Positions 1 to 60,176 of a stretch of DNA of 60,176 bases are shown one piece after another. The DNA is from a virus: the IMG/VR virus record IMGVR_UViG_3300027805_000002; one strand, given 5' to 3'. The notes beneath the pieces were generated by a model. The model made no database searches. It worked only from the letters and a program-made list of their open reading frames with translations, and had not been told where the DNA came from. The number at the start of each line of letters is the position of its first letter. Within the stretch, counting starts at the first letter, position 1. The position numbers were made by a program, and so were the translations under genes.

Positions 1-230
1 GTCGTCATCGTCGAACGCGTCGTCATCGTCGAACGCGTCGTCATCGTCGGGGGTGTCGTCGTCGTCGTGGTCGAGGTCACCGAAACCGTCGTCACCGTCG
101 TCACCGTCGTCACCGTCGTCACCGTCAGGCGACGACTCATCACCCTCGTCACCCTCGTCACCCTCGTCACCGTCATCGGGCTCAGGGGGCTGCGTGGGCT
201 CAGGGGGTTGAGGGGGCTGAGGGGGCTGAG
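1..230. repeat. In-frame short tandem repeats inside the CobT-like gene (18-bp gtcgtcatcgtcgaacgc x2.7, 9-bp accgtcgtc x4, 9-bp caccctcgt x3, gggggctga-type repeats)
   Basis: Direct reading of nt 1-230. All units are multiples of 3 and encode DDDDAF, DGD, GDE and PPQ repeats on the minus strand. Confidence 0.8.
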
Positions 231-987
231 GCACGTCAGGCTGGTCGGGCGGTGCCGACACGGGCTCAAGGGCGCGCCACTTCAAGACGAACCGGCAGGC
301 CACGTCGTAGCTCCAGAGGGAAGCGAACTCGATGCCCTCCGGGGCGTTGACGCACTGGTCGTACAGCCAACGGTACAGGTCACCCTTGGGGCCGGGGATC
401 CGACCCAGCAGGGCAGCCGTGAACGCGTTGCCGTTGCCAAAGGCCTGCCTCGACAGCAGGGCCGCGGTGAACGCGGCATGCCGCCACTCGCAGGGATTCC
501 ACGGCTTGCCGTTGATCTCGGCCACCAGCTTCGTCAGGAGGCGGCGGAAGAGGCCGCGGGCATTGCGCGCCGGCGACTTGGTGATGACCGCGTTCTCCAT
601 GCGGCCATCCTCCAGCCCGTTCGCGATCGGGTGAGCGATCTCGCGGGAGACCCCGTAGCCTTGGCAGAGTTGCCTGATCGCGTCGATGTCGTTGTTGGTG
701 AAGATCACGTGCCCCGTCTCGTGCAGGGTGTAGGCAGCGATCAGGTCAGCCTCAGCGCGGGACAGCACCGCGTGGTCCGGCAACGCCGGATAGTTGATCC
801 GGAAGCTGCGGCCGCGCTTGAGCGTCTCCCAGCGGGCCATCGGGAACTGGTCCCAGACCGCATAGGCCTGCTTGCCCTCGAAGACGATCTGGCAGGACTG
901 GACGTACAGGCCGGCAGCAGCAACCTGCTTCTGCGCGGCCAAGGGAAGGGCAGCCTTGATGGCGCTGCCCAGAACTCGGTTTGACAT
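1..987 (-). CDS. CobT-like protein, N-terminal 329 codons (HExxH motif, Pro-rich linker, poly-Asp/Gly/Glu tail); continues at 59792..60176 across the window junction
   Basis: ATG at 987-985 lies 10 nt after the stop of the upstream gene, with a GGAGGA SD. My translation is MSNRVLGSAIKAAL...AYTLHETGHVIF...PPQPPQPPEP..DDGDEGDEGDEGD..DDDDAFDDDD. It is absent from the ORF track because it runs off the window start. Confidence 0.6.
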   Translation of the reverse strand, partial: MSNRVLGSAIKAALPLAAQKQVAAAGLYVQSCQIVFEGKQAYAVWDQFPMARWETLKRGRSFRINYPALPDHAVLSRAEADLIAAYTLHETGHVIFTNNDIDAIRQLCQGYGVSREIAHPIANGLEDGRMENAVITKSPARNARGLFRRLLTKLVAEINGKPWNPCEWRHAAFTAALLSRQAFGNGNAFTAALLGRIPGPKGDLYRWLYDQCVNAPEGIEFASLWSYDVACRFVLKWRALEPVSAPPDQPDVPQPPQPPQPPEPTQPPEPDDGDEGDEGDEGDESSPDGDDGDDGDDGDDGFGDLDHDDDDTPDDDDAFDDDDAFDDDD

Positions 988-997
988 GGCGTCCTCC

Positions 998-2200
998 TCA
1001 GACGGTGGGGGTGACAGGGGCCACCGTCTTGAGCACGACCGCGTTGCCCTTGAGGGCGTCTTCGATCATGTTCGCGTCGACGTTGGCAGCCCACAGCTGT
1101 TGCAGGATCTCGTGGCAGTCGAGCGGCGCACGGTTCACGACCGCAAGCTCGTAGGCCTCGCGGGGAGCGATGCCGTCGAGCAGGGCCTCGGCGAGGTAGA
1201 AGGCCTCGCGCATCGTGGGCGGCGACTCCAGAGCGCCGGTCTCGGCCTTGCTGCGCGCCACGCACAGGAAGTCCGCGATCAGGCGGGCCAGCGCCGGGTT
1301 CGCACCGGTCTGGCTCACGATGATCTCGGCCTCCTCGTCGGCAGGCAGGTAGGCGAACTGCGCGAAGTACGCGAAGCGGCTCAGGAACGCGTTGTTCTGC
1401 TCACGCAGACCCGCGTACACACCAGCCGCATCGCCGCGCCCGTTGCTGTTGTCGGCAGCGAAGAACGTGACGCCGGGGCCCTTCTTCACGACCTCGCCCG
1501 TCTCCGGGATGGTCACGATGCCGATCGGCTCAAGAGCCGCATGCAGCGAAGACGTGTACTCAGGACGGGCGAACCCGACCTCGTCGAGCAGGATCACGCA
1601 GCCGGGGCGGCGGAAGCCTTGCAGCACGAGGCCGTCCTGCCAGACCGTCGAGGCCGCCTTGGCGCGCTCCCCGCCGATCACGTGGTACGCCTCAAGCGAG
1701 GCATCGAACTGCACCCGCAGGAAGCCGCGGCCCAGACGGGCACACAGCTGTCGCACGAACTCGGTCTTGCCGGTGCCGGCAGGCCCACCCAGCCACATCG
1801 GCCGGCCCCGCTTCAGGGCCGACAGGGCAGCCTTGAGGTGCTTCGGGTTGAACCGGTAGTCGGCCATCGGCTCGGGGGCGCCCGGGTCGTTCCAGAGCTC
1901 GACCTCGACGTCCGCGAGGCCCTTGACCCCGGGGAACGCCTTCGAGGCCCGCACGGTGGCCACGACCTTGATGTCGTAGACCGGCGGGGCGTACGAGGGA
2001 ACCGGGACAGGAGCCGGCACGATGCCGGAGATCAGGGCGCTGCCGCCACCCTTGACCAAGGCCTCGACGCTGTCCCGCGAGGCCGCGGCCAGCAGCTTGG
2101 CAACCAAGCTCTCCTTGGTGGCCCGGGCATAGTCGCCCATGGTGACGCCAAGCTGGCGCCCGATGGAGACAAGCTCCATCTTCGACAGATCTTCGATCAT
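998..2200 (-). CDS. AAA+ ATPase, MoxR/CobS-like (AAA_5 type)
   Basis: Walker A is GGPAGTGKTE and Walker B is VILLDEVG. An ATG at 2200 has a GGAGG SD; the track ORF 998..2275 starts further upstream. The gene sits directly upstream of the CobT-like and VWA genes. Confidence 0.75.
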   Translation of the reverse strand: MIEDLSKMELVSIGRQLGVTMGDYARATKESLVAKLLAAASRDSVEALVKGGGSALISGIVPAPVPVPSYAPPVYDIKVVATVRASKAFPGVKGLADVEVELWNDPGAPEPMADYRFNPKHLKAALSALKRGRPMWLGGPAGTGKTEFVRQLCARLGRGFLRVQFDASLEAYHVIGGERAKAASTVWQDGLVLQGFRRPGCVILLDEVGFARPEYTSSLHAALEPIGIVTIPETGEVVKKGPGVTFFAADNSNGRGDAAGVYAGLREQNNAFLSRFAYFAQFAYLPADEEAEIIVSQTGANPALARLIADFLCVARSKAETGALESPPTMREAFYLAEALLDGIAPREAYELAVVNRAPLDCHEILQQLWAANVDANMIEDALKGNAVVLKTVAPVTPTV

Positions 2201-2306
2201 CGCGATCCTCCGCGCTGGGGTGCGGCCCAGCAACCGTCGAGCACTAAGCTCACAGATGCACGGCAACCCGCGCATCGGTGAGCCCCCGCAGCGGGGGCAG
2301 CACTCA

Positions 2307-2507
2307 TCAATCCTCGTTCCAGCAGCGCATCGAGGACGTCTCTGCCCCCGTCATCGGGCGCATCTCGCCCTCCCAGTCGCAGAGGAACTCGATCTTGAAC
2401 CCCTTGTTGCGCAGGCTGTCGCCCTCGTAGTCAACCTGCCACCACTGGGCAGAGGAGACGACCGCGGCGAGGTCACCAGAGGGGGAGTAGGCGTTCAGGA
2501 CGTACAT
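2307..2507 (-). CDS. hypothetical protein
   Basis: Track ORF 2307..2519. The ATG at 2507 is preceded by a GGAG SD. It is the first gene of the wrap-around minus-strand operon. Confidence 0.45.
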   Translation of the reverse strand: MYVLNAYSPSGDLAAVVSSAQWWQVDYEGDSLRNKGFKIEFLCDWEGEMRPMTGAETSSMRCWNED

Positions 2508-2860
2508 CAGAAGCTCCAAGCCACCGTGCGGGGTGGCAACCGTTCGAGCATCAGGCTCGCATCAGCACCCGGGCAGGGCGCTCATGCGAACCGGCCGACA
2601 CCCCGTTCAGGGGAGGCAACCGGCTCGATACATGTTTTCACCGGCATTCAGTGGGGCAAGCCACCCGATCCGCCGTCCGACCGTATACAGGGCCGTTCTG
2701 TCCGCTGCCGCCAGCCTCTCGACTGGCACCCGGTGTCCCGGGGGAGCAGCGCCCGACAGGAAGCCAGTCGGGCACGGCGCTGGTTGTCCACCCACCAGCA
2801 GGAAAGATCAGAGACTCCGGAGAGTCGTCGATCAGCAAGGCCAACCGACAGGAATGATTC

Positions 2861-2889
2861 TTGCACAGCTGTGGGATCGGTGCAATACG
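2861..2889 (+). promoter_or_regulatory. Candidate promoter for the late (+) block: TTGCAC-N17-AATACG, with the -35-like box overlapping ACAGCTGT
   Basis: The sequence is ttgcACAGCTGTgggatcggtGCAATACGt, about 100 nt upstream of terS. The same architecture recurs at 31891-31918. Confidence 0.35.
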
Positions 2890-2986
2890 TGCGTGGATTG
2901 GTGCAGGAAGACACGCGTGGAGCTTGTACAACGATACGTGGAAGTGGTAAATTTACGTTCCAGATCAACCACTTAGGCCAACACGC

Positions 2987-3640
2987 ATGAGCAGCCCCAC
3001 CCCCAAGAAAGACCCCACAACTAAGTCGGGAACTGGGGTCAAAGCGAAGGGCGCGCCCCCAAAGTGGTCGACAGCCGGGCTGGCATCGCGCCGTGAACAC
3101 AACAGGGCGAAGCGCAAGGAGATCGAGGCACAGGAGACAGCCGGCATGAAGGAGAGGGCGCTGGCGGCCTACGAGGGAGGCGGGGCAGTGCGAAAACCCG
3201 GCCGCCCCACCAGCTACACCAAGGCACAGGGGGAAGACATGTGCGCATGGATCGCAGCAGGCAACAGCCTGCGCGGCTGGTGCATCAGGAACAAGGTAGG
3301 ACTGAGGACGGTGTACCAGTGGATCAGCGCGCAGAGGGAGCTACAGGTGCTGTATGGGGAGGCATGCGAGCACCGTGCTGACAGCCTCGCGGATGAGCTC
3401 ACAGACATTGCGGATGCGCCAGCACCGGAGGATGGGCTGACGATGGAAGAGGTGCAGTTGCGCCGATTGCGCATTGACACGCGAAAGTGGGTGGCCGCTC
3501 ACTTACGTCCTGCGCGTTGGGGAGACTCAGCGCCGACAGCCACTGCGGGTAGCATCACAATCCAGATCGGGATCCCTGAGCGTGCGCCAACCGAGGTGAT
3601 TGAAGCGGTTCAGCCGACAACTGTTGCGCTAAGTGCTTGA
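2987..3640 (+). CDS. terS: terminase small subunit
   Basis: The pattern RPTSYTK...CAWIAAGNSLRGWC...TVYQWI...RLRIDTRKWVAAHLRPARWGD matches gp3-type small terminases (Terminase_5-like). It is the first gene of the late block. Confidence 0.7.
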   Translation: MSSPTPKKDPTTKSGTGVKAKGAPPKWSTAGLASRREHNRAKRKEIEAQETAGMKERALAAYEGGGAVRKPGRPTSYTKAQGEDMCAWIAAGNSLRGWCIRNKVGLRTVYQWISAQRELQVLYGEACEHRADSLADELTDIADAPAPEDGLTMEEVQLRRLRIDTRKWVAAHLRPARWGDSAPTATAGSITIQIGIPERAPTEVIEAVQPTTVALSA

Positions 3641-3947
3641 TTTCATTGGTGATCTGGACGGATAGCGCAGCCGTCTGCACCTGATTCCACAGCTGTGCCC
3701 GGCGGGCCGTCAGCACTCACCGCGGCGCAGCAGGGGGCGGCGTGGGGGGGCGGGGGGGGCATGCGGACCACGGCGGCCGACCCCGGGGGGTCGAGCCTCT
3801 CCTCTCCCCACCCTTCACGCACTACCGGCGACCGCAGCCGTGTATCGCTCCCCACACTGCACGGTGCCCCCCCCTGTTGGACCCACAGCAGGAGACGCCG
3901 GGGTACTGCTTGTTTTGCCGGCAATATCAGCAAAGGCCCCTTAGGGC

Positions 3948-4199
3948 TCAGTGCAGGCTGGCTTTGTCGAAGCTTCTCAGGATCATGCCGGCAAGGCGCC
4001 AGATGTCGGTGTGATCACCGATCTCCCTGAGGTTGAACTCGGTCTCGAACATGTGGGGCTGGCCGTAGAGGTTGCACAGCCCGGTGATCTTGGCGAGATG
4101 GGGGGCGAGGATGTTGGTGGAGCGGACCTGCACTGTGCTCAGGGGCCCGCCGATGGAGTTCAGGGCTTGCTCAAGGAGTTCGGGAGGGATGTGGGACAT
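3948..4199 (-). CDS. hypothetical protein (reverse-oriented gene inserted between terS and terL)
   Basis: An 83-codon ORF with strongly G/C-ending codons. An in-frame stop lies 12 nt upstream of its ATG. Confidence 0.5.
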   Translation of the reverse strand: MSHIPPELLEQALNSIGGPLSTVQVRSTNILAPHLAKITGLCNLYGQPHMFETEFNLREIGDHTDIWRLAGMILRSFDKASLH

Positions 4200-4223
4200 G
4201 TTGGCCTTTCAGAGGGGCTTCCC

Positions 4224-4331
4224 CCTGTTCTTCCACTTCTTCCACTTCTGCAACTTCTCCCTGTTCTCCCTGTTCTCCTTGTTCTTCCTGTTTTTCCTGT
4301 TCTTCCTGCTCCGCAGCTTCTTCCTCTTCTT
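4224..4331. repeat. About 12 tandem copies of a degenerate 9-bp unit (CCTGTTCTT)
   Basis: Direct reading. On the minus strand the array reads as E/Q/G/V-rich triplets (EEEEEAAEQEEQEKQEEQGEQGEQGEVAEVEEVEEQG). Confidence 0.8.
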
Positions 4332-4647
4332 CCCGCGCCCCCACTGCTCTCCTACTGTCTTCCTCTGTCCTAGTACTGCTGTTTACTCTTGAAGCACTAC
4401 CACTTGGTGGTGAGGTCGGTGGCAGCCCTTCCCACCGAAGTAGGAATGACTGCGACGGGGGCACCTCTCGTATGGAGCCGGCCGTACGGCCCCCACCTTT
4501 GCGACGCACGGGCGTGGAGTTCGCCACCCGCTTCCGGTTCTTCCGCGTCTTCCCACAGTACCGGTACTGCGCATGCGCCCTGCCGTCCTGTGCTCCGACG
4601 ACGCATGCAGGCCTGACTGTATCAGAGCAATACGTCTGGTGTGGGGG

Positions 4648-4684
4648 CAAAAAAAGGCCTCCTGAGCCGAAACTTAGGAGGCCT
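4648..4684 (-). terminator. Canonical intrinsic terminator on the minus strand (9-bp stem AGGCCTCCT/AGGAGGCCT followed by U7)
   Basis: The minus strand reads AGGCCTCCTaagtttcggctcAGGAGGCCTTTTTTTG. No minus-strand ORF lies upstream of it (to its right). Confidence 0.6.
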
Positions 4685-4725
4685 ATGCCCCGCACATAAG
4701 AAAGGCGGGGATCAGGGAGGAACAA

Positions 4726-6231
4726 ATGACAACGGGGACGAGTATACCGACGATACGTCCAAGGTGGCACAATCTGCGCGTATTGAGGGGGAAGATGGCG
4801 GGATTGAACTACGTGCCGCCCGGGCCTCAGGCTCTGGCGTTCCATCAGGATGACTCGTTCGGCCGTGGGCTGATGGGCCCAGTCGGGTCGGGCAAGTCGT
4901 CGGCCTGCTGCATCGAGATCTTCTACAGGGCCTTGAGGCAGAAGCCCGGCCCGGACGGGATCAGGCGCAGCCGCTGGGCGGCGATCCGCAACACCTACGG
5001 CGAACTGAAGTCCACCACGATCAAGACGTGGTCGGATTGGTTTGAAGGCATGCAGAACATGCGCTGGGACACCCCGATCGTTTCGACGATCAGGCTGGGG
5101 AACATCGGCGATGGGACTGGGCTGGAGCTTGAGGTGCTGTTTCTGGCCTTGGACCGACCTGACGATGTCGGCAAGCTCAGGTCGCTGGAGTTGACCGGGG
5201 CTTGGCTGAATGAGGCCTCAGAACTTGAGAAGGCGGTTCTGGACATGTGTACGCAGCGGGTGGGGCGATACCCCTCGATGCGGATTGGCGGCCCGACGTG
5301 GACCGGCGTGATCATGGACACGAACCCCCCGGACGACGACCACTGGTACTACAAGCTGGCGGAAGAGGAGAAGCCGGAAACCTACTCCTTTTTCCGGCAG
5401 CCCGGGGCCCTGTACCGCGTCACGGACAGGAAGGATCCGGAGTTCGGGAGGTACAAGTCCAACCCGCTGGCCGAGAACATCCGCAACCTTCGTGGCGGCT
5501 ACCAGTACTACCAGCAGCAGATCCCCGGCAAGACCGAGGACTACATCCGGGTCTTCATCTGCGGCGACTACGGCACGACGATGGACGGCAAGCCCGTCTA
5601 CCCGGAGTGGAACGACAAGCTGCACGTCTCTCCGGTCCAGTTGTCTCCAACGCCGGGGATCCCGCTGGTGCTTGGGTTTGACTTCGGCCTGACCCCAGCC
5701 TGCATCATTGGCCAGATGCGCCCGAATGGGCAGGTAGTGGTGGTTGAGGAGCTTGTGTCTGAAGACATGGGCATTCGCCAGTTCTTCAGCGAAGTCGTGC
5801 TTCCGATGCTCAACGGGAAGTACCGCAGCTTCAGGATTGAGGCTGTTGGCGACCCCGCGGGGGCGAACCGGTCACAGACCGACGAGCGGACCTGCTTCGA
5901 GGAGCTGTCGGATCTGGGCCTTGAGTGCGAGCCCGCAATGACCAATGAATTCGTCAAGCGGCGGGAGTCGGTGGCGTTCTTCCTCCAGCGCATTAGCCAG
6001 TCTGGGCCCGGGTTCCTGATCGACCCATCTTGCCGGACCCTGATCAAGGGGTTTCGTGGCGGCTATCGGTATGAGCGCCTCAAGACCTCAGGGCCCGCCC
6101 GCCATAAGGACCGCCCAACCAAAGACAAGTTCAGCCATCCCCATGATGGCCTTCAATACCTGTGCCTCCACCTTAGAGGCGAAATGCAGCCCACGAAAGC
6201 CCGGCAGGTCGAAAGCGTCGCTTGGGCATAG
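4726..6231 (+). CDS. terL: terminase large subunit
   Basis: Walker A is GPVGSGKSS, and a VIMDTNPPDDDHWYY nuclease/ATPase-type motif is present. The 501 aa size and position upstream of the portal fit. A GGGAGG SD precedes the start. Confidence 0.85.
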   Translation: MTTGTSIPTIRPRWHNLRVLRGKMAGLNYVPPGPQALAFHQDDSFGRGLMGPVGSGKSSACCIEIFYRALRQKPGPDGIRRSRWAAIRNTYGELKSTTIKTWSDWFEGMQNMRWDTPIVSTIRLGNIGDGTGLELEVLFLALDRPDDVGKLRSLELTGAWLNEASELEKAVLDMCTQRVGRYPSMRIGGPTWTGVIMDTNPPDDDHWYYKLAEEEKPETYSFFRQPGALYRVTDRKDPEFGRYKSNPLAENIRNLRGGYQYYQQQIPGKTEDYIRVFICGDYGTTMDGKPVYPEWNDKLHVSPVQLSPTPGIPLVLGFDFGLTPACIIGQMRPNGQVVVVEELVSEDMGIRQFFSEVVLPMLNGKYRSFRIEAVGDPAGANRSQTDERTCFEELSDLGLECEPAMTNEFVKRRESVAFFLQRISQSGPGFLIDPSCRTLIKGFRGGYRYERLKTSGPARHKDRPTKDKFSHPHDGLQYLCLHLRGEMQPTKARQVESVAWA

Positions 6232-6239
6232 GAAACGCC

Positions 6240-8138
6240 ATGGACATGAGCCTGCCCCCCACGATCCCTGACACCGTCATCACTTCTTTGTCGGCACACA
6301 TCGAGAAGTGCTACAGCGAGGCCAAGCAATCCAAAGAGCAGATCACGCAGCGCCTGCTTTCTTGCCACCGCCAACGCAAGGGCGAGTACGAGCCGCGGCT
6401 GCGGGCCATGATCGCGCAAAGCGGTGGGCAGGAAATTTTCATGATGCTCACGGACATCAAGTGCCGCGCCGCGGACGCTTGGATCAAGGACGTGATGCAG
6501 AACCACAACGAGGCCACGTGGGCGCTGAACCCGACCACTGAGCCGGAATTGCCGCCGGAAATTGGGGCGGAAATTGAGGGCGTGGTGATGCAGGAGGCTG
6601 CCGCAGTTGCAGCCTCTGGCATGCCGATCGAGCCCGAGACGATGTCGATGCGGCAGAACGAGGTCCTTCAGGAGGCCACTGTCAAGGTCCGCGAGGAGGC
6701 CACCCTGCGATGCAAGCGCATGGAGGACCGGATCATCGACAAGCTGGAGGAGGGTCGCTGGAGAGACGCCCTCGGCGAGGTGATCTACGACTTCACAACC
6801 TACCCCGCCGCCTTCATCAAGGGCCCGGTGCTGCGCAAAAAGAGGCGCATGAAATGGGGCCCAAACTTCACACCCGTGGTGGCTGAAGAGGTGGTGATCG
6901 ATGTCGACCGCATTTCCCCGTACGACATCTTCCCCGGACCGTCTGCCGTTTCAATTCAAGACAGCTATTTGCTTCATCGTCAGCGGCTGACTCGATCCGC
7001 TCTGCGGAACATGAAGGGCCTCAAGGGGTCTCGCCCAGAAATCATTTCCGAGGCCATCAATCAATTTCGTGAAGGCTACAGAACAATTCTGCCGGGCGAC
7101 AACGAATACGAGCTACTCAACAACAACAATTTGACCCACAACGCGGACGGCCTTTTCGAGACTCTCGAATACTGGGGGCCGGCAGCTGGTTTTATGTTGA
7201 TTGAGTGGGGAATGACCGAGGTCGACGGAAATCCTGTTGACCCGGACGACGAATATCAGATAAATGCGTGGAAAGTCGCAAACCACGTTATCCGGGTTGT
7301 GATAAATCCGGACCCGCTTGGTCGTCGCCCGTATTCAAAAGCCTGCTTCGAGGAAATTCCCGGGTCCTTCTGGGGCACAGCGCTGCCGGAAATGATGAAG
7401 GATGTGCAGATCATGTGCAACGCCTCGGCCCGCGCCTTGGCCAACAACATGGGTCTAGCCTCCGGCCCGCAGGTCGAGGTCAACGTCGACCGCCTGCCAC
7501 CCGGCGCCTCGATCACCAGCATGTTCCCGTGGAAGGTCTGGCAGACCACGAACGACCGCTCTGGCTCTGGCCAGCCGGCGATCCGGTTCTTCCAGCCCGA
7601 CATGAACGCGGCCGAGCTCCTGAACGTCTACCAGCACTTCACCCGGGTCGCGGACGAGGTCACGGGGGTGCCGAACTACGTCTATGGCAGCACCAACGTC
7701 TCTGGTGCCGGCAGAACAGCCTCCGGCCTGTCGATGCTGATGGAGAACGCGGCCAAGGGCATCAAGCACGCCATCATGGCGCTGGACCGGGCCAACTCTG
7801 AGGTGGTCCACCGCATCTACACCCACCTGATGATGCATGACCCGGATCAGGCCATCAAAGGCGATATGCAGGTCGTGGCGGCCGGGGCCATTGGCGCCAT
7901 GATCCGCGAGCAGCAGGAGGTTGCCCGCCGCGAGTTCATGGCCGCAACTCTCAACCCGGTCGACACCCAAATCATCGGGGTGGAGGGCAGGGCTTATATG
8001 CTTCGGGAAACTGCCAAGGGCATATTCCCGGACATCGACAAGGTAGTCCCGAATCCCCAGCGGATGAGGGAATTGATGATGCAGCAGCAGCTGGCGGCAC
8101 AACAAGCCGCTCCACAACAAGAAACCCCCATGGCTTGA
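6240..8138 (+). CDS. portal (head-tail connector) protein
   Basis: About 632 aa, immediately after terL, with the start overlapping the terL stop region. The C-terminal part resembles podovirus connectors by eye. Confidence 0.7.
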   Translation: MDMSLPPTIPDTVITSLSAHIEKCYSEAKQSKEQITQRLLSCHRQRKGEYEPRLRAMIAQSGGQEIFMMLTDIKCRAADAWIKDVMQNHNEATWALNPTTEPELPPEIGAEIEGVVMQEAAAVAASGMPIEPETMSMRQNEVLQEATVKVREEATLRCKRMEDRIIDKLEEGRWRDALGEVIYDFTTYPAAFIKGPVLRKKRRMKWGPNFTPVVAEEVVIDVDRISPYDIFPGPSAVSIQDSYLLHRQRLTRSALRNMKGLKGSRPEIISEAINQFREGYRTILPGDNEYELLNNNNLTHNADGLFETLEYWGPAAGFMLIEWGMTEVDGNPVDPDDEYQINAWKVANHVIRVVINPDPLGRRPYSKACFEEIPGSFWGTALPEMMKDVQIMCNASARALANNMGLASGPQVEVNVDRLPPGASITSMFPWKVWQTTNDRSGSGQPAIRFFQPDMNAAELLNVYQHFTRVADEVTGVPNYVYGSTNVSGAGRTASGLSMLMENAAKGIKHAIMALDRANSEVVHRIYTHLMMHDPDQAIKGDMQVVAAGAIGAMIREQQEVARREFMAATLNPVDTQIIGVEGRAYMLRETAKGIFPDIDKVVPNPQRMRELMMQQQLAAQQAAPQQETPMA

Positions 8139-8193
8139 TTTTGTACACAAGCAATACGTCAAGCTATATACTCAACAGTGCGAGGTATCTAAC

Positions 8194-8937
8194 ATGAACC
8201 GAGACTACGGCAAGAAGTTGCAGCCCACCCAAAAGATGGCGGAGGGCGGCAGTGTCGGTCTATTGGAGCGCCTGCGGGCCGGGAATGTCGACGAGCCCGG
8301 GTCCGAGGCCAATATGCGCTGGGGGTCAGGCAAGAAGGCGATGGACGCCGCCGTTGCCGCCGAGCAGGCCAGCCGCGCCCCTCTGCCGAGCGCCGAGGAC
8401 AACATGCGGGCAGTGCGCGACTCGATCGCCGCTGACGCGCCCAAGATGTCCGAGTCAGAGAGGAACAAGTTCGTCGATGCCAACGCCTCCCCGGCCGGCG
8501 CTGACGCACTTGAGGACAACGACCCCCTCAGCAAGGTCATGAAGCCCGCGGCCGCTGCCGCCGCCCCTGCCCCTGCCCCCGCAAAGCGCCGCAAGGCCCC
8601 TCCCGCTGCAACGGGCGGCGCTGCTGGTGGGCTCGCCTCTGGCCTGAAGTACGGCCGAGATAGCGCTTTGGAAGCTCGTGCTTCGGCGCCTGCGCCTGAT
8701 AAGCAGACCATCGAAATCACTGGCAAGCGTGTCCCCAAGGATTCTTCTTCCATGTCCTTGGCCGAGCGCATGTCTGCTTCTCGCGAACGTGCCCGCCTTG
8801 GCGCATCTGAGACCGACAGCAGGCCTATTGGGCAAAGGCTCAGGGAGGCGCTTGGCCTGAAGGACGGCGGCATGGTGAAGGGCTACGCCAAGGGCGGCAT
8901 GGTCTCGGACGGCCGCAGCTACGGGAAGAAGTGCTGA
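8194..8937 (+). CDS. hypothetical Ala/Pro-rich, probably disordered head-module protein
   Basis: Track ORF lying between the portal and scaffold genes. The composition is low-complexity. Confidence 0.5.
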   Translation: MNRDYGKKLQPTQKMAEGGSVGLLERLRAGNVDEPGSEANMRWGSGKKAMDAAVAAEQASRAPLPSAEDNMRAVRDSIAADAPKMSESERNKFVDANASPAGADALEDNDPLSKVMKPAAAAAAPAPAPAKRRKAPPAATGGAAGGLASGLKYGRDSALEARASAPAPDKQTIEITGKRVPKDSSSMSLAERMSASRERARLGASETDSRPIGQRLREALGLKDGGMVKGYAKGGMVSDGRSYGKKC

Positions 8938-8938
8938 C

Positions 8939-9175
8939 GTGACCAACCCACCCGTCGAGGTCCTTCAGGCCATTGGCCGCCTGAACGCCAACTCCGACTT
9001 CAAGCGGATGTTGGCGTGGCTCGACGAACAGAAATCAACAGCTGTCGAGAGTCTTCTCGACCAGCACCTAGAGCATCGTGTGCTGCACAAACAGGGCTAT
9101 GCCCTGTGCATGCACGACATCCTGCGGGTCTTTGAATCCGCGTCCGTCGCGCTGGAACGCCACGCCAGCGTGTAG
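8939..9175 (+). CDS. hypothetical protein
   Basis: Track ORF with a GTG start 2 nt after the preceding stop. Confidence 0.45.
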   Translation: MTNPPVEVLQAIGRLNANSDFKRMLAWLDEQKSTAVESLLDQHLEHRVLHKQGYALCMHDILRVFESASVALERHASV

Positions 9176-9275
9176 CCGTGAATACCCGTACAGAGGCAAC
9201 AGCTGTGAACTGCGAACACCGGAATCGGCTCGCACAAAGCACGCTCACCCTTGAGTCGGGCTCAGGAGAAATTTG

Positions 9276-10208
9276 ATGGCAATCCCCAGAGCAGTTCGAG
9301 AAGCAGGAGAGCGCGCAGAGGCGCTTCATCAGCAGATGTACGGGAACACCGGCGAACAGCCGACTCCTGAGCAGACCGCTGCACCTGTGGTCGACGCGCC
9401 GCCTCCTCAGGTTCAGGATGTTCAGCCCGTGGCTACCACGCCTCAGGCCGAAGCTCCTGCGCAGCCGTCAGGCGAGGAGAATTGGGAAGTCAAGTACAAG
9501 GTCTTGAACGGCAAGTACTCTGCCGAAGTCCCTCGCCTCGCGGAGCAAGTCCGCGAACTGAAGGACCAGATCAAGGCCTTGAGCGAGAAGCCGGCCCCAG
9601 AGCCGGAGGTGGTCGTCAAGAACAAGCTGACCCCCGAACAGGTGGTTGAGCAGTTCGGCGAGGACTTCGCCTCCGCTGTCGGGTCTTTGGCTTCGCAGAT
9701 CGCAGAGCAGAGGACTGCCAAGCTGCGTGAAGAGTTGGCTCCTAAGGTCGAACAGGCCGCGGAGACAGCAATTCGCTCAGCACGGGCCGACTTCTTCCGC
9801 GGTCTGGAGGCGCTTGTGCCGGAATTTAGGCAAATCGACGAAGAGGACGGGTTCACCCTGTTCCTCGACGAAGTTGACCCGATGTCTGGGCGCCCGCGAC
9901 GCGACTTCTTCAACGACGCAAACCACAGCAATGACGCCGCCCGTGTGGCTCGCTTCTTTTCGGCCTACCGGGGACTCAAATCCCAACCCGCCCAGCAGCC
10001 TGTTGCTATGCCCTCGATCGAGGCCCAGATCGCCCCCGACTCATCCCGCTCCGCGCCCTCTACCCCTCCGGGGAAGAAGTTGTGGACCCGGGCAGAGATC
10101 GGTCGGTTTTATGAGGCCGTACGTCGCGGAGCGTACTCAGAGCAGGACTACGGGCGAATCGAGTCCGACATCTTTGCGGCACAGCGAGAAAACCGCGTAG
10201 CCGCCTGA
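9276..10208 (+). CDS. scaffolding protein (probable)
   Basis: The ATG has an AGGAGA SD. The protein is helical, E/Q/A-rich and about 310 aa, directly upstream of the coat gene. Confidence 0.55.
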   Translation: MAIPRAVREAGERAEALHQQMYGNTGEQPTPEQTAAPVVDAPPPQVQDVQPVATTPQAEAPAQPSGEENWEVKYKVLNGKYSAEVPRLAEQVRELKDQIKALSEKPAPEPEVVVKNKLTPEQVVEQFGEDFASAVGSLASQIAEQRTAKLREELAPKVEQAAETAIRSARADFFRGLEALVPEFRQIDEEDGFTLFLDEVDPMSGRPRRDFFNDANHSNDAARVARFFSAYRGLKSQPAQQPVAMPSIEAQIAPDSSRSAPSTPPGKKLWTRAEIGRFYEAVRRGAYSEQDYGRIESDIFAAQRENRVAA

Positions 10209-10218
10209 AAGGTAAATC

Positions 10219-11151
10219 ATGTCTATCGCAGTCAATTCCGGCTACTACGGTGCCGGCACCACCGACGGCTACAAGGCCACCGCCAAGTTCATCCCCGACA
10301 TCTGGTCGGGCAAGCTGCAAGTCAAGTACTACGCAGCGACCTGCATCAGCGAGATCACCAACAACGATTGGGAAGGTGAGATCAAGGATCAGGGCGACAA
10401 GGTCATCATTCGCTCGGTGCCGAACATCACGATTCGGGATTACACCAAGGGCCTGTCTCTGACCTCTGAAGTCCCCAGCAGCACCCCGATCGAGCTGAAC
10501 ATCGACAAGGGCAAGTACTTCCAAGTCGTCATCGACGACGTGGATGCTGTCCAGACCGATGTGCGTCTGATGAACGCGTTCACCGACGACGCGTCTGAGC
10601 AGATGAAGATCACGATCGAGAAGGATGTTTTCGCGAACATCGCCACCGACGTCGCCTCGACCAACAAGGGCAACACCGCTGGCGCGATCTCGACGACCAT
10701 TCAGCTTGGCGCAGCTGGCACCCCGGTCTCCATTACCAAGGTCAACGTCATCGACTACGTCGTTGACATGGGTCTGGTGCTGGACGAAGCCAATGTGCCC
10801 GAGACCGGCCGCTGGCTCCTGATCCCCTCGGCCATGGCCGCCCGGATCAAGAAGTCCGACCTCAAGGACGCCTCGGTAATGGGCGACAGTCAGTCTGCCC
10901 TGCGCAACGGCCGCCTCGGCATGATCGATCGGTTCATGGTCTATTCGACCAACAACCTCGTGCCGGCTGCTGGCGTCTACAACATCTTCGCTGGCGTGAA
11001 GGACGGCATCAGCTGGGCTTCGCAGATCACGAAGGTCGAGACGCTGCGCTCCACCGCGACGTTCGGAGACATCGTTCGCGGCCTGAACGTGTACGGCTTC
11101 AAGGTCACCAAGCCTGAAGCTCTGTGCATGGGCGTGGTCACGATGGGCTGA
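10219..11151 (+). CDS. major capsid protein, P22-coat-like
   Basis: The N-terminal pattern FIPDIWSGKLQVKYYAATCISEITNNDWEGEIKDQGDKVIIRSVPNITIRDY is typical of the P22 coat family. A stem-loop follows the gene. Confidence 0.8.
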   Translation: MSIAVNSGYYGAGTTDGYKATAKFIPDIWSGKLQVKYYAATCISEITNNDWEGEIKDQGDKVIIRSVPNITIRDYTKGLSLTSEVPSSTPIELNIDKGKYFQVVIDDVDAVQTDVRLMNAFTDDASEQMKITIEKDVFANIATDVASTNKGNTAGAISTTIQLGAAGTPVSITKVNVIDYVVDMGLVLDEANVPETGRWLLIPSAMAARIKKSDLKDASVMGDSQSALRNGRLGMIDRFMVYSTNNLVPAAGVYNIFAGVKDGISWASQITKVETLRSTATFGDIVRGLNVYGFKVTKPEALCMGVVTMG

Positions 11152-11158
11152 TCCTAGT

Positions 11159-11174
11159 GGGGGCTTCGGCCCCC
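11159..11174 (+). terminator. GC stem with UUCG tetraloop after the coat gene (attenuator or stabiliser; weak U tract)
   Basis: The sequence is GGGGGCttcgGCCCCC. Confidence 0.4.
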
Positions 11175-11208
11175 GCTATGTTCTCAACACACTGAGGAGA
11201 AGCACATC

Positions 11209-11574
11209 ATGGCACTTACGAACGAAATGGTCTCAGCCGGCCTCCAGAGCACTCGCGCACTAGCCATCAACGGCAGCGTGGCGACTGCGCTGACTGCCGC
11301 TGGATCGAACCAAGCCACCGCCCTTGCTCTGGGCGCCGCAACGAACGTCTTCGGCACCGTGGCCGCCTCGACCGGAGCCCGCCTCCCGGTGGGCAACCTC
11401 GGCGACGAGGTGTTTGTGCGCAATGCTGGCGCCAACGCTTTGGCCGTCTACCCCCCGGTGGGCGGGACGGTCAACGGCGGGGCGACCAACGCTGCGGACG
11501 GCACGGCACTCGCCGCGGCAGCCTCGTACCGCTACAAGTGCGTGTCGGCTAACGGACTGGCTTGGGTCCGCTGA
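11209..11574 (+). CDS. hypothetical small Ala/Gly-rich virion protein (possible decoration protein)
   Basis: Strong AGGAG SD. The gene is bracketed by two UUCG-loop hairpins right after the coat gene. Confidence 0.5.
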   Translation: MALTNEMVSAGLQSTRALAINGSVATALTAAGSNQATALALGAATNVFGTVAASTGARLPVGNLGDEVFVRNAGANALAVYPPVGGTVNGGATNAADGTALAAAASYRYKCVSANGLAWVR

Positions 11575-11579
11575 CCGGG

Positions 11580-11600
11580 CAGGGGCTTCGGCCCCTGTTT
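11580..11600 (+). terminator. Intrinsic terminator-like hairpin (CAGGGGCttcgGCCCCTG followed by TTT)
   Basis: Direct reading. Confidence 0.5.
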
Positions 11601-11625
11601 CCATTCAACCAAACAAAGGCAGGGC

Positions 11626-11829
11626 ATGAAGTACTTGCGCAGGCAATCCGACGGGTCGGTGTTTATCTTCAACGAGATCCTTGGCCAGAGGAAAGACTTT
11701 GATGTCTTCGACTCTCGCAACCCACCGCCCGAGAAGATTGATAACCTGCTTGAGTACATGGCCGAGCAGAACGAAGCTAAGCGCACCCGTCGCGCTAAGG
11801 CAGAAGAAGAGACTGCTGGGGTAGCCTGA
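11626..11829 (+). CDS. hypothetical protein
   Basis: Track ORF, 67 aa, with compact spacing to its neighbours. Confidence 0.45.
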   Translation: MKYLRRQSDGSVFIFNEILGQRKDFDVFDSRNPPPEKIDNLLEYMAEQNEAKRTRRAKAEEETAGVA

Positions 11830-11830
11830 C

Positions 11831-12472
11831 ATGGCGCTGCTGTCGTCCTTCACTCCGCGCATTGCCTACAGGGTCGACGGCTGCCCAGACATCACCATCG
11901 AGCAGGCGGTCTTGGACTCCTGCATCGACTTTTGCGAGCGCACCCACATCATTCGCCAGACCCTCGACCCCGTGACCACAGTTGTTGGCGTCAAGGAGGT
12001 CGAGCTTGATTTGCCGCCGGGCACAAGGCTGGCCAACATCATCAAGGTGTGGGTCGATGACCGTGAGATAGAAGCCACCTCCGAAGAGGAGGTCGGCACT
12101 CCTCTTGCCCATGTCGATTCCGTGCCCGGCGTCGAGTCAACGAACTCTGTGCCGGCTTGGTACATCGAGTCAACGCCCGGCTCGATCCGGCTATTCCCGG
12201 GGCCCGACAAGGCCTACACGGTGACAGTCAGGGCCGCACTCAAGCCATCCAGAGCCGCCACCTCGGTCGACGACATCCTGTTTGAGAACTGGATGAACGC
12301 GATCGTGGAGGGCGCTCTGGCAAGGCTCTACTTGATGCCGGAAGTCTGGGCCAACCCGGGCCTCGCGGCCGCAAGCGCAAAGGCGTTCCTTGCCTTCGCC
12401 TCATCTGCCTCCGCCGAGTCCCGGCAGGGCCGCGGGCGCGGAGAGATGCGGATTCGTCCGGTGTGGATATAG
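11831..12472 (+). CDS. hypothetical virion protein (possible head-completion or adaptor protein)
   Basis: Track ORF. The suggestion rests on position between the head and lysis/tail genes only. Confidence 0.4.
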   Translation: MALLSSFTPRIAYRVDGCPDITIEQAVLDSCIDFCERTHIIRQTLDPVTTVVGVKEVELDLPPGTRLANIIKVWVDDREIEATSEEEVGTPLAHVDSVPGVESTNSVPAWYIESTPGSIRLFPGPDKAYTVTVRAALKPSRAATSVDDILFENWMNAIVEGALARLYLMPEVWANPGLAAASAKAFLAFASSASAESRQGRGRGEMRIRPVWI

Positions 12473-12481
12473 GGGACTGAA

Positions 12482-12967
12482 ATGGGCGACCTTATCGGCG
12501 GCGGACTTCTCGGCAGCGTATTCGGGGGTCTGTTCCGGATCGCCCCAGAGTTGCTCAAGTTCTTTGACCGCAAGAACGAGCGGCAGCACGAGCTCGCCAT
12601 GTTCACCCTCCAGACCGATCTGGAGAAGGTCAAAGGCCAAAACCGCCTCGAAGAGAAGTACGTCGAGCACTCGACAGAGCAGCTGATGGCGATTCAGGAG
12701 GCGTTCAAGGAGCAGGCTGAGACCGCCAAGTCCGCAGGCAAGGTTGTTGCTGCCATCTCCGCCCTAGTGCGGCCCGGCATCACGTGGGCCCTGTTCGGCA
12801 TGTATGCCGTGGTGAAGGCGGCCGGGCTGACTCTGGCAGTGAATTCTGGTGCGCCGTGGACCGAGGTCGTGCTCAAGGGCTGGACCATCGATGACTTCGC
12901 CATGCTGAACATGGTGATCTCGTTCTGGTTTGTCGGCAGAGCCATCGAGAAGTACCAGAAGCAATGA
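12482..12967 (+). CDS. holin (probable)
   Basis: Hydrophobic segments VVAAISALVRPGITWALFGMYAVV and FAMLNMVISFWFVGRAI. The gene overlaps the endolysin start (ATGA). Confidence 0.55.
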   Translation: MGDLIGGGLLGSVFGGLFRIAPELLKFFDRKNERQHELAMFTLQTDLEKVKGQNRLEEKYVEHSTEQLMAIQEAFKEQAETAKSAGKVVAAISALVRPGITWALFGMYAVVKAAGLTLAVNSGAPWTEVVLKGWTIDDFAMLNMVISFWFVGRAIEKYQKQ

Positions 12968-13434
12968 TCCCGGATGCCGTCCGACTTGCAACCGACGCCC
13001 TCATCAAGCCGTTCGAGGGCTACCACCGGATGCTTCATGACGGCCGCTGCCAGTCTTACCCAGACCCCGGGACAGGCGACAGGCCTTGGACCATCGGCTG
13101 GGGCAGCACGGGACCCGACATCAGCCCCGGGACGATTTGGAGTCGGGAGGCTGCGGAGGCCCGCCTCTGGCGCGACGTCACCACGTTTGCCACAGCTGTT
13201 GCGAGACTTTCGCCGGGAATCCTCGCTGAGCCTGACCGGCGTTTCGCGGCCATCATTTCCTTCGCCTACAACTGCGGCCTCGGCAACTACCGGATCAGCA
13301 CCCTCAAGCGCAGGGTAGACGCTAAGGATTGGCCGGGAGCGCAAGAGCAGATCGTCCGCTGGAACAAGGCGGCCGGCCGAGTCCTCCCCGGCCTGACTCG
13401 CAGGCGAAAGATGGAGGCCCTCATGCTGGCCTGA
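12964..13434 (+). CDS. endolysin, GH24 lysozyme family
   Basis: FEGY...PDPGTGDRPWTIGWGST...FAYNCG...VLPGLTRRRKMEALM matches the lambda R / T4 E-type lysozyme pattern. Confidence 0.85.
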   Translation: MIPDAVRLATDALIKPFEGYHRMLHDGRCQSYPDPGTGDRPWTIGWGSTGPDISPGTIWSREAAEARLWRDVTTFATAVARLSPGILAEPDRRFAAIISFAYNCGLGNYRISTLKRRVDAKDWPGAQEQIVRWNKAAGRVLPGLTRRRKMEALMLA

Positions 13435-13501
13435 AGCAATACGCAAAGCAGTCAAAACACACCCTCAAAGGTAAACTTCACCCTGTAGCTAGGAGGCCGA
13501 G

Positions 13502-14221
13502 ATGCCTATTACCGCCCAGTCCATCGTTCGCCGTGCGTTCGATGTCATTCAAGACACCACAGCTGTGCGCTGGCCTACGAACGAGCTCGTCCGCTGGCTC
13601 AACGATGCCCAGCGCGAGGTTGCGATGTACCGCCCGGACGCCATGTCCACGAACACGACGATGACCTGCGTTGCAGGATCGAAGCAGTCGATCGCGGCCC
13701 TGAGTCCGGTTGGCACAAAGCTGATCAATATCGTGAAGAACTCAGCCGGCGCCGGGACAAAGAGAGCGGTGCGCCTGATTGAGCGCGAAGTTCTCGACTC
13801 ACAGAACCCGACGTGGCATGCGCAGACTGGCGCTATCGACTCGGTCCACTACATGTTCGACCCGCGGGACCCAAAGACCTTCTACGTCTACCCGCCCGCC
13901 TTGGTGACAACCCAGTTGGACATCGTGTACTCGGCGCTACCAACCGACGTGGTGGAGCCTGCGAACGGCGCCGACTACACAGCTGTGAGCGGGAACATCG
14001 GCGTCCCCGACATCTTCGCGAACGCGATCCTCGACTACATCCTGTACCGCGCTTACAGCAAGGACAGCGAGTACGCAGGGAACGCCACCCGAGCATCAGC
14101 CCACTACCAAGCCTTTGCGAACAGCATGGGAGTGGAGGTGAAGGGTCTCGCGTCCTCTGCGCCGACGCTGCCCGGCGCTACGTTCAACCCTAACGCCGCC
14201 AAGATGGCAGCGGCTGCGTAA
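13502..14221 (+). CDS. hypothetical virion protein (possible head-tail adaptor)
   Basis: AGGAGG SD and 239 aa. The functional guess is weak. Confidence 0.45.
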   Translation: MPITAQSIVRRAFDVIQDTTAVRWPTNELVRWLNDAQREVAMYRPDAMSTNTTMTCVAGSKQSIAALSPVGTKLINIVKNSAGAGTKRAVRLIEREVLDSQNPTWHAQTGAIDSVHYMFDPRDPKTFYVYPPALVTTQLDIVYSALPTDVVEPANGADYTAVSGNIGVPDIFANAILDYILYRAYSKDSEYAGNATRASAHYQAFANSMGVEVKGLASSAPTLPGATFNPNAAKMAAAA

Positions 14222-14224
14222 CCA

Positions 14225-14353
14225 ATGCCAGACACACCAACTGAGACCGTTGCGGTGACAGCTACTGTCACGCACACCGAGACGCAGCTTGGGCTTCAAT
14301 CAAACGAAACCCAGACTGTGACCGTGACCACCGTAGTTGACGGCGAGCCGTAG
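14225..14353 (+). CDS. small Thr/Val-rich ORF (42 aa), below the track cut-off
   Basis: My translation is MPDTPTETVAVTATVTHTETQLGLQSNETQTVTVTTVVDGEP. It fills an otherwise empty 170-nt gap. Confidence 0.3.
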   Translation: MPDTPTETVAVTATVTHTETQLGLQSNETQTVTVTTVVDGEP

Positions 14354-14391
14354 TCGCCGCCTTGTTCTAGCCACCATCCAAAGGAACCATC

Positions 14392-14793
14392 ATGGCAAGC
14401 GCAATCTACCCGAAGTTCAAGGAAGCCATCCTCCAAGCCACTGCCAACTCATCGTTGGGTGGAACGGTCAAGGTGGCACTTGTTGACACCGGCACCTACA
14501 CCTACAGCGCCGCGCACGAGTTCTACTCGTCGCTGACCGGCATCGTCGGCCCTGCTCAGGCATCCCAGCCCACCCTCGCCACCAAGACCTTCGTGAACGG
14601 TCTGTTCGACGCGCAAGACGTCACCTTTACGGGCGTCAGCGGCGTATCGGTCGAGGCGCTGGTGATCTACGTCGACACCGGCACGGCGGGCACTTCGCGT
14701 CTGGTCGCCTTCGTCGACTCGTTCACGGCGGTGACCCCGAACGGCGGCGACATCACCATCACTTGGAACGCCAGCGGCATCTTCCAACTGTAA
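14392..14793 (+). CDS. hypothetical tail-module protein
   Basis: Track ORF preceded by an AGGAA SD. Confidence 0.5.
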   Translation: MASAIYPKFKEAILQATANSSLGGTVKVALVDTGTYTYSAAHEFYSSLTGIVGPAQASQPTLATKTFVNGLFDAQDVTFTGVSGVSVEALVIYVDTGTAGTSRLVAFVDSFTAVTPNGGDITITWNASGIFQL

Positions 14794-14975
14794 TGGACGT
14801 CCTCCTGATCCGTGACGGGGTAGTCGAGAACTGCATCTGCGCCGACTCGGTGGCGCGGGCGCAGGAGTTCTACCCCGACCACATCTGCATCGAGCGCGAC
14901 GAGGCGCTGCAAGCGTTTGGGCCGGGTGATCTGTACGACGGCACGAACTTCAGCAAGCGGGAGGTGCAGCCATGA
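14793..14975 (+). CDS. hypothetical small protein
   Basis: The ATG overlaps the preceding TAA (TAATG). The track ORF 14763..14975 starts further upstream. Confidence 0.45.
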   Translation: MDVLLIRDGVVENCICADSVARAQEFYPDHICIERDEALQAFGPGDLYDGTNFSKREVQP

Positions 14976-15892
14976 TCGGCGGGCCTGTACTGCGTCAGCA
15001 TGTCGTGGAGTTCATCCGAGGCACCGGGGTGCGAACGGATGGCGTTGTAGACGCCACCTCTACCAACGGGCCGTGGACTTGGGCGGTGCCCAGTGGCGTG
15101 GCGCAATTGTTCGTCACCGGATGCGGAGCCGGTTCTGGTGGGCAAGGTGGCACCAACAACGCGACAGCGTCTGGCGGCGGGGGTGGCGGCGGATCGGGAA
15201 TGTGCGTCGTCAACCTGCCGATAGACGTTATTCCCGGGGTGCAACTCACGGTCACTGTGGGACAAGGCGGTGCGGGCGGGACGCCGACAGTGCAGGCCGG
15301 GGTTGGCGAGAACACCTCTATTTCGCCTGTCATTGCGCCCATAGGCAACATCAACTCCACGACATTTGTGCTGTTGGGCGGCGCAACCACTGGAACTTCT
15401 ACAACAAACAATGGAAGAGCGGGCAGTTCAGGAGGCGGCAATCTGGTTGGCCCCGGTGGTGGTGGAACGGCTTCCGGCACACCAACTGCGGGCCTCAACA
15501 ACGGCGATGGTTCCGTCAATTCTTTTTGGTATGCGTTGGGGGGCGCTGGTGGAGGCGCGGCAAACACTACGGCTTCCGGTGCGGGCGCGAATGGTGGTTC
15601 TAATTCGTCTTTTCGTATTGGGTCATGGGCGTACCTTGCCGCAGGGGCATCAGTAGCATCAGGTGGTACAGGCGGCACTAACGGAACTACGATTTCGTAC
15701 GGCGGCGGCGGTGCCGGAGCATTGAGTCTTTGGGGTAACGGCGGCAACGGCGGCGGCAACGTTAGCGGCACCAGCCAGAACGGCACCAACGCCACGGGCT
15801 ACGGCGCAGGCGGTGGTGGGGGTGGGGGCAGCGGCAACGGCGGCAACGGCTCAGATGGCTACTTGCGCTTCGTCTACTGGAGGGCCGACTAA
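14972..15892 (+). CDS. glycine-rich tail fibre-like protein
   Basis: GGGAGG SD. Poly-Gly tracts (GGGGGGGSG, GGGGGGGSGNGGNGSDG) are typical of glycine-rich phage fibre proteins. Confidence 0.6.
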   Translation: MIGGPVLRQHVVEFIRGTGVRTDGVVDATSTNGPWTWAVPSGVAQLFVTGCGAGSGGQGGTNNATASGGGGGGGSGMCVVNLPIDVIPGVQLTVTVGQGGAGGTPTVQAGVGENTSISPVIAPIGNINSTTFVLLGGATTGTSTTNNGRAGSSGGGNLVGPGGGGTASGTPTAGLNNGDGSVNSFWYALGGAGGGAANTTASGAGANGGSNSSFRIGSWAYLAAGASVASGGTGGTNGTTISYGGGGAGALSLWGNGGNGGGNVSGTSQNGTNATGYGAGGGGGGGSGNGGNGSDGYLRFVYWRAD

Positions 15893-16240
15893 ATGGCTAT
15901 CTCCGAAGCATTCTCTGGCTCTGCCTCGATCAGCACGACCGAGTACGACCTCCCGAGCGCCAGCACCACGGTGTCGTCGCAGACCAGCGACGGCATCTTT
16001 CAGGTGTTCCTCGATTTGTCTGCGCTGACAGCCACGGAGTCCTACCGTTTGCGCATCTACGAGAAGACCCGCAGCGTCAGTACGCGGCGGATCGTGGATG
16101 AGATCGTCATCTCGGGCGCACAGGCCGAGCCGGTCTACGTCACCCCCGCGCTGCTGATGATGCACGGCTGGACGATGACGCTGACCAAACTGCAAGGCAC
16201 CGACCGCACCATCGAGTGGTCGATCAGACAGGTGGCGTAA
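15893..16240 (+). CDS. hypothetical protein
   Basis: Track ORF, tightly packed between fibre genes. Confidence 0.45.
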   Translation: MAISEAFSGSASISTTEYDLPSASTTVSSQTSDGIFQVFLDLSALTATESYRLRIYEKTRSVSTRRIVDEIVISGAQAEPVYVTPALLMMHGWTMTLTKLQGTDRTIEWSIRQVA

Positions 16241-18673
16241 ATGTGGTTCACGCCGCTGCTGCAAGGCGCCGCGCAGCAGCAGTCTGGCGGCACCGGGCTA
16301 TTCCTGCGCAACGTCTCAAACCGCTACTACACAAGCGGGACGCTACCGTGTGAGAAGCCCACCAACACGCAAGCCACCGACGTTCTTGTTGCCGTACTAA
16401 CAAGCTCTTGGAACGTCGCAACAGTTACCGCCCCCAGTGGATGGACCAACATCCCGGGCGCTACATTCAACTCCGCAACGGGCCACATACGCGCCTTCTG
16501 GGCGCTTGGCTCCGTAATCGATCCAACATTTTTTGCCAGTGAAACAGGCGGCGCCACAACTGTCGCCATCTTCGCATTTGCGGGAGCGGACAACACAAGT
16601 CCAATCAGAAGCGCCGCGACGAACTCCACCACAGGAACGTCGATTGAGGCCCCTTCTGTAAACGCAAACGCGGGCGACTCCCTGATCCACGTTTGGTACA
16701 ACTGGCAGGGCGAAGTCTCGAACGTCGTGTCCCCCGGCGTGGGAGTTGTTGACCGACTCAGCATCAGCTACGTCACCCGCCGCATCTACTCGACGGTAGA
16801 GAACCTAGCCATCACGGGCGCCACCGCCGCGCAAACGCGCAGCGCACCAAACTTCGAAGGCAAGCGTGCGGTCACCATCGCCATCGCGGCGGCGCCCACC
16901 GGCCAGACGATCTACCGCCCCACCAGCGACATCACCACCACCGGCTGGACCGCATCGAGTGGCGCTGTCCTCTACGACATGATTGACGAGTCGGTGGCCT
17001 CTGACGCCGACTACATCTCAAGCCCCGCACTGGGAGCCTCTACCGGCCCCGCCACCTTCGGCATCGGCAGCGTGCCCGCAGGCTCCTACACGGTCTCTCT
17101 ACGCGCCCGTGAGACGGCGCCTGATGGTGAAGTTCGAGTGGTGATGAGGGATGCTGGTGGCACGGCTGTCGGCACTTCGGCTTGGCAGGCTCTCGGCCTC
17201 TCGTTCACCACCTACTCTTTGTCAGTCTCCACAAGTGGCACCGCTGCTCAACTTAGCGTTGAGGTGCAATCTGTCGGTGGCAACGACCCGCAGATTGCGC
17301 CATCCTTGACCGCGTCGCGCATCACAGGCACCGCGCCGCTGGCCGTCCACTTCGACGCCACGGCGACGACCAGCACGCGCACGACCGACGACTGGCGCGA
17401 GATCACTTACGGCTTCAACTACGGCGACGCTGGCTCAGGAACTTGGGCCACAAACGGGCAATCGAAAAACTCTGACTCCGGTGGCCCGCTCGGCGCTCAC
17501 GTCTACGAGACACCCGGCACCTACACGGTCACGCTGACCGCCAATGACGGCACCGGAAGCAGCACCACCACGGCGAGCATCACGGTGGCCGACCCCGACA
17601 CTGTTTACGCCGGCACCAACACCATCTGCATCGACCCCACGGGCGGCACAACGGACGGTCCAGCGGGGTGCCAGTACGTCACCTCGATGCCGACGATCAT
17701 CAGCAATCGCCGCTACCTCATCAAGCGCGGGTCCACCATTGCCGGCTTCACGGTGCCGCGCACGGTCAGCGGGGTGCGCATCGGGGCCTATGGCACGGGG
17801 GCAAAGCCAAGTCTCACAAGTACCTTGGTGTTCAACCAAGGGAATCAGCCAAGCACCGCTCAATGGGTAGAGGACGTGTGTGTCAGTGACCTGAGCCTGC
17901 AAAACGGTACGACGCTTATCCAGTCAGGTCGGCACGTCACCCTGCTGCGTTGCGAAGTCGTGAACACGACAACGCCACTTGACTCCTACTTCTATCTTGG
18001 CGGCGAAACTAAGTTCTGGGCGACTCGCACCGACCAGCCGCCGCTAATCTCGCCATCCGACTTTTTCACTCCTGAATGCGTCGCAATAGTCGATTGTTTA
18101 CAGCGAGGCCAGTTTGCTTCTAGGTCAGGCGCTCTTACTGGAATGTATGGCGGCTACGACAAACTAATTTTCATGGGCAACGATTTTCGCGGGTCTCCAG
18201 AACACAACGTCCGCGTGTACTTGGCGAGGCTCTCTCTTTTACAGCACAACCGTCTTGAAGACAAAACTTTTGACACGGGAAGGCACTGCATCAAGTTGCA
18301 CGCCGGTGGCATTCAAGAGACTTGGGGCCAGATGGGCACGACGTTCAGCCCGAAGTCCTATCAGAACATCATTCGTCGAAACATCTTGGGCGCCGCCGAT
18401 TCCATTTGCGATTGGAGCGTGGCTGTGCGCCCGGAAAATCGCCTTGCCCAAGGAGGCGATCAAGGCTTGGAAGACACCATTGTTGAAGACAACTCGTTTA
18501 TCAATTCGGCCACTAAGACCCTAGACATCGTGGCGGGGCCTGCGAAGAAGACGACAACACGCGGAAACACCCGGGATGACGGGGCAATCCGCATCAATCA
18601 GGACACCGGCACCTATCCTGAGCCCATCCAGTCATCTTGGCGCGGTCCGTATTACGGCCAGTACACGGGATAA
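16241..18673 (+). CDS. tailspike / depolymerase-like protein with a PKD-like domain and a probable beta-helix
   Basis: A PKD-like segment reads TGTAPLAVHFDATAT...GAHVYETPGTYTVTLTANDGTGSSTT. The C-terminal half has a beta-helix-like repetitive pattern. Confidence 0.6.
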   Translation: MWFTPLLQGAAQQQSGGTGLFLRNVSNRYYTSGTLPCEKPTNTQATDVLVAVLTSSWNVATVTAPSGWTNIPGATFNSATGHIRAFWALGSVIDPTFFASETGGATTVAIFAFAGADNTSPIRSAATNSTTGTSIEAPSVNANAGDSLIHVWYNWQGEVSNVVSPGVGVVDRLSISYVTRRIYSTVENLAITGATAAQTRSAPNFEGKRAVTIAIAAAPTGQTIYRPTSDITTTGWTASSGAVLYDMIDESVASDADYISSPALGASTGPATFGIGSVPAGSYTVSLRARETAPDGEVRVVMRDAGGTAVGTSAWQALGLSFTTYSLSVSTSGTAAQLSVEVQSVGGNDPQIAPSLTASRITGTAPLAVHFDATATTSTRTTDDWREITYGFNYGDAGSGTWATNGQSKNSDSGGPLGAHVYETPGTYTVTLTANDGTGSSTTTASITVADPDTVYAGTNTICIDPTGGTTDGPAGCQYVTSMPTIISNRRYLIKRGSTIAGFTVPRTVSGVRIGAYGTGAKPSLTSTLVFNQGNQPSTAQWVEDVCVSDLSLQNGTTLIQSGRHVTLLRCEVVNTTTPLDSYFYLGGETKFWATRTDQPPLISPSDFFTPECVAIVDCLQRGQFASRSGALTGMYGGYDKLIFMGNDFRGSPEHNVRVYLARLSLLQHNRLEDKTFDTGRHCIKLHAGGIQETWGQMGTTFSPKSYQNIIRRNILGAADSICDWSVAVRPENRLAQGGDQGLEDTIVEDNSFINSATKTLDIVAGPAKKTTTRGNTRDDGAIRINQDTGTYPEPIQSSWRGPYYGQYTG

Positions 18674-18676
18674 CAC

Positions 18677-19312
18677 ATGGCAATCACTCTCAGATCAACC
18701 AAAGGGACTCCGCTGTCCTTCAACGAGTTGGACGGCAACTTCAACGACCTCGACGCCCGCACGGCGCAGGGCTGGGCCTCTATTGCGGTCACGCCTGAGG
18801 TGCGACCCAACGACGTGGATGCGCCGCAACTGACTCTGTTCCGTGGCGGCATCTACGAGTACGCCTACTTCCAAGGCCAGTTGTCGAGTGCCTACACCTC
18901 CTTCGCGGTGCCGATGGACTACGCGGCGGGAACAGACTTGCGGGCGGCTGTGCAGTGGAGCCCCGGCAACTTCACCGACAGCGGGTCTGTCCGCTTTGGC
19001 ATGGAGTTCACCTACGCATGGGCCTACGGATCACCGACTGCGCCGACGAACCATGAGTTCACGGTGCCGGCGACGGTGTACACGCAGGCGTCAGGTCATA
19101 CCAACATGACCTATCACCATCACACCAAGTTTTTCGAGACGGTTATCCCGGGCTCCGAGGTGCAGCCGAACATGCGATTTCTGATCCGGTTCTTCCGCGA
19201 CGGCGCAAACCCTCTGGACACCTTCGCCGGGGATGTCTTTGTCACCGGCATCGGCTTCTACTACCAGCGCAACAAACTGGGCCAGCCCAGTTATGAGCCG
19301 CCTTTCGTGTGA
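18677..19312 (+). CDS. hypothetical tail-module protein
   Basis: Track ORF. Confidence 0.45.
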   Translation: MAITLRSTKGTPLSFNELDGNFNDLDARTAQGWASIAVTPEVRPNDVDAPQLTLFRGGIYEYAYFQGQLSSAYTSFAVPMDYAAGTDLRAAVQWSPGNFTDSGSVRFGMEFTYAWAYGSPTAPTNHEFTVPATVYTQASGHTNMTYHHHTKFFETVIPGSEVQPNMRFLIRFFRDGANPLDTFAGDVFVTGIGFYYQRNKLGQPSYEPPFV

Positions 19313-19320
19313 GGTAGATC

Positions 19321-19500
19321 ATGCCGGCATTTCCTCCCGCACCTCCTGACGGCTCCGGGGTCGTCATCGTCACCCTGTCCACCGGGCTGGAACTTCAGGC
19401 TGAGTGGATCGACACCAACTGGTGGGCGCACCTCAACGACAACCCCAACGCAGCGCCGATTGACTCGGCGTATGTCGTGGCGTGGAGGCCGGCGGAGTAA
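19321..19500 (+). CDS. small ORF (59 aa), just below the track cut-off
   Basis: My translation is MPAFPPAPPDGSGVVIVTLSTGLELQAEWIDTNWWAHLNDNPNAAPIDSAYVVAWRPAE. Its codons are G/C-ending. Confidence 0.4.
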   Translation: MPAFPPAPPDGSGVVIVTLSTGLELQAEWIDTNWWAHLNDNPNAAPIDSAYVVAWRPAE

Positions 19501-19503
19501 ACC

Positions 19504-22500
19504 GTGGCCGCTGTATTTCGGGCAATCGGCAACCAGTCTGCGGGCGCAGCCTCGCAGGCGGTCGCGTGGCCGGTTCACGTCGCCGGCGACCTTGGCATTC
19601 TGGTCATCGAGACAGGCGGCGAGGGCACGACCCTTACGCCACCGGCTGGTTGGCTGGCCGTTACCGGATCGCCGGTCACTGACGTAGCGTCAGCCGCCGG
19701 CTCGAAACTTCAGGTCTGGTATCGCTTCGCTGCGAGCGCGGCGGAAGCCAACGTCAACACAGGCGACTCCGGCGACCACCAAGTCGCCCGCATCGTCACG
19801 TTCCGGGGCGTCGATCCGACCACTCCGTTTGATGCGACCCCAGTCACGGGCGTCAAGACGACCGCATCGACCACCGTAACGTGGGACTCGATCACCACCG
19901 TCACTAATGGTGCCCTGATCGTCCTGATCGCCACGCGGCCGGATGACACCACTAGCGTTACGACATTCGGCGCTGTCACCAACGCCAACCTGACCAACAT
20001 CACCGAGCGCGGCGAGGGCGGCAGCAACGCGGGCCACGGCGGCGGCTTTGTCATCGTCACCGGCACCAAGGCCACGGCGGGTGCGACGGGCACCTCTACC
20101 TGCACGACGACAGTCAGCGTCACCAACGCCGAGATCACGATTGCGCTGCGGCCACAGCCGGAAATCCTTCCGCCGCTGCTGCGCTTTGATCGCGTCAACT
20201 ACGTCCGCAACAGCGCGGCTCTTGGATCCGTTACCGGCACCCCCGGCACCGCGCCAAAATATTGGTCGGTCGTCACTGGCGCAGGCATCTCCAGTCAGAT
20301 CGTTGCCAACGGCATTGACGTCAACGGCAGAGAGTACGTTGACATCCGCCTGTTCGGCACTGGCACCGGGTCGTTCGACAACGGCGTCTACATCGAGGAC
20401 ATCGCCCCGGCAGTAATTGGGGATCCTTGGAACGGAAGCGCCTTTGTGTCGCTTGTGTCAGGGACAGTCCCGTCGCAGTTCCAGATCGTTCTGAGAGAAC
20501 TGACTGCCGGCGGCTCCCTTACGGGCGCCATTGGCAATACGTTGTCTGGCATTACTGGTACATCCTCAAGGTATCAGGTCGGACGGGTGCTGGTTGGCGG
20601 CGCAACCACTCGTGCCGCGCTTTGGCTGCAATGCTCAATCACCAACGCGCAGTCAATAGACTTCACGTTCCGGGTTGCGGGTCCGCAGTTGAGTTATGGC
20701 TCAACCTCCACCCAGACATATGCCGCCACCTATGACGTAGTTCTCCCGCGCCAGTTCCACACGCCCACGGTCACGCAGTCGGCTGCAAGTCAACAGATTG
20801 CGCCGGCCCTGCTAAGCGAGGGCAATACCCTCTACACGCCGACAGCCACTCCGGGCGCCGTATCGAGAACGCCTGCGCTGCTGACCGAAACCAGCACGCT
20901 CTACACCCCGAGCGTCTCCGCAGCCGCGCCAACCCAGAGCATTGCGCCCGCGCTGCTCAGTGACGGTGACACGCTCTACACGCCGACATCGGCGGCGACG
21001 TACTCGGTTGCGCCTGCGCTGCACACGAACACCAGCACGCTCTACACGCCTAGCCGCTCTACTGCTTACAGCGTTGCGCCGAGCCTGCACACGAACAGTT
21101 CGACGCTGTACACGCCTTCGGTAGCGCCAACGACGAGTGTTGCCCCTGCGCTGCTGACTGACGGCGACACCCTCTACGCGCCAACTGCAACGCCCGGAGC
21201 AGTCTTTGCCGCGCCGGCATTGCTGGCTAGTTCCACGGTCCTCTACACGCCCAGCAGGACTACATCGGTCAGCGTCCAGCCAGCGCTGCACACCAACACC
21301 AATACTCTGTACACGCCGACTGCGGCGTCAAAGGTATCGGTAGCCCCGGCTCTTCTGTCGGACGGCGACACCCTCTATGCGCCGACCAGTTCAGTCGGCC
21401 CGGTGTCGGTCACGCCGTCGTTGCTGACGAATACCTCGACGCTGTACACGCCTTCGGTGTCGACGGGTGCGGCGCCGCCTCAGAGCGTCACGCCGAGCCT
21501 GTACACGAACACCAGCGTCTTGTACACGCCTACGAGCACGACCGCGTACTCGCTGGCCCCTGCGCTTCTCACCAACGCATCCACGCTGTACGCCCCCACG
21601 TCAGTCCCGGGGTCGGTGAGCCGGGTGCCAAGCCTGCTGACCAACACCAGCACGCTGTACAACCCCACGAGTGCGGCAACCTACTCGGTCCAGCCGTCGC
21701 TGTACTCGAACACTCCGACGTTCTACACGCCGTCTGTCGCGTTCGACCTGAGGGTTCAGATCTCGTGGATCGAGATCACCCCGATACAGGGCGTCAACAT
21801 TGCGCCACTGCTGCTGTCAAACGGCAACACGCTGTATGCGCCGACGTCGTCTGTTGGCCCGGTCTCTCGTACACCGGATCTGCTGACCAACACCAGCGTT
21901 CTGTACGCGCCCACGACGGCGCTGACCTACTCGCTGACCCCGGCGCTGCTGTCGGACGGAGACACGTTCTACACCCCAACGGTGTACACGTTCGGTTCGC
22001 TGGCGCCAGCCCTGCTGACGAACACCAGCGTCCTGTACACGCCGACGCGGACCACGGGGCCTGTCAGCCGCACTCCGGCCCTGCTGACCAATACGTCGGT
22101 CCTGTACACGCCGACGACTGTCTATGTCGTGCCCCCGGCGCTGCTGACGAACAGCAACGCCCACTACGCGCCGACTGTCAGGCCGACTACCGCTGTAGCG
22201 CCGGCACTGCTGACCAATACCAGCACGCTGTACGCGCCTACCCGGTCGGCAACCGTATCTGTGGCCCCGGCGCTGTTGAACAACAGCAGCACCCTGTACA
22301 CGCCTACGCGGTCCACAACCGTCTCCGTCGCGCCCGCACTGCTCACGGACGGCGACACGCTGTACACGCCTGTCGTCTCCGACATCAAACTCGTAGCGCC
22401 GGCTCTGCTGACGAACTCGTCGGTGGTCTACGTCCCGACAAGAACCGCGGGGCCGGCCAGTCGGCAGCCGGATCTTCTTGGCAATGCAAGTGCGCTTTAT

Positions 22501-22983
22501 GTGCCCGGCCGCACAACGGGGCCCGTCAGCCGCGCGCCAGCCCTTTACGTAGACCCAGACGTTATTCCGGCGCCAATTGTCACGGCCGGTCAACAGCGGT
22601 CCCCGGCGCTGCTTTCAAACACCAGCAACCTATATCCCGCATCAAGCTCTGCAAGTTACTCGATATACTTTGCCGATTATGTAGTATCTGGGTATTGGGA
22701 CCCTGATTACTCTTCGACCGTCGGTGTTAGCTCAAATACATTCTTCTCGCCCACCATCGGCGGCCTTTATAGCGCCTACATAGATTCGCTAGTAAACGGC
22801 TCAAACATATACGCCCCATTCGCATTCTTCCCCGGCATCCCATCTGCGCTTGTGGTTGTCTTGGGGCCGCCACTCAAATCGGTCAGTGTAGATGCAGGCC
22901 CCCCCGCGGCCGCTGCTATCCGGGACACTGTCGGCGTCGATGTTCCGGCGTACGAGAAGGGCGTCCATGTGCCAACTGCATGA
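19504..22983 (+). CDS. tail fibre built largely from about 35 tandem ~22-aa repeats
   Basis: GTG start after a GGAG SD. The repeat consensus is PALLTNTSTLYTPT-x7-8. Confidence 0.65.
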   Translation: MAAVFRAIGNQSAGAASQAVAWPVHVAGDLGILVIETGGEGTTLTPPAGWLAVTGSPVTDVASAAGSKLQVWYRFAASAAEANVNTGDSGDHQVARIVTFRGVDPTTPFDATPVTGVKTTASTTVTWDSITTVTNGALIVLIATRPDDTTSVTTFGAVTNANLTNITERGEGGSNAGHGGGFVIVTGTKATAGATGTSTCTTTVSVTNAEITIALRPQPEILPPLLRFDRVNYVRNSAALGSVTGTPGTAPKYWSVVTGAGISSQIVANGIDVNGREYVDIRLFGTGTGSFDNGVYIEDIAPAVIGDPWNGSAFVSLVSGTVPSQFQIVLRELTAGGSLTGAIGNTLSGITGTSSRYQVGRVLVGGATTRAALWLQCSITNAQSIDFTFRVAGPQLSYGSTSTQTYAATYDVVLPRQFHTPTVTQSAASQQIAPALLSEGNTLYTPTATPGAVSRTPALLTETSTLYTPSVSAAAPTQSIAPALLSDGDTLYTPTSAATYSVAPALHTNTSTLYTPSRSTAYSVAPSLHTNSSTLYTPSVAPTTSVAPALLTDGDTLYAPTATPGAVFAAPALLASSTVLYTPSRTTSVSVQPALHTNTNTLYTPTAASKVSVAPALLSDGDTLYAPTSSVGPVSVTPSLLTNTSTLYTPSVSTGAAPPQSVTPSLYTNTSVLYTPTSTTAYSLAPALLTNASTLYAPTSVPGSVSRVPSLLTNTSTLYNPTSAATYSVQPSLYSNTPTFYTPSVAFDLRVQISWIEITPIQGVNIAPLLLSNGNTLYAPTSSVGPVSRTPDLLTNTSVLYAPTTALTYSLTPALLSDGDTFYTPTVYTFGSLAPALLTNTSVLYTPTRTTGPVSRTPALLTNTSVLYTPTTVYVVPPALLTNSNAHYAPTVRPTTAVAPALLTNTSTLYAPTRSATVSVAPALLNNSSTLYTPTRSTTVSVAPALLTDGDTLYTPVVSDIKLVAPALLTNSSVVYVPTRTAGPASRQPDLLGNASALYVPGRTTGPVSRAPALYVDPDVIPAPIVTAGQQRSPALLSNTSNLYPASSSASYSIYFADYVVSGYWDPDYSSTVGVSSNTFFSPTIGGLYSAYIDSLVNGSNIYAPFAFFPGIPSALVVVLGPPLKSVSVDAGPPAAAAIRDTVGVDVPAYEKGVHVPTA
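20797..22665 (+). repeat. Degenerate ~66-bp in-frame tandem repeat array inside the tail-fibre gene
   Basis: The motif (A/S)P(A/S)LL(T/S)(N/D)(T/G)(S/D)TLYTP(T/S) recurs throughout. It is interrupted once by FDLRVQISWIEITPIQGVNI. Confidence 0.8.
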
Positions 22984-23037
22984 CACTTCAGCTAGCAGAC
23001 CAAATACAATGAAGTCGCCTGTCCTCCGGAGATAGAT

Positions 23038-23319
23038 ATGGGCATTCTTGGCAAGTTTGTGAAACAGCCCGCTGATGTTCAAGATTACGATTTTGACTTC
23101 AACGAATATTTATCTAGCCAGTCAGATACGGCGGCCTCGCACACCGCGGTCGCAGATTCAGGCATCACAGTCCTCTCATCAAGCATGACGTCCGGCGTGG
23201 TCAAAGTTTTCCTTGCTGGCGGCCTCGACGGCAGTCAGTACAAGGTTACTGCGACCGTTACCACAAATGGGGGCCGCGTGAAGCAAGGGGAAATTGTTGT
23301 AAAAATCAAAGAGGTTTGA
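23038..23319 (+). CDS. fibre-tail adaptor-like small beta protein
   Basis: The pattern KQPADVQDYDFDFNEYL...VKVFLAGGLDGSQYKVTATVTTNGGR...IVVKIKEV matches a common small phage tail-associated family. Confidence 0.45.
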   Translation: MGILGKFVKQPADVQDYDFDFNEYLSSQSDTAASHTAVADSGITVLSSSMTSGVVKVFLAGGLDGSQYKVTATVTTNGGRVKQGEIVVKIKEV

Positions 23320-23324
23320 TTGCC

Positions 23325-23594
23325 ATGGAATCTCAGGTCGTTTTCAACGTAGCGGTAGCAATATCTGGCGCTTTAGGGGGATGGGTTTTGAAGGTAATTT
23401 GGGATGCCATCCGGACCCTCGACACAGATGTCAAGCAACTCGGCAAAGAGATGCATAACGATTTTGTTCGTCGAGAGGATTTCAAAGAAGCCACACAGGA
23501 CGTCAAGGCCGATATGAAGGAAGGGTTCCGGCGGGTGGAAGAAATGCTCGGCGCGGTCTTCAAGCGCCTTGACAGCAAGGTAGACAAGCCGTGA
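23325..23594 (+). CDS. hypothetical membrane-anchored coiled-coil protein
   Basis: An N-terminal TM segment (VAVAISGALGGWVLKVIW) is followed by a charged helix. Confidence 0.45.
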   Translation: MESQVVFNVAVAISGALGGWVLKVIWDAIRTLDTDVKQLGKEMHNDFVRREDFKEATQDVKADMKEGFRRVEEMLGAVFKRLDSKVDKP

Positions 23595-23827
23595 TCCCAG
23601 CCCTGCCGGCGGACAAAGCCAACCATTTCGTGTATGGCTCGCTTGTGGCCCTTGTTGGGCTACTGCTCGGCGTCCTGCCGGCGGCTGTAATGGTGCTCGC
23701 TGTAGCGTTCGGCAAAGAGATATTCGATCTGGCAACAGCACGCGGCACGCCTGACGGCCTTGATGCGCTGGCGACCGTGGCCGGCGGCGCGGCGGTGGTG
23801 GCCCCAGTCCTGCTGAGGTCCTTGTGA
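23591..23827 (+). CDS. hypothetical small membrane protein
   Basis: GTG start overlapping the preceding stop. Two or three hydrophobic segments are present. Confidence 0.45.
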   Translation: MIPALPADKANHFVYGSLVALVGLLLGVLPAAVMVLAVAFGKEIFDLATARGTPDGLDALATVAGGAAVVAPVLLRSL

Positions 23828-23867
23828 TCAGCAAGCGCGAGTGCTTTGGCTTTAGGAGGCGCGTGCC

Positions 23868-25484
23868 GTGACAGTACTTCGCGTTGCGCAGTTTGGTGGC
23901 GAGAACCGCGCCGCAAATCCCAAGCTGCTCCCGGAGGGGCTTGGCACCGTATCCACAAACCAAAAGCCCGGGCGCGGCGACCTCCGGCCATGGAAGTCGC
24001 CATCGACTGTGGCCACCATCCCGGCCGGCAGGGCGACGATCTATCGCTTGGGGCGCGACCTAACGGACGACACCCGTTATTGGCACAGCTGGACCACAAC
24101 TGTTCACGCCGTTCGCGGCTTCGACCTCGACGACACCACAGAGCGTACCTACTACTCTGATGGCACTGCGCCGAAGGTGATCAACAACCTCACCCTTGAC
24201 GGCACTGACCCTCAAGACAACCCTGCGGCGCCTAAAACGCTTGGCGTGCCGGCCCCAGCCTCCGCCCCCAGCGTCACTGGGTCAAACGGGAGCGCGACTA
24301 CAACCGAGTCGTACTTCTATGTCTACACCTACGTCAATACGCGTGGTGAGGAAAGCGCTCCGTCCCCGGTGTCCTCCATGGTCACCCGAACCATTGACGG
24401 CTCAACCTCGATCACCGGCTTTTCTGCGCCGCCCTCCGGCACGTACGAGTCGATCACCTTGATCCGGATCTACCGCACGCAGTCCACCTCGACAAGCGGC
24501 GCGGACTTCTTCTTCCTTCGCGAGATCGCGGTTGGCACAACCACTACGACAGACGACAACCGGGCCCTCGGGGAGACGATCGCCACCACGACTTGGCTGC
24601 TGCCGCCAACTAACCTGACGTTTCTGAAAGCACTATGGAATGGGATGTTGGCCGGCATCAGCGGCAATGGCGTCAGATTCTGTGAGCCCTATGTGCCGTA
24701 CGCATGGCCTGTGGCGTACGAGGTTCTCCCCCCTGACAGCAAGGCCGTTGCGCTCGGCGTCTTCGGACAACAGCTGTTGGTTCTGACCACCGGCAGGCCG
24801 CTGCTGGTGTCGGGCTCATCCCCCGAGTCTATGGATCAACAGCTGTTGGAGGTCCCGCACGCCTGCGTGGCCCCCAAGTCCGTGGTCAGCATGGGGTACG
24901 GCGTTGCTTGGGCGGCCGCCGACGGTCTGGTGTTCTATGGCTCTGGAGGGGCCAAACTACTAACGGCCGGCGTCATGACAAGGGAGGACTGGCAGGCAAT
25001 CGTGCCGTCCACCATCGTGGGCAGCTTCCATGAGGGCCTGTACTTCGGCAGCTACACAGTTCTTGGGACCACCAAGGCTTTCATGATCGACCCACAGAAC
25101 CCGCAGGGCATGCACTTCCTGAGCGCGGGCTACCCGGCCACCTACTACGACGACCTCCTTGACCAGCTGTATGTGCTGAACGGCACCAGCATTCAGAAGT
25201 GGGATGCCGGCTCAGCGATGACCTACGTCTATCGGTCGAAGACCTTCCATCAGCCTCATGCGGTGAACTTCGCCTGTGCTGAGGTGGTGGCAGATTCATA
25301 CCCTGTGACCTTCAGGCTCTATGCGGACGGGGCCCTCAGGCACACACAGACGGTGACTTCACAGACCCCGTTCCGCCTCCCCTCGGGGTTCCGCGCCCAC
25401 GACTGGCAGCTGGAAGTCGAAGGCACAGCTGCTGTGCAGATGGTCGCTATTGCGTCCTCAGTTGAGGAGTTGGCAGCCATATGA
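23868..25484 (+). CDS. tail structural protein (beta-propeller-like repeats)
   Basis: AGGAGG SD with a GTG start. The motif YFYVYTYVNTRGEESAPSP is common in podovirus tail proteins. Confidence 0.55.
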   Translation: MTVLRVAQFGGENRAANPKLLPEGLGTVSTNQKPGRGDLRPWKSPSTVATIPAGRATIYRLGRDLTDDTRYWHSWTTTVHAVRGFDLDDTTERTYYSDGTAPKVINNLTLDGTDPQDNPAAPKTLGVPAPASAPSVTGSNGSATTTESYFYVYTYVNTRGEESAPSPVSSMVTRTIDGSTSITGFSAPPSGTYESITLIRIYRTQSTSTSGADFFFLREIAVGTTTTTDDNRALGETIATTTWLLPPTNLTFLKALWNGMLAGISGNGVRFCEPYVPYAWPVAYEVLPPDSKAVALGVFGQQLLVLTTGRPLLVSGSSPESMDQQLLEVPHACVAPKSVVSMGYGVAWAAADGLVFYGSGGAKLLTAGVMTREDWQAIVPSTIVGSFHEGLYFGSYTVLGTTKAFMIDPQNPQGMHFLSAGYPATYYDDLLDQLYVLNGTSIQKWDAGSAMTYVYRSKTFHQPHAVNFACAEVVADSYPVTFRLYADGALRHTQTVTSQTPFRLPSGFRAHDWQLEVEGTAAVQMVAIASSVEELAAI

Positions 25485-28400
25485 GTCGCAGCGACATCCC
25501 GAGCCCGACCGCCCCGAACTTCGATCAGCGCGTCAGGGAAACCCTACAGACCTACCTTGGTCGGCAGGGGAGCCCGCTAGACCGCGGCATCACGGTTCGC
25601 GATCTTCTGGACACAGGGGTCGCGAAGCTCAAGGACGGGTTCACTCTGGGCTCAGGATCGTCGATACCGCTTGAGGGCACATCGACCACGACCATCGTCA
25701 ACAACGGGGGCGGCGGGCCAGCAGAGGAGCCAGACCTCACGCCGCCGCCTACGCCAAGCGGATTTGCAGCCACGGGCGGCGTGAATGTGGTCTTCATTAC
25801 GCATGACGGCCCAAACTACACGCAGGGGCACGGTCATCTGCGCACGCGCTTGTACGGCGCCATCTACACCGGCGGCGCGCTGCCCACATTCAACAACGCC
25901 GCTGAGATAGCCCAGTTCACGGGCAGCGTCTACTCCCACCCATCAAACCCAAGCACTACGTGGCATCTGTGGGCCAAGTGGGAGACCAGTGACGGCGTGC
26001 TGAGCGTCTCACCCGCCGGTGGGACCAATGGCGTGGTGGTGACCACAGCTGTTGATGTCTCGCTTCTCCTAGATGCCCTGACCGGAGAGATCACCGAGTC
26101 CCAGCTGTTCTCCGCGCTTGGGGCCCGCATCGACCTAATTGATGCCCCGACCACCGGCTTGGTGACCAAGGTCACTAACCTTGAAACAGCTGTTGGCAGC
26201 ACTGTGAGCGCAGCGCAGAGCGCAGCCGCCGCAGCCGCATCCGCATCCGCAGCAGCCGCATCGGAGGCCGCGGCCATTCTTGCGGAGTCTGGAGCCGAAA
26301 CGGCGTCCGCATCTGCCGCCCTATCAGCTTCTGATGCCGCCGCTGCTGAGGCCGCTGCAATCCTCGCGCAGTCCGGAGCGCAGACGGCGTCGGCCAGCGC
26401 ATCGCAGGCGTCATCTGATGCGGTTGCTGCGAAGGTTGCGGCGCTTGCCGCTCAATCTGGTGCAGAGACCGCCGAAGATAACGCGGTCATCGCAAGGACC
26501 AGCGCTGAAACGGCGGCATCCAGCGCCTCAACTTCTGCCACCAGCGCATCCAACTCAGCCACCGGCGCTGCTGGGTCGGCATCTTCTGCGTCCACCTCTG
26601 CCACCAACGCGGCTACAAGCGCCACAACCGCCGGCAACTCAGCGAGCGCAGCTTCTACGTCGGCATCGAGCGCGGCGACATACGCCACTAACGCCGAAAC
26701 CGCGTCTACAGCAGCCCAAAGTGCGAAGGTATCGGCAGAGTCGGCCAGAGATAACGCAGCAGGTAGCGCAACTGCCGCCGCCACATCCGCAAGCACAGCG
26801 ACGACGAAGGCTACTGAGGCTTCACAGAGCGCTACCTCTGCCGCCACTTCCGCCACCACCGCAACAACCAAGGCGTCTGAGGCGTCAACATCCGCTAGCC
26901 AAGCGTCAACTTCAGCCACCGATGCCTCCGGCTCCGCAAGTTCGGCGTCAACGTCGGCGACGAATGCTGCCAACTCCGCCAACGCGGCGGGCACGAGCGC
27001 CTCCAATGCTTCGACGTCGGCAACGAATGCGGCGAACAGCGCAACCAATGCAGCCGGGTCGGCCTCCACAGCCACAACACAGGCGACTAATGCCGCTAAC
27101 TCAGCCACATCGGCGAGCAACAGCGCTTCGGCGGCATCGACATCTGCAAGCAGTGCTGCCACATCCGCAACCAATGCCGGCAACTCGGCAACCGCGGCGG
27201 AGTCTTCCAACTTGGCCGCTGCCTCCTCTTATGGGCAAGCAATCCGGCTGAACTCGAACTATGACTTCGGTCTCGGCAAGACCGGCTGGAGTACGGCCAC
27301 CGCAGACAGCACGTATTCCGAGATCGGTGGCCTTATCCAGACGGGCGGCGTAACTGCGAACTCGAAGCTGCGCATCGCTGGAGAGGCGGCTGGTTACTGG
27401 AATAGAAGAATCCCGATTCAGACCAACAGGGTCTACCGGATCCGATTCAGGGTCAGGTCCATCGGCACTACCAACTCCAAGGTGTACGCCGGGGTCGCGA
27501 CCTTTGACGCAGATGGAGTGCTTCAGACCGCCGCGCCGGGCACGCATCGTTATTGCGCCGCCAGCGGGGTTGATGTGCCTAGCGACGGCACATGGAAGGT
27601 CTACACGGGGACGATCACCGGGGAAGCCGCATCCGCAACAGCGTTCCGCACTGGGTCCGCTTTCGCGTCCCCGATGTTCATCGTCAACTACCAACAAGGT
27701 AGCGGCTTCATCTGCGAGGTGGATGAATGCTCGATGGAGGACATCACCGAGTCCACCAGTGCTGCAAGCTCGGCCAGCGCTGCCGCAACATCCGCAAGCA
27801 CCGCGACAACCAAGGCCTCAGAGGCGGCGTCCTCGGCAAGCTCTGCCAACACTTCGGCGACCAACGCAGCTACAAACGCATCGAATGCCGCTACCAGCGC
27901 CTCGCAGGCGTCAACTAGCGAAACTAATGCAGCTGGTTCGGCAAGCTCGGCGTCGACCTCCGCCACCAATGCAGCCAACTCAGCCAACGCTGCCGGGACT
28001 AGTGCATCGAATGCATCGACCTCGGCGTCTCAGGCAGCCACAAGCGCCACAAACGCAGCGGGCTCAGCAAGCGCCGCCTCGACCTCGGCCACTAACGCCG
28101 CTAATAGTGAAACAGCAGCCGGCGGGAGCGCCACCGCCGCATCCAACAGCGCATCGGGCGCGAGCACATCAGCGACCAACGCCGGGAATTCCGCGACGGC
28201 TGCCAACTCCGCAAAAGTGGCGGCAGAGTCGGCAAGGGATGCTGCGTCCGGCAGCGCCACCTCCGCAGCTGGGTCGGCCAGCACCGCCACCACCAAGGCC
28301 TCAGAGGCTTCAACCTCAGCAAGCGCAGCCAACACGTCCGCGACCAACGCGGCCACAAGCGCCTCTAGCGCTGGGACATCAGCGACCAACGCATCCACCT

Positions 28401-30334
28401 CTGAGACAAACGCCGCGGGCTCTGCGTCTAGCGCAAGCACCTCTGCTACCAATGCGGCCAACTCTGCGACCAGCGCCGGCAATAGCGCCACGGCGGCATC
28501 TGGCAGCGCCTCGACTGCCTCGACTCAGGCCACGAACGCCTCGAACTCAGCAACTGCGGCCAACACCGCCAAAGTTGCCGCCGAGTCTGCGCGCGACAGC
28601 GCCGCGGGGAGCGCTACCGCTGCGTCTACAAGCGCGTCCAATGCGTCTACAAGCGCAAGCAATGCCGCCACTTCTGCATCTGCCGCCAACACTTCAGCAA
28701 CGAACGCGGCGACGAGTGAATCTAACGCGCTGACCTACAGGAACGATGCGTCGACTAGCGCATCCACCGCAACAACAAAGGCCAGCGAGGCGTCAACCAG
28801 CGCGGGCGCGGCGGCTACCTCCGCAACAAACGCCAACAACTCGGCGAGCGCCGCCTCAGGGTCTGCCAATACGGCATCGACAAAAGCCACCGAGGCGTCC
28901 CAGAGCGCGTCCTCCGCCAACACCTCCGCCAACAGCGCCTCGACATCAGCTAGCAATGCGCTGACCTACAGCAACAACGCCGCGACGTCGGCGTCGAACG
29001 CGGATGGGTCGGCCACCTCTGCGGCCACATCCCTGAATCAGGTCAGAGCAACCGCGACCGGGTTTGACTCGGCAATCGCGTGGAACTTCGACACCACGGT
29101 TGACGGTTGGACCAACAACTCGCAGGGCACGTTCACTTGGCAGTCAGGCGGCTTCGTCCGCATCGACGCCACCGGGGCCACGCCATACATTCGCAGCCCT
29201 GCCGGGCTAGCTATAGACGGATCAAAGAACACTTTGATCCGGGCTCGGGTCAGAAGAGTCGCGGGCTCGGGTTGGACAGGGCGGGCGTACTACACGACCT
29301 CAGGCCACGGCGAGACCACTGGCTTTTACAAGAGCATCCCTGACACGACGGTCACAAACGAGTGGCGCGTTTTGGAATGGGACATGGCCAACCTCACTGC
29401 CGGGGCGGCCGACTGGACATCGAGCACGATCACCAGAATACGACTTGACCTTGGTTTGACGACGGACGACTTCGACGTCGACTGGGTCACTGTGGGGCGC
29501 ATCGCCCCCATCGCCTACAGCGCGGCCATCGAGCAAGAGGCCACCGCAAGAGTCAACTCTGACAACAGCCTCTTCGCCCAGTACACCGTCAAGATCGACG
29601 CCAACGGCTATGTGTCTGGCTTTGGCCTCGCCAGCACCGCCATCAACGCCACCCCGACCAGCGAGTTCGCGGTACGGGCGGACAGGTTCTACATCGCCAA
29701 CCCGGCGGGAGCAGGCGTTGCCCCGGCCATGCCGTTCATCGTCCGCACGACGTCCACCACGATCAACGGCGTCAACGTCCCGGTGGGTGTGTACATCACC
29801 GACGGCTTCATCCAGAACGGCACGATCACCAACGCCCAGATAGCTGATGCAACGATCACCAACGCCAAGATAACCGACGTCACGATCACGGGCGGCAAGA
29901 TTGCCAACGCGACGCTGACCTCAGCCAAGTTCGCCGACACGGTGCAGTCCGACAACTACTCGGCAGGCAGCGCGGGCTGGATGATCAGCCGCAACACAGG
30001 CGCGGCGGAGTTTGGTTCGGCAACGATACGCGGCACCATCAACGGCGGCTCCTATACAGGGTATGCGTGGCCGGCGTCGGGAGGGACTGGATTCCACTTG
30101 GGGCCGAGCGGCCTGTTACTAGGCAACGCCAACGACGGCAAGTACTTTCAGGTTACCTCTGGCGGCGACCTGTACGCCCCACAGTTCAACATCGTCAACG
30201 GAGCGGCGTCCTTCAGCGGTGCGCTGAACGTGAAGAGCGCAGCGACTGGTTCGCGCGTCGAGATCAGCAATGCCGTCATCAAGATCTACGAGGGCGCGAC
30301 GCTGCGTGTGCAGCTTGGTAATTTGGCCGCGTAA
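25481..30334 (+). CDS. large tail fibre / host-specificity protein (1617 aa) with a J-like C-terminal region
   Basis: The C-terminal pattern AQYTVKIDANGYVSGFGLAS...EFAVRADRFYIANP resembles tip-attachment (J / DUF1983-type) proteins. Two Ser/Ala/Thr/Asn repeat blocks are present. Confidence 0.65.
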   Translation: MSRSDIPSPTAPNFDQRVRETLQTYLGRQGSPLDRGITVRDLLDTGVAKLKDGFTLGSGSSIPLEGTSTTTIVNNGGGGPAEEPDLTPPPTPSGFAATGGVNVVFITHDGPNYTQGHGHLRTRLYGAIYTGGALPTFNNAAEIAQFTGSVYSHPSNPSTTWHLWAKWETSDGVLSVSPAGGTNGVVVTTAVDVSLLLDALTGEITESQLFSALGARIDLIDAPTTGLVTKVTNLETAVGSTVSAAQSAAAAAASASAAAASEAAAILAESGAETASASAALSASDAAAAEAAAILAQSGAQTASASASQASSDAVAAKVAALAAQSGAETAEDNAVIARTSAETAASSASTSATSASNSATGAAGSASSASTSATNAATSATTAGNSASAASTSASSAATYATNAETASTAAQSAKVSAESARDNAAGSATAAATSASTATTKATEASQSATSAATSATTATTKASEASTSASQASTSATDASGSASSASTSATNAANSANAAGTSASNASTSATNAANSATNAAGSASTATTQATNAANSATSASNSASAASTSASSAATSATNAGNSATAAESSNLAAASSYGQAIRLNSNYDFGLGKTGWSTATADSTYSEIGGLIQTGGVTANSKLRIAGEAAGYWNRRIPIQTNRVYRIRFRVRSIGTTNSKVYAGVATFDADGVLQTAAPGTHRYCAASGVDVPSDGTWKVYTGTITGEAASATAFRTGSAFASPMFIVNYQQGSGFICEVDECSMEDITESTSAASSASAAATSASTATTKASEAASSASSANTSATNAATNASNAATSASQASTSETNAAGSASSASTSATNAANSANAAGTSASNASTSASQAATSATNAAGSASAASTSATNAANSETAAGGSATAASNSASGASTSATNAGNSATAANSAKVAAESARDAASGSATSAAGSASTATTKASEASTSASAANTSATNAATSASSAGTSATNASTSETNAAGSASSASTSATNAANSATSAGNSATAASGSASTASTQATNASNSATAANTAKVAAESARDSAAGSATAASTSASNASTSASNAATSASAANTSATNAATSESNALTYRNDASTSASTATTKASEASTSAGAAATSATNANNSASAASGSANTASTKATEASQSASSANTSANSASTSASNALTYSNNAATSASNADGSATSAATSLNQVRATATGFDSAIAWNFDTTVDGWTNNSQGTFTWQSGGFVRIDATGATPYIRSPAGLAIDGSKNTLIRARVRRVAGSGWTGRAYYTTSGHGETTGFYKSIPDTTVTNEWRVLEWDMANLTAGAADWTSSTITRIRLDLGLTTDDFDVDWVTVGRIAPIAYSAAIEQEATARVNSDNSLFAQYTVKIDANGYVSGFGLASTAINATPTSEFAVRADRFYIANPAGAGVAPAMPFIVRTTSTTINGVNVPVGVYITDGFIQNGTITNAQIADATITNAKITDVTITGGKIANATLTSAKFADTVQSDNYSAGSAGWMISRNTGAAEFGSATIRGTINGGSYTGYAWPASGGTGFHLGPSGLLLGNANDGKYFQVTSGGDLYAPQFNIVNGAASFSGALNVKSAATGSRVEISNAVIKIYEGATLRVQLGNLAA
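26205..27235 (+). repeat. Low-complexity S/A/T/N coding block 1 (ASTSATNAANSA-type)
   Basis: Direct reading of the translation. Confidence 0.8.
27750..29040 (+). repeat. Low-complexity S/A/T/N coding block 2
   Basis: Direct reading. Long stretches are near-duplicates of block 1. Confidence 0.8.
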
Positions 30335-30343
30335 GGAATTGAA

Positions 30344-30658
30344 GTGGCCTACGGTCTAAGAATATGGGATGCCAGCGGCAACTTAACGCTGGACACGACA
30401 GACCGGATAACTCGGTTTGTCACCCGTATTACGCCGGGTACTATTGCGCCTCTAACTACAGTTAATTACAGCGTCCCGGGTATTGCTGACGATGGCACTT
30501 GGTTTTTGGTGGTAAATACATGGAAGCCGTCGAGCTCGGCCTATTACTCTGATATTTATATGACAATCACATCCGATTTTATAAATGTCCGTAATATAAA
30601 CACCACTACCAATTGGACAAACGGGCTAGGCACTTACATAGAAGTATTTAGGGGTTAA
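30344..30658 (+). CDS. hypothetical protein (low-GC islet, paralogous N-terminus)
   Basis: GTG start after an AAGGA SD. The N-terminus MAYGLRIWDASGNLTLD resembles that of the next gene. Confidence 0.5.
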   Translation: MAYGLRIWDASGNLTLDTTDRITRFVTRITPGTIAPLTTVNYSVPGIADDGTWFLVVNTWKPSSSAYYSDIYMTITSDFINVRNINTTTNWTNGLGTYIEVFRG

Positions 30659-30659
30659 T

Positions 30660-31277
30660 ATGCCTTACGGTATTAACATATATAACGCCGCCAACAACAT
30701 TATTATTAGTCAAGACTTTAGCAACTATCATGTGGTTTCAAGTGGCACAATTGCAAACGGTGGGTCGTGGCCAACAGTGCCCAGCACCGACGTTATCTTT
30801 ATTAGAGCAAACACACCCGGAGCAATTATTAGTAACGATGGATCATTTGCTACTGTTTCTTCTGGCCTAATAGAATATGTTATTGTGCGCAGAAGCCCAA
30901 GTCCTTCTAGCTCAAGCTTCGGGTTAAGAGTCTATCAAAGTGATGGAATCTCCATCGCATTTGATAGCGGAGTAGCAGCGGCAAAAATTGTTTCTAGTCT
31001 CACAAGGCTTGGGCAGTCCAACGGGCTTTACACGAGTTATAGTACCATAATAAACCAACCATTTGCGGTTCCAGCCGGCAGAAAGCGATATATGACTGGC
31101 CAAGTTTTTATGGATTGGTCGCATATCTATATTCTCAATTTTATCCCCGGCATTGGGACTGATAAGCTCACTTGGACATCTGACATGCAGCAGACTGTTG
31201 GAACGGGATTCACTGGCGGCTTCGGCAATAAGTATGATTTATTTAGCACCAAAATATTTTTAACAATAGACATATAG
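30660..31277 (+). CDS. hypothetical protein (low-GC islet, paralogous N-terminus)
   Basis: The N-terminus is MPYGINIYNAANNIIISQD. Codon usage is visibly AT-rich. Confidence 0.5.
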   Translation: MPYGINIYNAANNIIISQDFSNYHVVSSGTIANGGSWPTVPSTDVIFIRANTPGAIISNDGSFATVSSGLIEYVIVRRSPSPSSSSFGLRVYQSDGISIAFDSGVAAAKIVSSLTRLGQSNGLYTSYSTIINQPFAVPAGRKRYMTGQVFMDWSHIYILNFIPGIGTDKLTWTSDMQQTVGTGFTGGFGNKYDLFSTKIFLTIDI

Positions 31278-31287
31278 AGGCCCACAA

Positions 31288-31890
31288 ATGATGAGTGTGT
31301 TCGTATACCTAGACCAAAATCAAACACCAACCGGCGTGCAGCGGTTTGAAACCATGCCGGGCGTGGACATAACTGTCCCGCCCGGAGCTTTGTATGTCGA
31401 GGACGCCTCCGTGTTGCCAAGCGACATGGAGATCATCGACCGCTGGCGGATGAAGGCGGGCGCCCTCTCGGACGTCGGGCCCGGCCCCAGCAAAGACTAC
31501 CGCTGGGATGTGACCTTAGAGCAGTGGGTGCCGGATGTGGCTCGGGCCAAAGCAGGCAAGCTCAAGGAAATCCGCGAAGCACGCGACCGTCTTGAGTACG
31601 GCGACTTTGTCTGGGATGGCTCCACGTTTGACTCCGACCCCCAAGCGCAACTGCGTATTCAAGGGGCCGTTCAACTGTCGACCATGTCCGCTGCCGTAGG
31701 CCAGCCCTTCTCCATCGACTGGACACTGGCCGACAACACGGTGCGCACCCTGTCCGGGGCCGACACGATTGCCGTGGGCATGACGCTGGCTGGGCATGTG
31801 CAGACGGTCCACGCCATCGCCCGGACCCTGCGCCTTCAGATCGAGGCGGCAACGACGCTGGCCGAGGTCGAGGCGGTGGTTTGGCCTTGA
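31288..31890 (+). CDS. DUF4376-like tail fibre-associated protein
   Basis: The segment KAGKLKEIREARDRLEYGDFVWDGSTFDSDPQAQLRIQGA...IEAATTLAEVEAV matches the DUF4376 pattern. Confidence 0.5.
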   Translation: MMSVFVYLDQNQTPTGVQRFETMPGVDITVPPGALYVEDASVLPSDMEIIDRWRMKAGALSDVGPGPSKDYRWDVTLEQWVPDVARAKAGKLKEIREARDRLEYGDFVWDGSTFDSDPQAQLRIQGAVQLSTMSAAVGQPFSIDWTLADNTVRTLSGADTIAVGMTLAGHVQTVHAIARTLRLQIEAATTLAEVEAVVWP

Positions 31891-31918
31891 TTACACAGCT
31901 GTGCCCGTACGCAATACC
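31891..31918 (+). promoter_or_regulatory. Candidate promoter TTACAC-N16-AATACC with the -35-like box overlapping ACAGCTGT
   Basis: The sequence is ttacACAGCTGTgcccgtacGCAATACCt, about 50 nt upstream of the GNAT gene. Confidence 0.35.
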
Positions 31919-31966
31919 TAGGCGGATCAGTACAATTCCTAGAGTGATACGCCATGAATCACAACT

Positions 31967-32395
31967 GTGAAACAGATTGTCGTCGACACGGAGCGAGTTC
32001 TAGGCTTCGTGCAGGAGCGCTGCTTCGTGCCTGCGGCCCAAAACATGATTGGGATTGGGCTTCAGGAAGACGGCGAGCTTTTGGCCGGCGTCCTGTACGA
32101 CGGCTTCAATGGGCAGAACGTCTGGATGCACGTCGCAGCCGCGTCTGGTCGCCACTGGCTAAACAGAGCCTTCCTCTGGTACTGCTTTGAGTACCCCTTC
32201 AACATCATGAAGGTCAAACGCATCAGCGGTTGGGTAGAGGCAGACAACGTAGAGGCTCGTCGCTTCGACGAACACCTCGGATTCACACACGAGACAACTC
32301 TTCGCGGCGCCGGCAAGAACGGCGTGGACGTACTGATCTACGTCATGTGGAGAGACCAGTGCCGATTCGTCGGCTCCGAGGAGTCCCATGGGTAA
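31967..32395 (+). CDS. GNAT-family N-acetyltransferase
   Basis: The C-terminal pattern ISGWVEADNVEARRFDEHLGFTHETTLRGAGKNGVDVLIYVM is typical of the GNAT fold. The start is GTG. Confidence 0.6.
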   Translation: MKQIVVDTERVLGFVQERCFVPAAQNMIGIGLQEDGELLAGVLYDGFNGQNVWMHVAAASGRHWLNRAFLWYCFEYPFNIMKVKRISGWVEADNVEARRFDEHLGFTHETTLRGAGKNGVDVLIYVMWRDQCRFVGSEESHG

Positions 32396-33446
32396 GAAAA
32401 GCACCAACATTCCGCCGCCCGATCCGCGCATGATCGCGGCCTTCGAGCGGCAGGTCGGCATCGGCGAGAACATCTTTGCCTTCGCTCAGCAGGCGTACGC
32501 CGACAACCAGTCGCGCCTCGACAAGAACGACGCTCTCAACGAGCGGGTGATCAACCAGAACTTGGACCTGTCGGCCAAGGCTGGACAGCGCGCTGACGAC
32601 GCCTACAACTACTACACCACCACTGGGCGCCCGGTTGTCACTCAGGCCCTGAACGACGCCAAGAACTACGACAGCGCTGAAGAGATCACCAAGGCGCGGG
32701 ATCGGGCTCAGGCCTCCTTCCAGCAGTCTGCCGACAACGCAGAGCGCCAGAACGTGCGCATGCTGACCCGCATGGGCGTCAACCCCAACAGCGGCAGGTT
32801 CGCTGCTCTGAACAACCAGATGCAGCTTCAGAAGGCGGCTGGGCTTGCAGGCGCGGTGAACTCGGCGGAAGAAGGCCGTAGGTCCGGGGCGATCGCGATG
32901 CGGCAGCAGGCCTCAAACCTCGCTCAAGGTATGCCAGCAACCTCGATGGGGTTTGCTGGCCAGAGCGCCGGCTTCGGCACGGGGGCAGCAGGCGTTGGCG
33001 CTCAAGGCCTCAGCGGGGCTCTGTCGGTGCAGAACGCTGCCGTGGGCGGCATGGGGGCCGGCGGGAACATGGTTGGCTCTGGTGGCCAAGGCTTCAACAG
33101 CGTATACGGCAACCAGCTGCAAGGCGCCAGCATCGCCGCAAACCAAGCCAGCTCGAATGCCGCTGGATGGGGACAACTGGCAGGTATCGGCCTATCAATG
33201 CTCAAGGCTGGCGGCACTGTGGGTGTAGATGGCCGCGTGTCGAGTAACCAGATGGGGCAGGGCGGTCTGCTAAAGGGCCCCGGCACCGGGACCTCTGACT
33301 CGATCGACGCCATCAACCAGAGCACGGGTGAGCCGGTGAAGCTCAGTAACGGCGAGTACATCATCCCCAAGCGGGTTGTCGACCAGAAGGGCCGCGAGTT
33401 CTTCGACCGAATGATCAGCAAGTACAGCAACCTCGGGAGGGCGTGA
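32388..33446 (+). CDS. putative internal virion / ejection protein
   Basis: AGGAG SD. The protein is Q/A/N-rich and helical with a Gly-rich centre, and lies upstream of the giant ORF. Confidence 0.45.
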   Translation: MGKKSTNIPPPDPRMIAAFERQVGIGENIFAFAQQAYADNQSRLDKNDALNERVINQNLDLSAKAGQRADDAYNYYTTTGRPVVTQALNDAKNYDSAEEITKARDRAQASFQQSADNAERQNVRMLTRMGVNPNSGRFAALNNQMQLQKAAGLAGAVNSAEEGRRSGAIAMRQQASNLAQGMPATSMGFAGQSAGFGTGAAGVGAQGLSGALSVQNAAVGGMGAGGNMVGSGGQGFNSVYGNQLQGASIAANQASSNAAGWGQLAGIGLSMLKAGGTVGVDGRVSSNQMGQGGLLKGPGTGTSDSIDAINQSTGEPVKLSNGEYIIPKRVVDQKGREFFDRMISKYSNLGRA

Positions 33447-34600
33447 TGGCAAACCTTGGCGGATTCGCGGGTGGCCTCGCCTCGGGCTACATGGCCGGCG
33501 AGCGGATGAAGCTCTCAAAACAGGAAGACAAGCGGGCCGATGAGATGGCCCAGATGCGCAGGACTGAGTTTGAGTTCCAGCAGACCGAGCGGGCCAGAGA
33601 GCGCGCCATCAAGGACGAGCAGGCGGCGATCTTCAAGAAATGGCAGGACGGCTGGGAAGAGGACGAGCCGTTCCAGACCACCAACGACGCCGGTGAGGTG
33701 GTTCAGGGTGTCCGCAAGAAGATGGTCAAGCCTGACCTGAATGACCCAATGGCTCTAGCCCGTATGCAGGTCGAGATCGGCACTGCCCGCGCCCGTCAGA
33801 CCGGAGATCCGGCAAAGATGGCCGAGGCCTACAAGTACTTGCAATCGGTCAAGGCAAACGAGGCCGGCAACGCTGTCTTCAACTACCTCACCCGCGACTC
33901 CTCGGAGCCTTCTCGCGTGAAGGCTGCAACCGCCCTTGGCATCTCGCCCGATGATTTCAAGGTCACGAAGGACAAAGACAACCAGCCCGTCGTCGAGACT
34001 GGGGGTAAGGTTGTGCCGCTGCGTCCGATGCTGGCTCTTGTGGCTGGTGGCAATGCTTACGAGGCGTACCTCGCCGACCAGAAGGCCGCTCAGGAAAGAC
34101 GATCCTCAGAGCTTGGCAATCTACAGAAGGAAGCCGCAATCCGCCAGACCGACGCCCAAACCAACCTCGCGATACCGGCTCAGGCGCGGCAGGCTGATGC
34201 GGGTGCTGCGGCCTCGCGGGCAAGGGCCGGCTACGAGGGCGAAGCCCGTAACTCCTTGACCGAGGATCGAAACCTAAGAGCGATCAGCGGTCAGGTGAAC
34301 AGCATATTCCCGCCCCTGAAGGTCAAGGACCCTGTCACCGGCACCGAGCAGGTCACCCCCAGCCCGGCTGCGAACTATGTCAACCAGATCGTGCTGGCCA
34401 ACCCGGGCAAGGAGCGGGCAGTCGCCCAGCAGGCCATCGCCGCAGCCCAGCAGGTTGAGCAGGAGGCGCGTCGCAGACTCACCGCGCTGCGGGCAAACCC
34501 AGAGACATACAAGCAGGTCCTCAAGAACGCCAAGACGGACGAGAACATCTTGAACGTCTACATGCAGGACGGCCTCAGCAAGCTAGGGAAGCCCAAGTAA
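33446..34600 (+). CDS. putative internal virion protein
   Basis: ATG after a GGGAGG SD. The protein is charged and helical. Its stop overlaps the giant ORF start (TAATG). Confidence 0.45.
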   Translation: MANLGGFAGGLASGYMAGERMKLSKQEDKRADEMAQMRRTEFEFQQTERARERAIKDEQAAIFKKWQDGWEEDEPFQTTNDAGEVVQGVRKKMVKPDLNDPMALARMQVEIGTARARQTGDPAKMAEAYKYLQSVKANEAGNAVFNYLTRDSSEPSRVKAATALGISPDDFKVTKDKDNQPVVETGGKVVPLRPMLALVAGGNAYEAYLADQKAAQERRSSELGNLQKEAAIRQTDAQTNLAIPAQARQADAGAAASRARAGYEGEARNSLTEDRNLRAISGQVNSIFPPLKVKDPVTGTEQVTPSPAANYVNQIVLANPGKERAVAQQAIAAAQQVEQEARRRLTALRANPETYKQVLKNAKTDENILNVYMQDGLSKLGKPK

Positions 34601-37600
34601 TGGCAAACCTCATCTCCTCCGACGAACAACTGTTTGGTGGGGGAGTCGCCCCCGCCCCGACCCGCAATCTGGGCGGCGGTGGGTCGCTCATCGGCTCGGA
34701 TGAGGACCTGTTCGGCCTATCTGCCATGCCGGCAGCGGCGCCAAAGAGGACGGCCCTCGGCACGCTCGGGGACGTCGCGAACGTCGCCGCCAAGGGCGTC
34801 ATCGGGGTGGGTGAGGGCGTTGTTGGTCTGGCCAACATTCCGACCTTTGGCTACGCCGGCAAGGCGATGGAGTCGATTGGGTACGACCCCAAGAGGTCAA
34901 GAGAGATCCTCAACGACCTACTCCAGTCTGACGCGCAGAAGGCCGCTCAGCAGGAGGTAGATGCCGCAGAGGGCTTCACCGGCACTGTCAAGACAGCCCT
35001 AGAGAACCCCTCCACGATCTTGACGGCAGCGGGCGAGTCCCTGCCGTCTATGTTCGCTGGCGGCGCGATAGCCAAGGGGCTCAAGGGCCTCACCAACCTT
35101 GGTGGCTTTGCCCGGGCTGCGATCGGCGAAGGTGCCATCTCTGGCGGCCAGACCGCGGAGCAGATCCGACAGCAGACTGAAGACGGCACGCTCAGCCTTG
35201 GGCAGACTGCGATTGCCGTAGGATCTGGTGCGCTCACGGGCCTGCTGGGGTATGCCGGCGGGAAGCTCGCAAGGCGTCTCGGGATCGACGACATCGACGC
35301 TGTGGTTGCCGGGGTCAACGCGTCTGGGGCTGCGGCGAAGAGGGGGCTTGCGACAAGAGTTCTTGGCGCGGCGGTGCAAGAGGGCGTGATCGAGGAACTT
35401 CCTCAGTCGGCTCAGGAGCAGATCGCCCAGAACATTGCGCTGGACCGTCCGTGGGACGAGGGCGTCGACAAGGCTGCGGCCATGGGCATGCTGGCCGGGG
35501 CAGCGACTGGTGGCGGCTTCCAGCTGATGCCTCAGGGGCGCAGTGATCAGCCCCGGCAGTCTGGTCGCTCGGCGGAATTTGTCTCCCAAGCTTTCACCGA
35601 CGTAGGTGGCGCTGGGCAGACGATGGACGAGCTTGGCCGAGCCAAGGGCGCTGTGGCCTTCGCGCTGGCCAACCTAAATGACGACGAGGCTGGGCAGATC
35701 ATCTCCTCTGTCTCTTCCGGCAACGAACAGCTGATGCAACAGCTGTCCGCCGCGAGGGCAGACGCAGCACTCATCTCTTCGGGTCGCCAGTTCGCTCAAG
35801 ACAACCCGATTCAGTTCGCCGCCGTCAGTGACATGCTGCGAGTGGACTCTGGCTTGAACGAGGCGGACCCCAGCGACTCGACCTCGGCGCTGATTTCTCA
35901 GGAACTCAGCCGGGCTTTCCCTAGCATCTACCAGCAGCAGACTCAACAGGGCCAACAGCCTCAGCCGCCGCAGCAGCCGGCTGTCGACCCGGCCGGCGTC
36001 ACCAACACCGCCGGGTTCATCCCGGAGCCCCTTGAGCAGATTCAGGCCCAGATCACCGCTGTGACTGAAGGCCGCAAGCCCGCCGTGGTCGTCGGCATCC
36101 AAGAGGCGCAGAACGCCAACTTTGGCGGCCTGAGCACCGGCATCGCCACTGACCCCAACACAGGTGAGCAGGCGGTCGTGGCTGCGGCGGACGACGCCAC
36201 AGTGCAGGCGGCTGTCACCCGGACCGCCGAGGTGGGGCTGGCCCAAGCCATGGGCGAGGTGCTCGGCTACACCCAGCCGGGTCTGACCCAGCAGCAGGTC
36301 CCGGCCGCCGTGGTCCAGCAGGTCGACAACAATAGCGGGCAGATCCTCAGCGAGGAGGCTGTCACCCCTGAAGCCGCGGCTTCCGTGAACCGGGTGCCGG
36401 GGACTACGGCGCGGGTTGTGACCCCCGAGCAGGCCCTGCAAAGCCGCATGGAGCGGACCTCAACAGCTGTTGTTCAGCCTGAATTGGCCTCTACAGAGCC
36501 GGATTCGGTTGTTTCGCCTGTCGCCCAAGAGCAAAACGCTGTTCCCGCCGACACCACAGCTGTTCTGCCGGAACCCACAGCTGTCAATTGGGCGGCCACC
36601 GGCAGGACGTCCGGGCTGGTCAGCCTGCTCAACCGCAGCAACGGCCTTCAGGATGGCTCACCGAACTCGATCGACCCGAGCTCGGTCCGCGAGGTGGACA
36701 TCCGCAGCGTCAAGGATCGCAAGCAGCGCCGGCAACTGGGCCAGCTGGCCAAGGCGGCCAAGCTTGCCTTCGGCGTCGACCTGATCTTGGTGGACACCCC
36801 GGCCGGCGCGGTCAAGCGCATGGACGGCTCGGACTTCAACCAGTTCAACGGCGTCGCCCTGCCTGAGTCCAAACAGCTGTTCCTGAACGTCCGCGCCGCG
36901 ACGCCCCTGAACACGCTGGGCCACGAGCTTGCCCACATCCTTGAGGTGCAGGCCGCAGAAACCTACGCCCGCCTCGAAGACACCATCCTGACCCGGGTCC
37001 GCTTCGGCGCCGCCAAGCGCCTCCAGACGGCGTTGCAGCAGGCTGTACAGGCCGAGTCTCAGGGCGCCGTCGACATCAACCAGCGGGTTGCCGAGCTACG
37101 GTCGGAACTGATCGCTGAGTCCATCGGTGAGCTGACGGCAGACCCCAAGCTTTGGCGCGACATCTTCCAAGGCATGGGCACGGACTCGGCTCAGGTCAAG
37201 TCCCTGTACGACACCGTCATCGAGGCGGTCGGCCGTTTGGCCAAGGCATTCACCCGTGTCGGCTACATCGATGGCCTGAAGGACATGCAGGCTGTCCGCC
37301 GGGCGATCACCGACGCCTATGTGTCGTGGAGCGCAGCCCAGCAGGGCGCAGCCCCGGCACAGGTAAGCGCGCAGTCCTCTGCCCCGCCCCCGCGGGAGGC
37401 GGCAAGGTTCGACCGGTTGCCGCAGAAGCGCTTCTCGCCAGACAACTTCCCCGTAACCCTGACCGATGACGATCCGCTTCTACGGGAGACGATCACCATC
37501 TCTGGGCGGGCGCGACAGGATTTGCGCCGGGGAATCGTCGACCAGCACTTCCAGAGCACCAGCCCCAACCAGTACGGCAGGCCGATCCTCTTCCTAATGG

Positions 37601-40600
37601 GTGGTGGCGGTGGCGCGGGCAAGACAACCGCCATGGCCAAGCTGGCAGGCGCTGGGGTGATCCCTGACACCTCCACAGCTGTCACCGTCAACGCCGACGA
37701 AATCAAGGAGATGATCCCTGAGTTCGGCAAGATCAAGTCGGTCGGCGACTGGCGGGCCGCAGTGACGGTCCACGAAGAGTCGTCCCTGCTGACCAAGGCG
37801 GTTCAGCTGCGGGCGATGGGCGCGGCGGCGGATCAGGTCGAAGAGTCCCTAAAGCCCTATCTGCCGACAGCCTCGTCCGGGAAATACAACCTCGTCATCG
37901 ACGGCACTATGGCTGATGAGAGGAAGGGCCTACGCCTAATCTCGGACGCCGTGGACCGCGGCTACCACGTCGTGATGATGGGGGTGATCACCAAGCCGTC
38001 TGACGCAGTGGCCAGAGCGAAGTCCAGAGGTGAGCGAAGCGGCAGGTTCGTGCCGAACGACATCCTGTTCAACGCCCATGCTGGCTTTCTGTCTGTCCTT
38101 CAGGCATACTCGAACGTATTAGGGACCAACCTCCACCTTGTGGACAACAGTGGCCCCCAGCCGGTGATGACGGCGTTTGATGACGCCGCAAAGGAGAAGA
38201 TCCGTGAGTACATCGCAGATGCCGGGCGAGGCGCAGAAGAGATCCGAGCCAGCCGCTCCGGCCGAGCAGCAGAACCCGCTGCTGGGCAGCCTAAATCAGG
38301 CGCTCAAGAACTTCAACAACGCACCACCCGAGGACTTCCAGAAGCTACTGCGCGAGATGCAGCGCAAGGAGGAAGAGAAGGGCAAGGGCAGTCCGCCGAT
38401 GGTCTGGCCCGAGGAGTAGTCAAGCTTAGCCGCGCCAACATTCAGAGGGCGGCGAGCGGGGACCAGTCTGCCTCCGCGATGGAGGTCATGGGCAAGGCGC
38501 CCGACTACCTCGCTCGTGTCGGCATCAACCGCGAAGCGCCTCTGGTCATCGAGGCCGACGTCATCTACAAGGTCGCCACCGGCAAGGGCTACACCGGGAC
38601 CGAGAAGCGCACGCCGCTGACGGTTGACCAAATCCAGCAGCTGCCGCAGCTGCTACGCAACCCCGCCGCAGTCTTCGACGACCCCACCGACAAGAACAGC
38701 GTCGTCGTGATGACGAGCCTTGTCGTGGATCAGTTTGATCCGGTGGTCATCGCCATCTCCAAGGACGCCAAGTCAAACCGGGTGGACATCGTTCGCGTGT
38801 CCGGCTCGATCGAGATGAACAAGGGCGCCTACTCCCCGATCAAGACGGCGTTCGGCAAGGAGTGGGACAAGTTTGAGTCGTGGATGCGCAAGGAGAACGT
38901 CCTGCGCTACATCAACCCGAAGAACATCGACGCCGCCGTGCAGGCAGGGATGCCGAAGAGGCTGGCCCGCTCTCTGCGCGAGGCGCAGATCCTGTCGAAG
39001 GGGAGGGCGTACGTAGAAGGAGGGACCGCGTCACTTGCCCAGATTGCCTATTCCCCCCAGCAGCGTGAGGTAGCTTCAGGCAGCAACCCGGGGAGCCTCC
39101 GTCAAGCCCCTCCAGCGAGTATTGTGGCACTACCCGCGGGTAGTGTCAACCCGGCCAGCGGTCGCAAGGTCCTTGGCAAGAAGGTGCTGGCGCAGCGGGT
39201 TCTGGACCGCAACCCGATCTACGACGCGCTTCCCGAGAACTTGCGGTCCGCCTCGGTGGTTGAGCCCCTATACCGCAACGGACCGCTGTTCGCCTTCCCG
39301 TCCAACGCCGGCAAGATCAACACCCGCATTGGCGCCTACCTAGAGGAGCGCACCAAGAAGGCCCTCGGCCGGGAGCTTGATGTTGCTGACCCCGAGGACC
39401 AGAAGCTTGTTGCGAAGATGGCGGCGGCTGAGGCGGTCGAGGCCATGATCCGCGACGAGAACGCGTCCGAGTGGTACGACGAGACGATGGTCAAGGCCTT
39501 CGAGCTTGCGGCCTTGGTGCATCCGGAGATCAAGACCGATCCGCGGGCCAAGAACGCGTTTGCCTTGGTGACCGCCATCACGAGTCAGGGCCTCAATGTT
39601 GAGGACAACATGGCTTCCTCGCTCGAAATCTACGAGCAGTGGGTGGCCAGCAGCAATGACGCCAACAAGCGGTCCTTCCCTGAGCGCGGCGTTGGTAAAT
39701 CGTCCGGCGCGATGGCGAACAACTTCAAGAAGGCCAACCGCCTCATCGACGAGATGGGCTGGGACGAGTTCATCTCGTTCATGAACAGTTCGTACTCGAA
39801 CCGGTTCATGGAGAAGGTCTTCCGCGGCAATGTCGGGGGCGAGGGTCAGGACAACATCGTCTATGGCTCGGGCATCTTCGGGGCCAAGATCGGCAACGGC
39901 TTCTTCCAGAACCTGATGGGCAACTTCAAGCCCATCACCATGGACATGTGGTTCAGCCGCACGATCGGCCGCCTGTCAGGCCGCGTGCGCGCCTTCACCA
40001 ACGAGTTGATGGCGGACCAGCTGGAGAAGCTGCGCGCCGCCTTCGTGGAGGGGGGCGACGCCACGCGGTCGCTTCAGCCCGAGAGCTTTGGTGACCTCAT
40101 CGACGAGGATCTATTCCTGTCCGACGATGACTACGCCATGGGGATAGCCGAGGAGATCCGCCTCGCGCACGAGAAGGACTACAAGGCCAACCGTGCTGGC
40201 TTCGACAACCGTACGCGGTTCAAGTCGGCGCTAGTCAACGCGGCCGAGGCTGTTTCTGATACCTTGTACGGCCTGCGCGACAGCCCCGAGGGAGCAGCCC
40301 ATCGGGATCAGCTGCGCCAGATCTCGCTGATGGCGATCGAGGAGATCCGCCAATCAACGGGCGTCAATGTTGAGCCAGCCGCGTTTCAGGCCCTGATCTG
40401 GTATCCGGAGCAGCGCCTGTACAGGAAGATGGGCGGCAAGCAGCGCGTCGTGGGTCAGGATTACGTCGGCGCGATCACCAAAGAACTTCTACGCCGGGGA
40501 GTCGGAATTGAAGAAATCGAAGCAACCAAGCGGGCCGTTTCAGAACAGCTCCGAGCAAGTCGTACACGACCGCAGGGAGAGGGAGATGCTGGAGGACGAC

Positions 40601-43600
40601 CCGAATCTGGACAAGATGGCGCAGCGGGTACGAGAAGCAATGAAGGCCGGGTTGTTCAAGAGTCAGCGCAAGAGTTCTCCGGACAAAACCTGATCTTCGA
40701 GGTCGCCCCTGACCCGGGCAACCAAGCTCTGACTGCTGCATGGAACAGCCTGCCCGCTGACAAGCGGCTGAAGATCAGCCAGAAGCTCGCCAAGCGCTAC
40801 AGCAAGAGGGTCCTGAGCGCCCTCGGCATGACCGGTGAAATGGTCTCGCAGATTGGCGGCTACATGGACTTCACCAACCCAAGCCTGACGATTCGTCTGG
40901 GCAAGGGGGGTGACCCGGTGTTGGCCGCCGGGATGCTGGGGCACGTGCTGTCGCAAGACTCCATGGTCGTCATCTCTGAGACCTCTTTCAAGGGCGGAGA
41001 ACTCACGGGCGCGGTTGAAATCGACGTGCCCGCAGACATCACTCTGGAGCAGGCCGACAAGCTCTATCAGGAACTGCGCAAGATCAAGGGCGCGGACGGC
41101 AACAGCCTTGTTGGCGGACACACCACCGCCTCAGGCAAGATGGCCATCCTCAATTACTCCGGCCTGAGTAATGAGGAGTTGGCGTCTCGCATTGACCGGC
41201 ATTTGGCCGGCGGCTACACTGTTCGATACAGAGACGTATTTGTCTCGTTCCCCGAAAAGCAGGACTACAACTATGCCGGTGATCAACGAGACAGGCCAAC
41301 CGCTGCCAGACGGCCATCCTTTCAAGGGGACGCGAATCGCCTTCGGGCAGCAGCCTCGTCCGACATCGAAGCCGAGCTCCGCTCCGCAGGCGTCAAGTTC
41401 TCCCGCACCCAAGGTGTTGCACGACTTGCAGAACCTGCCGGAGGACCCGGTACTGGGGGTGATCAGGGCCCGGGATCGGTACGCGGAGCAGTCCACTACG
41501 GACGATCAGGCTTCCTAAGCCAGCTGACGGGGTCGGCATTCGGCTCCGGCATCCGCGGGGCTGAACAGCAGCGGCTTTCTGAGCCCGGGGTCGACCCACG
41601 CATCAAGAAGCGGGTCTACTTCTACCTGCCGGCTGAAGGAGGCATTCCTCAGCCTGAGATCGGCCTTGGTTCGCACGTCTACGAGGCGGACCTGTCAAAC
41701 CTCTACGACCCGGAGTCAATGCCGGCCGTCAAAGGTCAAGGCAACGCACTTGAGTCGGCGATCCTTGATGCCGGCTACCGCGGGTACATCAACCGAGAGC
41801 AGGGCACAGCTGTTGTCCTGAATGAAGATGTGCCGGTGCAGTATCAAGGCACCCGTGACGGCAAGGTCGTCGTGCCCCGCCGCATCCAGCGGTTGGAGCC
41901 GAAGATCGCAACCCGGGAGGAGCGCGGTGAGTCGGTTCGCAAGGCTGACCAAGTCATCAGCCTGAAGGCCAAGGAGGCTGCGCAGGCCGCCGCCCCAAGC
42001 TTCCGCATGGAGTATGGCGAGGCGCGGGTCAAGACCAGAGAGAAGGACGCCGCCAACGCCGCCCTTGAGGCCGCAGGCTCCCAGTTCCGCTTCAGCCGCC
42101 CCCTCAAGGCCATGACCGTGCAGGAGGCGCTGGATATGGCGCGCACTGGTCAGCCCGCCTACACGCTAGGGGATGCGGTAGAGCGTGGGCAGTGGGCAGA
42201 GGCCTACCGGCTAGCCAAGAACCAACAGCAGCGCCAACAGCTGTTTGGTAGGCTCGGTGACTGGCTGATCGAGACCTTCGCTGACGCCATGATTCCGGTC
42301 AAGCGTTGGATCGATGCCTTGCCCTTGAGCGGCAGCCTGAAGCAGCGCCTCAGTGGCGACCTGTACCGGGCCGCGGCACTGCGCTCAACGATGCAGAAGG
42401 AACTGAAGCAGCAGTTCACCGAGCCCATGTTCCGCGCCATCGAGGCCGCCGCCAAGAGCAGCAAGCTCACGTCGGATCAGGTCAAGATGCTGGCCGGCTA
42501 CTGGATGTCGGCCAAGTACGCGCCCAAGGCTAACGCGTGGCTGATCACCAAGGACCGCACAGCACTCATTGCTGCCCAGCAGTCTGGCGATCCTACGGCG
42601 ATTGCCGAGGCTCAGAAAAGCCTCAACGACCGGCTCGCTGACGTCAACGGCGTGATCGGCGCAACACGGGCCCGCGGCGTGGCTGGTGGCTTCAACAACG
42701 CCGAGGCTGCGCAGATGGTGGCCGACGTCGAGAGCAAGATCAGTCGACAGCTGTTGGACGAGATCTCGTCGCACGTCTACGGGATGATGGCGTGGAAGCG
42801 CGCTCGCGACATCCGCTCTGGCAAGGTCAGTCAGACAGCTGTCAACAGCTGGCCGAACCACCGCGACTACGTGCCGCTTACGGGCGACCCGCGCTGGAGC
42901 CCGGAGTCGGATGACGTGTTCTCAACCGGCGGGGCCCTAAACCAAGAGGCCGACAAGGCGATCAACGGGCGCAAGGACAGTGTGGCTGATGACGCCATCG
43001 ATGCGGCCTTCACAGCTGTGGTGAAGTCGGTCAACTTCAGCGCGATGCAGGACTTCAAGCGCTCATTGGCGAGGGCCTACAACGAGGCTGCGGCGCAAGG
43101 CGTCGACATCGGCCTCAAGCGCGAGCCCGTCACCGGGATCATCCGCCCCGGCGATGACGTGGTCATCCACCGAGACACCTACACCGCCCCTAACGGGCTG
43201 CAAAGCTCACAGGCGGTGGCCTACCGGTTCGACGACAAGGCCGTCATCGGGGCCCTAAAGAAGGAGAACATCGAAACCACGAACGCCCTGCTCAGCACAG
43301 TCTCCACTCCGACACGGTGGTACGGCCGGCTGGTCACACAGTTCATGCCGATGTTCGCCCCGATCAACCTTGTGCGCGACGTCTGGGAGCGGTCTGAGCT
43401 TGTCCGCACCCGCAAGCTGCTGGATCGCAATGGCCAGCAGATCGACACCGACCGGGTGGCCAGAGCAGCGATCGCCGAGACCATCAACCCGCGCCTGTGG
43501 AAGGCCAGCTTTGCCTCGAACTTCAACCGTGCCGGCCAAAGCCCGGAGCGGGCGGATCTGGAGGAAATGATCAGGCTGGGCGGCTCATCGGTCTGGGGCG

Positions 43601-44925
43601 ACTACCTTGCCCGCAACTCAGGCGACCTTGAGGCCGAGCTTCGGCAGAGCTTTGGCAAGACCGCGGCGGTTGGTCGACTCACCAACACAGCTGTGGAGTC
43701 GTACAACAACACCTTTGAAATGATCGCGCCGCTGTCTATCTACAGGGCGCTGAAGGCTCAAGGCATGGAGGCCAAGGATGCGGCCGCCGCCACGCTGGAT
43801 CTGATGAACTTCAAGAAGCGCGGCTCAGCCATGCCAGCGATCCGCGCCCTGTACGTGTTCGCCCAACCTGCGGCTACGTCGGGCTACAACCTGATGCAGT
43901 ACCTGTCCACCGCCAAGGGCAAGAAGCGCTTTGCGGCACAGCTGTTGATCGGCACCGCGCTGTACGCCTTCCTGCGCGGCATGTGGGGCGACGATGAAGA
44001 TGATGAGGAACTCGGCAACAAGCTCGACAACCTCAGCAACTTCACGGTTGAGCGCTCGATCCCGATCCCGATCGGCGACCGCGTGGTGAAGATCCCGGTC
44101 GGCTTCGGAGCGCCGCAGCTGGCGTGGTCGGCCTCAGGCATCCTGAACCGCTGGCAGAGTGGCCGCTACGACACGGCCGACGCTCTGGGTGAGCTAGCTA
44201 AGGGCTGGGTGAAGTCCGTGTCCCCAGTGGCGCCATCAGACATCGAGCTTGCCAAGCGGCCAGCCAACTGGTTGATGATGACCTTCACCCCGACCGTCCT
44301 GCGGCCCCTGACCAGCATTGCCTCGGACCAGACCGCCTTTGGGCAGCCGCTGACCCCGGTGTTCAAGAGCGCGGACAAGTTCCGCAGCGAGCAGGCTCGC
44401 CGGACCACACCACGGGCGTATACCGAGGTGGCCAAGGAGATCCGCGAGATGACCGGGGTCGACCTGTACCCGGATCACATCAAGGCGCTGGCGGATGGCT
44501 ACCTCATCGGCCCGATGCGCGAGATCACCTCCTCGCTCATCGAGAACCCGTCGAAGGAGCAGCGCGGCGAGAAGGGCCGGATGCCGCTGGTGGCCTCGAT
44601 CGTCGACAACGTCAACGACCGCCAGATCCTGAACAGCGTCTACTACCGGACCCGGCAGGATCTGGAGGACGCGAACCGGGAGTACGAGTCACGACTGCGC
44701 GACGGCACCCTCGCGGGATGGCTGGACGGCGAGAAGTTCCAAAAGGTGCAGGCCTACAAGCGGATGGAACTCGTTGAACGCAAGATGGGCAGCCTGCGCG
44801 GCGTGCTCACCAAGCAGCGCGACCGCATGGATGCGGACGTGTACGCAGACCGCTTGCAGGAGATTGAAACGCGGGTGGATGAGGAGAGAAGGAAGGCCCT
44901 CGTGGCAGCCGTCCAGATGAGGTGA
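34600..44925 (+). CDS. giant polyvalent virion protein (3441 codons as one ORF) with a zincin HExxH motif and a Zeta-toxin-like kinase domain; may be a fusion or a multi-product locus
   Basis: HELAH lies at 36922-36936. The P-loop GGGGGAGKTT at 37600-37629 is followed by NADEIK...YNLVIDGT...GYHVVMMGV...GRFVP, a Zeta-toxin pattern. Three +1-frame islands are listed as separate features. Confidence 0.6.
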   Translation: MANLISSDEQLFGGGVAPAPTRNLGGGGSLIGSDEDLFGLSAMPAAAPKRTALGTLGDVANVAAKGVIGVGEGVVGLANIPTFGYAGKAMESIGYDPKRSREILNDLLQSDAQKAAQQEVDAAEGFTGTVKTALENPSTILTAAGESLPSMFAGGAIAKGLKGLTNLGGFARAAIGEGAISGGQTAEQIRQQTEDGTLSLGQTAIAVGSGALTGLLGYAGGKLARRLGIDDIDAVVAGVNASGAAAKRGLATRVLGAAVQEGVIEELPQSAQEQIAQNIALDRPWDEGVDKAAAMGMLAGAATGGGFQLMPQGRSDQPRQSGRSAEFVSQAFTDVGGAGQTMDELGRAKGAVAFALANLNDDEAGQIISSVSSGNEQLMQQLSAARADAALISSGRQFAQDNPIQFAAVSDMLRVDSGLNEADPSDSTSALISQELSRAFPSIYQQQTQQGQQPQPPQQPAVDPAGVTNTAGFIPEPLEQIQAQITAVTEGRKPAVVVGIQEAQNANFGGLSTGIATDPNTGEQAVVAAADDATVQAAVTRTAEVGLAQAMGEVLGYTQPGLTQQQVPAAVVQQVDNNSGQILSEEAVTPEAAASVNRVPGTTARVVTPEQALQSRMERTSTAVVQPELASTEPDSVVSPVAQEQNAVPADTTAVLPEPTAVNWAATGRTSGLVSLLNRSNGLQDGSPNSIDPSSVREVDIRSVKDRKQRRQLGQLAKAAKLAFGVDLILVDTPAGAVKRMDGSDFNQFNGVALPESKQLFLNVRAATPLNTLGHELAHILEVQAAETYARLEDTILTRVRFGAAKRLQTALQQAVQAESQGAVDINQRVAELRSELIAESIGELTADPKLWRDIFQGMGTDSAQVKSLYDTVIEAVGRLAKAFTRVGYIDGLKDMQAVRRAITDAYVSWSAAQQGAAPAQVSAQSSAPPPREAARFDRLPQKRFSPDNFPVTLTDDDPLLRETITISGRARQDLRRGIVDQHFQSTSPNQYGRPILFLMGGGGGAGKTTAMAKLAGAGVIPDTSTAVTVNADEIKEMIPEFGKIKSVGDWRAAVTVHEESSLLTKAVQLRAMGAAADQVEESLKPYLPTASSGKYNLVIDGTMADERKGLRLISDAVDRGYHVVMMGVITKPSDAVARAKSRGERSGRFVPNDILFNAHAGFLSVLQAYSNVLGTNLHLVDNSGPQPVMTAFDDAAKEKIREYIADAGRGAEEIRASRSGRAAEPAAGQPKSGAQELQQRTTRGLPEATARDAAQGGREGQGQSADGLARGVVKLSRANIQRAASGDQSASAMEVMGKAPDYLARVGINREAPLVIEADVIYKVATGKGYTGTEKRTPLTVDQIQQLPQLLRNPAAVFDDPTDKNSVVVMTSLVVDQFDPVVIAISKDAKSNRVDIVRVSGSIEMNKGAYSPIKTAFGKEWDKFESWMRKENVLRYINPKNIDAAVQAGMPKRLARSLREAQILSKGRAYVEGGTASLAQIAYSPQQREVASGSNPGSLRQAPPASIVALPAGSVNPASGRKVLGKKVLAQRVLDRNPIYDALPENLRSASVVEPLYRNGPLFAFPSNAGKINTRIGAYLEERTKKALGRELDVADPEDQKLVAKMAAAEAVEAMIRDENASEWYDETMVKAFELAALVHPEIKTDPRAKNAFALVTAITSQGLNVEDNMASSLEIYEQWVASSNDANKRSFPERGVGKSSGAMANNFKKANRLIDEMGWDEFISFMNSSYSNRFMEKVFRGNVGGEGQDNIVYGSGIFGAKIGNGFFQNLMGNFKPITMDMWFSRTIGRLSGRVRAFTNELMADQLEKLRAAFVEGGDATRSLQPESFGDLIDEDLFLSDDDYAMGIAEEIRLAHEKDYKANRAGFDNRTRFKSALVNAAEAVSDTLYGLRDSPEGAAHRDQLRQISLMAIEEIRQSTGVNVEPAAFQALIWYPEQRLYRKMGGKQRVVGQDYVGAITKELLRRGVGIEEIEATKRAVSEQLRASRTRPQGEGDAGGRPESGQDGAAGTRSNEGRVVQESAQEFSGQNLIFEVAPDPGNQALTAAWNSLPADKRLKISQKLAKRYSKRVLSALGMTGEMVSQIGGYMDFTNPSLTIRLGKGGDPVLAAGMLGHVLSQDSMVVISETSFKGGELTGAVEIDVPADITLEQADKLYQELRKIKGADGNSLVGGHTTASGKMAILNYSGLSNEELASRIDRHLAGGYTVRYRDVFVSFPEKQDYNYAGDQRDRPTAARRPSFQGDANRLRAAASSDIEAELRSAGVKFSRTQGVARLAEPAGGPGTGGDQGPGSVRGAVHYGRSGFLSQLTGSAFGSGIRGAEQQRLSEPGVDPRIKKRVYFYLPAEGGIPQPEIGLGSHVYEADLSNLYDPESMPAVKGQGNALESAILDAGYRGYINREQGTAVVLNEDVPVQYQGTRDGKVVVPRRIQRLEPKIATREERGESVRKADQVISLKAKEAAQAAAPSFRMEYGEARVKTREKDAANAALEAAGSQFRFSRPLKAMTVQEALDMARTGQPAYTLGDAVERGQWAEAYRLAKNQQQRQQLFGRLGDWLIETFADAMIPVKRWIDALPLSGSLKQRLSGDLYRAAALRSTMQKELKQQFTEPMFRAIEAAAKSSKLTSDQVKMLAGYWMSAKYAPKANAWLITKDRTALIAAQQSGDPTAIAEAQKSLNDRLADVNGVIGATRARGVAGGFNNAEAAQMVADVESKISRQLLDEISSHVYGMMAWKRARDIRSGKVSQTAVNSWPNHRDYVPLTGDPRWSPESDDVFSTGGALNQEADKAINGRKDSVADDAIDAAFTAVVKSVNFSAMQDFKRSLARAYNEAAAQGVDIGLKREPVTGIIRPGDDVVIHRDTYTAPNGLQSSQAVAYRFDDKAVIGALKKENIETTNALLSTVSTPTRWYGRLVTQFMPMFAPINLVRDVWERSELVRTRKLLDRNGQQIDTDRVARAAIAETINPRLWKASFASNFNRAGQSPERADLEEMIRLGGSSVWGDYLARNSGDLEAELRQSFGKTAAVGRLTNTAVESYNNTFEMIAPLSIYRALKAQGMEAKDAAAATLDLMNFKKRGSAMPAIRALYVFAQPAATSGYNLMQYLSTAKGKKRFAAQLLIGTALYAFLRGMWGDDEDDEELGNKLDNLSNFTVERSIPIPIGDRVVKIPVGFGAPQLAWSASGILNRWQSGRYDTADALGELAKGWVKSVSPVAPSDIELAKRPANWLMMTFTPTVLRPLTSIASDQTAFGQPLTPVFKSADKFRSEQARRTTPRAYTEVAKEIREMTGVDLYPDHIKALADGYLIGPMREITSSLIENPSKEQRGEKGRMPLVASIVDNVNDRQILNSVYYRTRQDLEDANREYESRLRDGTLAGWLDGEKFQKVQAYKRMELVERKMGSLRGVLTKQRDRMDADVYADRLQEIETRVDEERRKALVAAVQMR
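38219..38419 (+). CDS. +1-frame island 1 inside the giant ORF (66 codons; alternative C-terminus or embedded small gene)
   Basis: The +1 frame reads MPGEAQKRSEPAAPAEQQNPLLGSLNQALKNFNNAPPEDFQKLLREMQRKEEEKGKGSPPMVWPEE. By hand count, 56 of 66 codons are G/C-ending here against 26 of 67 in the main frame. Confidence 0.35.
   Translation: MPGEAQKRSEPAAPAEQQNPLLGSLNQALKNFNNAPPEDFQKLLREMQRKEEEKGKGSPPMVWPEE
40586..40693 (+). CDS. +1-frame island 2 inside the giant ORF (35 codons from the ATG; signal starts about 40553)
   Basis: The +1 frame reads MLEDDPNLDKMAQRVREAMKAGLFKSQRKSSPDKT. An AGGGAG lies 6 nt before the ATG. Main-frame codons here are mostly A/T-ending. Confidence 0.3.
   Translation: MLEDDPNLDKMAQRVREAMKAGLFKSQRKSSPDKT
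41273..41518 (+). CDS. +1-frame island 3 inside the giant ORF (81 codons)
   Basis: The +1 frame reads MPVINETGQPLPDGHPFKGTRIAFGQQ...KVLHDLQNLPEDPVLGVIRARDRYAEQSTTDDQAS. The signal is mixed in the middle (41350-41410), where the main frame looks better. Confidence 0.3.
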   Translation: MPVINETGQPLPDGHPFKGTRIAFGQQPRPTSKPSSAPQASSSPAPKVLHDLQNLPEDPVLGVIRARDRYAEQSTTDDQAS

Positions 44926-44965
44926 AAAGCCAATGGAATCAAGCACTTGGGGCATGGCCCTCCGG

Positions 44966-45009
44966 TTGCAAATCCGTCTAGCCCGGTTCGACTCCGGGCC
45001 GCGCCTCCA
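44966..45009 (+). other. attP core: 3' 44 nt of a tRNA-Cys(GCA) gene (anticodon loop through CCA)
   Basis: TTGCAAATCCGTCTAGCCCGGTTCGACTCCGGGCCGCGCCTCCA is near-identical to the 3' part of E. coli tRNA-Cys as I recall it. The upstream sequence cannot form the acceptor or D arms. Confidence 0.7.
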
Positions 45010-45045
45010 CCTCCCCGCTGCTCTGTAGAGCCTGCCTGAACGGCA

Positions 45046-45070
45046 TAAGTCCTTGCACATCAAGGACTTA
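45046..45070. repeat. Perfect 10-bp inverted repeat (TAAGTCCTTG cacat CAAGGACTTA)
   Basis: Direct reading. It lies between attP and int and has no U tract. Confidence 0.7.
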
Positions 45071-45189
45071 GCGCGCTTCCCCCTCGCCCGCGTTCGCGGT
45101 TGCCCATCTGTGGCGCTGATCCTTGCTGCTTGTGCCGGCGGCACGTACGCGTATCGCTTCCCACTCGGAATAGTGTTGCGGTTTGAGCA

Positions 45190-45223
45190 CAGAACCGCGC
45201 CAGAACCGCGCTCAGAACAGCGC
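45190..45223 (+). repeat. Three direct 11-bp repeats (CAGAACCGCGC x2, CAGAACAGCGC); candidate integrase arm-type sites
   Basis: Direct reading, 40-70 nt upstream of int. Confidence 0.5.
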
Positions 45224-45261
45224 AGACGGATTTGACAGTCCGTCCATTGGTATCATGGGCC

Positions 45262-46419
45262 ATGAACACCAAACTACCCACCGGGATTACCCTCACCCCC
45301 AGCGGCACCTACCAGTCGGTGATCCACCACCGCAACCTGCCCAAGGGCCGCCTGTTCCGCAACTTCAAGACGCTGGCTGACGCCGTGCGCGGCCGCGAAC
45401 TGCTGCTCAAACAGCTGGACAACAACACGGCCGTGGCCCAAGAGCCGCGACACGTCCAGATCTCCACCGTGCTGCTGGAGTACTTGGAGGCCGACAACGC
45501 CAAGATCGCCAAGACCGACCGGGCCTTGGTCTTCCTGCTCCAGCGGCAACTGACCGTGGTGCTGAAGGAGTTGGACATCCGCTGGGTCGAGAACTGGGTG
45601 CGCGACATGAAGTGCGTAGACAACCTCGCCCCCAGCACGATCCGCCGCAAGGTGGAGTGCGTCGCCCGAGCCTTGGATTGGTGGAACCGCACCGAGCACC
45701 CGGGGCTCAAGCTCGGCAACCCGTTCCGGGACCTGCCCCGCGGCTACAGCACCTACGGCGAAAACGACAAGCTGCTGCCCGGGCGCGCTGCCAAGCGCGA
45801 CGTTGAGCGAGACCGCCGGCTGCTGCCCGGCGAGGATGAGCGCATCGAGGCGGCCATCAACAACTGGCACAACCCCAAGCGAGAGCGCCCCCTGAACTGG
45901 GATGACCGGGCCGACTTCCTGATGATCTACCGATTGATCGTGAACACCGGCCTGCGCCTGCGCGAGGCGTACACGCTGCGCCTTGAGGACCTGCGTCTGG
46001 ATGAGCGCTACATCTTCATCCGCCCGGGCAAGACAGGGCGCAGCCGCACAGTGCCGGTGACCCGCCAGCTGGAGGGCTGGATCCGCGACTACCTAAAGGA
46101 CCACAGCAAGGCCTCACAGCTGTCAGACCCGATCTTCCCGTTCTGGGGTGGCAGCTTGGACGAGAAAGCCCTGACCTTGGTGTCGAGACGGGTGTCGGCA
46201 AGGTTCAGCACCCTGTTCAGCTACGCCGAGTGCGAGGACCTAAGGGAGCATGACCTGCGCCACGAGGCTACCTGCCGCTGGATGATGAAGAGGAAGCCAG
46301 ACGGGAACTGGCTGTACCGGGCCGAGGAGGTGCGCCGGATCACCGGCCACAAGTCAGTGCAGGTCTTCGAGCGCTACCTGTCGCTCAGGGGCTGTGATCT
46401 GGCGGCTGAGCTTGACTAG
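45262..46419 (+). CDS. int: tyrosine integrase
   Basis: The catalytic-region pattern is ...LRLREAYTLRL...HDLRHEATCRW...ITGHKSVQVFERYLSL. The ATG is at 45262; the track ORF starts at a TTG at 45232. Confidence 0.85.
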   Translation: MNTKLPTGITLTPSGTYQSVIHHRNLPKGRLFRNFKTLADAVRGRELLLKQLDNNTAVAQEPRHVQISTVLLEYLEADNAKIAKTDRALVFLLQRQLTVVLKELDIRWVENWVRDMKCVDNLAPSTIRRKVECVARALDWWNRTEHPGLKLGNPFRDLPRGYSTYGENDKLLPGRAAKRDVERDRRLLPGEDERIEAAINNWHNPKRERPLNWDDRADFLMIYRLIVNTGLRLREAYTLRLEDLRLDERYIFIRPGKTGRSRTVPVTRQLEGWIRDYLKDHSKASQLSDPIFPFWGGSLDEKALTLVSRRVSARFSTLFSYAECEDLREHDLRHEATCRWMMKRKPDGNWLYRAEEVRRITGHKSVQVFERYLSLRGCDLAAELD

Positions 46420-46847
46420 CCTATGAACTTGCCGGAAGGGCCCACCTCGTAGCCCTCTTCCGGCTGTTCGTATTGGAAGGGCAGGCTACCGGGGCCGTAG
46501 CCTGCGCGCCCCCTACATACGCCGAGGCACTCACCCTCGGGGGCGTTGCATCCAGAGGCTGCACAGCTGGCGGAGATTGTGTTCAGCCCCAAAGATGGCT
46601 CCCCCAAGCGCTGGCGATGCAACTCCAGCGCGTCGTGCGCCGAGCCCCACCAGCGGCTGAGCGCGGCGGTGTCTTTGGTTGCCAGCAACAAGCACTCCAA
46701 CTCCATGGCCAGACGCGCCGCATCGGCGTCGGCGTCAGTCCACGCCACCGGCTCTGCCAACGCCGCCTTCAGGGGGGCGGGACACCCGCACGCTCCGGTA
46801 TCTTCGTCGTATGGGCACCAGCAGATACCACACACAGTTCGGCTCAT
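46416..46847 (-). CDS. hypothetical Cys-rich protein
   Basis: Track ORF, last gene of the early-left operon. Its stop overlaps the int stop. Confidence 0.45.
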   Translation of the reverse strand: MSRTVCGICWCPYDEDTGACGCPAPLKAALAEPVAWTDADADAARLAMELECLLLATKDTAALSRWWGSAHDALELHRQRLGEPSLGLNTISASCAASGCNAPEGECLGVCRGRAGYGPGSLPFQYEQPEEGYEVGPSGKFIG

Positions 46848-47221
46848 GCCTCACCCCCAATCCCGTGCGCCCGTTCGGCGTAACGGATGGCCGTCTCGAT
46901 CCACGCTGAAGCCGTGTGGTCGAACCCATCAGGTAGATTGCGCCAGATGTAGATGTACGCCTCGTTCATCTGGTCTTCGTTCAGCGGCTTACGCTGGGGT
47001 GGGGCGGTGTAGAGGGGCACAAGACCATCGGCGGTGCCGCCGTCCAGTTCCTCGGGCGTGTACGCGCAGTTGATCTCCTCATCTAACCACGCCACCGGCT
47101 CCTGCACCGGCTCTGCCAGCGCGGCCTCAAGAGCGGCAATCTCTGCGTAGGTGTCGTAATAACTACTGGCGCGAACGAGTACCTCCAGCGCCTGCTGGGC
47201 GGTTTCACGGAGTGACGACAT
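46844..47221 (-). CDS. hypothetical protein
   Basis: ATG at 47221 with an AAGGAG SD. It shares an ALAEPV..PVAW motif with the downstream gene. Confidence 0.5.
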   Translation of the reverse strand: MSSLRETAQQALEVLVRASSYYDTYAEIAALEAALAEPVQEPVAWLDEEINCAYTPEELDGGTADGLVPLYTAPPQRKPLNEDQMNEAYIYIWRNLPDGFDHTASAWIETAIRYAERAHGIGGEA

Positions 47222-47405
47222 GGTTACTCCTTTGTTTTCTACACCAGTCGCGCAACTGAGGCGGAACGTCTGGCGAGATTTCTGCAACCCCGCACGGGAC
47301 CCAGACCCCATCGCGGTACTTATGGACCATGAGTCCAGCAGCCAGACCAGCGCCGACAAGGACGCCGACGATGACCAGCTGGGCGGCCTGTCTCAGCACT
47401 TCCAT
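47205..47405 (-). CDS. hypothetical small membrane protein
   Basis: An internal ATG of track ORF 47205..47630 gives MEVLRQAAQLVIVGVLVGAGLAAGLMV. Its codons are G/C-ending. Confidence 0.35.
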   Translation of the reverse strand: MEVLRQAAQLVIVGVLVGAGLAAGLMVHKYRDGVWVPCGVAEISPDVPPQLRDWCRKQRSNHVVTP

Positions 47406-47647
47406 GCCCGCAGACTCTTGTTGATTCGGGAGTTCGGGTCGTTGGCCGTCTCCTTGGAGGTGAGCTTCTTCTTCATCCCCTCCATACGGGCGCAGAAGGA
47501 GTCGCGCCTCGGACCCCCTTCCGGCTGGGGGGCCTTGAGCCCCGGCTTGCCGGGGTTGGCTCGGTTGTAGGAGGCCCGGCCTTTGGCGTTGAGGCCGCCG
47601 TCGGGATCTTTGCCCTCTTTGCGCTGCCACGCTGGCGCCTTAGCCAT
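47393..47647 (-). CDS. hypothetical basic protein (conserved phage family by eye)
   Basis: GGAG SD. The motifs are WQRKEGKDPDGGLNAKGR...SFCARMEGMKKK...SRINKSLRAWKC. Confidence 0.5.
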   Translation of the reverse strand: MAKAPAWQRKEGKDPDGGLNAKGRASYNRANPGKPGLKAPQPEGGPRRDSFCARMEGMKKKLTSKETANDPNSRINKSLRAWKC

Positions 47648-47963
47648 GGGTCACTCCTTCCTCTTTTACAAAAATACCGCTTGGGGTCATGGTTCCCTTG
47701 CGGTGCTTGATCTGCTCGTAGGCTCCCTCAAGACAGTCAACAAGGTTGATGTCTTGCAGGGCGCAGTAGTTGATGAGGCAGACCATCACATCGCCCACTG
47801 CGTCTTTGATCGCCGGCACGTCGGACTTCATGGTCGCGTCGGCGAGTTCCCCCATCTCTGACACCGCCTTCAACAGCTGTGCCTGAGGTGTGGAGTTCGG
47901 GATGATCTTGCGGTCCTCTGCCCACCGGATCACCTCCAGTTCAATGGCCGGGTAGCTGGTCAT
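47640..47963 (-). CDS. MazG-like nucleotide pyrophosphohydrolase
   Basis: LLKAVSEMGELADATMK...AVGDVMVCLINYCAL is typical of small phage MazG proteins. Confidence 0.6.
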   Translation of the reverse strand: MTSYPAIELEVIRWAEDRKIIPNSTPQAQLLKAVSEMGELADATMKSDVPAIKDAVGDVMVCLINYCALQDINLVDCLEGAYEQIKHRKGTMTPSGIFVKEEGVTHG

Positions 47964-48229
47964 CGGTTGCCCCCGTACATCTTGGGATCGCGGCCACGCC
48001 AGCCACGGTTCTTCGCAGCACTCACGACGCGCAAGTTCGCGCCTTCGTTCGAGCCGCCGCGGTCCAGCGGGACCCTGTGGTCGACATCCTTGCCGTCACC
48101 CTTGCGCACCAGACCCTTCTCCATCGCATCCCGGCGGGCCGCGTTGTTCATTGCCCGCTTCTTCTTCTCTGCTGGCTGAGCGTTGCGTTCCTTCTGGTAG
48201 GCCAGCTTCTGCGGACTGCTCTTTGGCAT
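47960..48229 (-). CDS. small HNH-like endonuclease domain protein
   Basis: GGAGA SD. The motif is DVDHRVPLDRGGSNEGANLRVVSAAKN. Confidence 0.45.
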   Translation of the reverse strand: MPKSSPQKLAYQKERNAQPAEKKKRAMNNAARRDAMEKGLVRKGDGKDVDHRVPLDRGGSNEGANLRVVSAAKNRGWRGRDPKMYGGNR

Positions 48230-48370
48230 CGTCGTTCTCCTTGGTGTTTTGCAGGAACAGCAGTGACAGCTGTGTTAGCCCCGACCCGGTCGCCCAGTCA
48301 TAGCCGACATGGTTTGGTACTCCCGGTTTGAAGTCGAGGGGAACACGCTGGCCGCTGCTGTACCTACGCC

Positions 48371-48850
48371 TCACGGCCTCGTGACGAGAAGCTTGAAGCT
48401 CTCAATGGGGATGAACACGCAGGGCTCGATGTCGTCTGGGTCGTTGCGGTCTTCACGACCCCCCAACCCAATTGCCGGCATGTCGGCTGACGCTCTCATC
48501 CAGCGGATGCCGTCATCCCACTCCACGATCAGCAGGAATGGCATGCCAGTGTCCAAACACAGCTGTCGACCCTCTCGATACTTGCCGAGCGACAGCATCA
48601 AGGTGTCGTACTTACCGTATTGGTGGTAGCGTCGCTTGCACTCAGCCCACGCCCTCATGTTGCCGTCGGAGTTGAGGACCGCCCAGTCGATCTGGTAGCG
48701 AGCGGCAAGCTTGCGCTCCTTCGCCCCCCAGACCGAGCACGCGGCCTTCATGGTCTCGGCCTCGATTGCGAGCGTCTGAAGGGTTTCGTAGGTGGGTCTC
48801 AAAATCCCACCTCCGTCCTCATGGCTGGGCACTCGTGCGAGACGTTGCAA
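48371..48850 (-). CDS. hypothetical protein, possible PD-(D/E)XK-fold nuclease
   Basis: D...AECK-type motif (DGNMRAWAECKRR). The start is uncertain, since the track start overlaps the upstream gene by 52 nt. Confidence 0.35.
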   Translation of the reverse strand: MQRLARVPSHEDGGGILRPTYETLQTLAIEAETMKAACSVWGAKERKLAARYQIDWAVLNSDGNMRAWAECKRRYHQYGKYDTLMLSLGKYREGRQLCLDTGMPFLLIVEWDDGIRWMRASADMPAIGLGGREDRNDPDDIEPCVFIPIESFKLLVTRP

Positions 48851-49620
48851 TAGCCCTCGCAGCGCGTATACCCGCCGGGGCGGGTCTCGACGCTGTGACC
48901 GTTGCCAAGCTCTTCAGCGTGGGCCAAGGCCATCTTCCAGCCGTCGTGCAGCTTCACAGCTGTCTTCCTGCCGGCCTTCACCACAGCGAAGACGTCGTCA
49001 CGCTTCCATCTCTCCTCGTCGTTGCAGACGGGCGGATCTGGGTGCTGATGCGCTAGAACCCGTTCGAGCATGAAAGCCTCGGCGTCTTCAAGACTCCACA
49101 TCGGGATGTCCAAGGCCACGACCTGCGCCTTCGGGTAGTCCGCAGACGTTGTCCGAGACTTGGACCAGTCCCTCAGGATCGCAATGATACGCAAGGACGT
49201 GACATCTATCCCGCTATGGTGTGCTAGCAGGCGAAGCAAATTCAGCTGTTGCTCCCACTCCACCTTGCCTTCGCCGATGACGCTCCACACCGAAGTGACC
49301 TTGTAGTCCTGAAGGCACCCATCCTCGATGACGTCGAACTGACCGGAAACTTTCCAGCCGTTGACGTTCATGAACAGGCGCTCCTCAGCCCGGCCCTTGC
49401 CTCGGTACGCCCGCTCCAGTACGGTGTGGACGCTCTGCCCAAGCAGGGACCAGATGCGGTCAGAGACATCCTCCACCACCTCGACCTCCTGCCGGAGCTT
49501 GCGCTGGTAGGCGGGGGAGATCAGTTGGGTAACGGAGATGTCGCTGTCGCCTCTGGTGTAGGGGTCATTGGTGACGGCCGCCACCACCCCATCCGGCAGA
49601 TTGAGCCGGTTAGTCAGCAT
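48799..49620 (-). CDS. Cas4/RecB-like PD-(D/E)XK exonuclease with a C-terminal Cys cluster
   Basis: SVTQLISPAYQRKL..., the core motif QFDVIEDGCLQDYKVTS and a C-terminal CEGYCNVSHEC. The ATG is at 49620. Confidence 0.6.
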   Translation of the reverse strand: MLTNRLNLPDGVVAAVTNDPYTRGDSDISVTQLISPAYQRKLRQEVEVVEDVSDRIWSLLGQSVHTVLERAYRGKGRAEERLFMNVNGWKVSGQFDVIEDGCLQDYKVTSVWSVIGEGKVEWEQQLNLLRLLAHHSGIDVTSLRIIAILRDWSKSRTTSADYPKAQVVALDIPMWSLEDAEAFMLERVLAHQHPDPPVCNDEERWKRDDVFAVVKAGRKTAVKLHDGWKMALAHAEELGNGHSVETRPGGYTRCEGYCNVSHECPAMRTEVGF

Positions 49621-50071
49621 TGCCCACCCCTTTCTGCTCGTACAGGATGGCAAACGCGCTATAGACGACCGCACCCAGAAGCTCCCGCTCGTAGGCGCCG
49701 CGGTCATAGGCGGCCTTGGCGCGCATGCGAGCCGCCTCCATGATCTTCTTGGTGGCTTGCCCGGTCAGGAAGCCGGGGCCGCTGGCTCGGCTGATGCTGA
49801 CCCATGGCTGATCGAACAAGGGGATCGTGCCACCATGGCGGTCGCGCCCCTTGCCTATCGCGGCCTGAAGGTAGGCCGCCCACAGGACGTCAGCCAGCGG
49901 CTCAAAGCTCGGGTGGATGCTGGGGTTCCGGTTGGCCTCCTGCTTCATGGTCTTCTTGGGGGCGGCCACAACCTTGGGCTTGGTCTTGGAGCCCGGGGGG
50001 CGCCCGCGGCGCTTGGCTGGGGTGGCCGCTGTGGCGGCGGGGGCGTGGGCTTCAGAAGGGGATGTCATCTT
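49610..50071 (-). CDS. DUF5664-like putative dNTP pyrophosphohydrolase with an AT-hook-like basic N-terminus
   Basis: An N-terminal KRRGRPPGSKTKPK and the pattern KGRDRHGG...FDQPW...GFLTGQATKKIMEA. The ATG at 50071 follows a GGAG SD. Confidence 0.4.
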   Translation of the reverse strand, partial: KMTSPSEAHAPAATAATPAKRRGRPPGSKTKPKVVAAPKKTMKQEANRNPSIHPSFEPLADVLWAAYLQAAIGKGRDRHGGTIPLFDQPWVSISRASGPGFLTGQATKKIMEAARMRAKAAYDRGAYERELLGAVVYSAFAILYEQKGVGNAD

Positions 50072-50672
50072 CCATCTCCTCAATGGACTGTTGGGGGGCG
50101 GCGGCCGGCTTCCTCTGCGAGAGGGCCTTGAACTCGGGTGATTTGGCGATGGTCTCTTTCAGGCCGTCGCTCAGGCTGTCGAACACCTCAGCATCAAAGT
50201 CCGAAAGCGAGAACAAGACGCTCTGGTTGCTCGGCGGTGGGGCCTTCATGGAGGGCGGAAGCGGCATCACTGAGGTGACGTTCGCGTAGGTCTTGCCGCC
50301 GCTGTCTGCGTGGACGATGTTCAACAGGCAGGCCTTGTTGAGCACGTTCTTCAGGTCGAACGCCCCAAGCTCCTGATCGGTAAACCTGCGGCCGCGCCAA
50401 CTTTCGAGATCGCGCCTAAGCAGGCCCTTCTCGCCGAGGCTGGCGGTGTAGCGGGACTGCACAAGAAAGGGCTTGCCGGCCTTCTCGCCATCCTCGATGA
50501 GGGCCTCGGTCTCGAACCCCACGATGATCTTGTGAGCGTTCTTTTGCTGCCCCTTCCACGTAGTGGTCTGGGTTCCAAGGTCGATGATGCGAACGCATCT
50601 CGCTGCGTAAACCCCAGTTGGGTGCGGCGCAAAGTCTTTACCTCCGCCTTTCGCGGAAACTGTCAATGCCAT
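50052..50672 (-). CDS. single-stranded DNA-binding protein, DUF669-type
   Basis: The acidic SSB-like C-terminal tail reads EEMEDDIPF. The N-terminal pattern GVYAARCVRIIDLGTQ is also present. Confidence 0.6.
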   Translation of the reverse strand: MALTVSAKGGGKDFAPHPTGVYAARCVRIIDLGTQTTTWKGQQKNAHKIIVGFETEALIEDGEKAGKPFLVQSRYTASLGEKGLLRRDLESWRGRRFTDQELGAFDLKNVLNKACLLNIVHADSGGKTYANVTSVMPLPPSMKAPPPSNQSVLFSLSDFDAEVFDSLSDGLKETIAKSPEFKALSQRKPAAAPQQSIEEMEDDIPF

Positions 50673-50694
50673 GGATCACTCCCGTTTGTTGAAC

Positions 50695-50883
50695 TCAGCG
50701 CAAGAGAAAGCGCTGGACCCAGTACTGATCTGACGGGATGCGCGCCAAAGGAGGCGCGTAGGCGCAGCCTATGCGGACCTTGGGGTACTTGATGCCGGCT
50801 TTGATCAAGGCCTCTTTCGCGGCTTGAAGCCTCGCCTGATAAAGCGGGGACTCGTAGACGCTAGGAGAATTGAGTGCTTGCAT
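50695..50883 (-). CDS. hypothetical protein, first gene of the early-left operon
   Basis: Track ORF. Confidence 0.4.
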   Translation of the reverse strand: MQALNSPSVYESPLYQARLQAAKEALIKAGIKYPKVRIGCAYAPPLARIPSDQYWVQRFLLR

Positions 50884-51022
50884 GCGCAGACGTCAGAACA
50901 ATACGTCGACGGATCCTACCGAAGCAAGCTGATAAAAGTCAATACGTCTTCAAGCAAATTTTCTATAGCTTTCCCTGTGCGGGAAAACGCTGTCAGGAAA
51001 AGATGTCAGGCAATACCGGTGT
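50884..51022. promoter_or_regulatory. Early-left control region with three CAATAC(G/C) motif copies
   Basis: Motif copies lie at 50898-50905, 50939-50946 and 51010-51017, between the repressor stop and the first early-left gene. Confidence 0.4.
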
Positions 51023-51691
51023 TCAAAGACGCACAAATTTCGCCACAACGACGATGCGGCCCACCACCTTGAGGGCCTTCATCGCTGCCGGCGACATGAC
51101 CACCGGAGCTTCGGAGCCGGCCGACACAGTTGTCTCGCCGGCAGCGCTGCGCGCCACTCGGCGCAGCATCGGGGAGCCGCCGCCGCGGATCACAAGGTAT
51201 ACGCCGTCGCCTGAAATGGCCTTCACAGCTGTGTCGACAATCACGGTGTCGCCGTCCGATAACTCGGGGGCCATGTCGTTGGTATCGATGGCTGCTGCGA
51301 TCAAGTTTTCGACAGCTGTGACGCGCCTGAAGAGCCCAGAGGCCTGCTTGGTTGAGACTGAAAGGCCAGACAACTGCTCGCATGCCCTTAGAGCGCCGCT
51401 CAAGGTTTCGTGTACCGGAGGCGCCTCGATTGTGGTCAGCATTTCCACAGTTGAGCCGTCGTGCGGCGTGTCTAGCCACCGTGCAGGCAGCCCCAGCTGC
51501 TGCTCAATTTTGCGAGCCAATATCTCGCCGAGGTTGCGCTTGTGGGCGTCGTTGCTGGACAGGATTAGGTTGATGTGGTTCGGGTGGGTGCCAGTGGCGC
51601 GGGAAAGCGCCGCCTTGTTGCCTTTGAAGCGGTCCAGCATCACCCGCTCTAAGTTCTGCTTCCGTACGGCAAACACAAGCTCTTTGTCCAT
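51023..51691 (-). CDS. cI: CI-like repressor (HTH plus S24 LexA-like C-terminal domain, catalytic dyad apparently substituted)
   Basis: An N-terminal HTH (KAALSRATGTHPNHINLIL). The C-terminal part reads NDMAPELSDGDTVIVD...GVYLVI...MLRRV...VVGRIVVV. Confidence 0.75.
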   Translation of the reverse strand: MDKELVFAVRKQNLERVMLDRFKGNKAALSRATGTHPNHINLILSSNDAHKRNLGEILARKIEQQLGLPARWLDTPHDGSTVEMLTTIEAPPVHETLSGALRACEQLSGLSVSTKQASGLFRRVTAVENLIAAAIDTNDMAPELSDGDTVIVDTAVKAISGDGVYLVIRGGGSPMLRRVARSAAGETTVSAGSEAPVVMSPAAMKALKVVGRIVVVAKFVRL

Positions 51692-51891
51692 TTCTGTCTC
51701 CTAGAATCAATACGCAAGAGTACTGTACAGCGACGGCTTGCCGGTTGCGAATGAGCGGTAAGCAGTACCTGTAAGTATTAGAACAGGTTAGGCGATGTAG
51801 CGTGTTAGCGTTACAAAGCAATACGCACAGGGATTGCAAGCATCCTTCAAAGTTCCTAGAATCCTGCGCTTCATCAACTTTGGAGGCTGCA
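51692..51891. promoter_or_regulatory. Divergent cI / cro-like control region
   Basis: A 9-bp direct repeat CCTAGAATC lies at 51700-51708 and 51855-51863. CAATACG copies lie at 51707 and 51818. AGTAC..TGTA-like elements are also present. Confidence 0.5.
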
Positions 51892-52197
51892 ATGTCCTTC
51901 TATGAAAGGTTCTTCAAGATGAGCGTGCCGGAGCGACAGCGCGTCGCCGACGCCAGTAGGCTGTCCCTCCCGTACATCCTGAAGCAGGTCTACATGAAGG
52001 GGCGCAACCCAGTCTTCCGCTTCCACAACGCCGTAGCTCTGGACCGGGCGTCGAAGGGCGAACTGCCGTTCTACATGTTTTCGGAGTGCTCCAAGGACGT
52101 CGATTGGGAGTACGTGGCTAAGCGACTGAGACAAGCCCGCCGCAAGGGCGCACTGAAGCCACAAGCGGCCAAGGAGACGACCAATGCAGGAGCTTGA
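51892..52197 (+). CDS. Cro/YdaS-like HTH regulator
   Basis: ATG after a GGAGG SD, divergent from cI. The HTH-like segment is QRVADASRLSLPYILKQV. Confidence 0.45.
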   Translation: MSFYERFFKMSVPERQRVADASRLSLPYILKQVYMKGRNPVFRFHNAVALDRASKGELPFYMFSECSKDVDWEYVAKRLRQARRKGALKPQAAKETTNAGA

Positions 52198-52696
52198 GCA
52201 GATCAGAACTCTGCTTAGGCAGGCCGTGCAAGAGGCTAAGCCCATGTGGTCGACGGGGGATGGTCGCGGCACCTTCCTTGTTGAGGAGATGAAGCGGGCG
52301 CTTCGTGAGGCCGGCCTTACCAAGGTGCGCGGCGTCAGCGGCAAGGCGGTCACCCGGTTCGACGAGTTCTGGGAGGTCTACCCCAAGAAGGTCGACAAGG
52401 CCGGCTGCCTGCGCAAGTGGAGCGCACACGGGCTGGACGTTCTGGCCGACCGCATCCTCGCTCATGTGCGGGCCAAGGCTGGCAGCCGGGACTGGGTCAA
52501 GGAGGAGGGGCGGTACATCCCGATGCCGGCCACCTACCTGAATCAGAGGCGCTGGGAGGGTGATCCAGCCGGCACGCTGCTGGACGACCGCTGGGCCAGC
52601 GAGGCCGGGTTCTCTGACCGCTACGAGGCCGAGAACGCAGGCTGCTTCCCGCACAACGCGGCCCAGTTCAGACACGGGGTACGCGTGACGGCATGA
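52184..52696 (+). CDS. hypothetical replication-module protein
   Basis: GGAG SD. The motif FDEFWEVYPKKVDKAGCLRKW...YLNQRRWE is common upstream of phage primases and helicases. Confidence 0.45.
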   Translation: MQELEQIRTLLRQAVQEAKPMWSTGDGRGTFLVEEMKRALREAGLTKVRGVSGKAVTRFDEFWEVYPKKVDKAGCLRKWSAHGLDVLADRILAHVRAKAGSRDWVKEEGRYIPMPATYLNQRRWEGDPAGTLLDDRWASEAGFSDRYEAENAGCFPHNAAQFRHGVRVTA

Positions 52697-54498
52697 ACGC
52701 ATCTGAGCTTTCACGGCTGATGTCGGACAACGCGGCGCAGGTCGCGCACCACCTCTTCCCCAATGGTCGCAAGGCATCCGGGGAGTGGAGGGTGGGGGGC
52801 TTGCACGGCGCAGAGGGTAGCTCTCTGTCCGTACGCATAGGCGGCGCCAAGAAGGGCGTCTGGTGCGACTTCGCCACCGGGGAGAAGGGTGACCTGATCG
52901 ACCTGTGGGCGGCAGTGCGCGGCCAGAGCTTGGCTGAGGCCATGTCCGACATCAAGCAGTACTTCAACGTCCGGGACGAGGTCAACAGGCCGCCGCCAAA
53001 GAAGTTCACCCCGCCAGACCGGTCCTTGTTCAAGAGGGCCAGCACAGCTGTCATCGATTGGCTTCGGGGCCGGGGCATCACCGAGGAGACCGTCGCCGCC
53101 TTCAAGGTGGCCCAGACGGTGAGGGAGGACAAGACCTACGCCGTGTTCCCATACCTAAAGGACGGCGCCCTCATCAACACCAAGGCCCGCAACATCTCTG
53201 ACAAGCGCGACATGCGCCAGTCGGCCGGAGCGCAGCCGTGCCTGTTCGGGTGGCACCTCGTCTCCGAGAAGGCTCGCACAGTTGTGATCTGTGAAGGCGA
53301 GATCGACGCCATGACGCTGTGGCAGGTCGGGATCCCGGCGCTGTCGGTCAATGCGGGGGCCGGCAACCATCAATGGATCGAGTCGGACTGGGATCGGCTG
53401 GAGGTCTTCAGCACGATCTACCTCTGCTACGACAACGACGATGCCGGTCGCAAAGGGGCCGCGGAGGTCGCGCAGAGGCTGGGCAACGACCGATGCAGGC
53501 TGGTGGTATTGGGGGCCAAGGATGCGAACGAGTGGCTGCTGCAAGGCGCCAAGGCAGAACAGTTCGTCGCAGCTGTGTCGGCGGCCAAGACCATGGACCC
53601 GGAGGAGCTTCGCTCGATCTCGGACTTCATGGGCGACGTCAAGAGCCTCTTCTACCCTGACCATAGCCAGCACTCATCACTGCCTTTGCTCAGGCTAGGC
53701 TCGTTGCAGTGCGACTGGTTCGAGTTCCGCCCCGGTGAGTTGACCGTGTGGACCGGGTTCAACGGTCACGGCAAGAGCTTGATGCTCAATCAGGTCCTGC
53801 TCGGGCTGATCGAGCAGGGCGACAAGGTTTGCGTGTTCAGCGGCGAGATGGTGCCAGCGTACCAAGGCAAGCGTCTCGTGAAGCAGGCAGCCGGGCTGGA
53901 CCGTCCGACCCCCGACTACATCGACGCCATCGGTGGGTGGGTGCAGGACAAGATGTGGCTGTTCAACGTCACGGGCTCAGCCAGCATCAGCAGGCTCACC
54001 GAGGTGTTTGGCTACGGCGCGAAGAGGTATGGCATCACGCACTTCGTCGTCGACAGCCTGATGATGACCGACGTCCCTGAGGATGGGCCGAGCGCCTTCA
54101 GCAAGCAGAAGGAGGCGATCCAGAGCCTGAGCTCGTTTGCTAAGGCGAACCGTGCCCACGTCCACCTAGTGGCCCACCCGCGCAAGGCGAGGGATGAGGG
54201 CGACATGCCGGGGAAGATGGACGTCGCCGGCTCATCCAAGATCACTGACGGGGCGGACAACGTGTTCACCGTCTGGTCGGCTCGGCGCGAGGCCGACGAC
54301 CCAGACCAAGACAAGCCGGATGCCTGCCTTGAATTGCACAAGCAGCGCAACGGCGACATCCAGCACAAGAAGCAGTGGCTGTGGTTCGACAAGGGATCGA
54401 TGCAGTACACGCCGGACAAGAGGCGCCGCCCTCACTGCTATGTACGTTTCAGCATCGAGAACATTAGGACTACGTATGACGACATCCTTCCCGACTGA
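52693..54498 (+). CDS. bifunctional primase-helicase (Toprim plus DnaB/gp4-like helicase)
   Basis: The Toprim motif is VVICEGEIDAMTLWQ, Walker A is GFNGHGKSL and Walker B is HFVVDSLMM. Confidence 0.8.
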   Translation: MNASELSRLMSDNAAQVAHHLFPNGRKASGEWRVGGLHGAEGSSLSVRIGGAKKGVWCDFATGEKGDLIDLWAAVRGQSLAEAMSDIKQYFNVRDEVNRPPPKKFTPPDRSLFKRASTAVIDWLRGRGITEETVAAFKVAQTVREDKTYAVFPYLKDGALINTKARNISDKRDMRQSAGAQPCLFGWHLVSEKARTVVICEGEIDAMTLWQVGIPALSVNAGAGNHQWIESDWDRLEVFSTIYLCYDNDDAGRKGAAEVAQRLGNDRCRLVVLGAKDANEWLLQGAKAEQFVAAVSAAKTMDPEELRSISDFMGDVKSLFYPDHSQHSSLPLLRLGSLQCDWFEFRPGELTVWTGFNGHGKSLMLNQVLLGLIEQGDKVCVFSGEMVPAYQGKRLVKQAAGLDRPTPDYIDAIGGWVQDKMWLFNVTGSASISRLTEVFGYGAKRYGITHFVVDSLMMTDVPEDGPSAFSKQKEAIQSLSSFAKANRAHVHLVAHPRKARDEGDMPGKMDVAGSSKITDGADNVFTVWSARREADDPDQDKPDACLELHKQRNGDIQHKKQWLWFDKGSMQYTPDKRRRPHCYVRFSIENIRTTYDDILPD

Positions 54499-54769
54499 CC
54501 CAGAGGATCGCAAAGCCTTGGTGCGCCGCATGAACGAACTGGCGCCCGATCTTATGGCCGACATCAATACGTTGAGGAAGACATTCCCACACGCAAAGGT
54601 GACGTACTTCAAGGCTGGCGATCTTGAGGTCGGCATCGAGCCGCCTGAGATGAAGACGCCGGCCCACGTCCCGCCGCCAAAGGCACAAGTGGACGACCCG
54701 GTGAAGACCGAGTTGGCGTTTAGGAAGAAGCTCCAAGACGAGCGCGCCAGAGCAAAGAGGAGGCGCTGA
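54476..54769 (+). CDS. hypothetical protein
   Basis: An internal ATG of track ORF 54194..54769 (MTTSFPTDPEDRKAL...). It overlaps the helicase end. Confidence 0.45.
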   Translation: MTTSFPTDPEDRKALVRRMNELAPDLMADINTLRKTFPHAKVTYFKAGDLEVGIEPPEMKTPAHVPPPKAQVDDPVKTELAFRKKLQDERARAKRRR

Positions 54770-54936
54770 TGTTTCTCAATCCCAAACCCATCCCGCCCGA
54801 GCGCAAGGGGGCCTGCTGCCAGTGCGGCAAGCCTGCCGTGCAGTTGCTGCCAAGCGTCCTCGCCGGGAGGCTGAAGTGGATTGCCAGATGCGAGGGGTGT
54901 ACGCACCCAAGCCAAACCAAGAAAGGAAAAGCATGA
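54769..54936 (+). CDS. small Cys4 zinc-ribbon-like ORF (55 aa), below the track cut-off
   Basis: My translation is MFLNPKPIPPERKGACCQCGKPAVQLLPSVLAGRLKWIARCEGCTHPSQTKKGKA. ATGA overlaps occur at both ends. Confidence 0.4.
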   Translation: MFLNPKPIPPERKGACCQCGKPAVQLLPSVLAGRLKWIARCEGCTHPSQTKKGKA

Positions 54937-55394
54937 GCGAGACGACAGACAAGATGGTGGCCTATCAGGGGGAGGTGATGCTCCTCGGCTGGGCCGAGAC
55001 CAACAGCCGTGGCAGGACTGTGACCTTCCAGCTGGGCGAGGAGGGCGATGCCCACCCATTCAGGGAGCACAAGGTGCGCAGCGGCAAGATCGCTGGCCAG
55101 AGGTACATGATGGTCCTCGTCGAGATCGGCGAAGACGAGCAGCCGGTGGTGAAGACGCCGGCACAGCTGGCCTACCTGCTGTGCAAGGACCCGCAGTTCT
55201 GGCACTTTGCGAACGAGCGCAGCTTCATCGACGTCGACAGCGAAGACGCGGCGCGCAGCTACATCCTTGAGGCCTGCGGCGTCGATAGCCGGTCGAGGCT
55301 GGATACCAACATCACGGCCCGAGCCCACTGGGAGGCCCTGATTTGGCAGCCGTTCCAGAAGTACCGGGACTCGATCAGCCGGGGCTTTCTGTGA
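54933..55394 (+). CDS. hypothetical protein
   Basis: An internal ATG of track ORF 54822..55394 (MSETTDKMVAYQ...). Confidence 0.5.
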   Translation: MSETTDKMVAYQGEVMLLGWAETNSRGRTVTFQLGEEGDAHPFREHKVRSGKIAGQRYMMVLVEIGEDEQPVVKTPAQLAYLLCKDPQFWHFANERSFIDVDSEDAARSYILEACGVDSRSRLDTNITARAHWEALIWQPFQKYRDSISRGFL

Positions 55395-55600
55395 TGAGCA
55401 AGGTCACGATCACGTTCGACATGCCTGAGGAGGCTGACTCATGTCAGATGGCGCTTAGGGGAGGACAGCTGTTCTCGGCGCTGTGCAGCATCGACAACCT
55501 TGCCCGCAATGTTCTCAAGCATGGTGACGGAGGCGGTAAGCACGATGCGCTGATCGAGATCCGTGAGTTGGTCGCTGAGGCCTTGGAGGGACTGAGGTGA
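55394..55600 (+). CDS. hypothetical protein
   Basis: ATG overlapping the preceding TGA (MSKVTITFDMPEE...). Confidence 0.45.
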   Translation: MSKVTITFDMPEEADSCQMALRGGQLFSALCSIDNLARNVLKHGDGGGKHDALIEIRELVAEALEGLR

Positions 55601-55911
55601 CGTACCGAAACCCAGCCATCCTCAAGGGGGCGAGAGGGCAGCCGTGCCAGTTCTGTGGGCGAGACGACGGCACAGTTGTGGCCGCTCACAGCAACAGCCA
55701 GAGGCACAACAAGGGCATGGGGCACAAGGCTCACGATGTCTTTGTGGCCTACCTGTGCCACAGCTGTCACAGCTTTGTGGATCAGGGCTCAGCTGCCCGC
55801 GACATCAGGGAGTCGGTCTGGATGGCTGCGCACGTGAAGACGGTGCCGTTGTTCTGGGGGCTGCTCGACGAAGAGGGTCGACAGCTGTTGATCGATGGGG
55901 GTAGCCGATGA
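55597..55911 (+). CDS. DUF1364/YbcO-like putative nuclease
   Basis: The pattern is GQPCQFCGRDDGTVVAAHSN...GMGHKAHDVFVAYLCHSCH. Confidence 0.5.
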   Translation: MTYRNPAILKGARGQPCQFCGRDDGTVVAAHSNSQRHNKGMGHKAHDVFVAYLCHSCHSFVDQGSAARDIRESVWMAAHVKTVPLFWGLLDEEGRQLLIDGGSR

Positions 55912-56249
55912 AGAACTTCGCTCTTGGTCGGCTCAAGTCCGGCGTAATGAACAAGACCGAGGCAGCCTACGCCGACTACCTAGAACAACAGCTGTCGGCT
56001 GGACAGTTGTTGTGGTGGAAGTTCGAGGCGCTGAAGCTCAGGTTGGCCGCCAACACGTTCTACACCCCGGACTTCCTCGTGATGAAGAAGAACAGGGAGA
56101 TACAGCTGTGCGAGGTCAAGGGCTACTGGATGGACGACGCGAGAGTGAAGATCAAGGTCGCATCCGAGATGTACCCGTTCTTCCAGTTCACAGCTGTAAA
56201 GGTCCGCGCCAAGAAGCACGGGGGAGGGTGGGAGGAGGAGGAGTTCTAG
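55908..56249 (+). CDS. DUF1064-like PD-(D/E)XK endonuclease (resolvase-like)
   Basis: The motif is YTPDFLV...LCEVKGYW. Confidence 0.5.
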   Translation: MKNFALGRLKSGVMNKTEAAYADYLEQQLSAGQLLWWKFEALKLRLAANTFYTPDFLVMKKNREIQLCEVKGYWMDDARVKIKVASEMYPFFQFTAVKVRAKKHGGGWEEEEF

Positions 56250-56635
56250 CCTGCGGCCTGCTTTAGCGCCAAGGTGACGCAGTACAAGGCAAGCTCCTCG
56301 AACATCCCCTCCAGCCTGATCTGCCGGCCCAAGTAATTCGGGGTTGCCGGATAGCCGAATCCCTTCGGCAGAAAGCCGGGCTCGGCGGCGTGCTCGGAGA
56401 GCTTGGCAGCCAGATCTTGTAGCGTTGGCGCACGCAGCACCCAGCACTTGTCGCGCTCGGTGGGCCACTCGCTGAGAAACCTGCACTCTGCGATGTGGCC
56501 GCCTGCGGCCTCCCTGTAGATCGCACAGATGAAGCCGCGCTTATCGCCGAGCAGGTGCTCGCGGCAGTGGCCAATCTGTTCTGCGTCGACGGTGAAGGGC
56601 AGGCCGCCAGTGGCCTGCAAGGTGACAGCTGTCAT
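56246..56635 (-). CDS. hypothetical protein
   Basis: ATG at 56635 overlapping the upstream stop (ATGA). It converges on the + block. Confidence 0.45.
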   Translation of the reverse strand: MTAVTLQATGGLPFTVDAEQIGHCREHLLGDKRGFICAIYREAAGGHIAECRFLSEWPTERDKCWVLRAPTLQDLAAKLSEHAAEPGFLPKGFGYPATPNYLGRQIRLEGMFEELALYCVTLALKQAAG

Positions 56636-56823
56636 AGGATTGAGGCGAAGATGATCGCATAAATCATCACCACCACAACCCAGAACACCCGCTCGATTTT
56701 GCGGTCGGCCTCCTCCTCCGGCATCTCGCAGGCCTGAGGCGTCGGGCATCTTTTGCGCCCCTGATGACAGCTGTCTTGGCAGCCTATGAAGGTGGGGTAG
56801 GTGTCCTTGAAGTCTTCGTTCAC
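56632..56823 (-). CDS. hypothetical Cys-rich tail-anchored membrane protein
   Basis: GTG at 56823 after a GGAGG SD. The C-terminal TM segment is VFWVVVVMIYAIIFASIL. Confidence 0.4.
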   Translation of the reverse strand: MNEDFKDTYPTFIGCQDSCHQGRKRCPTPQACEMPEEEADRKIERVFWVVVVMIYAIIFASIL

Positions 56824-56836
56824 AGCAAGGCCTCCG

Positions 56837-57061
56837 CTATGTCTTTTGGCGCACGGGTGGAACGCTTGACCGGGTTGAGGTAAGTGCGCCCGTCTTGGCC
56901 TTGGTAGTAGAGGAACGGCCAGTCGCCGCGTCGACGTACTCCATCGTGGCGAATCGGTGAAGGTTCGCACACTCGTACCGCCGACGCTTTACGTGTGGCG
57001 TTCCGGCCGGGGTTCTCGTGTCCAGCACGATCGTCCACGCTTTGCATTGCGGGCACTTCAT
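56837..57061 (-). CDS. NrdR-like zinc-ribbon protein without an ATP-cone
   Basis: MKCPQCKAWTIVLDTR....KRRRYECANLHRFATME parallels the NrdR N-terminus MHCPFC...DSR...RRRRQCLVCNERFTTFE. Confidence 0.5.
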   Translation of the reverse strand: MKCPQCKAWTIVLDTRTPAGTPHVKRRRYECANLHRFATMEYVDAATGRSSTTKAKTGALTSTRSSVPPVRQKT

Positions 57062-57162
57062 CGGTGTCTTTCATCGGGGCATCCTGCAAAGTAGCACAAG
57101 ACAGCGCGTACGTATTGTTTGCGGGCGCAGCTGTCTTGTGGTTAGGGGGTAACCCCGATCTC

Positions 57163-57252
57163 CTAGAGGTTGTATGCAATGACAAACCCGAGAACGATCC
57201 CGACCGCGATCGCGAACAGGATGTCCCACGCATTGATGGGGACGCCTTCCAT
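57163..57252 (-). CDS. 29-aa single-TM micro-ORF
   Basis: My translation is MEGVPINAWDILFAIAVGIVLGFVIAYNL. Its codons are G/C-ending and its start lies 2 nt after the upstream stop. Confidence 0.25.
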   Translation of the reverse strand: MEGVPINAWDILFAIAVGIVLGFVIAYNL

Positions 57253-57254
57253 GG

Positions 57255-57554
57255 TTAGAGGTCGTACAAGCTGACCGACACGCTGCGCGATGCCTTCGAG
57301 CACGCAGCGATCTGGGCCGGAGAGAGCAAGGCCTTCACGGCGCCGGTGTCGAGGCGCACTGAGTCGCGCGCCACGATCACGGCGCGGTAGTTCTTGCCGA
57401 CGATCTCGTCGTGGCCGCTGGCCTTGATGGCGCCCTTGAGGGCCTCCGCCTCGGCTTGCAGTCGTGCGATCTCGCCGTTCAGGGCGCCGAGCTTGTCGAC
57501 CTTAGACACCATGGCGCGCATGGACACGGGGGAGGCAGCAAAAACAGCACTCAT
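57255..57554 (-). CDS. hypothetical coiled-coil protein
   Basis: Track ORF. Confidence 0.45.
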   Translation of the reverse strand: MSAVFAASPVSMRAMVSKVDKLGALNGEIARLQAEAEALKGAIKASGHDEIVGKNYRAVIVARDSVRLDTGAVKALLSPAQIAACSKASRSVSVSLYDL

Positions 57555-57695
57555 CTATTTCTCCTCGGCGGGGTACGGCCCGCCAACCGTTGAGCACACT
57601 CGCTCACAGCTGGACCACAACAGGCACAGCTGTGAAAGTCGTGTTTTGGCACGTCTTCCACTCCGACATTAGGTTTTGTCGGTTTTGTCAGTGAG

Positions 57696-57959
57696 TCACA
57701 GGCCCCGCTGCGGATCCTTCTCGAAGTCGGTGATCTGCCAGCCGCCATCAACGCGGCTCATGACAGCAGTGCCTTCACCTAATAGGGCCAGCATGCGGGC
57801 TTCCTCCGCTGCGTCGCGGTGGCTGTCGAACAGCTGACTCGGTAGCTGGTACGCCTCGTAGCCGGTGTCGTAGCACCGGTAGCAGGTGTAGGGGCAGCCG
57901 GCCTCGTCGAGTTCCGGGTAGCCGCCGCAGGCGGAGCATTCAAGGCGCAGCAGCTTCAT
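57696..57959 (-). CDS. hypothetical Cys-rich small protein
   Basis: ATG at 57959 overlapping the upstream stop (MKLLRLECSACGG...CYRCYDTG). Confidence 0.45.
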   Translation of the reverse strand: MKLLRLECSACGGYPELDEAGCPYTCYRCYDTGYEAYQLPSQLFDSHRDAAEEARMLALLGEGTAVMSRVDGGWQITDFEKDPQRGL

Positions 57960-58561
57960 CACAGCCCCCACTTCTTAGCGCACACCGGGCCAATGCCGCG
58001 GACCACCGACTCCGCGGCGGTCAGGGGGCGGTCGCAGCACCCGCAATTGCCGCTGCGCCTGCCGTACGCGTCGAGTACGGCGGCAGGGTTGATCATCAGC
58101 GCGGCGATCGTGTCGGCCTGATCGGGCGAGCAGTCGTAGCTGCGGGTGAACCCGCTCCCGGCCACCTTGCCGAGGTAGGTGCCGCTCACGTCCTTCACGT
58201 ACAGGCAGCCGGGGTTCTTGCCGTTCTCGGGGGCCTTGGACACAACGACATCGAGCAGTCGTAGCTTGGGGCGCTTCAGCCCGGACGCGGTGGCGCGGTC
58301 GAAAGCCGCGTACAGCAGGTCGGCCGACACGGCTGTGGGCTGGACCTTGGTGCGGGCGATGTTCTTCTGCACGGCCGCCATCTGGTTCGGGGTCAGGCCG
58401 CCGTACTTGTTGACCGACGCCTTCAGAGAGGCCGCGAAGTTGTTGCCGGAGGCTGCGCTATCTTCGAGCCACTTTGCCGCTTCGGGGTACTCGGCGGCGA
58501 ACATCTGCCAGAGGGAGACCGCGACGACGGGCGCGGCGAAGTCGTGAACGACTGCATGCAT
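57959..58561 (-). CDS. DUF6011-domain protein
   Basis: The C-terminal CGCCDRPLTAAESVVRGIGPVCAKKWG matches the DUF6011 pattern. The ATG at 58561 follows a GGAGG SD. Confidence 0.5.
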   Translation of the reverse strand: MHAVVHDFAAPVVAVSLWQMFAAEYPEAAKWLEDSAASGNNFAASLKASVNKYGGLTPNQMAAVQKNIARTKVQPTAVSADLLYAAFDRATASGLKRPKLRLLDVVVSKAPENGKNPGCLYVKDVSGTYLGKVAGSGFTRSYDCSPDQADTIAALMINPAAVLDAYGRRSGNCGCCDRPLTAAESVVRGIGPVCAKKWGL

Positions 58562-58648
58562 GGGGAAGCTCCTCCCGGGGTGCCGCCCGGGTACGGTTGT
58601 GTGATTGACCACACTCCCATCCCCTCCAGTGAGGGGCAGGGGCTGGGG

Positions 58649-58900
58649 TCAGCGTGCCTTCGCGTCTATCGCATGCTGGATGGTCATGTCCAGCACCTCG
58701 GCTGCGGCGGTCCATGCGGTGTCGTCGAAAGACGCGCCCGCATAGATCGGCTTCCTGAGTTCGGCGAACACGGCCGGCAACAGCAGGTGGACCGCCGAGT
58801 CCCAGAAGCCTTTGTCAATGAACAGGGCGAGAGCTTTCTCCCTCGCCCCCTCGGTTGTGCGGTCGTTGAAGACCGCCACCGCAACTTGATGCATCTGCAT
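58649..58900 (-). CDS. hypothetical protein
   Basis: ATG at 58900 after a GGAGGGAAG SD (MQMHQVAVAVFNDR...). Confidence 0.45.
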   Translation of the reverse strand: MQMHQVAVAVFNDRTTEGAREKALALFIDKGFWDSAVHLLLPAVFAELRKPIYAGASFDDTAWTAAAEVLDMTIQHAIDAKAR

Positions 58901-58925
58901 CACTTCCCTCCTGTTGTTTACACGT

Positions 58926-59780
58926 TCATGCAGCGACGGGCTCAGCGTCAGGGGCCTTGCGGCCACGACCATCAAGCTGAGCGATGACAGCGCGCAAGGC
59001 GCCCTGAGCAAGGTCCTGCACCGACTCGATGCAGGCGAAGTATTTGTATACAAGGCCCATGGTGCGGGGGTCGGTCTGGATGCCGATGCCCACGACCGGG
59101 ACCTGCCACAGCTTCTCGCTCAGGTCCTTCATCTTCGCCATGTTCTCGGTGTCGCCAAAGCCGTCGGTGATCACGATGCACAGCTTGCGGTCAGCCGGCA
59201 CCATCGACAGCTGTTGCACAGCCGTGCGGATCACGTGGTAGTCCGGCGTCGACCCCTCCACGAGGCGTCCCATGTACTGGAACAGCACCTTGCGGTCCTT
59301 CAGCTTATGCGTGAAGTCCTTGAGCACCTTCGCGATGCCCGAGTACTTCAGGTCCGCGATGCCGGTGGCGCGGGAGCCCGCGCCGGGCAGGCCGTCGAGC
59401 CCGCGCATGTACTTGGGCTTGACCATGGTGTGCCCGTAGCCGCTGCTGAAGCCAAGGACCTGCACCATGCACCCGACGCGCTCGATTGCGTCTGCGATGC
59501 ACCATGCGGTCTGGCTGGCGGCGATGATGCGGTCACCACCCATGCTGGACGACAGGTCAATCACGATCGTCACAGCTGTCGTCACTGCGTCGGTCTCGAC
59601 GCGGCTCTTGAACACGCGTTCGCTGCCGGTCAGCATCCGGGGGATGCGGCGGACGTCGAAGCGTCCGGACGTCGCGCCGGTCTGCCAGCCGACACGATCG
59701 ACAGACAACAGCAGCTTGGACAGCTGTTGCTTCAGGCCGCCGACGGGGGCGTCGACGTTGATCTCGGGGGAATTGAACAT
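58926..59780 (-). CDS. von Willebrand factor A (VWA) domain protein, CobT C-terminal-like
   Basis: The MIDAS motif reads VTIVIDLSSSMGG. A strong AGGAGG SD is present. The gene lies directly downstream of the CobT-like gene. Confidence 0.7.
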   Translation of the reverse strand: MFNSPEINVDAPVGGLKQQLSKLLLSVDRVGWQTGATSGRFDVRRIPRMLTGSERVFKSRVETDAVTTAVTIVIDLSSSMGGDRIIAASQTAWCIADAIERVGCMVQVLGFSSGYGHTMVKPKYMRGLDGLPGAGSRATGIADLKYSGIAKVLKDFTHKLKDRKVLFQYMGRLVEGSTPDYHVIRTAVQQLSMVPADRKLCIVITDGFGDTENMAKMKDLSEKLWQVPVVGIGIQTDPRTMGLVYKYFACIESVQDLAQGALRAVIAQLDGRGRKAPDAEPVAA

Positions 59781-59791
59781 GTCTCACCTCC

Positions 59792-60176
59792 TCAGGTGCG
59801 GTTGAGAGAGCGCAGGATCTCCTGCATCGGGTCCTCGAACTTCGAGGGGTCTATCGAGGGCAGGCCAGACTTGGCCGCGCCGCCTGCGCGCTTCTTCGCC
59901 CGGGCGAAAAGCTCGTCGATGTTCGGCTCCGGGACGTCGCTCGGCTCGGCCGCGGCGCTGTCAAGGTCGTTGAAGTCGAAGTTGCCGCCGGCGTTGCCGC
60001 CATCCGAATCCTCGTCGTCAGGCTCAGCCTCATCAACCTCGCCGCCCGGATCCTCGTGCTCGGGCTCGTCGGGGCTGTCAGGTACGCCGCCGCCGCCGTC
60101 CTCGGGCTCGTCGTCCGGTGGCTGGGGCCGATCGGACTGGCCGTCGTCGTCATCGTCGAACGCGTCGTCATCGTCG
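59792..60176 (-). CDS. C-terminal part of the CobT-like wrap-around gene (see 1..987)
   Basis: My translation is ...DDDDAFDDDDDGQSDRPQPPDDEPEDGGGGVPD...NIDELFARAKKRAGGAAKSGLPSIDPSKFEDPMQEILRSLNRT, with the stop at 59794-59792. The track ORF 59851..60171 is in a different frame. Confidence 0.55.
   Translation of the reverse strand, partial: DDDDAFDDDDDGQSDRPQPPDDEPEDGGGGVPDSPDEPEHEDPGGEVDEAEPDDEDSDGGNAGGNFDFNDLDSAAAEPSDVPEPNIDELFARAKKRAGGAAKSGLPSIDPSKFEDPMQEILRSLNRT

Follow-up and report, generated by a model that had tools for sequence, protein, structure and literature searches.

A palindromic octamer iterated throughout the genome of a temperate phage is enriched in particular phage clades

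The window analysed here, i.e., the whole stretch of 60,176 nucleotides, holds the circular genome (60.1 kb) of a temperate phage, and its lineage comprises temperate SU10-like podophages with Burkholderiales-type hosts (betaproteobacteria). The phage encodes an S24 repressor, an NrdR/Ogr-like zinc-ribbon protein, its own exonuclease and recombination module, and a CobS/split-CobT module (Table 1); CobS and CobT are not DNA proteins. The tRNA-Cys attP mentioned in the first-pass annotation is real.

The octamer ACAGCTGT occurs exactly 47 times in the window, first at 1093 and last at 59720-59727; the first-pass annotation had claimed at least 47 copies, and the exact count recovers them at the same positions. 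No other 8-mer, palindromic or not, is as frequent; the runner-up among palindromic octamers has 9 copies, and the A..T flanks of ACAGCTGT are present on 47 of the 84 CAGCTG hexamers. Markov models of orders 0-4 predict only 0.7-3.0 copies and dinucleotide shuffles of the window yielded a mean of 1.0 and a maximum of 5. Codon-order shuffles gave 6.5 ± 0.7 copies and synonymous-codon shuffles, performed per gene, 8.8 ± 1.5; since the 6 intergenic copies were kept in place and count towards the latter total, approximately 3 coding copies are expected versus 41 observed. Neither the Markov models nor the codon-preserving shuffles, both proposed earlier as checks, reproduce the 47 copies, and the enrichment is independent of codon usage. 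In the phage group as a whole the density is ca. 1 per kb, about 50 times above the expectation from chance or codon usage.

Table 1. Coordinates of genes, blocks, variants and the 47 copies of ACAGCTGT in the window.
Position	Strand	Feature	Gene or context	Reading or remark
998..2275	-	CobS-like AAA_5 ATPase
58926..59780	-	CobT_C/VWA protein	CobS/split-CobT module
987..1 joined to 60145..59792		split CobT	remaining piece
4000..9000		block without ACAGCTGT	TerL/portal	2 CAGCTG; window part most similar to relatives
13987..24085		block without ACAGCTGT	tail/fibre	10.1 kb; no CAGCTG
37683..41805		block without ACAGCTGT	giant-gene middle (Zeta-toxin, MuF_C region)	6 ordinary CAGCTG
3617, 11978, 16556, 24096, 31961, 34626, 51126, 53278, 55672, 56003		central-transition variants		ten in all
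11978..11985		ACAGTTGT	decayed copy (central C to T)	ACA-GTT-GT, rare codons
1093..1100		ACAGCTGT	CobS-like (998-2275, minus)	xxA-CAG-CTG-Txx, QQLW
1744..1751		ACAGCTGT	CobS-like	RQLC; sole site in common with relative L323
2865..2872		ACAGCTGT	upstream of TerS, doubtful ORF	probably intergenic
3689..3696		ACAGCTGT	intergenic	ORF 3742 begins 53 bp downstream
9038..9045		ACAGCTGT		ACA-GCT-GTC (TAV)
9199..9206		ACAGCTGT	intergenic	5' of scaffold-like gene 9273
13192..13199		ACAGCTGT	lysozyme	TAV
13559..13566		ACAGCTGT	SU10-adaptor	TAV
13979..13986		ACAGCTGT	SU10-adaptor	TAV
24770..24777		ACAGCTGT		QQLL
24839..24846		ACAGCTGT		QQLL
26045..26052		ACAGCTGT	1617-aa fibre-like, N-terminal part	TAV
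26186..26193		ACAGCTGT	1617-aa fibre-like	TAV
31895..31902		ACAGCTGT	intergenic	ORF 31967 begins 72 bp downstream
35739..35746		ACAGCTGT	giant polyvalent gene (34600-44925)	QQLS
36463..36470		ACAGCTGT	giant gene	TAV
36556..36563		ACAGCTGT	giant gene	TAV
36577..36584		ACAGCTGT	giant gene	TAV; 21 bp after copy 36556
36873..36880		ACAGCTGT	giant gene	KQLF
37675..37682		ACAGCTGT	giant gene	TAV
41806..41813		ACAGCTGT	giant gene	TAV
42237..42244		ACAGCTGT	giant gene	QQLF
42747..42754		ACAGCTGT	giant gene	RQLL
42835..42842		ACAGCTGT	giant gene	TAV
43012..43019		ACAGCTGT	giant gene	TAV
43687..43694		ACAGCTGT	giant gene	TAV
43938..43945		ACAGCTGT	giant gene	AQLL
46116..46123		ACAGCTGT	integrase	SQLS; KEGG in relative L322
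47873..47880		ACAGCTGT	MazG-like	AQLL
48266..48273		ACAGCTGT	intergenic
48559..48566		ACAGCTGT	PDDEXK_14 nuclease	RQLC
48956..48963		ACAGCTGT	exonuclease	TAV
51225..51232		ACAGCTGT	S24 (CI-like) repressor	TAV
51312..51319		ACAGCTGT	S24 repressor	TAV
53044..53051		ACAGCTGT	primase-helicase	TAV
55465..55472		ACAGCTGT		GQLF; first of 8 copies clustered within 1.3 kb
55760..55767		ACAGCTGT	YbcO/HNH-like	HSCH; sole third-frame copy
55881..55888		ACAGCTGT	YbcO/HNH-like	RQLL
55988..55995		ACAGCTGT	DUF1064 resolvase-like	QQLS
56102..56109		ACAGCTGT	resolvase-like	IQLC; sole window copy with T at -1
56190..56197		ACAGCTGT	resolvase-like	TAV; sole window copy with A at +1
56625..56632		ACAGCTGT		TAV
56767..56774		ACAGCTGT	intergenic
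57626..57633		ACAGCTGT	intergenic
59207..59214		ACAGCTGT	CobT_C/VWA	QQLS
59572..59579		ACAGCTGT	CobT_C/VWA	TAV
59720..59727		ACAGCTGT	CobT_C/VWA	QQLS

Most copies are intragenic (40-41 of 47), and the intergenic excess is only about twofold. The octamer is read as Thr-Ala-Val in 21 cases, as x-Gln-Leu-x in 19 and as Ser-Cys in one; six copies are clearly intergenic and a seventh (2865), inside a doubtful ORF, is probably so. All intergenic copies lie directly upstream of genes. The codon argument made earlier turns out to be stronger than first stated, since 21 of the 30 Thr-Ala-Val tripeptides in the window are spelled ACA-GCT-GT with codons that are rare there (ACA, 13% of Thr; GCT, 15% of Ala). 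Of x-Gln-Leu-(T..) contexts, 19 out of 30 spell ACAGCTGT, CAG and CTG being the preferred Gln and Leu codons. The motif is symmetric and invariant at all eight positions, and one-sided 7-mers are not enriched in the window (NCAGCTGT, 5 vs. 5.8 expected; ACAGCTGN, 9 vs. 7.7 expected). Over 131 pooled sites the flank preferences are mirror-symmetric, with C or A at position -1 in 115 (T in one) and G or T at position +1 in 102 (A in six), i.e., a favoured 10-bp form [C/A]ACAGCTGT[G/T]. Enrichment of the full palindrome only, together with these flanks, fits a dimer reading duplex DNA. The many one-mismatch variants reported in the first-pass annotation do not amount to a general enrichment (38 observed vs. 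32 ± 4 expected), and only the central transition ACAGTTGT/ACAACTGT stands out (10 observed vs. 2.3 expected).

The enrichment tracks phage lineages, being present in two clades and missing from sister clades. Within the TerL clade of the window all members tested, across a GC content of 0.54-0.66, carry ca. 0.8 copies per kb (L323, 13 in 18 kb; L334, 22 in 21 kb; L336, 12 in 15 kb; L337, 7 in 10 kb; L339, 9 in 7.8 kb; L322, 2 in 2.2 kb). The second enriched clade is distant, with a TerL identity of only 55% (L087, 6 in 9.7 kb; L340, 13 in 21 kb). Pooled, the enriched relatives, most of them represented solely by pieces of 8-21 kb, contain 0.79 copies per kb vs. 0.0088 per kb in 176 other related loci (2.04 Mb). 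Among the sister clades (75-77% TerL identity) L324 is neutral and L326 and L327 are free of CAGCTG, the hexamer that relatives avoid most often; it is likewise absent from two phages with the same tRNA-Cys attP type, from 43 of 99 long non-enriched loci, from 29 of 62 related loci and from Curvibacter phage PCA1. In a set of ca. 190 related loci the CobS/split-CobT module is confined to enriched ones, in both clades, and the trait thus travels with a particular phage backbone. Deposited CobS/CobT phages have zero copies of ACAGCTGT, and the link of the module to the enrichment is an association only, which may just mark shared ancestry.

Individual sites turn over. The first-pass annotation had suggested looking for conservation across homologous genes, and positions are not kept: nine aligned genes share only one site with relatives. 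Many sites were created by amino acid replacement (TAV vs. TGL, TSV or NAV; SQL vs. NEV). The distribution is also mosaic, as occupancy of usable contexts approaches saturation in "resident" blocks and is zero in the tail-gene block, where none of five TAV or xQL(T) contexts is used. The absence of copies from the tail/fibre and TerL/portal blocks fits imported DNA, and we read the tail/fibre block as an import from CAGCTG-avoiding relatives. The middle of the giant gene, with its ordinary CAGCTG hexamers, represents a "neutral" block.

Inheritance of the octamer from a host lineage, as considered previously, is unsupported. A scan for closely spaced ACAGCTGT triplets in representative genomes of 185,579 bacterial species, one per species, returned tandem-repeat arrays only, with no dispersed enrichment. 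Simulation indicated that 82% of 4-Mb genomes at phage density would be found, the scan being blind below ca. 0.4 copies per kb. The octamer is, therefore, not host-inherited at phage density, and its enrichment follows phage clades.

In our preferred reading, which is tentative, the copies are recognised by a symmetric DNA-binding protein or enzyme that belongs to the phage backbone, and density-dependent selection maintains them. Such a reader would probably be homodimeric and act on double-stranded DNA, perhaps to mark, protect, silence or process the DNA of the phage itself, with a benefit set by the number of sites per genome rather than by their location. Selection at the DNA level would drive tolerant Thr-Ala-Val and x-Gln-Leu-(T..) positions, and many positions requiring an amino acid change, towards ACAGCTGT up to ca. 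0.8 sites per kb, and fresh imports from relatives (tail fibres, TerL/portal, giant-gene middle) would begin without sites. Sites for a phage DNA-binding protein were among the options raised earlier; this option is the one we favour, but comparison of ca. 50 ORFs with Pfam, PHROGs and PADLOC revealed no candidate reader or obvious 8-bp-specific binder, and no DNA methyltransferase or restriction enzyme. We infer that a phage-encoded, dimeric reader exists and that the force is selection and not conversion drive, although near-saturation, including copies 21 bp apart, looks closer to conversion drive than to site-by-site selection. The persistence of ten decayed copies argues for weak per-site selection, and avoidance of the CAGCTG core by relatives points to a restriction-modification factor of the host and not of the phage; both count against the favoured reading. 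Recombination or nicking sites, also suggested in the first-pass annotation, are possible but unsupported.

The main rival, which we consider unlikely, follows the proposal for GCGATCGC in cyanobacteria: a host CAGCTG methyltransferase (orphan or PvuII-type) would, through a methylation-linked repair or recombination bias, make and maintain ACAGCTGT in the prophage. HIP sequences are tied to cognate methyltransferases and occur at ca. 1 site per 1000 nt (PMC4390886), and the HIP1-like architecture of the octamer speaks for this process, as do the long periods that a temperate phage spends as host DNA. CAGCTG-specific restriction is clearly active in the phage family, as seen from the CAGCTG-free loci, the same-attP phages and PCA1. 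Furthermore, the central cytosine is the sole hypermutable position, the other C showing no excess of variants, as 5-methylcytosine would give. However, VSP-type repair should deplete ACAGTTGT, which is enriched, and a host-driven process should also mark tail-fibre DNA swapped among same-host phages, yet that block is empty. The range of phage GC content implies several host genera, the species representatives lack dispersed enrichment, and sister clades and phages of the same tRNA-Cys type remain without it.

It is improbable that ACAGCTGT acts as a Chi-like host "self" signal attenuating a conserved host nuclease such as RecBCD, accumulated by a clade without an inhibitor and held by hosts at a lower, Chi-like density. 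Chi enrichment is documented in phages relying on host recombination (PMC3784561); its benefit would be additive, position-independent and relevant to phage DNA in linear or concatemeric form, the clade specificity could stem from whether or not a nuclease inhibitor is present, and a host density of ≤0.2 per kb would be missed by our scan. Known Chi sites are, however, asymmetric and recognised in single-stranded DNA, whereas ACAGCTGT is enriched only as the full palindrome and has mirror-symmetric flanks. Moreover, this phage itself encodes an exonuclease and recombination module, tolerates a 10-kb site-free block, and shows a ca. 50-fold excess, with 70-90% of usable contexts occupied, far above reported Chi enrichment.

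Slim, too, are the chances of a stoperator-like system, as in Cluster A mycobacteriophages with their many genome-wide repressor-binding sites (PMC9283540, PMC6550527), in which the prophage repressor or another regulator would silence in either direction from dispersed palindromic operators. The S24 repressor and zinc-ribbon protein of this temperate phage, the placement of the intergenic copies right upstream of genes and the peak density in the early and lysogeny region agree with such a role. The predominantly intragenic location does not, nor do the lack of copies in the cI/cro intergenic region and in the late tail-gene block, and the octamer is constant over 55-80% TerL identity, although immunity specificities diverge fast as a rule.

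It is very improbable that the octamer is the uptake sequence of a host with natural competence, gained by the prophage via transformation-driven drive: the density (ca. 0.8 per kb) and the creation of coding copies through synonymous as well as non-synonymous changes are reminiscent of DUS/USS, but the genome scan, with no host-like genome at such density, largely refutes it, the trait tracks phage clades rather than hosts, and the uptake sequences described so far are asymmetric 9-12-mers. A trivial cause has a negligible probability, even though CAG-CTG are preferred codons and two Nextera (Tn5) mosaic ends placed back to back bring ACAG and CTGT together (GAGACAG joined to CTGTCTC), as the codon-preserving shuffles refute codon bias, unrelated flanks past ±1 refute a longer repeat or adapter, reading frames are preserved at the copies, and independent ENA, JGI and Logan assemblies, enriched at differing positions, refute an artefact.

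The phage lineage itself, then, seems to employ ACAGCTGT as a genome-wide DNA signal. The octamer belongs with the iterated motifs HIP1, DUS/USS, Chi and stoperators. The comparison with HIP1 drawn in the first-pass annotation is apt in form: both are 8-bp palindromes, occurring about once per kb and within genes against codon preference, in which a 6-bp core of restriction-modification type is extended by one base on each side.

The octamer ACAGCTGT, a palindrome in which a CAGCTG core is flanked by A and T, occurs exactly 47 times in the window (0.78 per kb), in agreement with the at least 47 copies reported in the first-pass annotation, all of whose listed coordinates match. No other 8-mer, palindromic or not, is as common in this DNA, the next palindromic octamer being present in 9 copies, and none of the null models reproduces its abundance. 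Dinucleotide-preserving shuffles of the window yielded a mean of 1.0 octamer (maximum 5) and Markov models of order 0–4 predict 0.7–3.0, while gene-by-gene shuffling of synonymous codons, by which neither the proteins nor the codon usage of the individual genes are altered, resulted in 8.8 ± 1.5 copies. The latter number includes 6 fixed intergenic copies, i.e., approximately 3 coding copies are expected vs. 41 found, which rules out codon bias as the cause; a longer repeat or an adapter artefact was also rejected. The A and T flanks are present on 47 of the 84 CAGCTG hexamers in the window. Synonymous-codon shuffles predict approximately 43 hexamers in total, and the 37 that fall outside octamers are about as many as these shuffles allow.

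Most copies (40–41 out of 47; 87%) are located inside ORFs; six are clearly intergenic and the copy at 2865 lies in a doubtful ORF. They are read as Thr-Ala-Val (ACA-GCT-GTN; 21 copies), x-Gln-Leu-x (xxA-CAG-CTG-Txx; 19 copies) or Ser-Cys (one copy). As argued in the first-pass annotation, the codons involved are unusual: ACA (13%) and GCT (15%) are rare in the window, yet 21 of its 30 Thr-Ala-Val tripeptides spell the octamer, as do 19 of the 30 Gln-Leu pairs followed by a codon starting with T. For Thr-Ala-Val itself we estimate from the residue counts an excess of approximately 2.7-fold over the number predicted by residue frequencies. When the genes were aligned with those of relatives, it was seen that many octamer sites were created by amino-acid replacement, e.g., in TerL (DGTAVEL with an octamer in the related locus L323 vs. 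DGTGLEL in the window), an adaptor (SATAVDD vs. AATSVDD), the portal (RESQLLD vs. RQNEVLQ) and the integrase (KASQLSD in the window vs. KAKEGGH in L322). Conservation of the sites across homologous genes was hardly observed: in the small sample of nine genes aligned between the window and the related loci L323, L322 and L015, one octamer, in the CobS-like gene, is shared. Since many of the octamers were made by amino-acid replacement and they are hardly shared, the responsible force acts on the DNA, overrides the protein sequence where this is tolerated and operates independently in each lineage.

All eight positions of the octamer are required. The one-sided 7-mers, counted where the mirror flank is missing, show no enrichment in the window (NCAGCTGT, 5 vs. 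5.8 expected; ACAGCTGN, 9 vs. 7.7 expected), and the one-mismatch variants, thought to be enriched when the motif was first noticed, turned out to occur as a class at expectation (38 observed vs. 32 ± 4). The flanks are mirror-symmetric: of 131 sites pooled from the window and from relatives, 115 have C or A and 1 has T at position −1, and 102 have G or T and 6 have A at position +1. The preferred form is, therefore, [C/A]ACAGCTGT[G/T]. Such a pattern would be expected of a symmetric dimer that reads duplex DNA. The sole enriched variant is the central transition ACAGTTGT/ACAACTGT (10 observed vs. 2.3 expected). Seven of these ten read ACA-GTT-GT or ACA-ACT-GT, with the rare codons of the motif, and are, therefore, decayed copies in which the central C was changed to T on one strand. 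No comparable excess of variants is seen at the motif's other cytosine, and a weaker version of the same trend is seen in the relatives. Methylation of the central C to 5-methylcytosine would make this position hypermutable, but this is suggestive only, as it is confounded by selection against the change of CAG to TAG. With eight invariant positions and a mirror-symmetric flank preference, the form of the motif would fit a Type II restriction-modification (R-M) target, although no such enzyme was found and no 8-bp enzyme with this recognition site is known. LexA-like CTGT-N8-ACAG sites and other half-site spacings are not enriched in the window. The sequence CTGTACAG, with the octamer half-sites in the opposite arrangement, is found at 51723–51730 in the cI/cro intergenic region, where it may be an operator; it has 3 copies genome-wide.

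The window is a complete, metagenome-derived phage genome, circularly assembled with a unit of 60,145 bp; the 31 identical bases at both ends (1–31 and 60146–60176) indicate a circular or terminally redundant assembly. There is a near-identical ENA contig of 62,652 bp, and the ENA copy of this phage (L177) has approximately 679 extra bases between 46116 and 47873. ARAGORN detected no full tRNA at the tRNA-Cys attP, and a scan of approximately 50 ORFs revealed neither a DNA methyltransferase nor a restriction enzyme. A 99-aa protein (57255–57554), common to the related loci L323, L334 and L339, was considered as a candidate reader of the octamer and set aside, as it has no family match and retrieved no relatives.

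Annotated features of the phage genome
Feature	Coordinates	Strand	Remarks
CobS-like gene	998-2275		part of CobS/split-CobT module
CobT N-terminal protein	987..1 joined to 60145..59792		446 aa, HETGH (HExxH) motif, long poly-Asp/Glu tail; adjoins CobS
VWA CobT_C protein	58926-59780		separate protein; adjoins CobS
TerS	2987-3640		
Betaproteobacteria-1 RNA	4490-4609	minus	Rfam, 60.7 bits, above gathering score; just upstream of TerL, opposite strand
TerL	4726-6231		
Portal (SU10-type), capsid, adaptors; tail and fibre genes			with TerS/TerL in window
Polyvalent protein	34600-44925		3441 aa; Zeta-toxin, MuF_C and LPD38 domains
attP core	44966-45012		47 nt; corresponding tRNA-Cys attB, GGTTGCAAATCCGTCTAGCCCGGTTCGACTCCGGGCCGCGCCTCCA; tRNA-Cys 3' part (anticodon loop to CCA); immediately upstream of integrase
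Tyrosine integrase	45232-46419		adjoins attP
S24 repressor, replication initiator, primase-helicase, exonuclease			in window
Nucleases: PDDEXK, YbcO/HNH, DUF1064			in window

Among 80 IMG/VR loci with a TerL relative, enrichment of the octamer was observed in L087 and L088 only, and the 22 loci with a primase relative contain no octamers. Closer relatives were obtained from ENA, JGI and Logan assemblies. In the TerL tree, five of these form one clade with the window, and a second enriched clade, of which the TerL is only 55% identical, comprises L087, L088 and L340 (13 octamers in 21 kb). The pooled enriched relatives contain 0.79 octamers per kb, in line with the 0.78 of the window, vs. 0.0088 per kb in 176 other related loci (2.04 Mb).

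Octamer content of the closer relatives
Locus	Relationship	Octamers	CAGCTG hexamers	GC
L323	window's TerL clade	13 in 18 kb		0.54
L334	window's TerL clade	22 in 21 kb		0.55
L336	window's TerL clade	12 in 15 kb		0.66
L337	window's TerL clade	7 in 10 kb		0.59
L339	window's TerL clade	9 in 7.8 kb		0.60
L322	integrase 78% identical to window	2 in 2.2 kb		0.64
L324	sister clade	1 in 19 kb	18	0.65
L326	sister clade	0	0 (7.7 expected)	0.61
L327	sister clade	0	0	0.64

The core hexamer is absent from 43 of the 99 non-enriched related loci of at least 10 kb. When loci with zero copies are tallied where at least 4 are expected, no palindromic hexamer has been purged from the phage family as often as CAGCTG (29 out of 62 loci), although many others are purged too; in the related loci L015–L094 and L298–L331 the numbers are 24 out of 51 for CCATGG, 20 out of 57 for CGATCG and 19 out of 56 for TGATCA. 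This large number of purged 6-bp palindromes indicates that the family is under very heavy Type II restriction pressure. CAGCTG is also wholly absent from L330 and L331, two loci with the same tRNA-Cys attP type. Curvibacter phage PCA1 (L325; OP588919.1) contains no CAGCTG in 50 kb of 56% GC, has a tRNA-Cys-type attP adjoining its integrase and encodes a DNA methyltransferase. The window itself, with a GC content of 62%, has zero copies of CTGCAG, CTCGAG, GTGCAC, GGTACC and GATATC, which is probably due to restriction-site avoidance against several Type II systems.

The octamers are not evenly distributed over the phage genome. The tail and fibre genes (13987–24085) contain no octamers and no CAGCTG of any kind, and none of their 5 usable contexts (i.e., peptide contexts able to spell the octamer) is used. 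The TerL/portal block has 2 CAGCTG hexamers and the middle of the giant gene encoding the polyvalent protein has 6 ordinary ones, both without octamers. In the remaining, “resident” blocks approximately 90% of the usable contexts are occupied according to our own reading of the site list. These three regimes (rich, CAGCTG-free and neutral) correspond to the three states found among the related phages, and we infer that the window is a mosaic in which imported modules still lack the signature. The giant gene changes block-wise from rich to none to rich, suggesting that the mosaicism extends into individual genes such as this one. Eight octamers occur within 1.3 kb (55465–56767) over the YbcO/HNH-like and DUF1064 resolvase-like genes, denser than elsewhere, with spacings of 88–121 bp between five of them.

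Homologues of CobS, the CobT N-terminal protein and CobT_C were found in only five (L323, L334, L335, L339 and L340) of approximately 190 related loci. All five are octamer-enriched and both enriched clades are represented; for the enriched loci without the module, the relevant region lies outside their coverage. This shows, as an association and not as causation, that the octamer trait travels with a particular phage backbone. The CobS/CobT proteins of the window look like ordinary phage CobS/CobT and PADLOC returned nothing. CobS/CobT as the cause of the enrichment was rejected, since two deposited CobS/CobT phages that were fetched contain 0 ACAGCTGT. One may speculate that the acidic CobT tail resembles a DNA mimic.

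The enrichment might have been inherited from a host lineage carrying a HIP-like element, as proposed in the first-pass annotation, and this was examined by searching the genomes of 185,579 species of bacteria and archaea, one per species, for triplets of octamers 87–117 bp apart. The scan returned 82 stretches, all of them local tandem arrays except the archaeal contig L142, and dispersed enrichment of the bare octamer was found in none of these genomes. In simulations a 4-Mb genome at phage density has a mean of 1.95 such triplets and is detected 82% of the time, falling to 23% at 0.4 per kb and 3% at 0.2 per kb. The proposal is, therefore, not supported at phage density; below approximately 0.4 per kb the scan is blind. 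Given the wide occurrence of the phage clade and its range of 12 GC points, its hosts should include several of the represented species, and we conclude that the hosts do not carry the octamer at phage-like density; a weaker, Chi-like host enrichment may exist. The Rfam RNA and the names of integrase and primase homologues (“Burkholderiales” or genera of this order, one primase homologue being named “Burkholderiales bacterium”) place the host in the Burkholderiales, at the order level only. No recorded protein is identical to the TerL of the window. A search of IMG/VR with the tRNA-Cys attP fragment gave no exact 42-mer match, and the best matches of the fragment in phage and plasmid collections (82–93% identical) are not diagnostic of the host. 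A viral scan for triple octamers returned tandem repeats only, and short-period satellites dominate among the matches listed from the metagenome scan.

Eight stretches from the genome scan (L103, L108, L114, L121, L122, L140, L158 and L175), from unrelated bacteria of many phyla, are tandem arrays with a period of approximately 111–114 bp and ACAGCTGT in every unit. L142, from an archaeal MAG with a GC content of 0.33, and the metagenome contig L182 carry, in AT-rich DNA, a dispersed longer palindrome, CTCACAGCTGTGAG, at 2–2.7 per kb, which is a different iterated element that contains the octamer by chance. L226 has repeated GTTGACAGCTGTCAAC 16-mers, resembling repABC parS centromere sites (PMC9040568).

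The restriction to phage clades, the mirror symmetry, the turnover of sites, the mosaic deserts and the negative host scan lead us to favor, tentatively, the explanation that the octamers are recognition sites for a putative symmetric reader of duplex DNA, encoded on the phage backbone, and are kept by density-dependent selection; we regard this as a serious possibility rather than a probability. No such reader was found among the approximately 50 ORFs scanned. The near-saturation and the persistence of decayed copies would fit conversion drive better than site-by-site selection. Somewhat more conjectural is the wider idea of a “self-marking” system, in which a temperate phage clade would keep approximately 0.8 sites per kb of an 8–10-bp palindrome for its backbone-encoded symmetric reader while its hosts lack it, possibly co-inherited with CobS/split-CobT and perhaps derived from an arms race around CAGCTG-specific restriction. 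The mark would then distinguish, protect or organize phage DNA, and would be to phages what HIP1, Chi or DUS are to cells.

The main rival explanation is that the octamers are created by a HIP1-like, methylation-linked process of the host. HIP1, GCGATCGC, is an 8-bp palindrome of cyanobacteria that is over-represented tens-fold at approximately 1 per kb and has no settled function (PMC4390886, PMC5861425). The resemblance is substantial: like HIP1 and the alternate HIPs, the octamer consists of a 6-bp core of the Type II R-M type plus one base on each side and occurs in coding regions against codon preference. Its abundance (47 vs. approximately 1–3 expected) reaches the at least 15-fold over-representation by which HIP1-type words are defined, and its density is similar to that noted for HIPs, roughly 1 per 1000 nt (PMC4390886). 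Moreover, its core is the most-restricted hexamer of the phage family and the central C has the appearance of a methylated base. However, HIP1 characterizes the host chromosomes of a whole phylum, together with resident cognate methyltransferases, and its sites are conserved between genomes above expectation, whereas the octamer occurs in phage clades, no bacterial genome with such enrichment was found, no methyltransferase is encoded among the approximately 50 phage ORFs and its sites, in our small sample, are mostly not conserved between relatives. The negative host scan and the clade pattern of enrichment argue against a HIP1-like host process, which we consider rather unlikely.

A Chi-like role is still less likely, and in our view improbable. 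The benefit of Chi-type octamers is additive and position-independent, and in RecBCD-dependent phages selection can raise the number of copies (PMC3784561). Chi is asymmetric, orientation-dependent and modestly enriched, whereas here symmetry is required, both one-sided words are at expectation and the excess is approximately 50-fold. A stoperator-like role is quite improbable as well. Stoperators are approximately 13 bp long, follow the direction of transcription, lie for the most part between genes and are specific to an immunity group. In Cluster A mycobacteriophages these asymmetric, lineage-specific motifs occupy many genome sites and have a phage-encoded reader (PMC9283540, PMC6550527). 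The octamer is, in contrast, an 8–10-bp palindrome without orientation, common to diverged phages and mainly intragenic, and ACAGCTGT is absent from the cI/cro intergenic region (51692–51801), where a repressor acting at the early lytic promoter would bind. A competence uptake sequence or a host-inherited HIP at phage density is ruled out or unlikely as the origin.

It is in cellular genomes that iterated words (Chi, DUS/USS, KOPS, HIP1) have been described, and phages are mainly known for the avoidance of palindromes. Our literature search on the octamer itself returned only primers and eukaryotic E-boxes and, in a bacterial or palindrome context, only repABC parS sites as relevant; no paper linking HIP and CAGCTG was found. 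Neither this octamer nor, as far as the search showed, any other palindrome has been reported as a genome-wide iterated word that a phage lineage has and its hosts lack. Here, a phage lineage has multiplied an octamer approximately 50-fold and at the same density across 12 GC points, while close relatives have purged its core hexamer altogether. Should there be a phage-encoded reader, the octamer would represent a new viral signal for self-recognition or genome organization and a handle on a novel protein-DNA specificity. If, instead, a methylation-linked host process is responsible, it would be the first HIP-like element outside the cyanobacteria, and the origin of HIPs, a question of 30 years' standing, could be addressed in a system that is small and evolves fast. 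The block-wise presence or absence of the octamer also offers a practical marker for dating imported modules in a mosaic phage genome.

With the DUS of Neisseriaceae and the USS of Pasteurellaceae the octamer shares its exact short word at approximately 1 per kb and its DNA-level spread through genes, in which amino acids are changed too. DUS and USS are asymmetric 9–12-mers that occur genome-wide in competent hosts and are read by the uptake machinery; the octamer is a strict palindrome, restricted to phages, and no enriched bacterial genome was found. Restriction-site avoidance in phages involves the same hexamer, CAGCTG, under strong selection at the DNA level but has the opposite sign: the relatives purge CAGCTG, whereas the clade of the window multiplies one flanked version of it. 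The octamer, therefore, belongs formally with HIP1, DUS/USS, Chi and the stoperators, yet departs from each of these in the properties that define it.

Follow-up and report, generated by a model that had tools for sequence, protein, structure and literature searches.

The window, that is, the whole stretch of 60,176 nucleotides of IMG/VR virus record IMGVR_UViG_3300027805_000002, contains a structural block whose members start at 4726 (terminase), 6222 (portal), 10219 (major capsid), 23868 (internal virion protein) and 25481 (tail fibre), and whose last gene is a giant ORF (Table 1). Its translation contains no internal stops; on recomputation, its size of 3441 aa and its place as the final gene of the block came out as the preliminary description had given them, and all the motif positions recorded there were reproduced from the translation. 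The upstream neighbour, a 385-aa ORF of the structural block, ends in a TAA that overlaps the ATG of the giant ORF (TAATG), and on this arrangement of the sequence the giant ORF is translationally coupled to it. Downstream, a spacer of 306 bp precedes a tyrosine integrase gene; the source phage is temperate. The spacer holds a 3′ fragment of tRNA-Cys(GCA) which, to judge from its sequence, is probably the attP core, while neither a complete tRNA nor an Rfam family was found in this int-proximal segment.

Table 1. Features of the giant ORF and of the region immediately downstream (nucleotide positions in the window; aa, residues of the giant protein).
Feature	Position (nt)	Strand	Residues and remarks
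Giant gene, predicted polyvalent virion protein	34600..44925	+	3441 codons, ATG start
Twin N-terminal peptide	34609..34716	+	LISSDEQLFG (aa 4-13), LIGSDEDLFG (aa 30-39)
Conserved N-terminal domain, Gly/Ala-rich	34756..36189	+	aa 53-530; phrog_30335 E 4e-43
Zincin-like metallopeptidase domain	36670..37335	+	aa 691-912; HExxH aa 775-779
HELAH	36922-36936		aa 775
Zeta-toxin-family P-loop kinase	37561..38109	+	aa 988-1170; Pfam PF06414 E 1.4e-26
GGGGGAGKTT	37600-37629		aa 1001
NADEIK			aa 1031
YNLVIDGT			aa 1096
GYHVVMMGV			aa 1121
GRFVP			aa 1148
Hydrophobic-poor linker	38230..38367	+	aa 1211-1256
MuF_C / PBECR (RNase-like) module	38416..38949	+	aa 1273-1450, Pfam core aa 1335-1443
mid1-2, all-alpha	39226..40569	+	aa 1543-1990; very highly conserved
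mid3, alpha/beta	40675..41394	+	aa 2026-2265; tandem ferredoxin-like in model
mid4, beta-rich	41467..41859	+	aa 2290-2420; mobile among relatives
Conserved C-terminal scaffold, ~950 aa	42085..44922	+	aa 2496-3441; starts with FRFSR
LPD38 domain	44017..44562	+	aa 3140-3321; Pfam PF18857 E 1e-22; carries KIPVGFGAPQLAW
tRNA-Cys(GCA) 3′ fragment	44955..45009	+	between giant ORF and integrase; read from sequence
Tyrosine integrase	45232..46419	+	Pfam Phage_integrase E 9e-20, phrog_1

Taken as a whole, the protein stands alone in its cluster and comes from a single metagenomic contig. Megablast against phages, a scan of genome contigs for close relatives and a comparison of all 3441 aa with PDB sequences gave no match, and neither did a word-indexed homologue search with aa 651-1250, in which low-complexity words probably swamped the candidates. 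Its parts have a much wider distribution. Local domain mapping on 150 HMMER matches indicates that the relatives share the N-terminal domain with the zincin, and the C-terminal scaffold, while the middle of the protein varies, its contents being replaced by ART, RelA/SpoT, NAT or pyrophosphatase domains; in the relative P0003 the order is N-terminal domain, zincin, Zeta, MuF_C, DUF7178, ART-PolyVal and LPD38. The two junction-like motifs of the form F(R/K)FSR pointed out beforehand are indeed present, as KFSR at aa 2266, directly after mid3, and as FRFSR at aa 2496, and one more site of related sequence, KLSR (aa 1275), opens the MuF_C module.

F116/H66-like phages, and others besides, have the N-terminal domain in their giant virion proteins, and tblastn with aa 79-291 found 35-43% identity to 38 phage records. 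Among its carriers, H66 gp60 (3787 aa) bears the annotation that mass spectrometry verified it in virions, and 8P_023 (5145 aa) is annotated as a structural protein. Ahead of this domain lies the twin peptide; of 18 proteins with the same N-terminal scaffold, 16, H66 gp60 and 8P_023 among them, show a conspicuous duplicated 8-mer in their first ~45 aa (empirical p<=0.02, with random windows from those proteins as the control). We propose that this peptide could be a bivalent packaging or docking signal; if it were a packaging signal, it would be usable for loading foreign proteins into capsids.

The region around HELAH had been put forward as a zincin. In it H775, E776, H779, E836 and E840 are invariant across 17 aligned homologues, and HExxH is kept in every one of the 35 domain matches (E<1e-5) among the 150 related giant proteins; it is thus not a chance pentapeptide, and on these alignments the region is a conserved, mobile domain in which E836 or E840 is the candidate third metal ligand. 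The MPTase domain has been defined by a core in which a helix at the N-terminus and a small sheet of beta-strands precede the helix with HExxH, and by a Glu that sits in a helix further on and supplies the third metal ligand (PMC5512222). The AF2 model of the region (pLDDT 88.5) appears to hold both elements, since it runs, in model numbering, from a helix (17-34) through strands (37-73) to the helix with H775, E776 and H779 (79-94) and a later one with E836 and E840 (136-155). The curated profiles are more reserved: no Pfam profile reaches its threshold here, and zincin families are the most notable of the matches below it (M48 2e-4, SprT-like 5e-4, M78 9e-3, and, in family members, eCIS_core in five and WLM in four). 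MPTase-PolyVal of Pfam gave no match, even via ten divergent homologous copies; the domain profile found only chance-level matches among PDB sequences, and a Foldseek search of PDB folds with the model found nothing significant, the best natural fold having E ~0.1 and helical-repeat designs dominating the list. The zincin assignment therefore stands on the invariant HExxH and Glu residues, the confident zincin-like model and the sub-threshold matches, instead of on a profile above threshold.

Such a profile does exist for the kinase, where the Zeta-toxin assignment made earlier passes the curated Pfam cut-off with 93.6 bits against 22.3. Its core comprises the Walker A K1008, the catalytic D1033 and D1101-G-T1103; D1033, in NADEIK, aligns with IDNDTF of zeta, so that the catalytic Asp corresponds to D67 of zeta and D66 of PezT, and T1103 to T118 of zeta. 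The Walker A Lys, this Asp and this Thr are invariant in 13 sequences. On these residues the catalytic core appears intact, and ATP-dependent activity is predicted. The profile of the kinase clade finds, in the PDB, zeta (3e-12), PezT (8.5e-12) and AvrRxo1 (2e-6).

As for its substrate, the preliminary description had offered a cell-wall precursor or nucleotide pools. The epsilon/zeta and PezAT systems, whose toxins are UDP-GlcNAc 3′-kinases, belong to the same Pfam family and keep the same Walker A, catalytic Asp and (E/D)GT Thr, but the kinase described here is embedded in 3441 aa, has no plausible small gene for an epsilon/PezA antitoxin beside its ORF, and preserves, of the residues with which zeta contacts UNAG (UDP-N-acetylglucosamine), only the counterparts of D67 and T118: in the profile alignment, E100, R120, T121 and T128, of which E100, R120 and T128 contact the UDP, fall on K, A, D and L. 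Since these contacts are not kept, UNAG as the target loses its support, while nucleotide pools are still allowed. An injected classical lytic Zeta toxin would, besides, endanger the lysogeny of a temperate phage, which tells against the explanation developed below.

A kinase resembling AvrRxo1, the type III effector that is an NAD 3′-kinase, would act instead on NAD, another adenine nucleotide or a nucleotide-type signal, and would disturb the NAD- or nucleotide-dependent immunity or metabolism of the host, not cell-wall synthesis. AvrRxo1 is itself a delivered kinase of the zeta family that retains the ATP-binding residues without the UNAG-binding ones and makes 3′-NADP; in both proteins an Asp stands in for E116 of zeta, and the clade-invariant H-x-E-S-S and N-terminal P-E-R align with its VHSESS and PERRKL (VHxESS and PER being judged shared by eye from the profile alignment). 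A non-lytic target would also suit a temperate phage better. However, the clade profile favours zeta and PezT (~49 bits) over AvrRxo1 (~30 bits), AvrRxo1 leaves the cell by type III secretion and not in a virion and has its own antitoxin, Arc1 (AvrRxo2), and a UDP-sugar is still compatible with the lost zeta contacts, because Ng_zeta1 has a different binding mode and UDP-sugar binding thus varies within the zeta family. Such an AvrRxo1-like specificity is consequently a tentative suggestion, somewhat unlikely as matters stand.

The segment 38420-38900, earlier said to be nuclease-like by eye, corresponds to a MuF_C/PBECR domain of RNase-like type (PF18819, E 2e-14, 53.9 bits against a cut-off of 27.6), with phrog_616 also matching at aa 1277-1403. 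The catalytic set described for PBECR pairs a Ser/Thr in strand 4 with a His (or Arg) carried by the N-terminal helix, and the PBECR copy of Mu MuF itself is considered inactive (Iyer et al., 2017, PMC5512222). In the giant protein there is no His in aa 1260-1460, nor a His column in an alignment of seven sequences (six of them homologues), so nuclease activity is doubtful and the module, read in this way, may be non-catalytic; an Arg- or Lys-based variant is still conceivable. The resemblance pointed out earlier is thus borne out by the profile.

The three modules that follow carry no familiar name. Of the 150 best HMMER-matched clusters of related proteins, at least 127 contain mid1-2, many of its residues being invariant, and it has no match in Pfam, PHROG or NCBIfam and no significant one in searches of PDB sequences and PDB folds; in BFVD its sole matches are fragments of polyvalent proteins. 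The idea that it resembles a lysozyme or transglycosylase was dropped, as such a fold match never appeared. For mid3, the weak fold matches were to ferredoxin-like/ACT proteins and to T3 SAM lyase/SAM hydrolase, the latter too weak (probability 0.87-0.96, E 0.06-0.15) to be adopted. Together, mid1-2 and mid3 make up a highly conserved module of ~720 aa (aa 1543-2265) with no Pfam, PDB-sequence or significant PDB-fold match; W1625-Y1626-D1627 and a GPKIGxGF loop are among its invariant residues. In another phage, stand-alone Zeta and mid1-2 genes sit between the portal and MuF genes; Zeta and the ~720-aa module thus recur both in one polypeptide and as neighbouring genes beside portal/MuF.

The C-terminal scaffold is collinear in ten relatives and contains a single hydrophobic helix; in tblastn, Pasteurella phage Pmp11 aligns with 78% of the query at 34% identity, and the matches to Stx, Vibrio and Burkholderia phages are weaker. 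The last third of the protein had been left without a named domain, and LPD38 passes its Pfam threshold there (81.5 bits against a cut-off of 27). Within it, KIPVGFGAPQLAW, on its sequence, probably corresponds to the PLxRFG motif, which reads PVGFG in this protein; an NCBIfam search with the whole protein did not return the PLxRFG model at E<=1, and in the literature PLxRFG occurs in annotation mentions only.

These results place the giant protein among the phage-type polyvalent proteins, of which it is a further example, the kind having been described in 2017. Such proteins combine from two to fifteen effector-type domains, and here Zeta_toxin, MuF_C and LPD38 lie above their Pfam cut-offs, next to the conserved zincin-like domain and three more conserved modules; phages or conjugative elements encode them among their virion or transfer genes, and this ORF stands at the end of the structural block, with the integrase following. 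By definition they also enter the recipient cell along with the DNA, for which the virion annotation of the N-terminal homologue H66 gp60 would be indirect evidence in the present case. The polyvalent concept invoked at the outset is in this way borne out by the profile searches for the Zeta kinase, the RNase-like MuF_C/PBECR and LPD38. The proteins of Iyer et al. (2017; J Bacteriol 199:e00245-17; PMC5512222) are alike in being multi-effector polypeptides encoded among virion genes with a zincin-like hub, and the same authors list PBECR/MuF-C, LPD38 and a zeta-toxin-like kinase, report zeta-like kinases in polyvalent proteins, fused in phages to MuF domains, and find LPD38 only in the phage-type proteins. 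Compared with that set, the zincin clade and the ~720-aa module fall outside the Pfam models and, the giant protein being a singleton cluster, this exact combination and order of domains is off record.

The position next to attP and int, a common site for genes of lysogenic conversion, together with the nature of Zeta toxins as classical toxins of toxin-antitoxin pairs, might suggest that the protein is not packaged but is a toxin or exclusion factor of the prophage, which the lysogen would produce from a “moron” locus. Yet the ORF shares its strand and a start-stop overlap with the structural operon, no promoter-like site was found around its 3′ end, and an antitoxin gene is missing nearby; its N-terminus is homologous to that of the virion-verified H66 gp60, other phages have large ORFs homologous to its C-terminus, and LPD38 is typical of phage-type polyvalent proteins, all of which make this origin very improbable. 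A second proposal, in which the protein would be mainly a structural one, associated with ejection or with the tail and serving the delivery of DNA as a channel or plug while its enzyme-like domains are decayed remnants, could call upon the Gly/Ala-rich N-terminal region, the large conserved scaffold with its one hydrophobic helix, the MuF_C without its canonical His and the placement of the ORF amid genes for internal virion and tail proteins. But the kinase's catalytic residues, like the HExxH and Glu residues, are invariant in relatives that are only 30-49% identical, so that decay of these domains would not be expected, and the relatives exchange their cargo for other enzymes; we accordingly give this proposal little credence.

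The reading that we prefer, and hold to be probably correct, is that of a phage-type polyvalent protein synthesised alongside the components of the particle, loaded into its capsid and most likely passed into the cell together with the DNA. We infer in this way the packaging of the protein, its ejection, its processing of itself and the substrate of its kinase. The twin peptide, the Gly/Ala-rich domain, the zincin and the ~950-aa LPD38 scaffold would form a carrier for packaging and ejection, and the exchangeable cargo in the middle would consist of the Zeta-family kinase, MuF_C/PBECR, the ~720-aa module and the small beta-rich module. The zincin probably cleaves the polyprotein into working pieces or else targets host proteins; the kinase would phosphorylate a small nucleotide-type metabolite as infection starts; and MuF_C/PBECR, whose usual His is missing, would be an RNA-binding or RNase-like module. 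Against this carrier and cargo scheme it counts that ~40% of the 3441 aa has no functional assignment. A more elaborate version, which we regard as unlikely, would join an injected AvrRxo1-like kinase with the ~720-aa module as anti-immunity cargo and the twin peptide as an address label for capsid loading; if true, the co-varying twin peptide would be a general, previously undescribed label for giant cargo.

The closest comparison is with Pseudomonas phage H66 gp60, the “PLxRFG domain-containing protein” of F116 and 8P_023, likewise giant proteins whose genes close a structural block, with a homologous N-terminal domain and a twin N-terminal peptide; their cargo differs, the records being annotated with methyltransferase-like domains. 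By tblastn, the giant protein matches H66/F116-type phages in the N-terminal region only, and the other structural ORFs of the window that were compared had no match to H66. At the level of described role, DarB of phage P1, which is reportedly a giant capsid-packaged protein that is injected and acts at the onset of infection, and the virion RNA polymerase of N4 would be parallels as giant capsid-carried enzymes, while their enzymatic content differs (methyltransferase/helicase and RNA polymerase, respectively). The N4 enzyme also has an MPTase domain (PMC5512222).

The giant protein offers, in a temperate phage, a clean and complete case of a multi-enzyme protein predicted to be injected, and it displays the principle on which such proteins are built, that of a conserved carrier with swappable cargo. 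The substrate of a Zeta-family kinase delivered by a virion, a packaging function of the twin peptide and the role of the ~720-aa module, all within reach of experiment, could matter beyond the locus of this ORF.

The giant ORF, an open frame of 3441 codons without interruption, is real, correctly delimited and, in outline, correctly interpreted in the preliminary description, whose motif positions were all matched when recomputed. Its ATG overlaps the TAA of the ORF before it (TAATG), and, as had been claimed, it is the final gene of its block, here a structural block that runs on the same strand from the terminase to a virion structural protein. A tail-fibre ORF of 1617 aa follows the internal virion protein gene and is itself followed by the small ORFs that lead up to the giant gene. 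The portal shows around 33% identity to Rhizobium podophage portals and 27–28% to portals from Roseobacter and HMO-2011-type phages, and the giant protein is a singleton cluster, coming from one 62.6-kb metagenomic contig.

Positions of the giant ORF, of its parts (numbered by residue of its product) and of neighbouring features; short motifs were recomputed
Feature	Residues	Nucleotides	Strand	Remarks
Large terminase gene		4726	+	upstream
SU10-type portal gene		6222	+	upstream
Major capsid protein gene		10219	+	upstream
Internal virion protein gene		23868	+	phrog_511, E 1.6e-134
Tail fibre gene		25481-30334	+	many overlapping tail-fibre PHROG matches, no Pfam match
Virion structural protein gene		32388	+	upstream
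Giant ORF		34600-44925	+
LISSDEQLFG	4-13	34609-34638		twin peptide
LIGSDEDLFG	30-39	34687-34716		twin peptide
N-terminal domain	53-530			PHROG family
HELAH	775	36922-36936	+	HExxH
Zeta_toxin	988-1170			Pfam, E 1.4e-26
GGGGGAGKTT	1001	37600-37629	+
NADEIK	1031		+
YNLVIDGT	1096		+
GYHVVMMGV	1121		+
GRFVP	1148		+
MuF_C module	1273-1450	38416-38949	+	Pfam core plus flanks
KLSR	1275	38422-38433	+
MuF_C	1335-1443			Pfam, E 2e-14
Supermodule	1543-2265	39226-41394
mid3	2026-2265	40675-41394
KFSR	2266	41395-41406	+
FRFSR	2496	42085-42099	+
LPD38	3140-3321			Pfam, E 1e-22
tRNA-Cys(GCA)-like fragment		44955-45009
Tyrosine integrase gene		45232-46419	+	beyond 306-bp spacer

Read by eye, the spacer ahead of the integrase gene contains a tRNA-Cys(GCA)-like sequence lacking its 5′ third, with the anticodon loop TTGCAAA, the T-arm and the acceptor end CCGCGCCTCCA; no complete tRNA was found in this spacer by ARAGORN or Rfam. 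The fragment is probably the attP core. Phage genes lie on both flanks of the spacer, which suggests that the window is a temperate phage genome in its excised form.

Only three Pfam families match the giant protein above their gathering scores: Zeta_toxin, MuF_C and LPD38. Its N-terminal region shares 35–43% identity with the N-terminal parts of giant proteins from some marine phages and from the Pseudomonas phages 8P, F116, H66 and LKA5. As no curated profile reached threshold on the HExxH region, relatives were collected by an exhaustive HMMER search with residues 641–1840 (2999 hits at E≤1e-3), and nine segments of the query were mapped on the best 150 of these. Among these best hits, a sub-family shares the N-terminal domain, the zincin (residues ~650–950) and the C-terminal ~950 residues, and the middle varies. 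The closest architecture among the mapped hits is that of P0003, a relative of 3627 aa with the N-terminal domain, zincin, Zeta, MuF_C, DUF7178, mid4 (residues 2290–2420 of the query), ART-PolyVal and LPD38. The scaffold at the C-terminus is collinear across ten relatives, with many conserved motifs, and carries within LPD38, a domain reported only in phage-type proteins (Iyer et al., 2017; PMC5512222), the sequence KIPVGFGAPQLAW, which is probably the version of ‘PLxRFG’ proper to this family. Over 78% of its length, this scaffold is 34% identical to a protein of Pasteurella phage Pmp11, and proteins of Stx, Vibrio and Burkholderia phages are distantly similar.

The zincin, which had been proposed from the HExxH motif, is borne out as a conserved domain: 17 sequences align over ~220 residues with 30–49% identity, H775, E776, H779, E836 and E840 being invariant, and an HMM of this alignment finds 35 copies at E<1e-5, at varied positions, in the best 150 of the 2999 hits, with HExxH kept in every one. 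The AlphaFold2 model made from the alignment is confident (pLDDT 88.5) and presents, in order, an N-terminal helix, a small sheet, the HExxH helix, two inserted helices and the helix of E836/E840. Pfam scans of single members gave sub-threshold matches only, the recurrent and best of them being to zincin families (M48, SprT-like, eCIS_core, WLM, M78, M91 and M10), and Foldseek found no significant match of the model to PDB folds. We conclude that this region is a real domain, predicted to be zincin-like, of a clade without a Pfam model.

As for the kinase, a profile built from 13 homologous segments and searched against solved structures retrieves zeta toxin (3e-12), PezT (8.5e-12), AvrRxo1 (2e-6) and the polynucleotide kinase Pnkp1 (4e-5), in that order. 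The Walker A lysine K1008, D1033 and T1103 are invariant in the 13 sequences, the latter two aligning with the catalytic D67 and with T118 of zeta, residues whose roles are described in the paper on the structure of zeta with UNAG (UDP-N-acetylglucosamine, a precursor of the cell wall and the substrate of zeta toxins). By these comparisons the domain is a sound member of the Zeta kinase family, and probably an active one. The zeta residues that hold UDP, E100, R120, T121 and T128, are replaced here by K, A, D and L, and the clade has invariant motifs of its own (an N-terminal PER, PEY, RAA and VHEESS), two of which align with PERRKL and VHSESS of AvrRxo1, a kinase without UNAG-binding residues that phosphorylates NAD to 3′-NADP; another family member, ng_zeta1, binds UDP-sugars in a rotated mode. 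No epsilon-like gene adjoins the giant ORF. A stand-alone kinase of the same clade adjoins a topoisomerase gene, in what looks like a conjugative-element setting.

The segment that had been likened by eye to small nucleases is the MuF_C module. MuF-C is among the PBECR domains, which are predicted RNases (Iyer et al., 2017; PMC5512222). The domain aligns well with six homologues; there is no histidine in residues 1260–1460 of the query, nor any histidine column in the seven-sequence alignment, and therefore the canonical PBECR active site is absent, as it likewise is from MuF of Mu itself (Iyer et al., 2017; PMC5512222). The module may bind RNA rather than cut it.

Next comes a supermodule of ~720 residues, with dozens of invariant residues among sequences 35–54% identical, which is present in 127 of the best 150 of the 2999 hits. 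It has no match in Pfam, PHROG or NCBIfam, even in its short stand-alone homologues, nor among PDB sequences. Its AlphaFold model is of moderate confidence (mean pLDDT 73.4): some 80 of the first 450 residues score well, this part being an all-alpha domain, followed by a tandem ferredoxin-like domain, which corresponds to mid3, and a beta-rich domain. Foldseek gave nothing significant for the model in the PDB, and the only matches in a viral structure library are to parts of other ‘large polyvalent protein’ entries, which also carry RelA/SpoT, ART, NAT or pyrophosphatase domains. A reading of mid3 as a SAM lyase or SAM hydrolase was set aside, its matches being too weak (T3 SAM lyase, PDB 8bb1_E, probability 0.87, E 0.15; a phage SAM hydrolase in BFVD, probability 0.96, E 0.06). 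Homologues of the supermodule occur in giant internal proteins of T7-like freshwater podophages, encoded next to genes for an M23 peptidase and for a tail fibre, and a stand-alone one lies in an SU10-like tail and adaptor block. In the head module of another phage, on a 158-kb ENA contig (L004, 5331-10401), the portal gene is followed by a 557-aa Zeta_toxin protein, a 313-aa ORF, a stand-alone homologue of residues 1543–1990 and Phage_Mu_F; in other words, domains fused in the giant ORF are found there as separate neighbouring genes, so that a head-module setting and the company of a Zeta kinase recur in split form.

The FSR tripeptide is enriched around two-fold in 151 giant proteins, with a count of 97 where shuffled sequences give 45 ± 6, although these proteins are related and do not count as independent samples. 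Motifs of the xFSR type, the related KLSR included, mark module boundaries in the query and also in homologues. Of the seven aligned MuF_C modules, six begin with xFSR or xLSR and one with FSM, and in many homologues such a motif stands at the end of mid3 and of mid4, so that the suspected ‘junction-like motif’ is real as a pattern. At the N-terminus there is a twin peptide of acidic-hydrophobic character: when the first ~45 residues were compared with random windows of the same proteins, a duplicated 8-mer stood out in 16 of the 18 proteins with the N-terminal scaffold (empirical p≤0.02), including the Pseudomonas phage giants H66 gp60 and 8P_023, the copies being 19–30 residues apart. From phage to phage the peptide changes (KPWEEF, IDFDALM, AYDVDxWI, LPDVGQEP), but in any one protein the two copies vary together. 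The pair may act as a signal for packaging or docking, and we infer that it could dock, bivalently, to a partner specific to each phage.

With regard to packaging, H66 gp60 (3787 aa, ‘PLxRFG domain-containing protein’), a homologue of the query at the N-terminus, is noted in its record as ‘verified by mass spectrometry as part of the virion’, and 8P_023 of Pseudomonas phage 8P, which has the N-terminal domain and the twin peptide in common with the query, carries the annotation ‘structural protein’. At 5145 aa (gene of 15,438 nt; L003, 8797-18687+), the latter exceeds even the query in size within the same carrier family. These records fit the operon position and translational coupling of the giant ORF, and would argue, indirectly, for the packaging of its own product.

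Polyvalent proteins were defined by Iyer et al. (2017; PMC5512222), who named the zincin MPTase as the hub domain and described the PBECR/MuF-C domains. The domain content matches this known concept and upholds the polyvalent interpretation first proposed; that the giant ORF encodes such virion cargo is, in our judgement, likely. The giant protein is thus of a known kind, to which it would contribute as new detail: (i) a zincin clade that Pfam does not model; (ii) a Zeta clade with apparent AvrRxo1-like traits; (iii) a MuF_C that is probably non-catalytic; (iv) the twin N-terminal peptide; and (v) the module of residues 1543–2265, which, by sequence comparison, is widespread and without a matched family.

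Follow-up and report, generated by a model that had tools for sequence, protein, structure and literature searches.

Small genes lying wholly within a larger gene, on the same strand and in its +1 frame, are known from the embedded spanin genes of phages (lambda Rz/Rz1, T7 18.5/18.7), where the embedded gene is equipped with a ribosome-binding site and a start codon of its own and both products are functional. Overprinted genes also occur in the small phages, with E in D and B and K in A of phiX174, and L of MS2; classically, the younger of the two frames is the nested one, and its composition is atypical. Alternative-frame peptides also result from programmed frameshifting, as for dnaX gamma, the tail chaperone G/GT, and the +1 capsid and tail products of Listeria phage PSA. 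Further systems for comparison are the effector-immunity cassettes of polymorphic toxins and the zeta/epsilon toxin-antitoxin pairs. The overprinted genes of small phages and programmed frameshift products have been reviewed (PMC8227390 and PMC5009743, respectively), and the polyvalent proteins of phages and conjugative elements were described by Iyer et al. 2017 (PMC5512222).

The window analysed here, a stretch of 60,176 nucleotides of viral DNA (IMG/VR record IMGVR_UViG_3300027805_000002), contains a 10.3-kb ORF (positions 34600 to 44925; all features are on the + strand) that is one genuine gene, the frame-0 translation of which is a polyvalent virion/effector protein of 3441 aa. It is situated at the end of the structural module, its neighbours being TerL, portal, major head protein, internal virion protein and, directly downstream of it, an integrase gene. 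With Pfam matches to Zeta_toxin (aa 988-1170), MuF_C (aa 1335-1443) and LPD38 (aa 3140-3321) among many effector domains, and a late/virion context, this host gene is a polyvalent protein gene of the published kind. However, it harbors nested genes at module junctions, which lie outside the published description, the text of which is devoid of the words frameshift, overlapping and linker (PMC5512222). Two more modules could be delineated in frame 0, and no Pfam family was found for either: the IWYPEQ module (39337 to 40539, motif at 40396-40413), which matched P0002, L002, L033, L018 and L008 in tblastn and was seen in 80 other viral loci, and the HYG module (41467 to 42099), which is 65% identical to its homologues in P0001/L001 and was seen in 23 viral loci. 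A motif scan revealed that module N-termini are marked by a recurrent [KR][FYL]S[RL] motif, present as KLSR (38422 to 38433) directly after the first nested stop, KFSR (41395-41406) and RFSR (42088-42099), and conserved there in P0001 and many other loci.

Three islands within this gene most likely represent small genes embedded, in the +1 frame, in the inter-module linkers. They resemble the spanins in being small +1 genes inside a larger gene with their own ribosome-binding site and start, but differ in that a single host gene holds three of them, every one restricted to a linker between domains of the 3441-aa protein, in having neither a lipoprotein signal nor a known link to lysis, and in that two of them belong to families with stand-alone members. 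As with the overprinted genes, one DNA stretch would give two proteins, conserved parts of one overlying tolerant parts of the other; here, in contrast, the nested frame has the codon usage typical of the genome and it is the host linker frame that looks derived. What they share with frameshift products is a conserved alternative-frame peptide closed by a nearby stop that falls within a longer frame or where that frame ends, whereas they have no shift site, possess their own Shine-Dalgarno (SD) sequence and start, and have homologues devoid of any upstream frame.

An earlier, sequence-only reading had placed three alternative ORFs in the +1 frame and proposed that they carry genuine coding signal while the main frame turns into linker text. 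Both points were borne out. The offsets of the three ORFs from the start of the giant ORF (3577, 5908 and 6571) are each 1 modulo 3, and the hand counts of G/C-ending codons given for island 1 (56/66 in the +1 frame versus 26/67 in the main frame) proved exact, the corresponding counts being 46/61 versus 24/62 for island 2 and 62/81 versus 42/82 for island 3. In sliding windows, main-frame GC3 drops from 0.79 to 0.32-0.42 in the islands, while GC at main-frame position 1, which is the +1 third position, climbs to 0.78-0.86. A codon-usage log-likelihood model trained on the 18 other genes of the window returned exactly three maximal segments where the +1 frame outscores the main frame, at 38215-38416 (41.0 nats), 40480-40672 (35.9 nats) and 41272-41509 (25.5 nats). 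The fourth-ranking segment in the giant ORF reached only 7.2 nats, and the largest +1 advantage in the training genes was 0.7 nats (5430 windows, 18 genes), this control consisting of 120-nt sliding-window scores and not of maximal segments. The sequence-only reading was also right in finding the main frame more convincing midway through island 3, VKFSRT being conserved in the main frame of homologues. The absence of a canonical start codon, likewise noted, is true of the main frame; the relevant starts are those of the +1 frame.

Every island opens at an SD sequence followed by a start codon and closes at a stop. Nested gene 1 (38204 to 38419, stop TAG at 38417-38419), recognized by codon usage and SD duplex energy, could start at GTG 38204 (71 aa) or at ATG 38219 (66 aa); the AAGGAG (38191 to 38196) located 7 nt before the GTG has a duplex energy of -8.7 kcal/mol, within the best 5% of the 181 out-of-frame starts in the giant ORF. 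Nested gene 2 (40508 to 40693, 61 aa, stop TGA at 40691-40693) has a TTG start preceded at 6 nt by GGGGAG (40496 to 40501; -7.6 kcal/mol), and an alternative internal start, ATG 40586, for which the AGGGAG reported 6 nt ahead was confirmed (40574-40579; -8.2 kcal/mol). Nested gene 3 (41273 to 41518, 81 aa) has an ATG start, with AGGA (41261-41264) 8 nt before it, and ends at TAA 41516-41518, another stop following two codons later; its SD is of middling strength (-4.7 kcal/mol, 28th percentile). Among the 181 out-of-frame starts, only 6 have both an SD duplex of -6 kcal/mol or better and an ORF of 55 codons or more, and 5 of these 6 fall in the islands. Moreover, frame-0 codon choice holds the start codons, as in TAC RAC TAT GSC, found in 4 of 4 group-1 loci.

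Family HMMs place nested genes 2 and 3, both also marked by codon usage, in two small-protein families. Nested gene 2 appears to be a divergent member of what we term the QPNLDQDxHDKW family: with a family HMM built without the window, the window ORF ranked first among all six-frame ORFs (E = 0.009), the match being weak (12.8 bits) and the start being TTG versus the ATG of the family. A +1 ORF lies directly after the IWYPEQ module in 85/85 loci, its Met being conserved and its SD reading AAAGAGG/GAAGGA. At these loci the phase of substitution changes over to the +1 frame: counted per site at frame-0 positions 1/2/3, differences amount to 0.137/0.081/0.466 over the 100 upstream codons and to 0.326/0.211/0.188 inside the nested ORF (353 locus pairs, which share phylogeny and are not independent).

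For nested gene 3, a profile made from the +1 peptides matched 113 database proteins, nearly all of 60-170 aa, and an HMM of these proteins matched the window ORF with E = 1.6e-16; it is a member of this DLQNLPxDPA family. The core motif DLQNLPEDP (41423 to 41449) is read as RLAEPAGGP in the main frame. A set of 20 distinct DNA copies shows no variation in the DLQNLPxDPA residues D, L, N, L, D and P, although the codons used for them do vary; per-site differences amount to 0.26, 0.23 and 0.56 at the first, second and third codon positions of the nested frame. In L001, the homologous +1 ORF differs mostly by +1-synonymous changes and retains the double stop. These patterns show that both families, that of island 2 and that of island 3, are under purifying selection in the +1 frame. 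The majority of DLQNLP genes sit before an HYG module, HY[GSN] being encoded in frame 0, 23-33 codons downstream, at 16 of 24 distinct DLQNLP sites (a biased sample). Homologues are found both nested, in many phages, and stand-alone, with Met1 aligned between the two; the true stand-alone copies have strong SD sequences. Decayed remnants, in which frame 0 is broken and the small ORF intact, were also encountered, one of them on many contigs (cluster record, 50), and orphan copies survive in the chromosomes of bacteria and in small integrative islands. When modelled with AF2 (pTM 0.30), the island 3 protein displayed a single helix at residues 59-79 and no globular fold.

Nested gene 1 sits in the linker that joins the Zeta-toxin module to the MuF_C module. 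No homologue was found in a word-indexed search of 5.8 billion clustered proteins or among 1.84 billion representatives. Comparable +1 ORFs follow the Zeta modules of L003, L033 and L123, the similarity between island 1 and the ORF of L003 being not significant (z = 2.1). Its codon usage and start signals suggest a live gene, but the ORF may also be of recent origin or in decay.

Both frames are kept, because the main frame is open through all three islands. When the nested peptides were synonymously recoded at random, frame 0 stayed open in 15%, 4.7% and 7.2% of trials for islands 1, 2 and 3, respectively, and it is open across the nested ORF in 85/85 IWYPEQ loci. Furthermore, Phe-Asp is encoded by TTC GAC or TTC GAT in nested and remnant DLQNLP copies, and by TTT GAC, which creates a TGA in frame 0, in stand-alone ones. 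Selection thus keeps frame 0 open.

The islands might instead be gene-fusion fossils, where frameshift mutations joined genes and the +1 ORFs persist as defunct tails or defunct small genes that keep their old codon usage. This would agree with island codon usage suiting the +1 frame more than the translated one, with island 1 having no homologue, and with P0002, in which the protein ends with the IWYPEQ module and a separate 96-aa gene follows (no homology to the nested genes being implied). However, families 2 and 3 are under ongoing +1 purifying selection despite host modules of at most 43% amino-acid identity and across a genomic GC of 0.47-0.63 (measured DLQNLP loci), with start codons and SD sequences maintained; since an ORF and its codon bias would vanish over such divergence, a dead fossil is very unlikely. 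The fusion of ancestral genes envisaged by the sequence-only reading is retained as a possible evolutionary origin, in view of codon usage and P0002, while its scrambled remains do not describe islands 2 and 3, which are under selection. Another of its proposals, programmed +1 ribosomal frameshifting, we consider very unlikely; a fraction of ribosomes slipping at each island would here yield truncated, nested proteins of roughly 1270, 2030 and 2300 aa with conserved +1 tails. The +1 peptides are conserved, with stops close to the next module and a main frame that remains open, and SD-like sequences, which can stimulate frameshifting in prfB and dnaX, lie upstream of the islands. Yet their distance of 6-8 nt from a conserved start codon is that of initiation, a +1 stop lies a few codons ahead of the conserved Met in many loci, and stand-alone and remnant homologues without an upstream frame-0 gene use the same Met. 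No X_XXY_YYZ slippery heptamer was found at the island starts, nor any Rfam element, and these starts have no main-frame stop as a pause site, because there is none anywhere in the giant ORF.

Compensating assembly indels, with two frame changes per island, would mimic the picture in one sequence, and linkers rich in Gly/Ala/Arg/Pro could produce a compositional artefact of low complexity. Either is scarcely credible: the two-frame arrangement recurs in independent assemblies, numbering from dozens to over 100 contigs, and in one cultured phage genome, which excludes the indels, homologues without a nested ORF have short linkers of different composition, and the peptide motifs survive synonymous codon changes. 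For islands 2 and 3, artefact is, on these sequence comparisons, already refuted. Of the explanations initially offered, it is small overprinted genes within linker-coding DNA that the SD sequences, starts and conserved families support.

We therefore hold it very likely that a genuine frame-0 giant gene coexists with three independently translated +1 genes. The three small genes (71/66, 61 and 81 codons), one in each of three inter-module linkers, would be translated separately from the same mRNA, by internal initiation at their own SD and start codon, each ending at its own stop, and the small proteins are presumably made in the cell. The islands would code in both frames, with most of the sequence constraint borne by the small protein, the share of the large protein being a flexible Gly/Arg/Ala/Pro-rich linker that needs an open frame and few motifs. 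The basis for proposing a role is linkage and the existence of orphan copies: on these, the small proteins would probably be partners specific to the effector modules beside them, possibly inhibitors, immunity-like proteins, or aids to folding or packaging, retained when effector-plus-partner cassettes fused into one giant reading frame. Similar to effector-immunity cassettes, a small gene is strictly tied to a module (IWYPEQ) and orphan copies persist in chromosomes and small integrative islands; similar to zeta/epsilon pairs, a small ORF follows Zeta-toxin modules. In contrast to these systems, the partner overlaps the effector gene instead of lying downstream of it, and the small proteins, known here from sequence alone, showed no similarity to the Epsilon antitoxin, to a known immunity family, or to Pfam and PHROG families.

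No description of the island 2 and 3 families, which recur across many uncultured phages, was found in the libraries and literature searched, and routine annotation misses both. Several nested ORFs inside intact giant ORFs were called as genes by gene finders, and the cultured Limnohabitans phage DC33 has, in the same place, an unannotated +1 ORF introduced by AAGGAG-N7-ATG.

The window is the genome of a temperate, podovirus-like phage; its genes include those for a large terminase, a portal and a major head protein, an internal virion protein, an integrase and a primase-helicase. The giant ORF (34600-44925, plus strand; 3441 residues) closes the block of structural genes, directly ahead of the integrase gene, and its product carries a Zeta_toxin (aa 988-1170), a MuF_C (aa 1335-1443) and an LPD38 (aa 3140-3321) domain. 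Because all three exceed the Pfam cut-offs in one polypeptide, the giant protein is a polyvalent protein as Iyer et al. 2017 (PMC5512222) use the term, that is, a single phage or plasmid polypeptide holding several unrelated effector or LPD domains; its virion gene neighbourhood is an added basis for this assignment. The words frameshift, overlapping and linker are all absent from that paper. Two database proteins, P0001 and P0002, were the sole protein homologues of its central region, and a blastn search of deposited phages with window 37600-42000 gave no match.

The sequence-only reading had placed three short ORFs, islands 1 to 3, in the +1 frame relative to the giant ORF, and this holds for all three; its hand counts of G- or C-ending codons in island 1 (56 of 66 in the +1 frame vs 26 of 67 in the main frame) were exact on recount. 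The frame-specific computation of GC3 and codon usage that it had proposed returned a +1 signal at every island. Within islands 1 and 2, GC3 of the main frame drops from 0.79 to about 0.35. With 18 other genes of the window as its training set, a codon-usage likelihood yielded exactly three maximal segments in which the +1 frame outscores the main frame, namely 38215-38416 (41 nats), 40480-40672 (36 nats) and 41272-41509 (25.5 nats). The fourth-ranking +1 segment of the giant ORF reached 7.2 nats, and over 5430 sliding windows in ordinary genes the +1 advantage was at most 0.7 nats. From start codon to stop, the segments coincide with +1 ORFs at 38204 (or 38219)-38419, 40508-40693 and 41273-41518, all wholly inside 34600-44925 on the same strand; frame-specific codon statistics had sufficed to locate all three putative nested genes. 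Behind the MuF_C module there is also a 73-codon +1 ORF (39122-39343); the codon-usage peak at 39094-39145 amounts to only 7 nats, with a matching minor peak at 13565-13616 of locus L001 (the gene for P0001), which is too little for a gene call.

Each island has start signals of its own, AAGGAG-N7-GTG for island 1, GGGGAG-N6-TTG for island 2 and AGGA-N8-ATG for island 3, and in most other loci the homologous Met is preceded by a Shine-Dalgarno (SD) sequence of -5 to -15 kcal/mol (weak in one, L018, at -0.9). The arrangement resembles the Rz/Rz1 type, in which a same-strand gene is nested in another frame with its own SD and start codon, expression being in our case predicted from the sequence.

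For island 3, the homologue alignment that the earlier reading had suggested showed the +1 peptide to be conserved, mostly by synonymous change, and the main-frame reading to vary much more. L001 has +1 codon-usage segments at the homologous place, and its +1 peptide, ...DLQNLPEDPALGAMRA...STTDDxxx-stop, is clearly homologous to that of island 3 and ends at the same stop, which another follows two codons on; over the stretch containing DLQNLPEDP, the DNA differences between L001 and the window are mostly synonymous in the +1 frame and non-synonymous in the main frame. With the downstream HYG module as query, a scan of viral contigs yielded 23 loci; roughly half have a 75-95-codon +1 ORF in the preceding linker, the remainder a short main-frame linker instead. 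We define the encoded DLQNLPxDPA family by a length of 60-100 aa, an N-terminal PDDPIY/IFGxG-type motif, a Ser/Pro/Thr-rich spacer and an invariant DLQNLPxDPA followed by a helix. All 20 distinct DNA copies encode the motif's D, L, N, L, D and P unchanged, with differing codons (GAC/GAT, CTG/CTC/CTT/CTA/TTG, AAC/AAT, CCG/CCC/CCT etc.), and differences per site at nested positions 1/2/3 are 0.26/0.23/0.56; read in the main frame, the same bases are far more variable than in the nested reading.

A profile of these +1 peptides recovered 113 database proteins, nearly all of 60-170 aa, and an HMM built from them matches the island 3 ORF at E=1.6e-16 and neither island 1 nor island 2. Among the longer members are P0018 (156 aa) and P0033 (166 aa), the latter with two motif copies, YDLQNLPFDPAVEA and FDLKSLPLDLAHEA. 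Scanned against Pfam and PHROG, the small proteins gave no family match, a literature text search for DLQNLP gave no paper and tblastn of deposited phages with the family peptides no match; no functional lead came from these scans or from PHROG scans of the genes beside stand-alone copies.

The main-frame codons around the nested start are informative. In the four loci sharing the window's upstream module, main-frame ...DY(N/D)Y(A/G) is always encoded by TAC RAC TAT GSC, a codon choice that creates a +1 ATG 7-8 nt downstream of a purine-rich SD (AAGGAG in locus L002), and in a second group of loci AAT GGN supplies the ATG and TGG AAG GAG the SD. True stand-alone copies occur in an island of about 6 kb with an integrase and an HTH repressor, behind a strong SD (AAAGGAGG or AGAGGAG), and in alignment their Met1 coincides with the nested Met (MGKVTLNPLVAPDSPIY vs MAKVTFLPLAPENSPIY). 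Two chromosomal copies are decayed junction remnants, the main frame being stopped or truncated and the small ORF intact with SD and start; one of these remnants is present on many contigs, the cluster record giving 50. An apparent stand-alone call in L029 is actually nested, and P0003 and P0005 are each enclosed by an intact giant ORF (2974 and >2886 codons, respectively), so that gene finders had called the nested frame. The stand-alone genes (L034 800-3298 and L028 9014-10201, each in the small island with integrase and HTH_3 repressor) are situated directly behind two genes with lipoprotein or signal-peptide N-termini, and the gene that follows in L034 looks like a putative PD-(D/E)xK nuclease. 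Identification of the DLQNLP protein as a small terminase, prompted by one copy that adjoins a terminase fragment, was dropped, that locus being a decayed junction remnant.

Island 2 belongs to another family, QPNLDQDxHDKW, defined here as a +1 ORF of 50-75 aa that starts about 37 codons past the IWYPEQ motif of the upstream module; the window fits in position, with TTG 40508 lying 37 codons after the motif at 40396. All loci with the IWYPEQ module have a +1 ORF directly behind it: a profile scan added 80 more loci, and 85 of 85 carry one, 40 codons or longer (71 distinct peptides; consensus M-x-N-x-x-AQQPNLDQDxHDKW...RLA...LARSK), with a homologous Met about 37 codons past the motif and AAAGAGG or GAAGGA ahead of it. 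As family-wide variability per position was saturated, substitutions were analysed in 353 locus pairs, not independent of one another, with 70-97% upstream identity. At main-frame positions 1/2/3, differences per site switch strongly, from 0.137/0.081/0.466 over the 100 codons that precede the nested Met to 0.326/0.211/0.188 inside the nested ORF, where the most variable site is thus the +1 third position. In both the island 2 and island 3 families, then, the nested third position varies most, the pattern of purifying selection on the nested frame.

The window's own island 2 (TTG 40508, GGGGAG-N6) is a divergent copy: an HMM made without it ranks it top of all six-frame ORFs of the window, at E=0.009 with the runner-up at E=2, which is a weak sequence match, and a word-indexed search and 8-mer scans of viral contigs found no homologues of the island 1 and 2 peptides. 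P0002 ends with the IWYPEQ module and is followed at once by a separate 96-aa gene, which may or may not be related to the family. A single nested ORF at L008 4859-5161 (the same contig as L099) joins an N-terminal part of the island 2 family (QPQNEDQEEFDK...) to a DLQNLP-type LDLNNLPFDPALAAM, which suggests that the two families are related or recombining. In the window itself, a weak PEDPxL-like similarity (z=3.8) links islands 2 and 3. Treating all three islands as one family was rejected, given the failure of the DLQNLP HMM on islands 1 and 2 and the weakness of that similarity.

Island 1 has the strongest codon signal of the three and a good start, at GTG 38204 or at ATG 38219, and stops immediately ahead of the VKLSR motif of the next module. 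An exhaustive phmmer search gave three matches, to eukaryotic repeat proteins only, which we regard as spurious; metagenome scans with the Zeta-MuF_C junction and the MuF_C module found nothing, nor did the viral scan with MuF_C. Other phages (L003, L033 and L123) also have +1 ORFs directly behind Zeta modules, two of them clearly homologous to each other (z=9.3), none with significant similarity to island 1, and neither island 1 nor its L003 and L033 counterparts had any Pfam match at E<=1, whether to Epsilon antitoxin, known immunity families or others. Island 1 is probably a nested gene; it could also be a young or decaying ORF.

The main frame is kept as well. When the nested peptides were held fixed and synonymous codons drawn at random under the window's codon usage, trials with an open main frame made up 15%, 4.7% and 7.2%; it is actually open through all three islands, and frame 0 is open at 18 of 24 DLQNLP sites and at all 85 island 2 sites. 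The Phe-Asp of the DLQNLP-family motif is TTC GAC or TTC GAT in nested and remnant copies and TTT GAC in both stand-alone copies; since TTT GAC places a TGA in the main frame, the former represents a stop-avoiding codon choice. Between L002 and L033, the modules show the usual third-position excess (e.g. 5/2/24), whereas island 3 has few differences, spread evenly over the three positions (7/5/7 to 9/5/8), which suggests constraint on both frames; variable parts of one frame lie over conserved parts of the other.

Several explanations had been put forward with the original observation. Compensating assembly errors are excluded, as the arrangement recurs in a cultured phage and in contigs assembled independently. 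Programmed +1 ribosomal frameshifting would place the +1 peptides within longer products of the giant ORF, but a search for frameshift signals and RNA elements found none. Slippery heptamers are missing where the islands start, the giant ORF has no frame-0 stop along its length, and the +1 conservation begins at an ATG. With SD sequences and start codons indicating independent initiation, and stand-alone homologues sharing the same Met, frameshifting is unnecessary. The proposal that ancestral genes were fused by frameshift mutations fares differently in its two parts: the selection pattern excludes that islands 2 and 3 are dead fossils of fusion, while the codon-usage asymmetry suggests that the nested frame is the older and the linker reading derived, and fusion may to that extent describe their origin.

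The cultured phage is the short-tailed Limnohabitans phage DC33 (PQ492659.1; PMC12195039), which encodes a 3125-residue "hypothetical protein" with IWYPEQ and HYG modules. Directly behind its IWYPEQ module we found an unannotated +1 ORF with AAGGAG-N7-ATG (family HMM E=0.005), along which GC by main-frame position is 0.61/0.54/0.37 vs 0.61/0.42/0.61 for the whole gene; the DC33 paper does not mention it. A second +1 ORF of DC33, ahead of the HYG module (L124 5960-6150; MENPQSLPNQEPEVAAF..., 62 aa, AAGGA-N5-ATG), has no DLQNLP match and is possibly a third type of nested gene. The taxonomy line of PQ492659.1 reads Inoviridae, whereas PMC12195039 describes a short-tailed icosahedral phage with 39-kb dsDNA. 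Small nested genes are invisible in phage genomes because automatic annotation does not allow one gene within another; the conserved small-protein families missing from Pfam and PHROGs number at least two, sampled here on more than 100 viral contigs. Their location exactly at module junctions, tied to particular modules, provides a testable idea of how polyvalent proteins are assembled in evolution, and also hints at how toxic modules might be handled during virion production.

As to function, an AF2 model of the island 3 protein (62-member alignment) has no globular fold, only an extended chain with one helix (residues 59-79) directly behind the motif and high confidence restricted to about residues 50-70, and suggests a peptide that may bind a partner via short motifs. 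The small proteins might belong to effector-partner (immunity or chaperone) cassettes, which we consider unlikely. The likeness to such cassettes lies in the strict linkage of the island 2 family to one module (85 of 85), the small ORFs behind Zeta-toxin modules and the persistence of orphan DLQNLP genes in bacterial chromosomes and small islands; in contrast, there is no sequence match to a known antitoxin. On this doubtful reading, polyvalent effectors would have arisen from effector-plus-partner cassettes fused into one giant frame, the small partner genes surviving where the giant frame reads them as linker, and the nested proteins, as cognate inhibitors or chaperones, would hold each module inactive, or packaging-competent, in the producing cell. 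If true, the orphan copies in chromosomes and integrase islands would confer immunity against injected effectors.

A frame-0 motif, [KR][FYL]S[RL], occurs in the window at 38422-38433, 41395-41406 and 42088-42099 (VKLSR, VKFSRT and FRFSR) and at module starts in loci L001-L024 (KFSLR, RFSRT, KYSLG). It marks the N-terminal edge of many polyvalent-protein modules, whether a nested gene is present or absent, and could be a processing or recognition site; we did not find a description of it. Elsewhere in the window, a 1617-codon ORF (25481-30334) with long repetitive Ala/Ser/Thr-rich stretches, which gave spurious low-complexity tblastn matches with P0001, probably encodes a fibre-like structural protein. 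The stretch 30001-32000 is GC-poor (0.53 vs about 0.62 elsewhere), and the 205-codon ORF within it (30660-31277), with a GC3 of only 0.41, unlike all other long ORFs of the window, is possibly a recently acquired gene.
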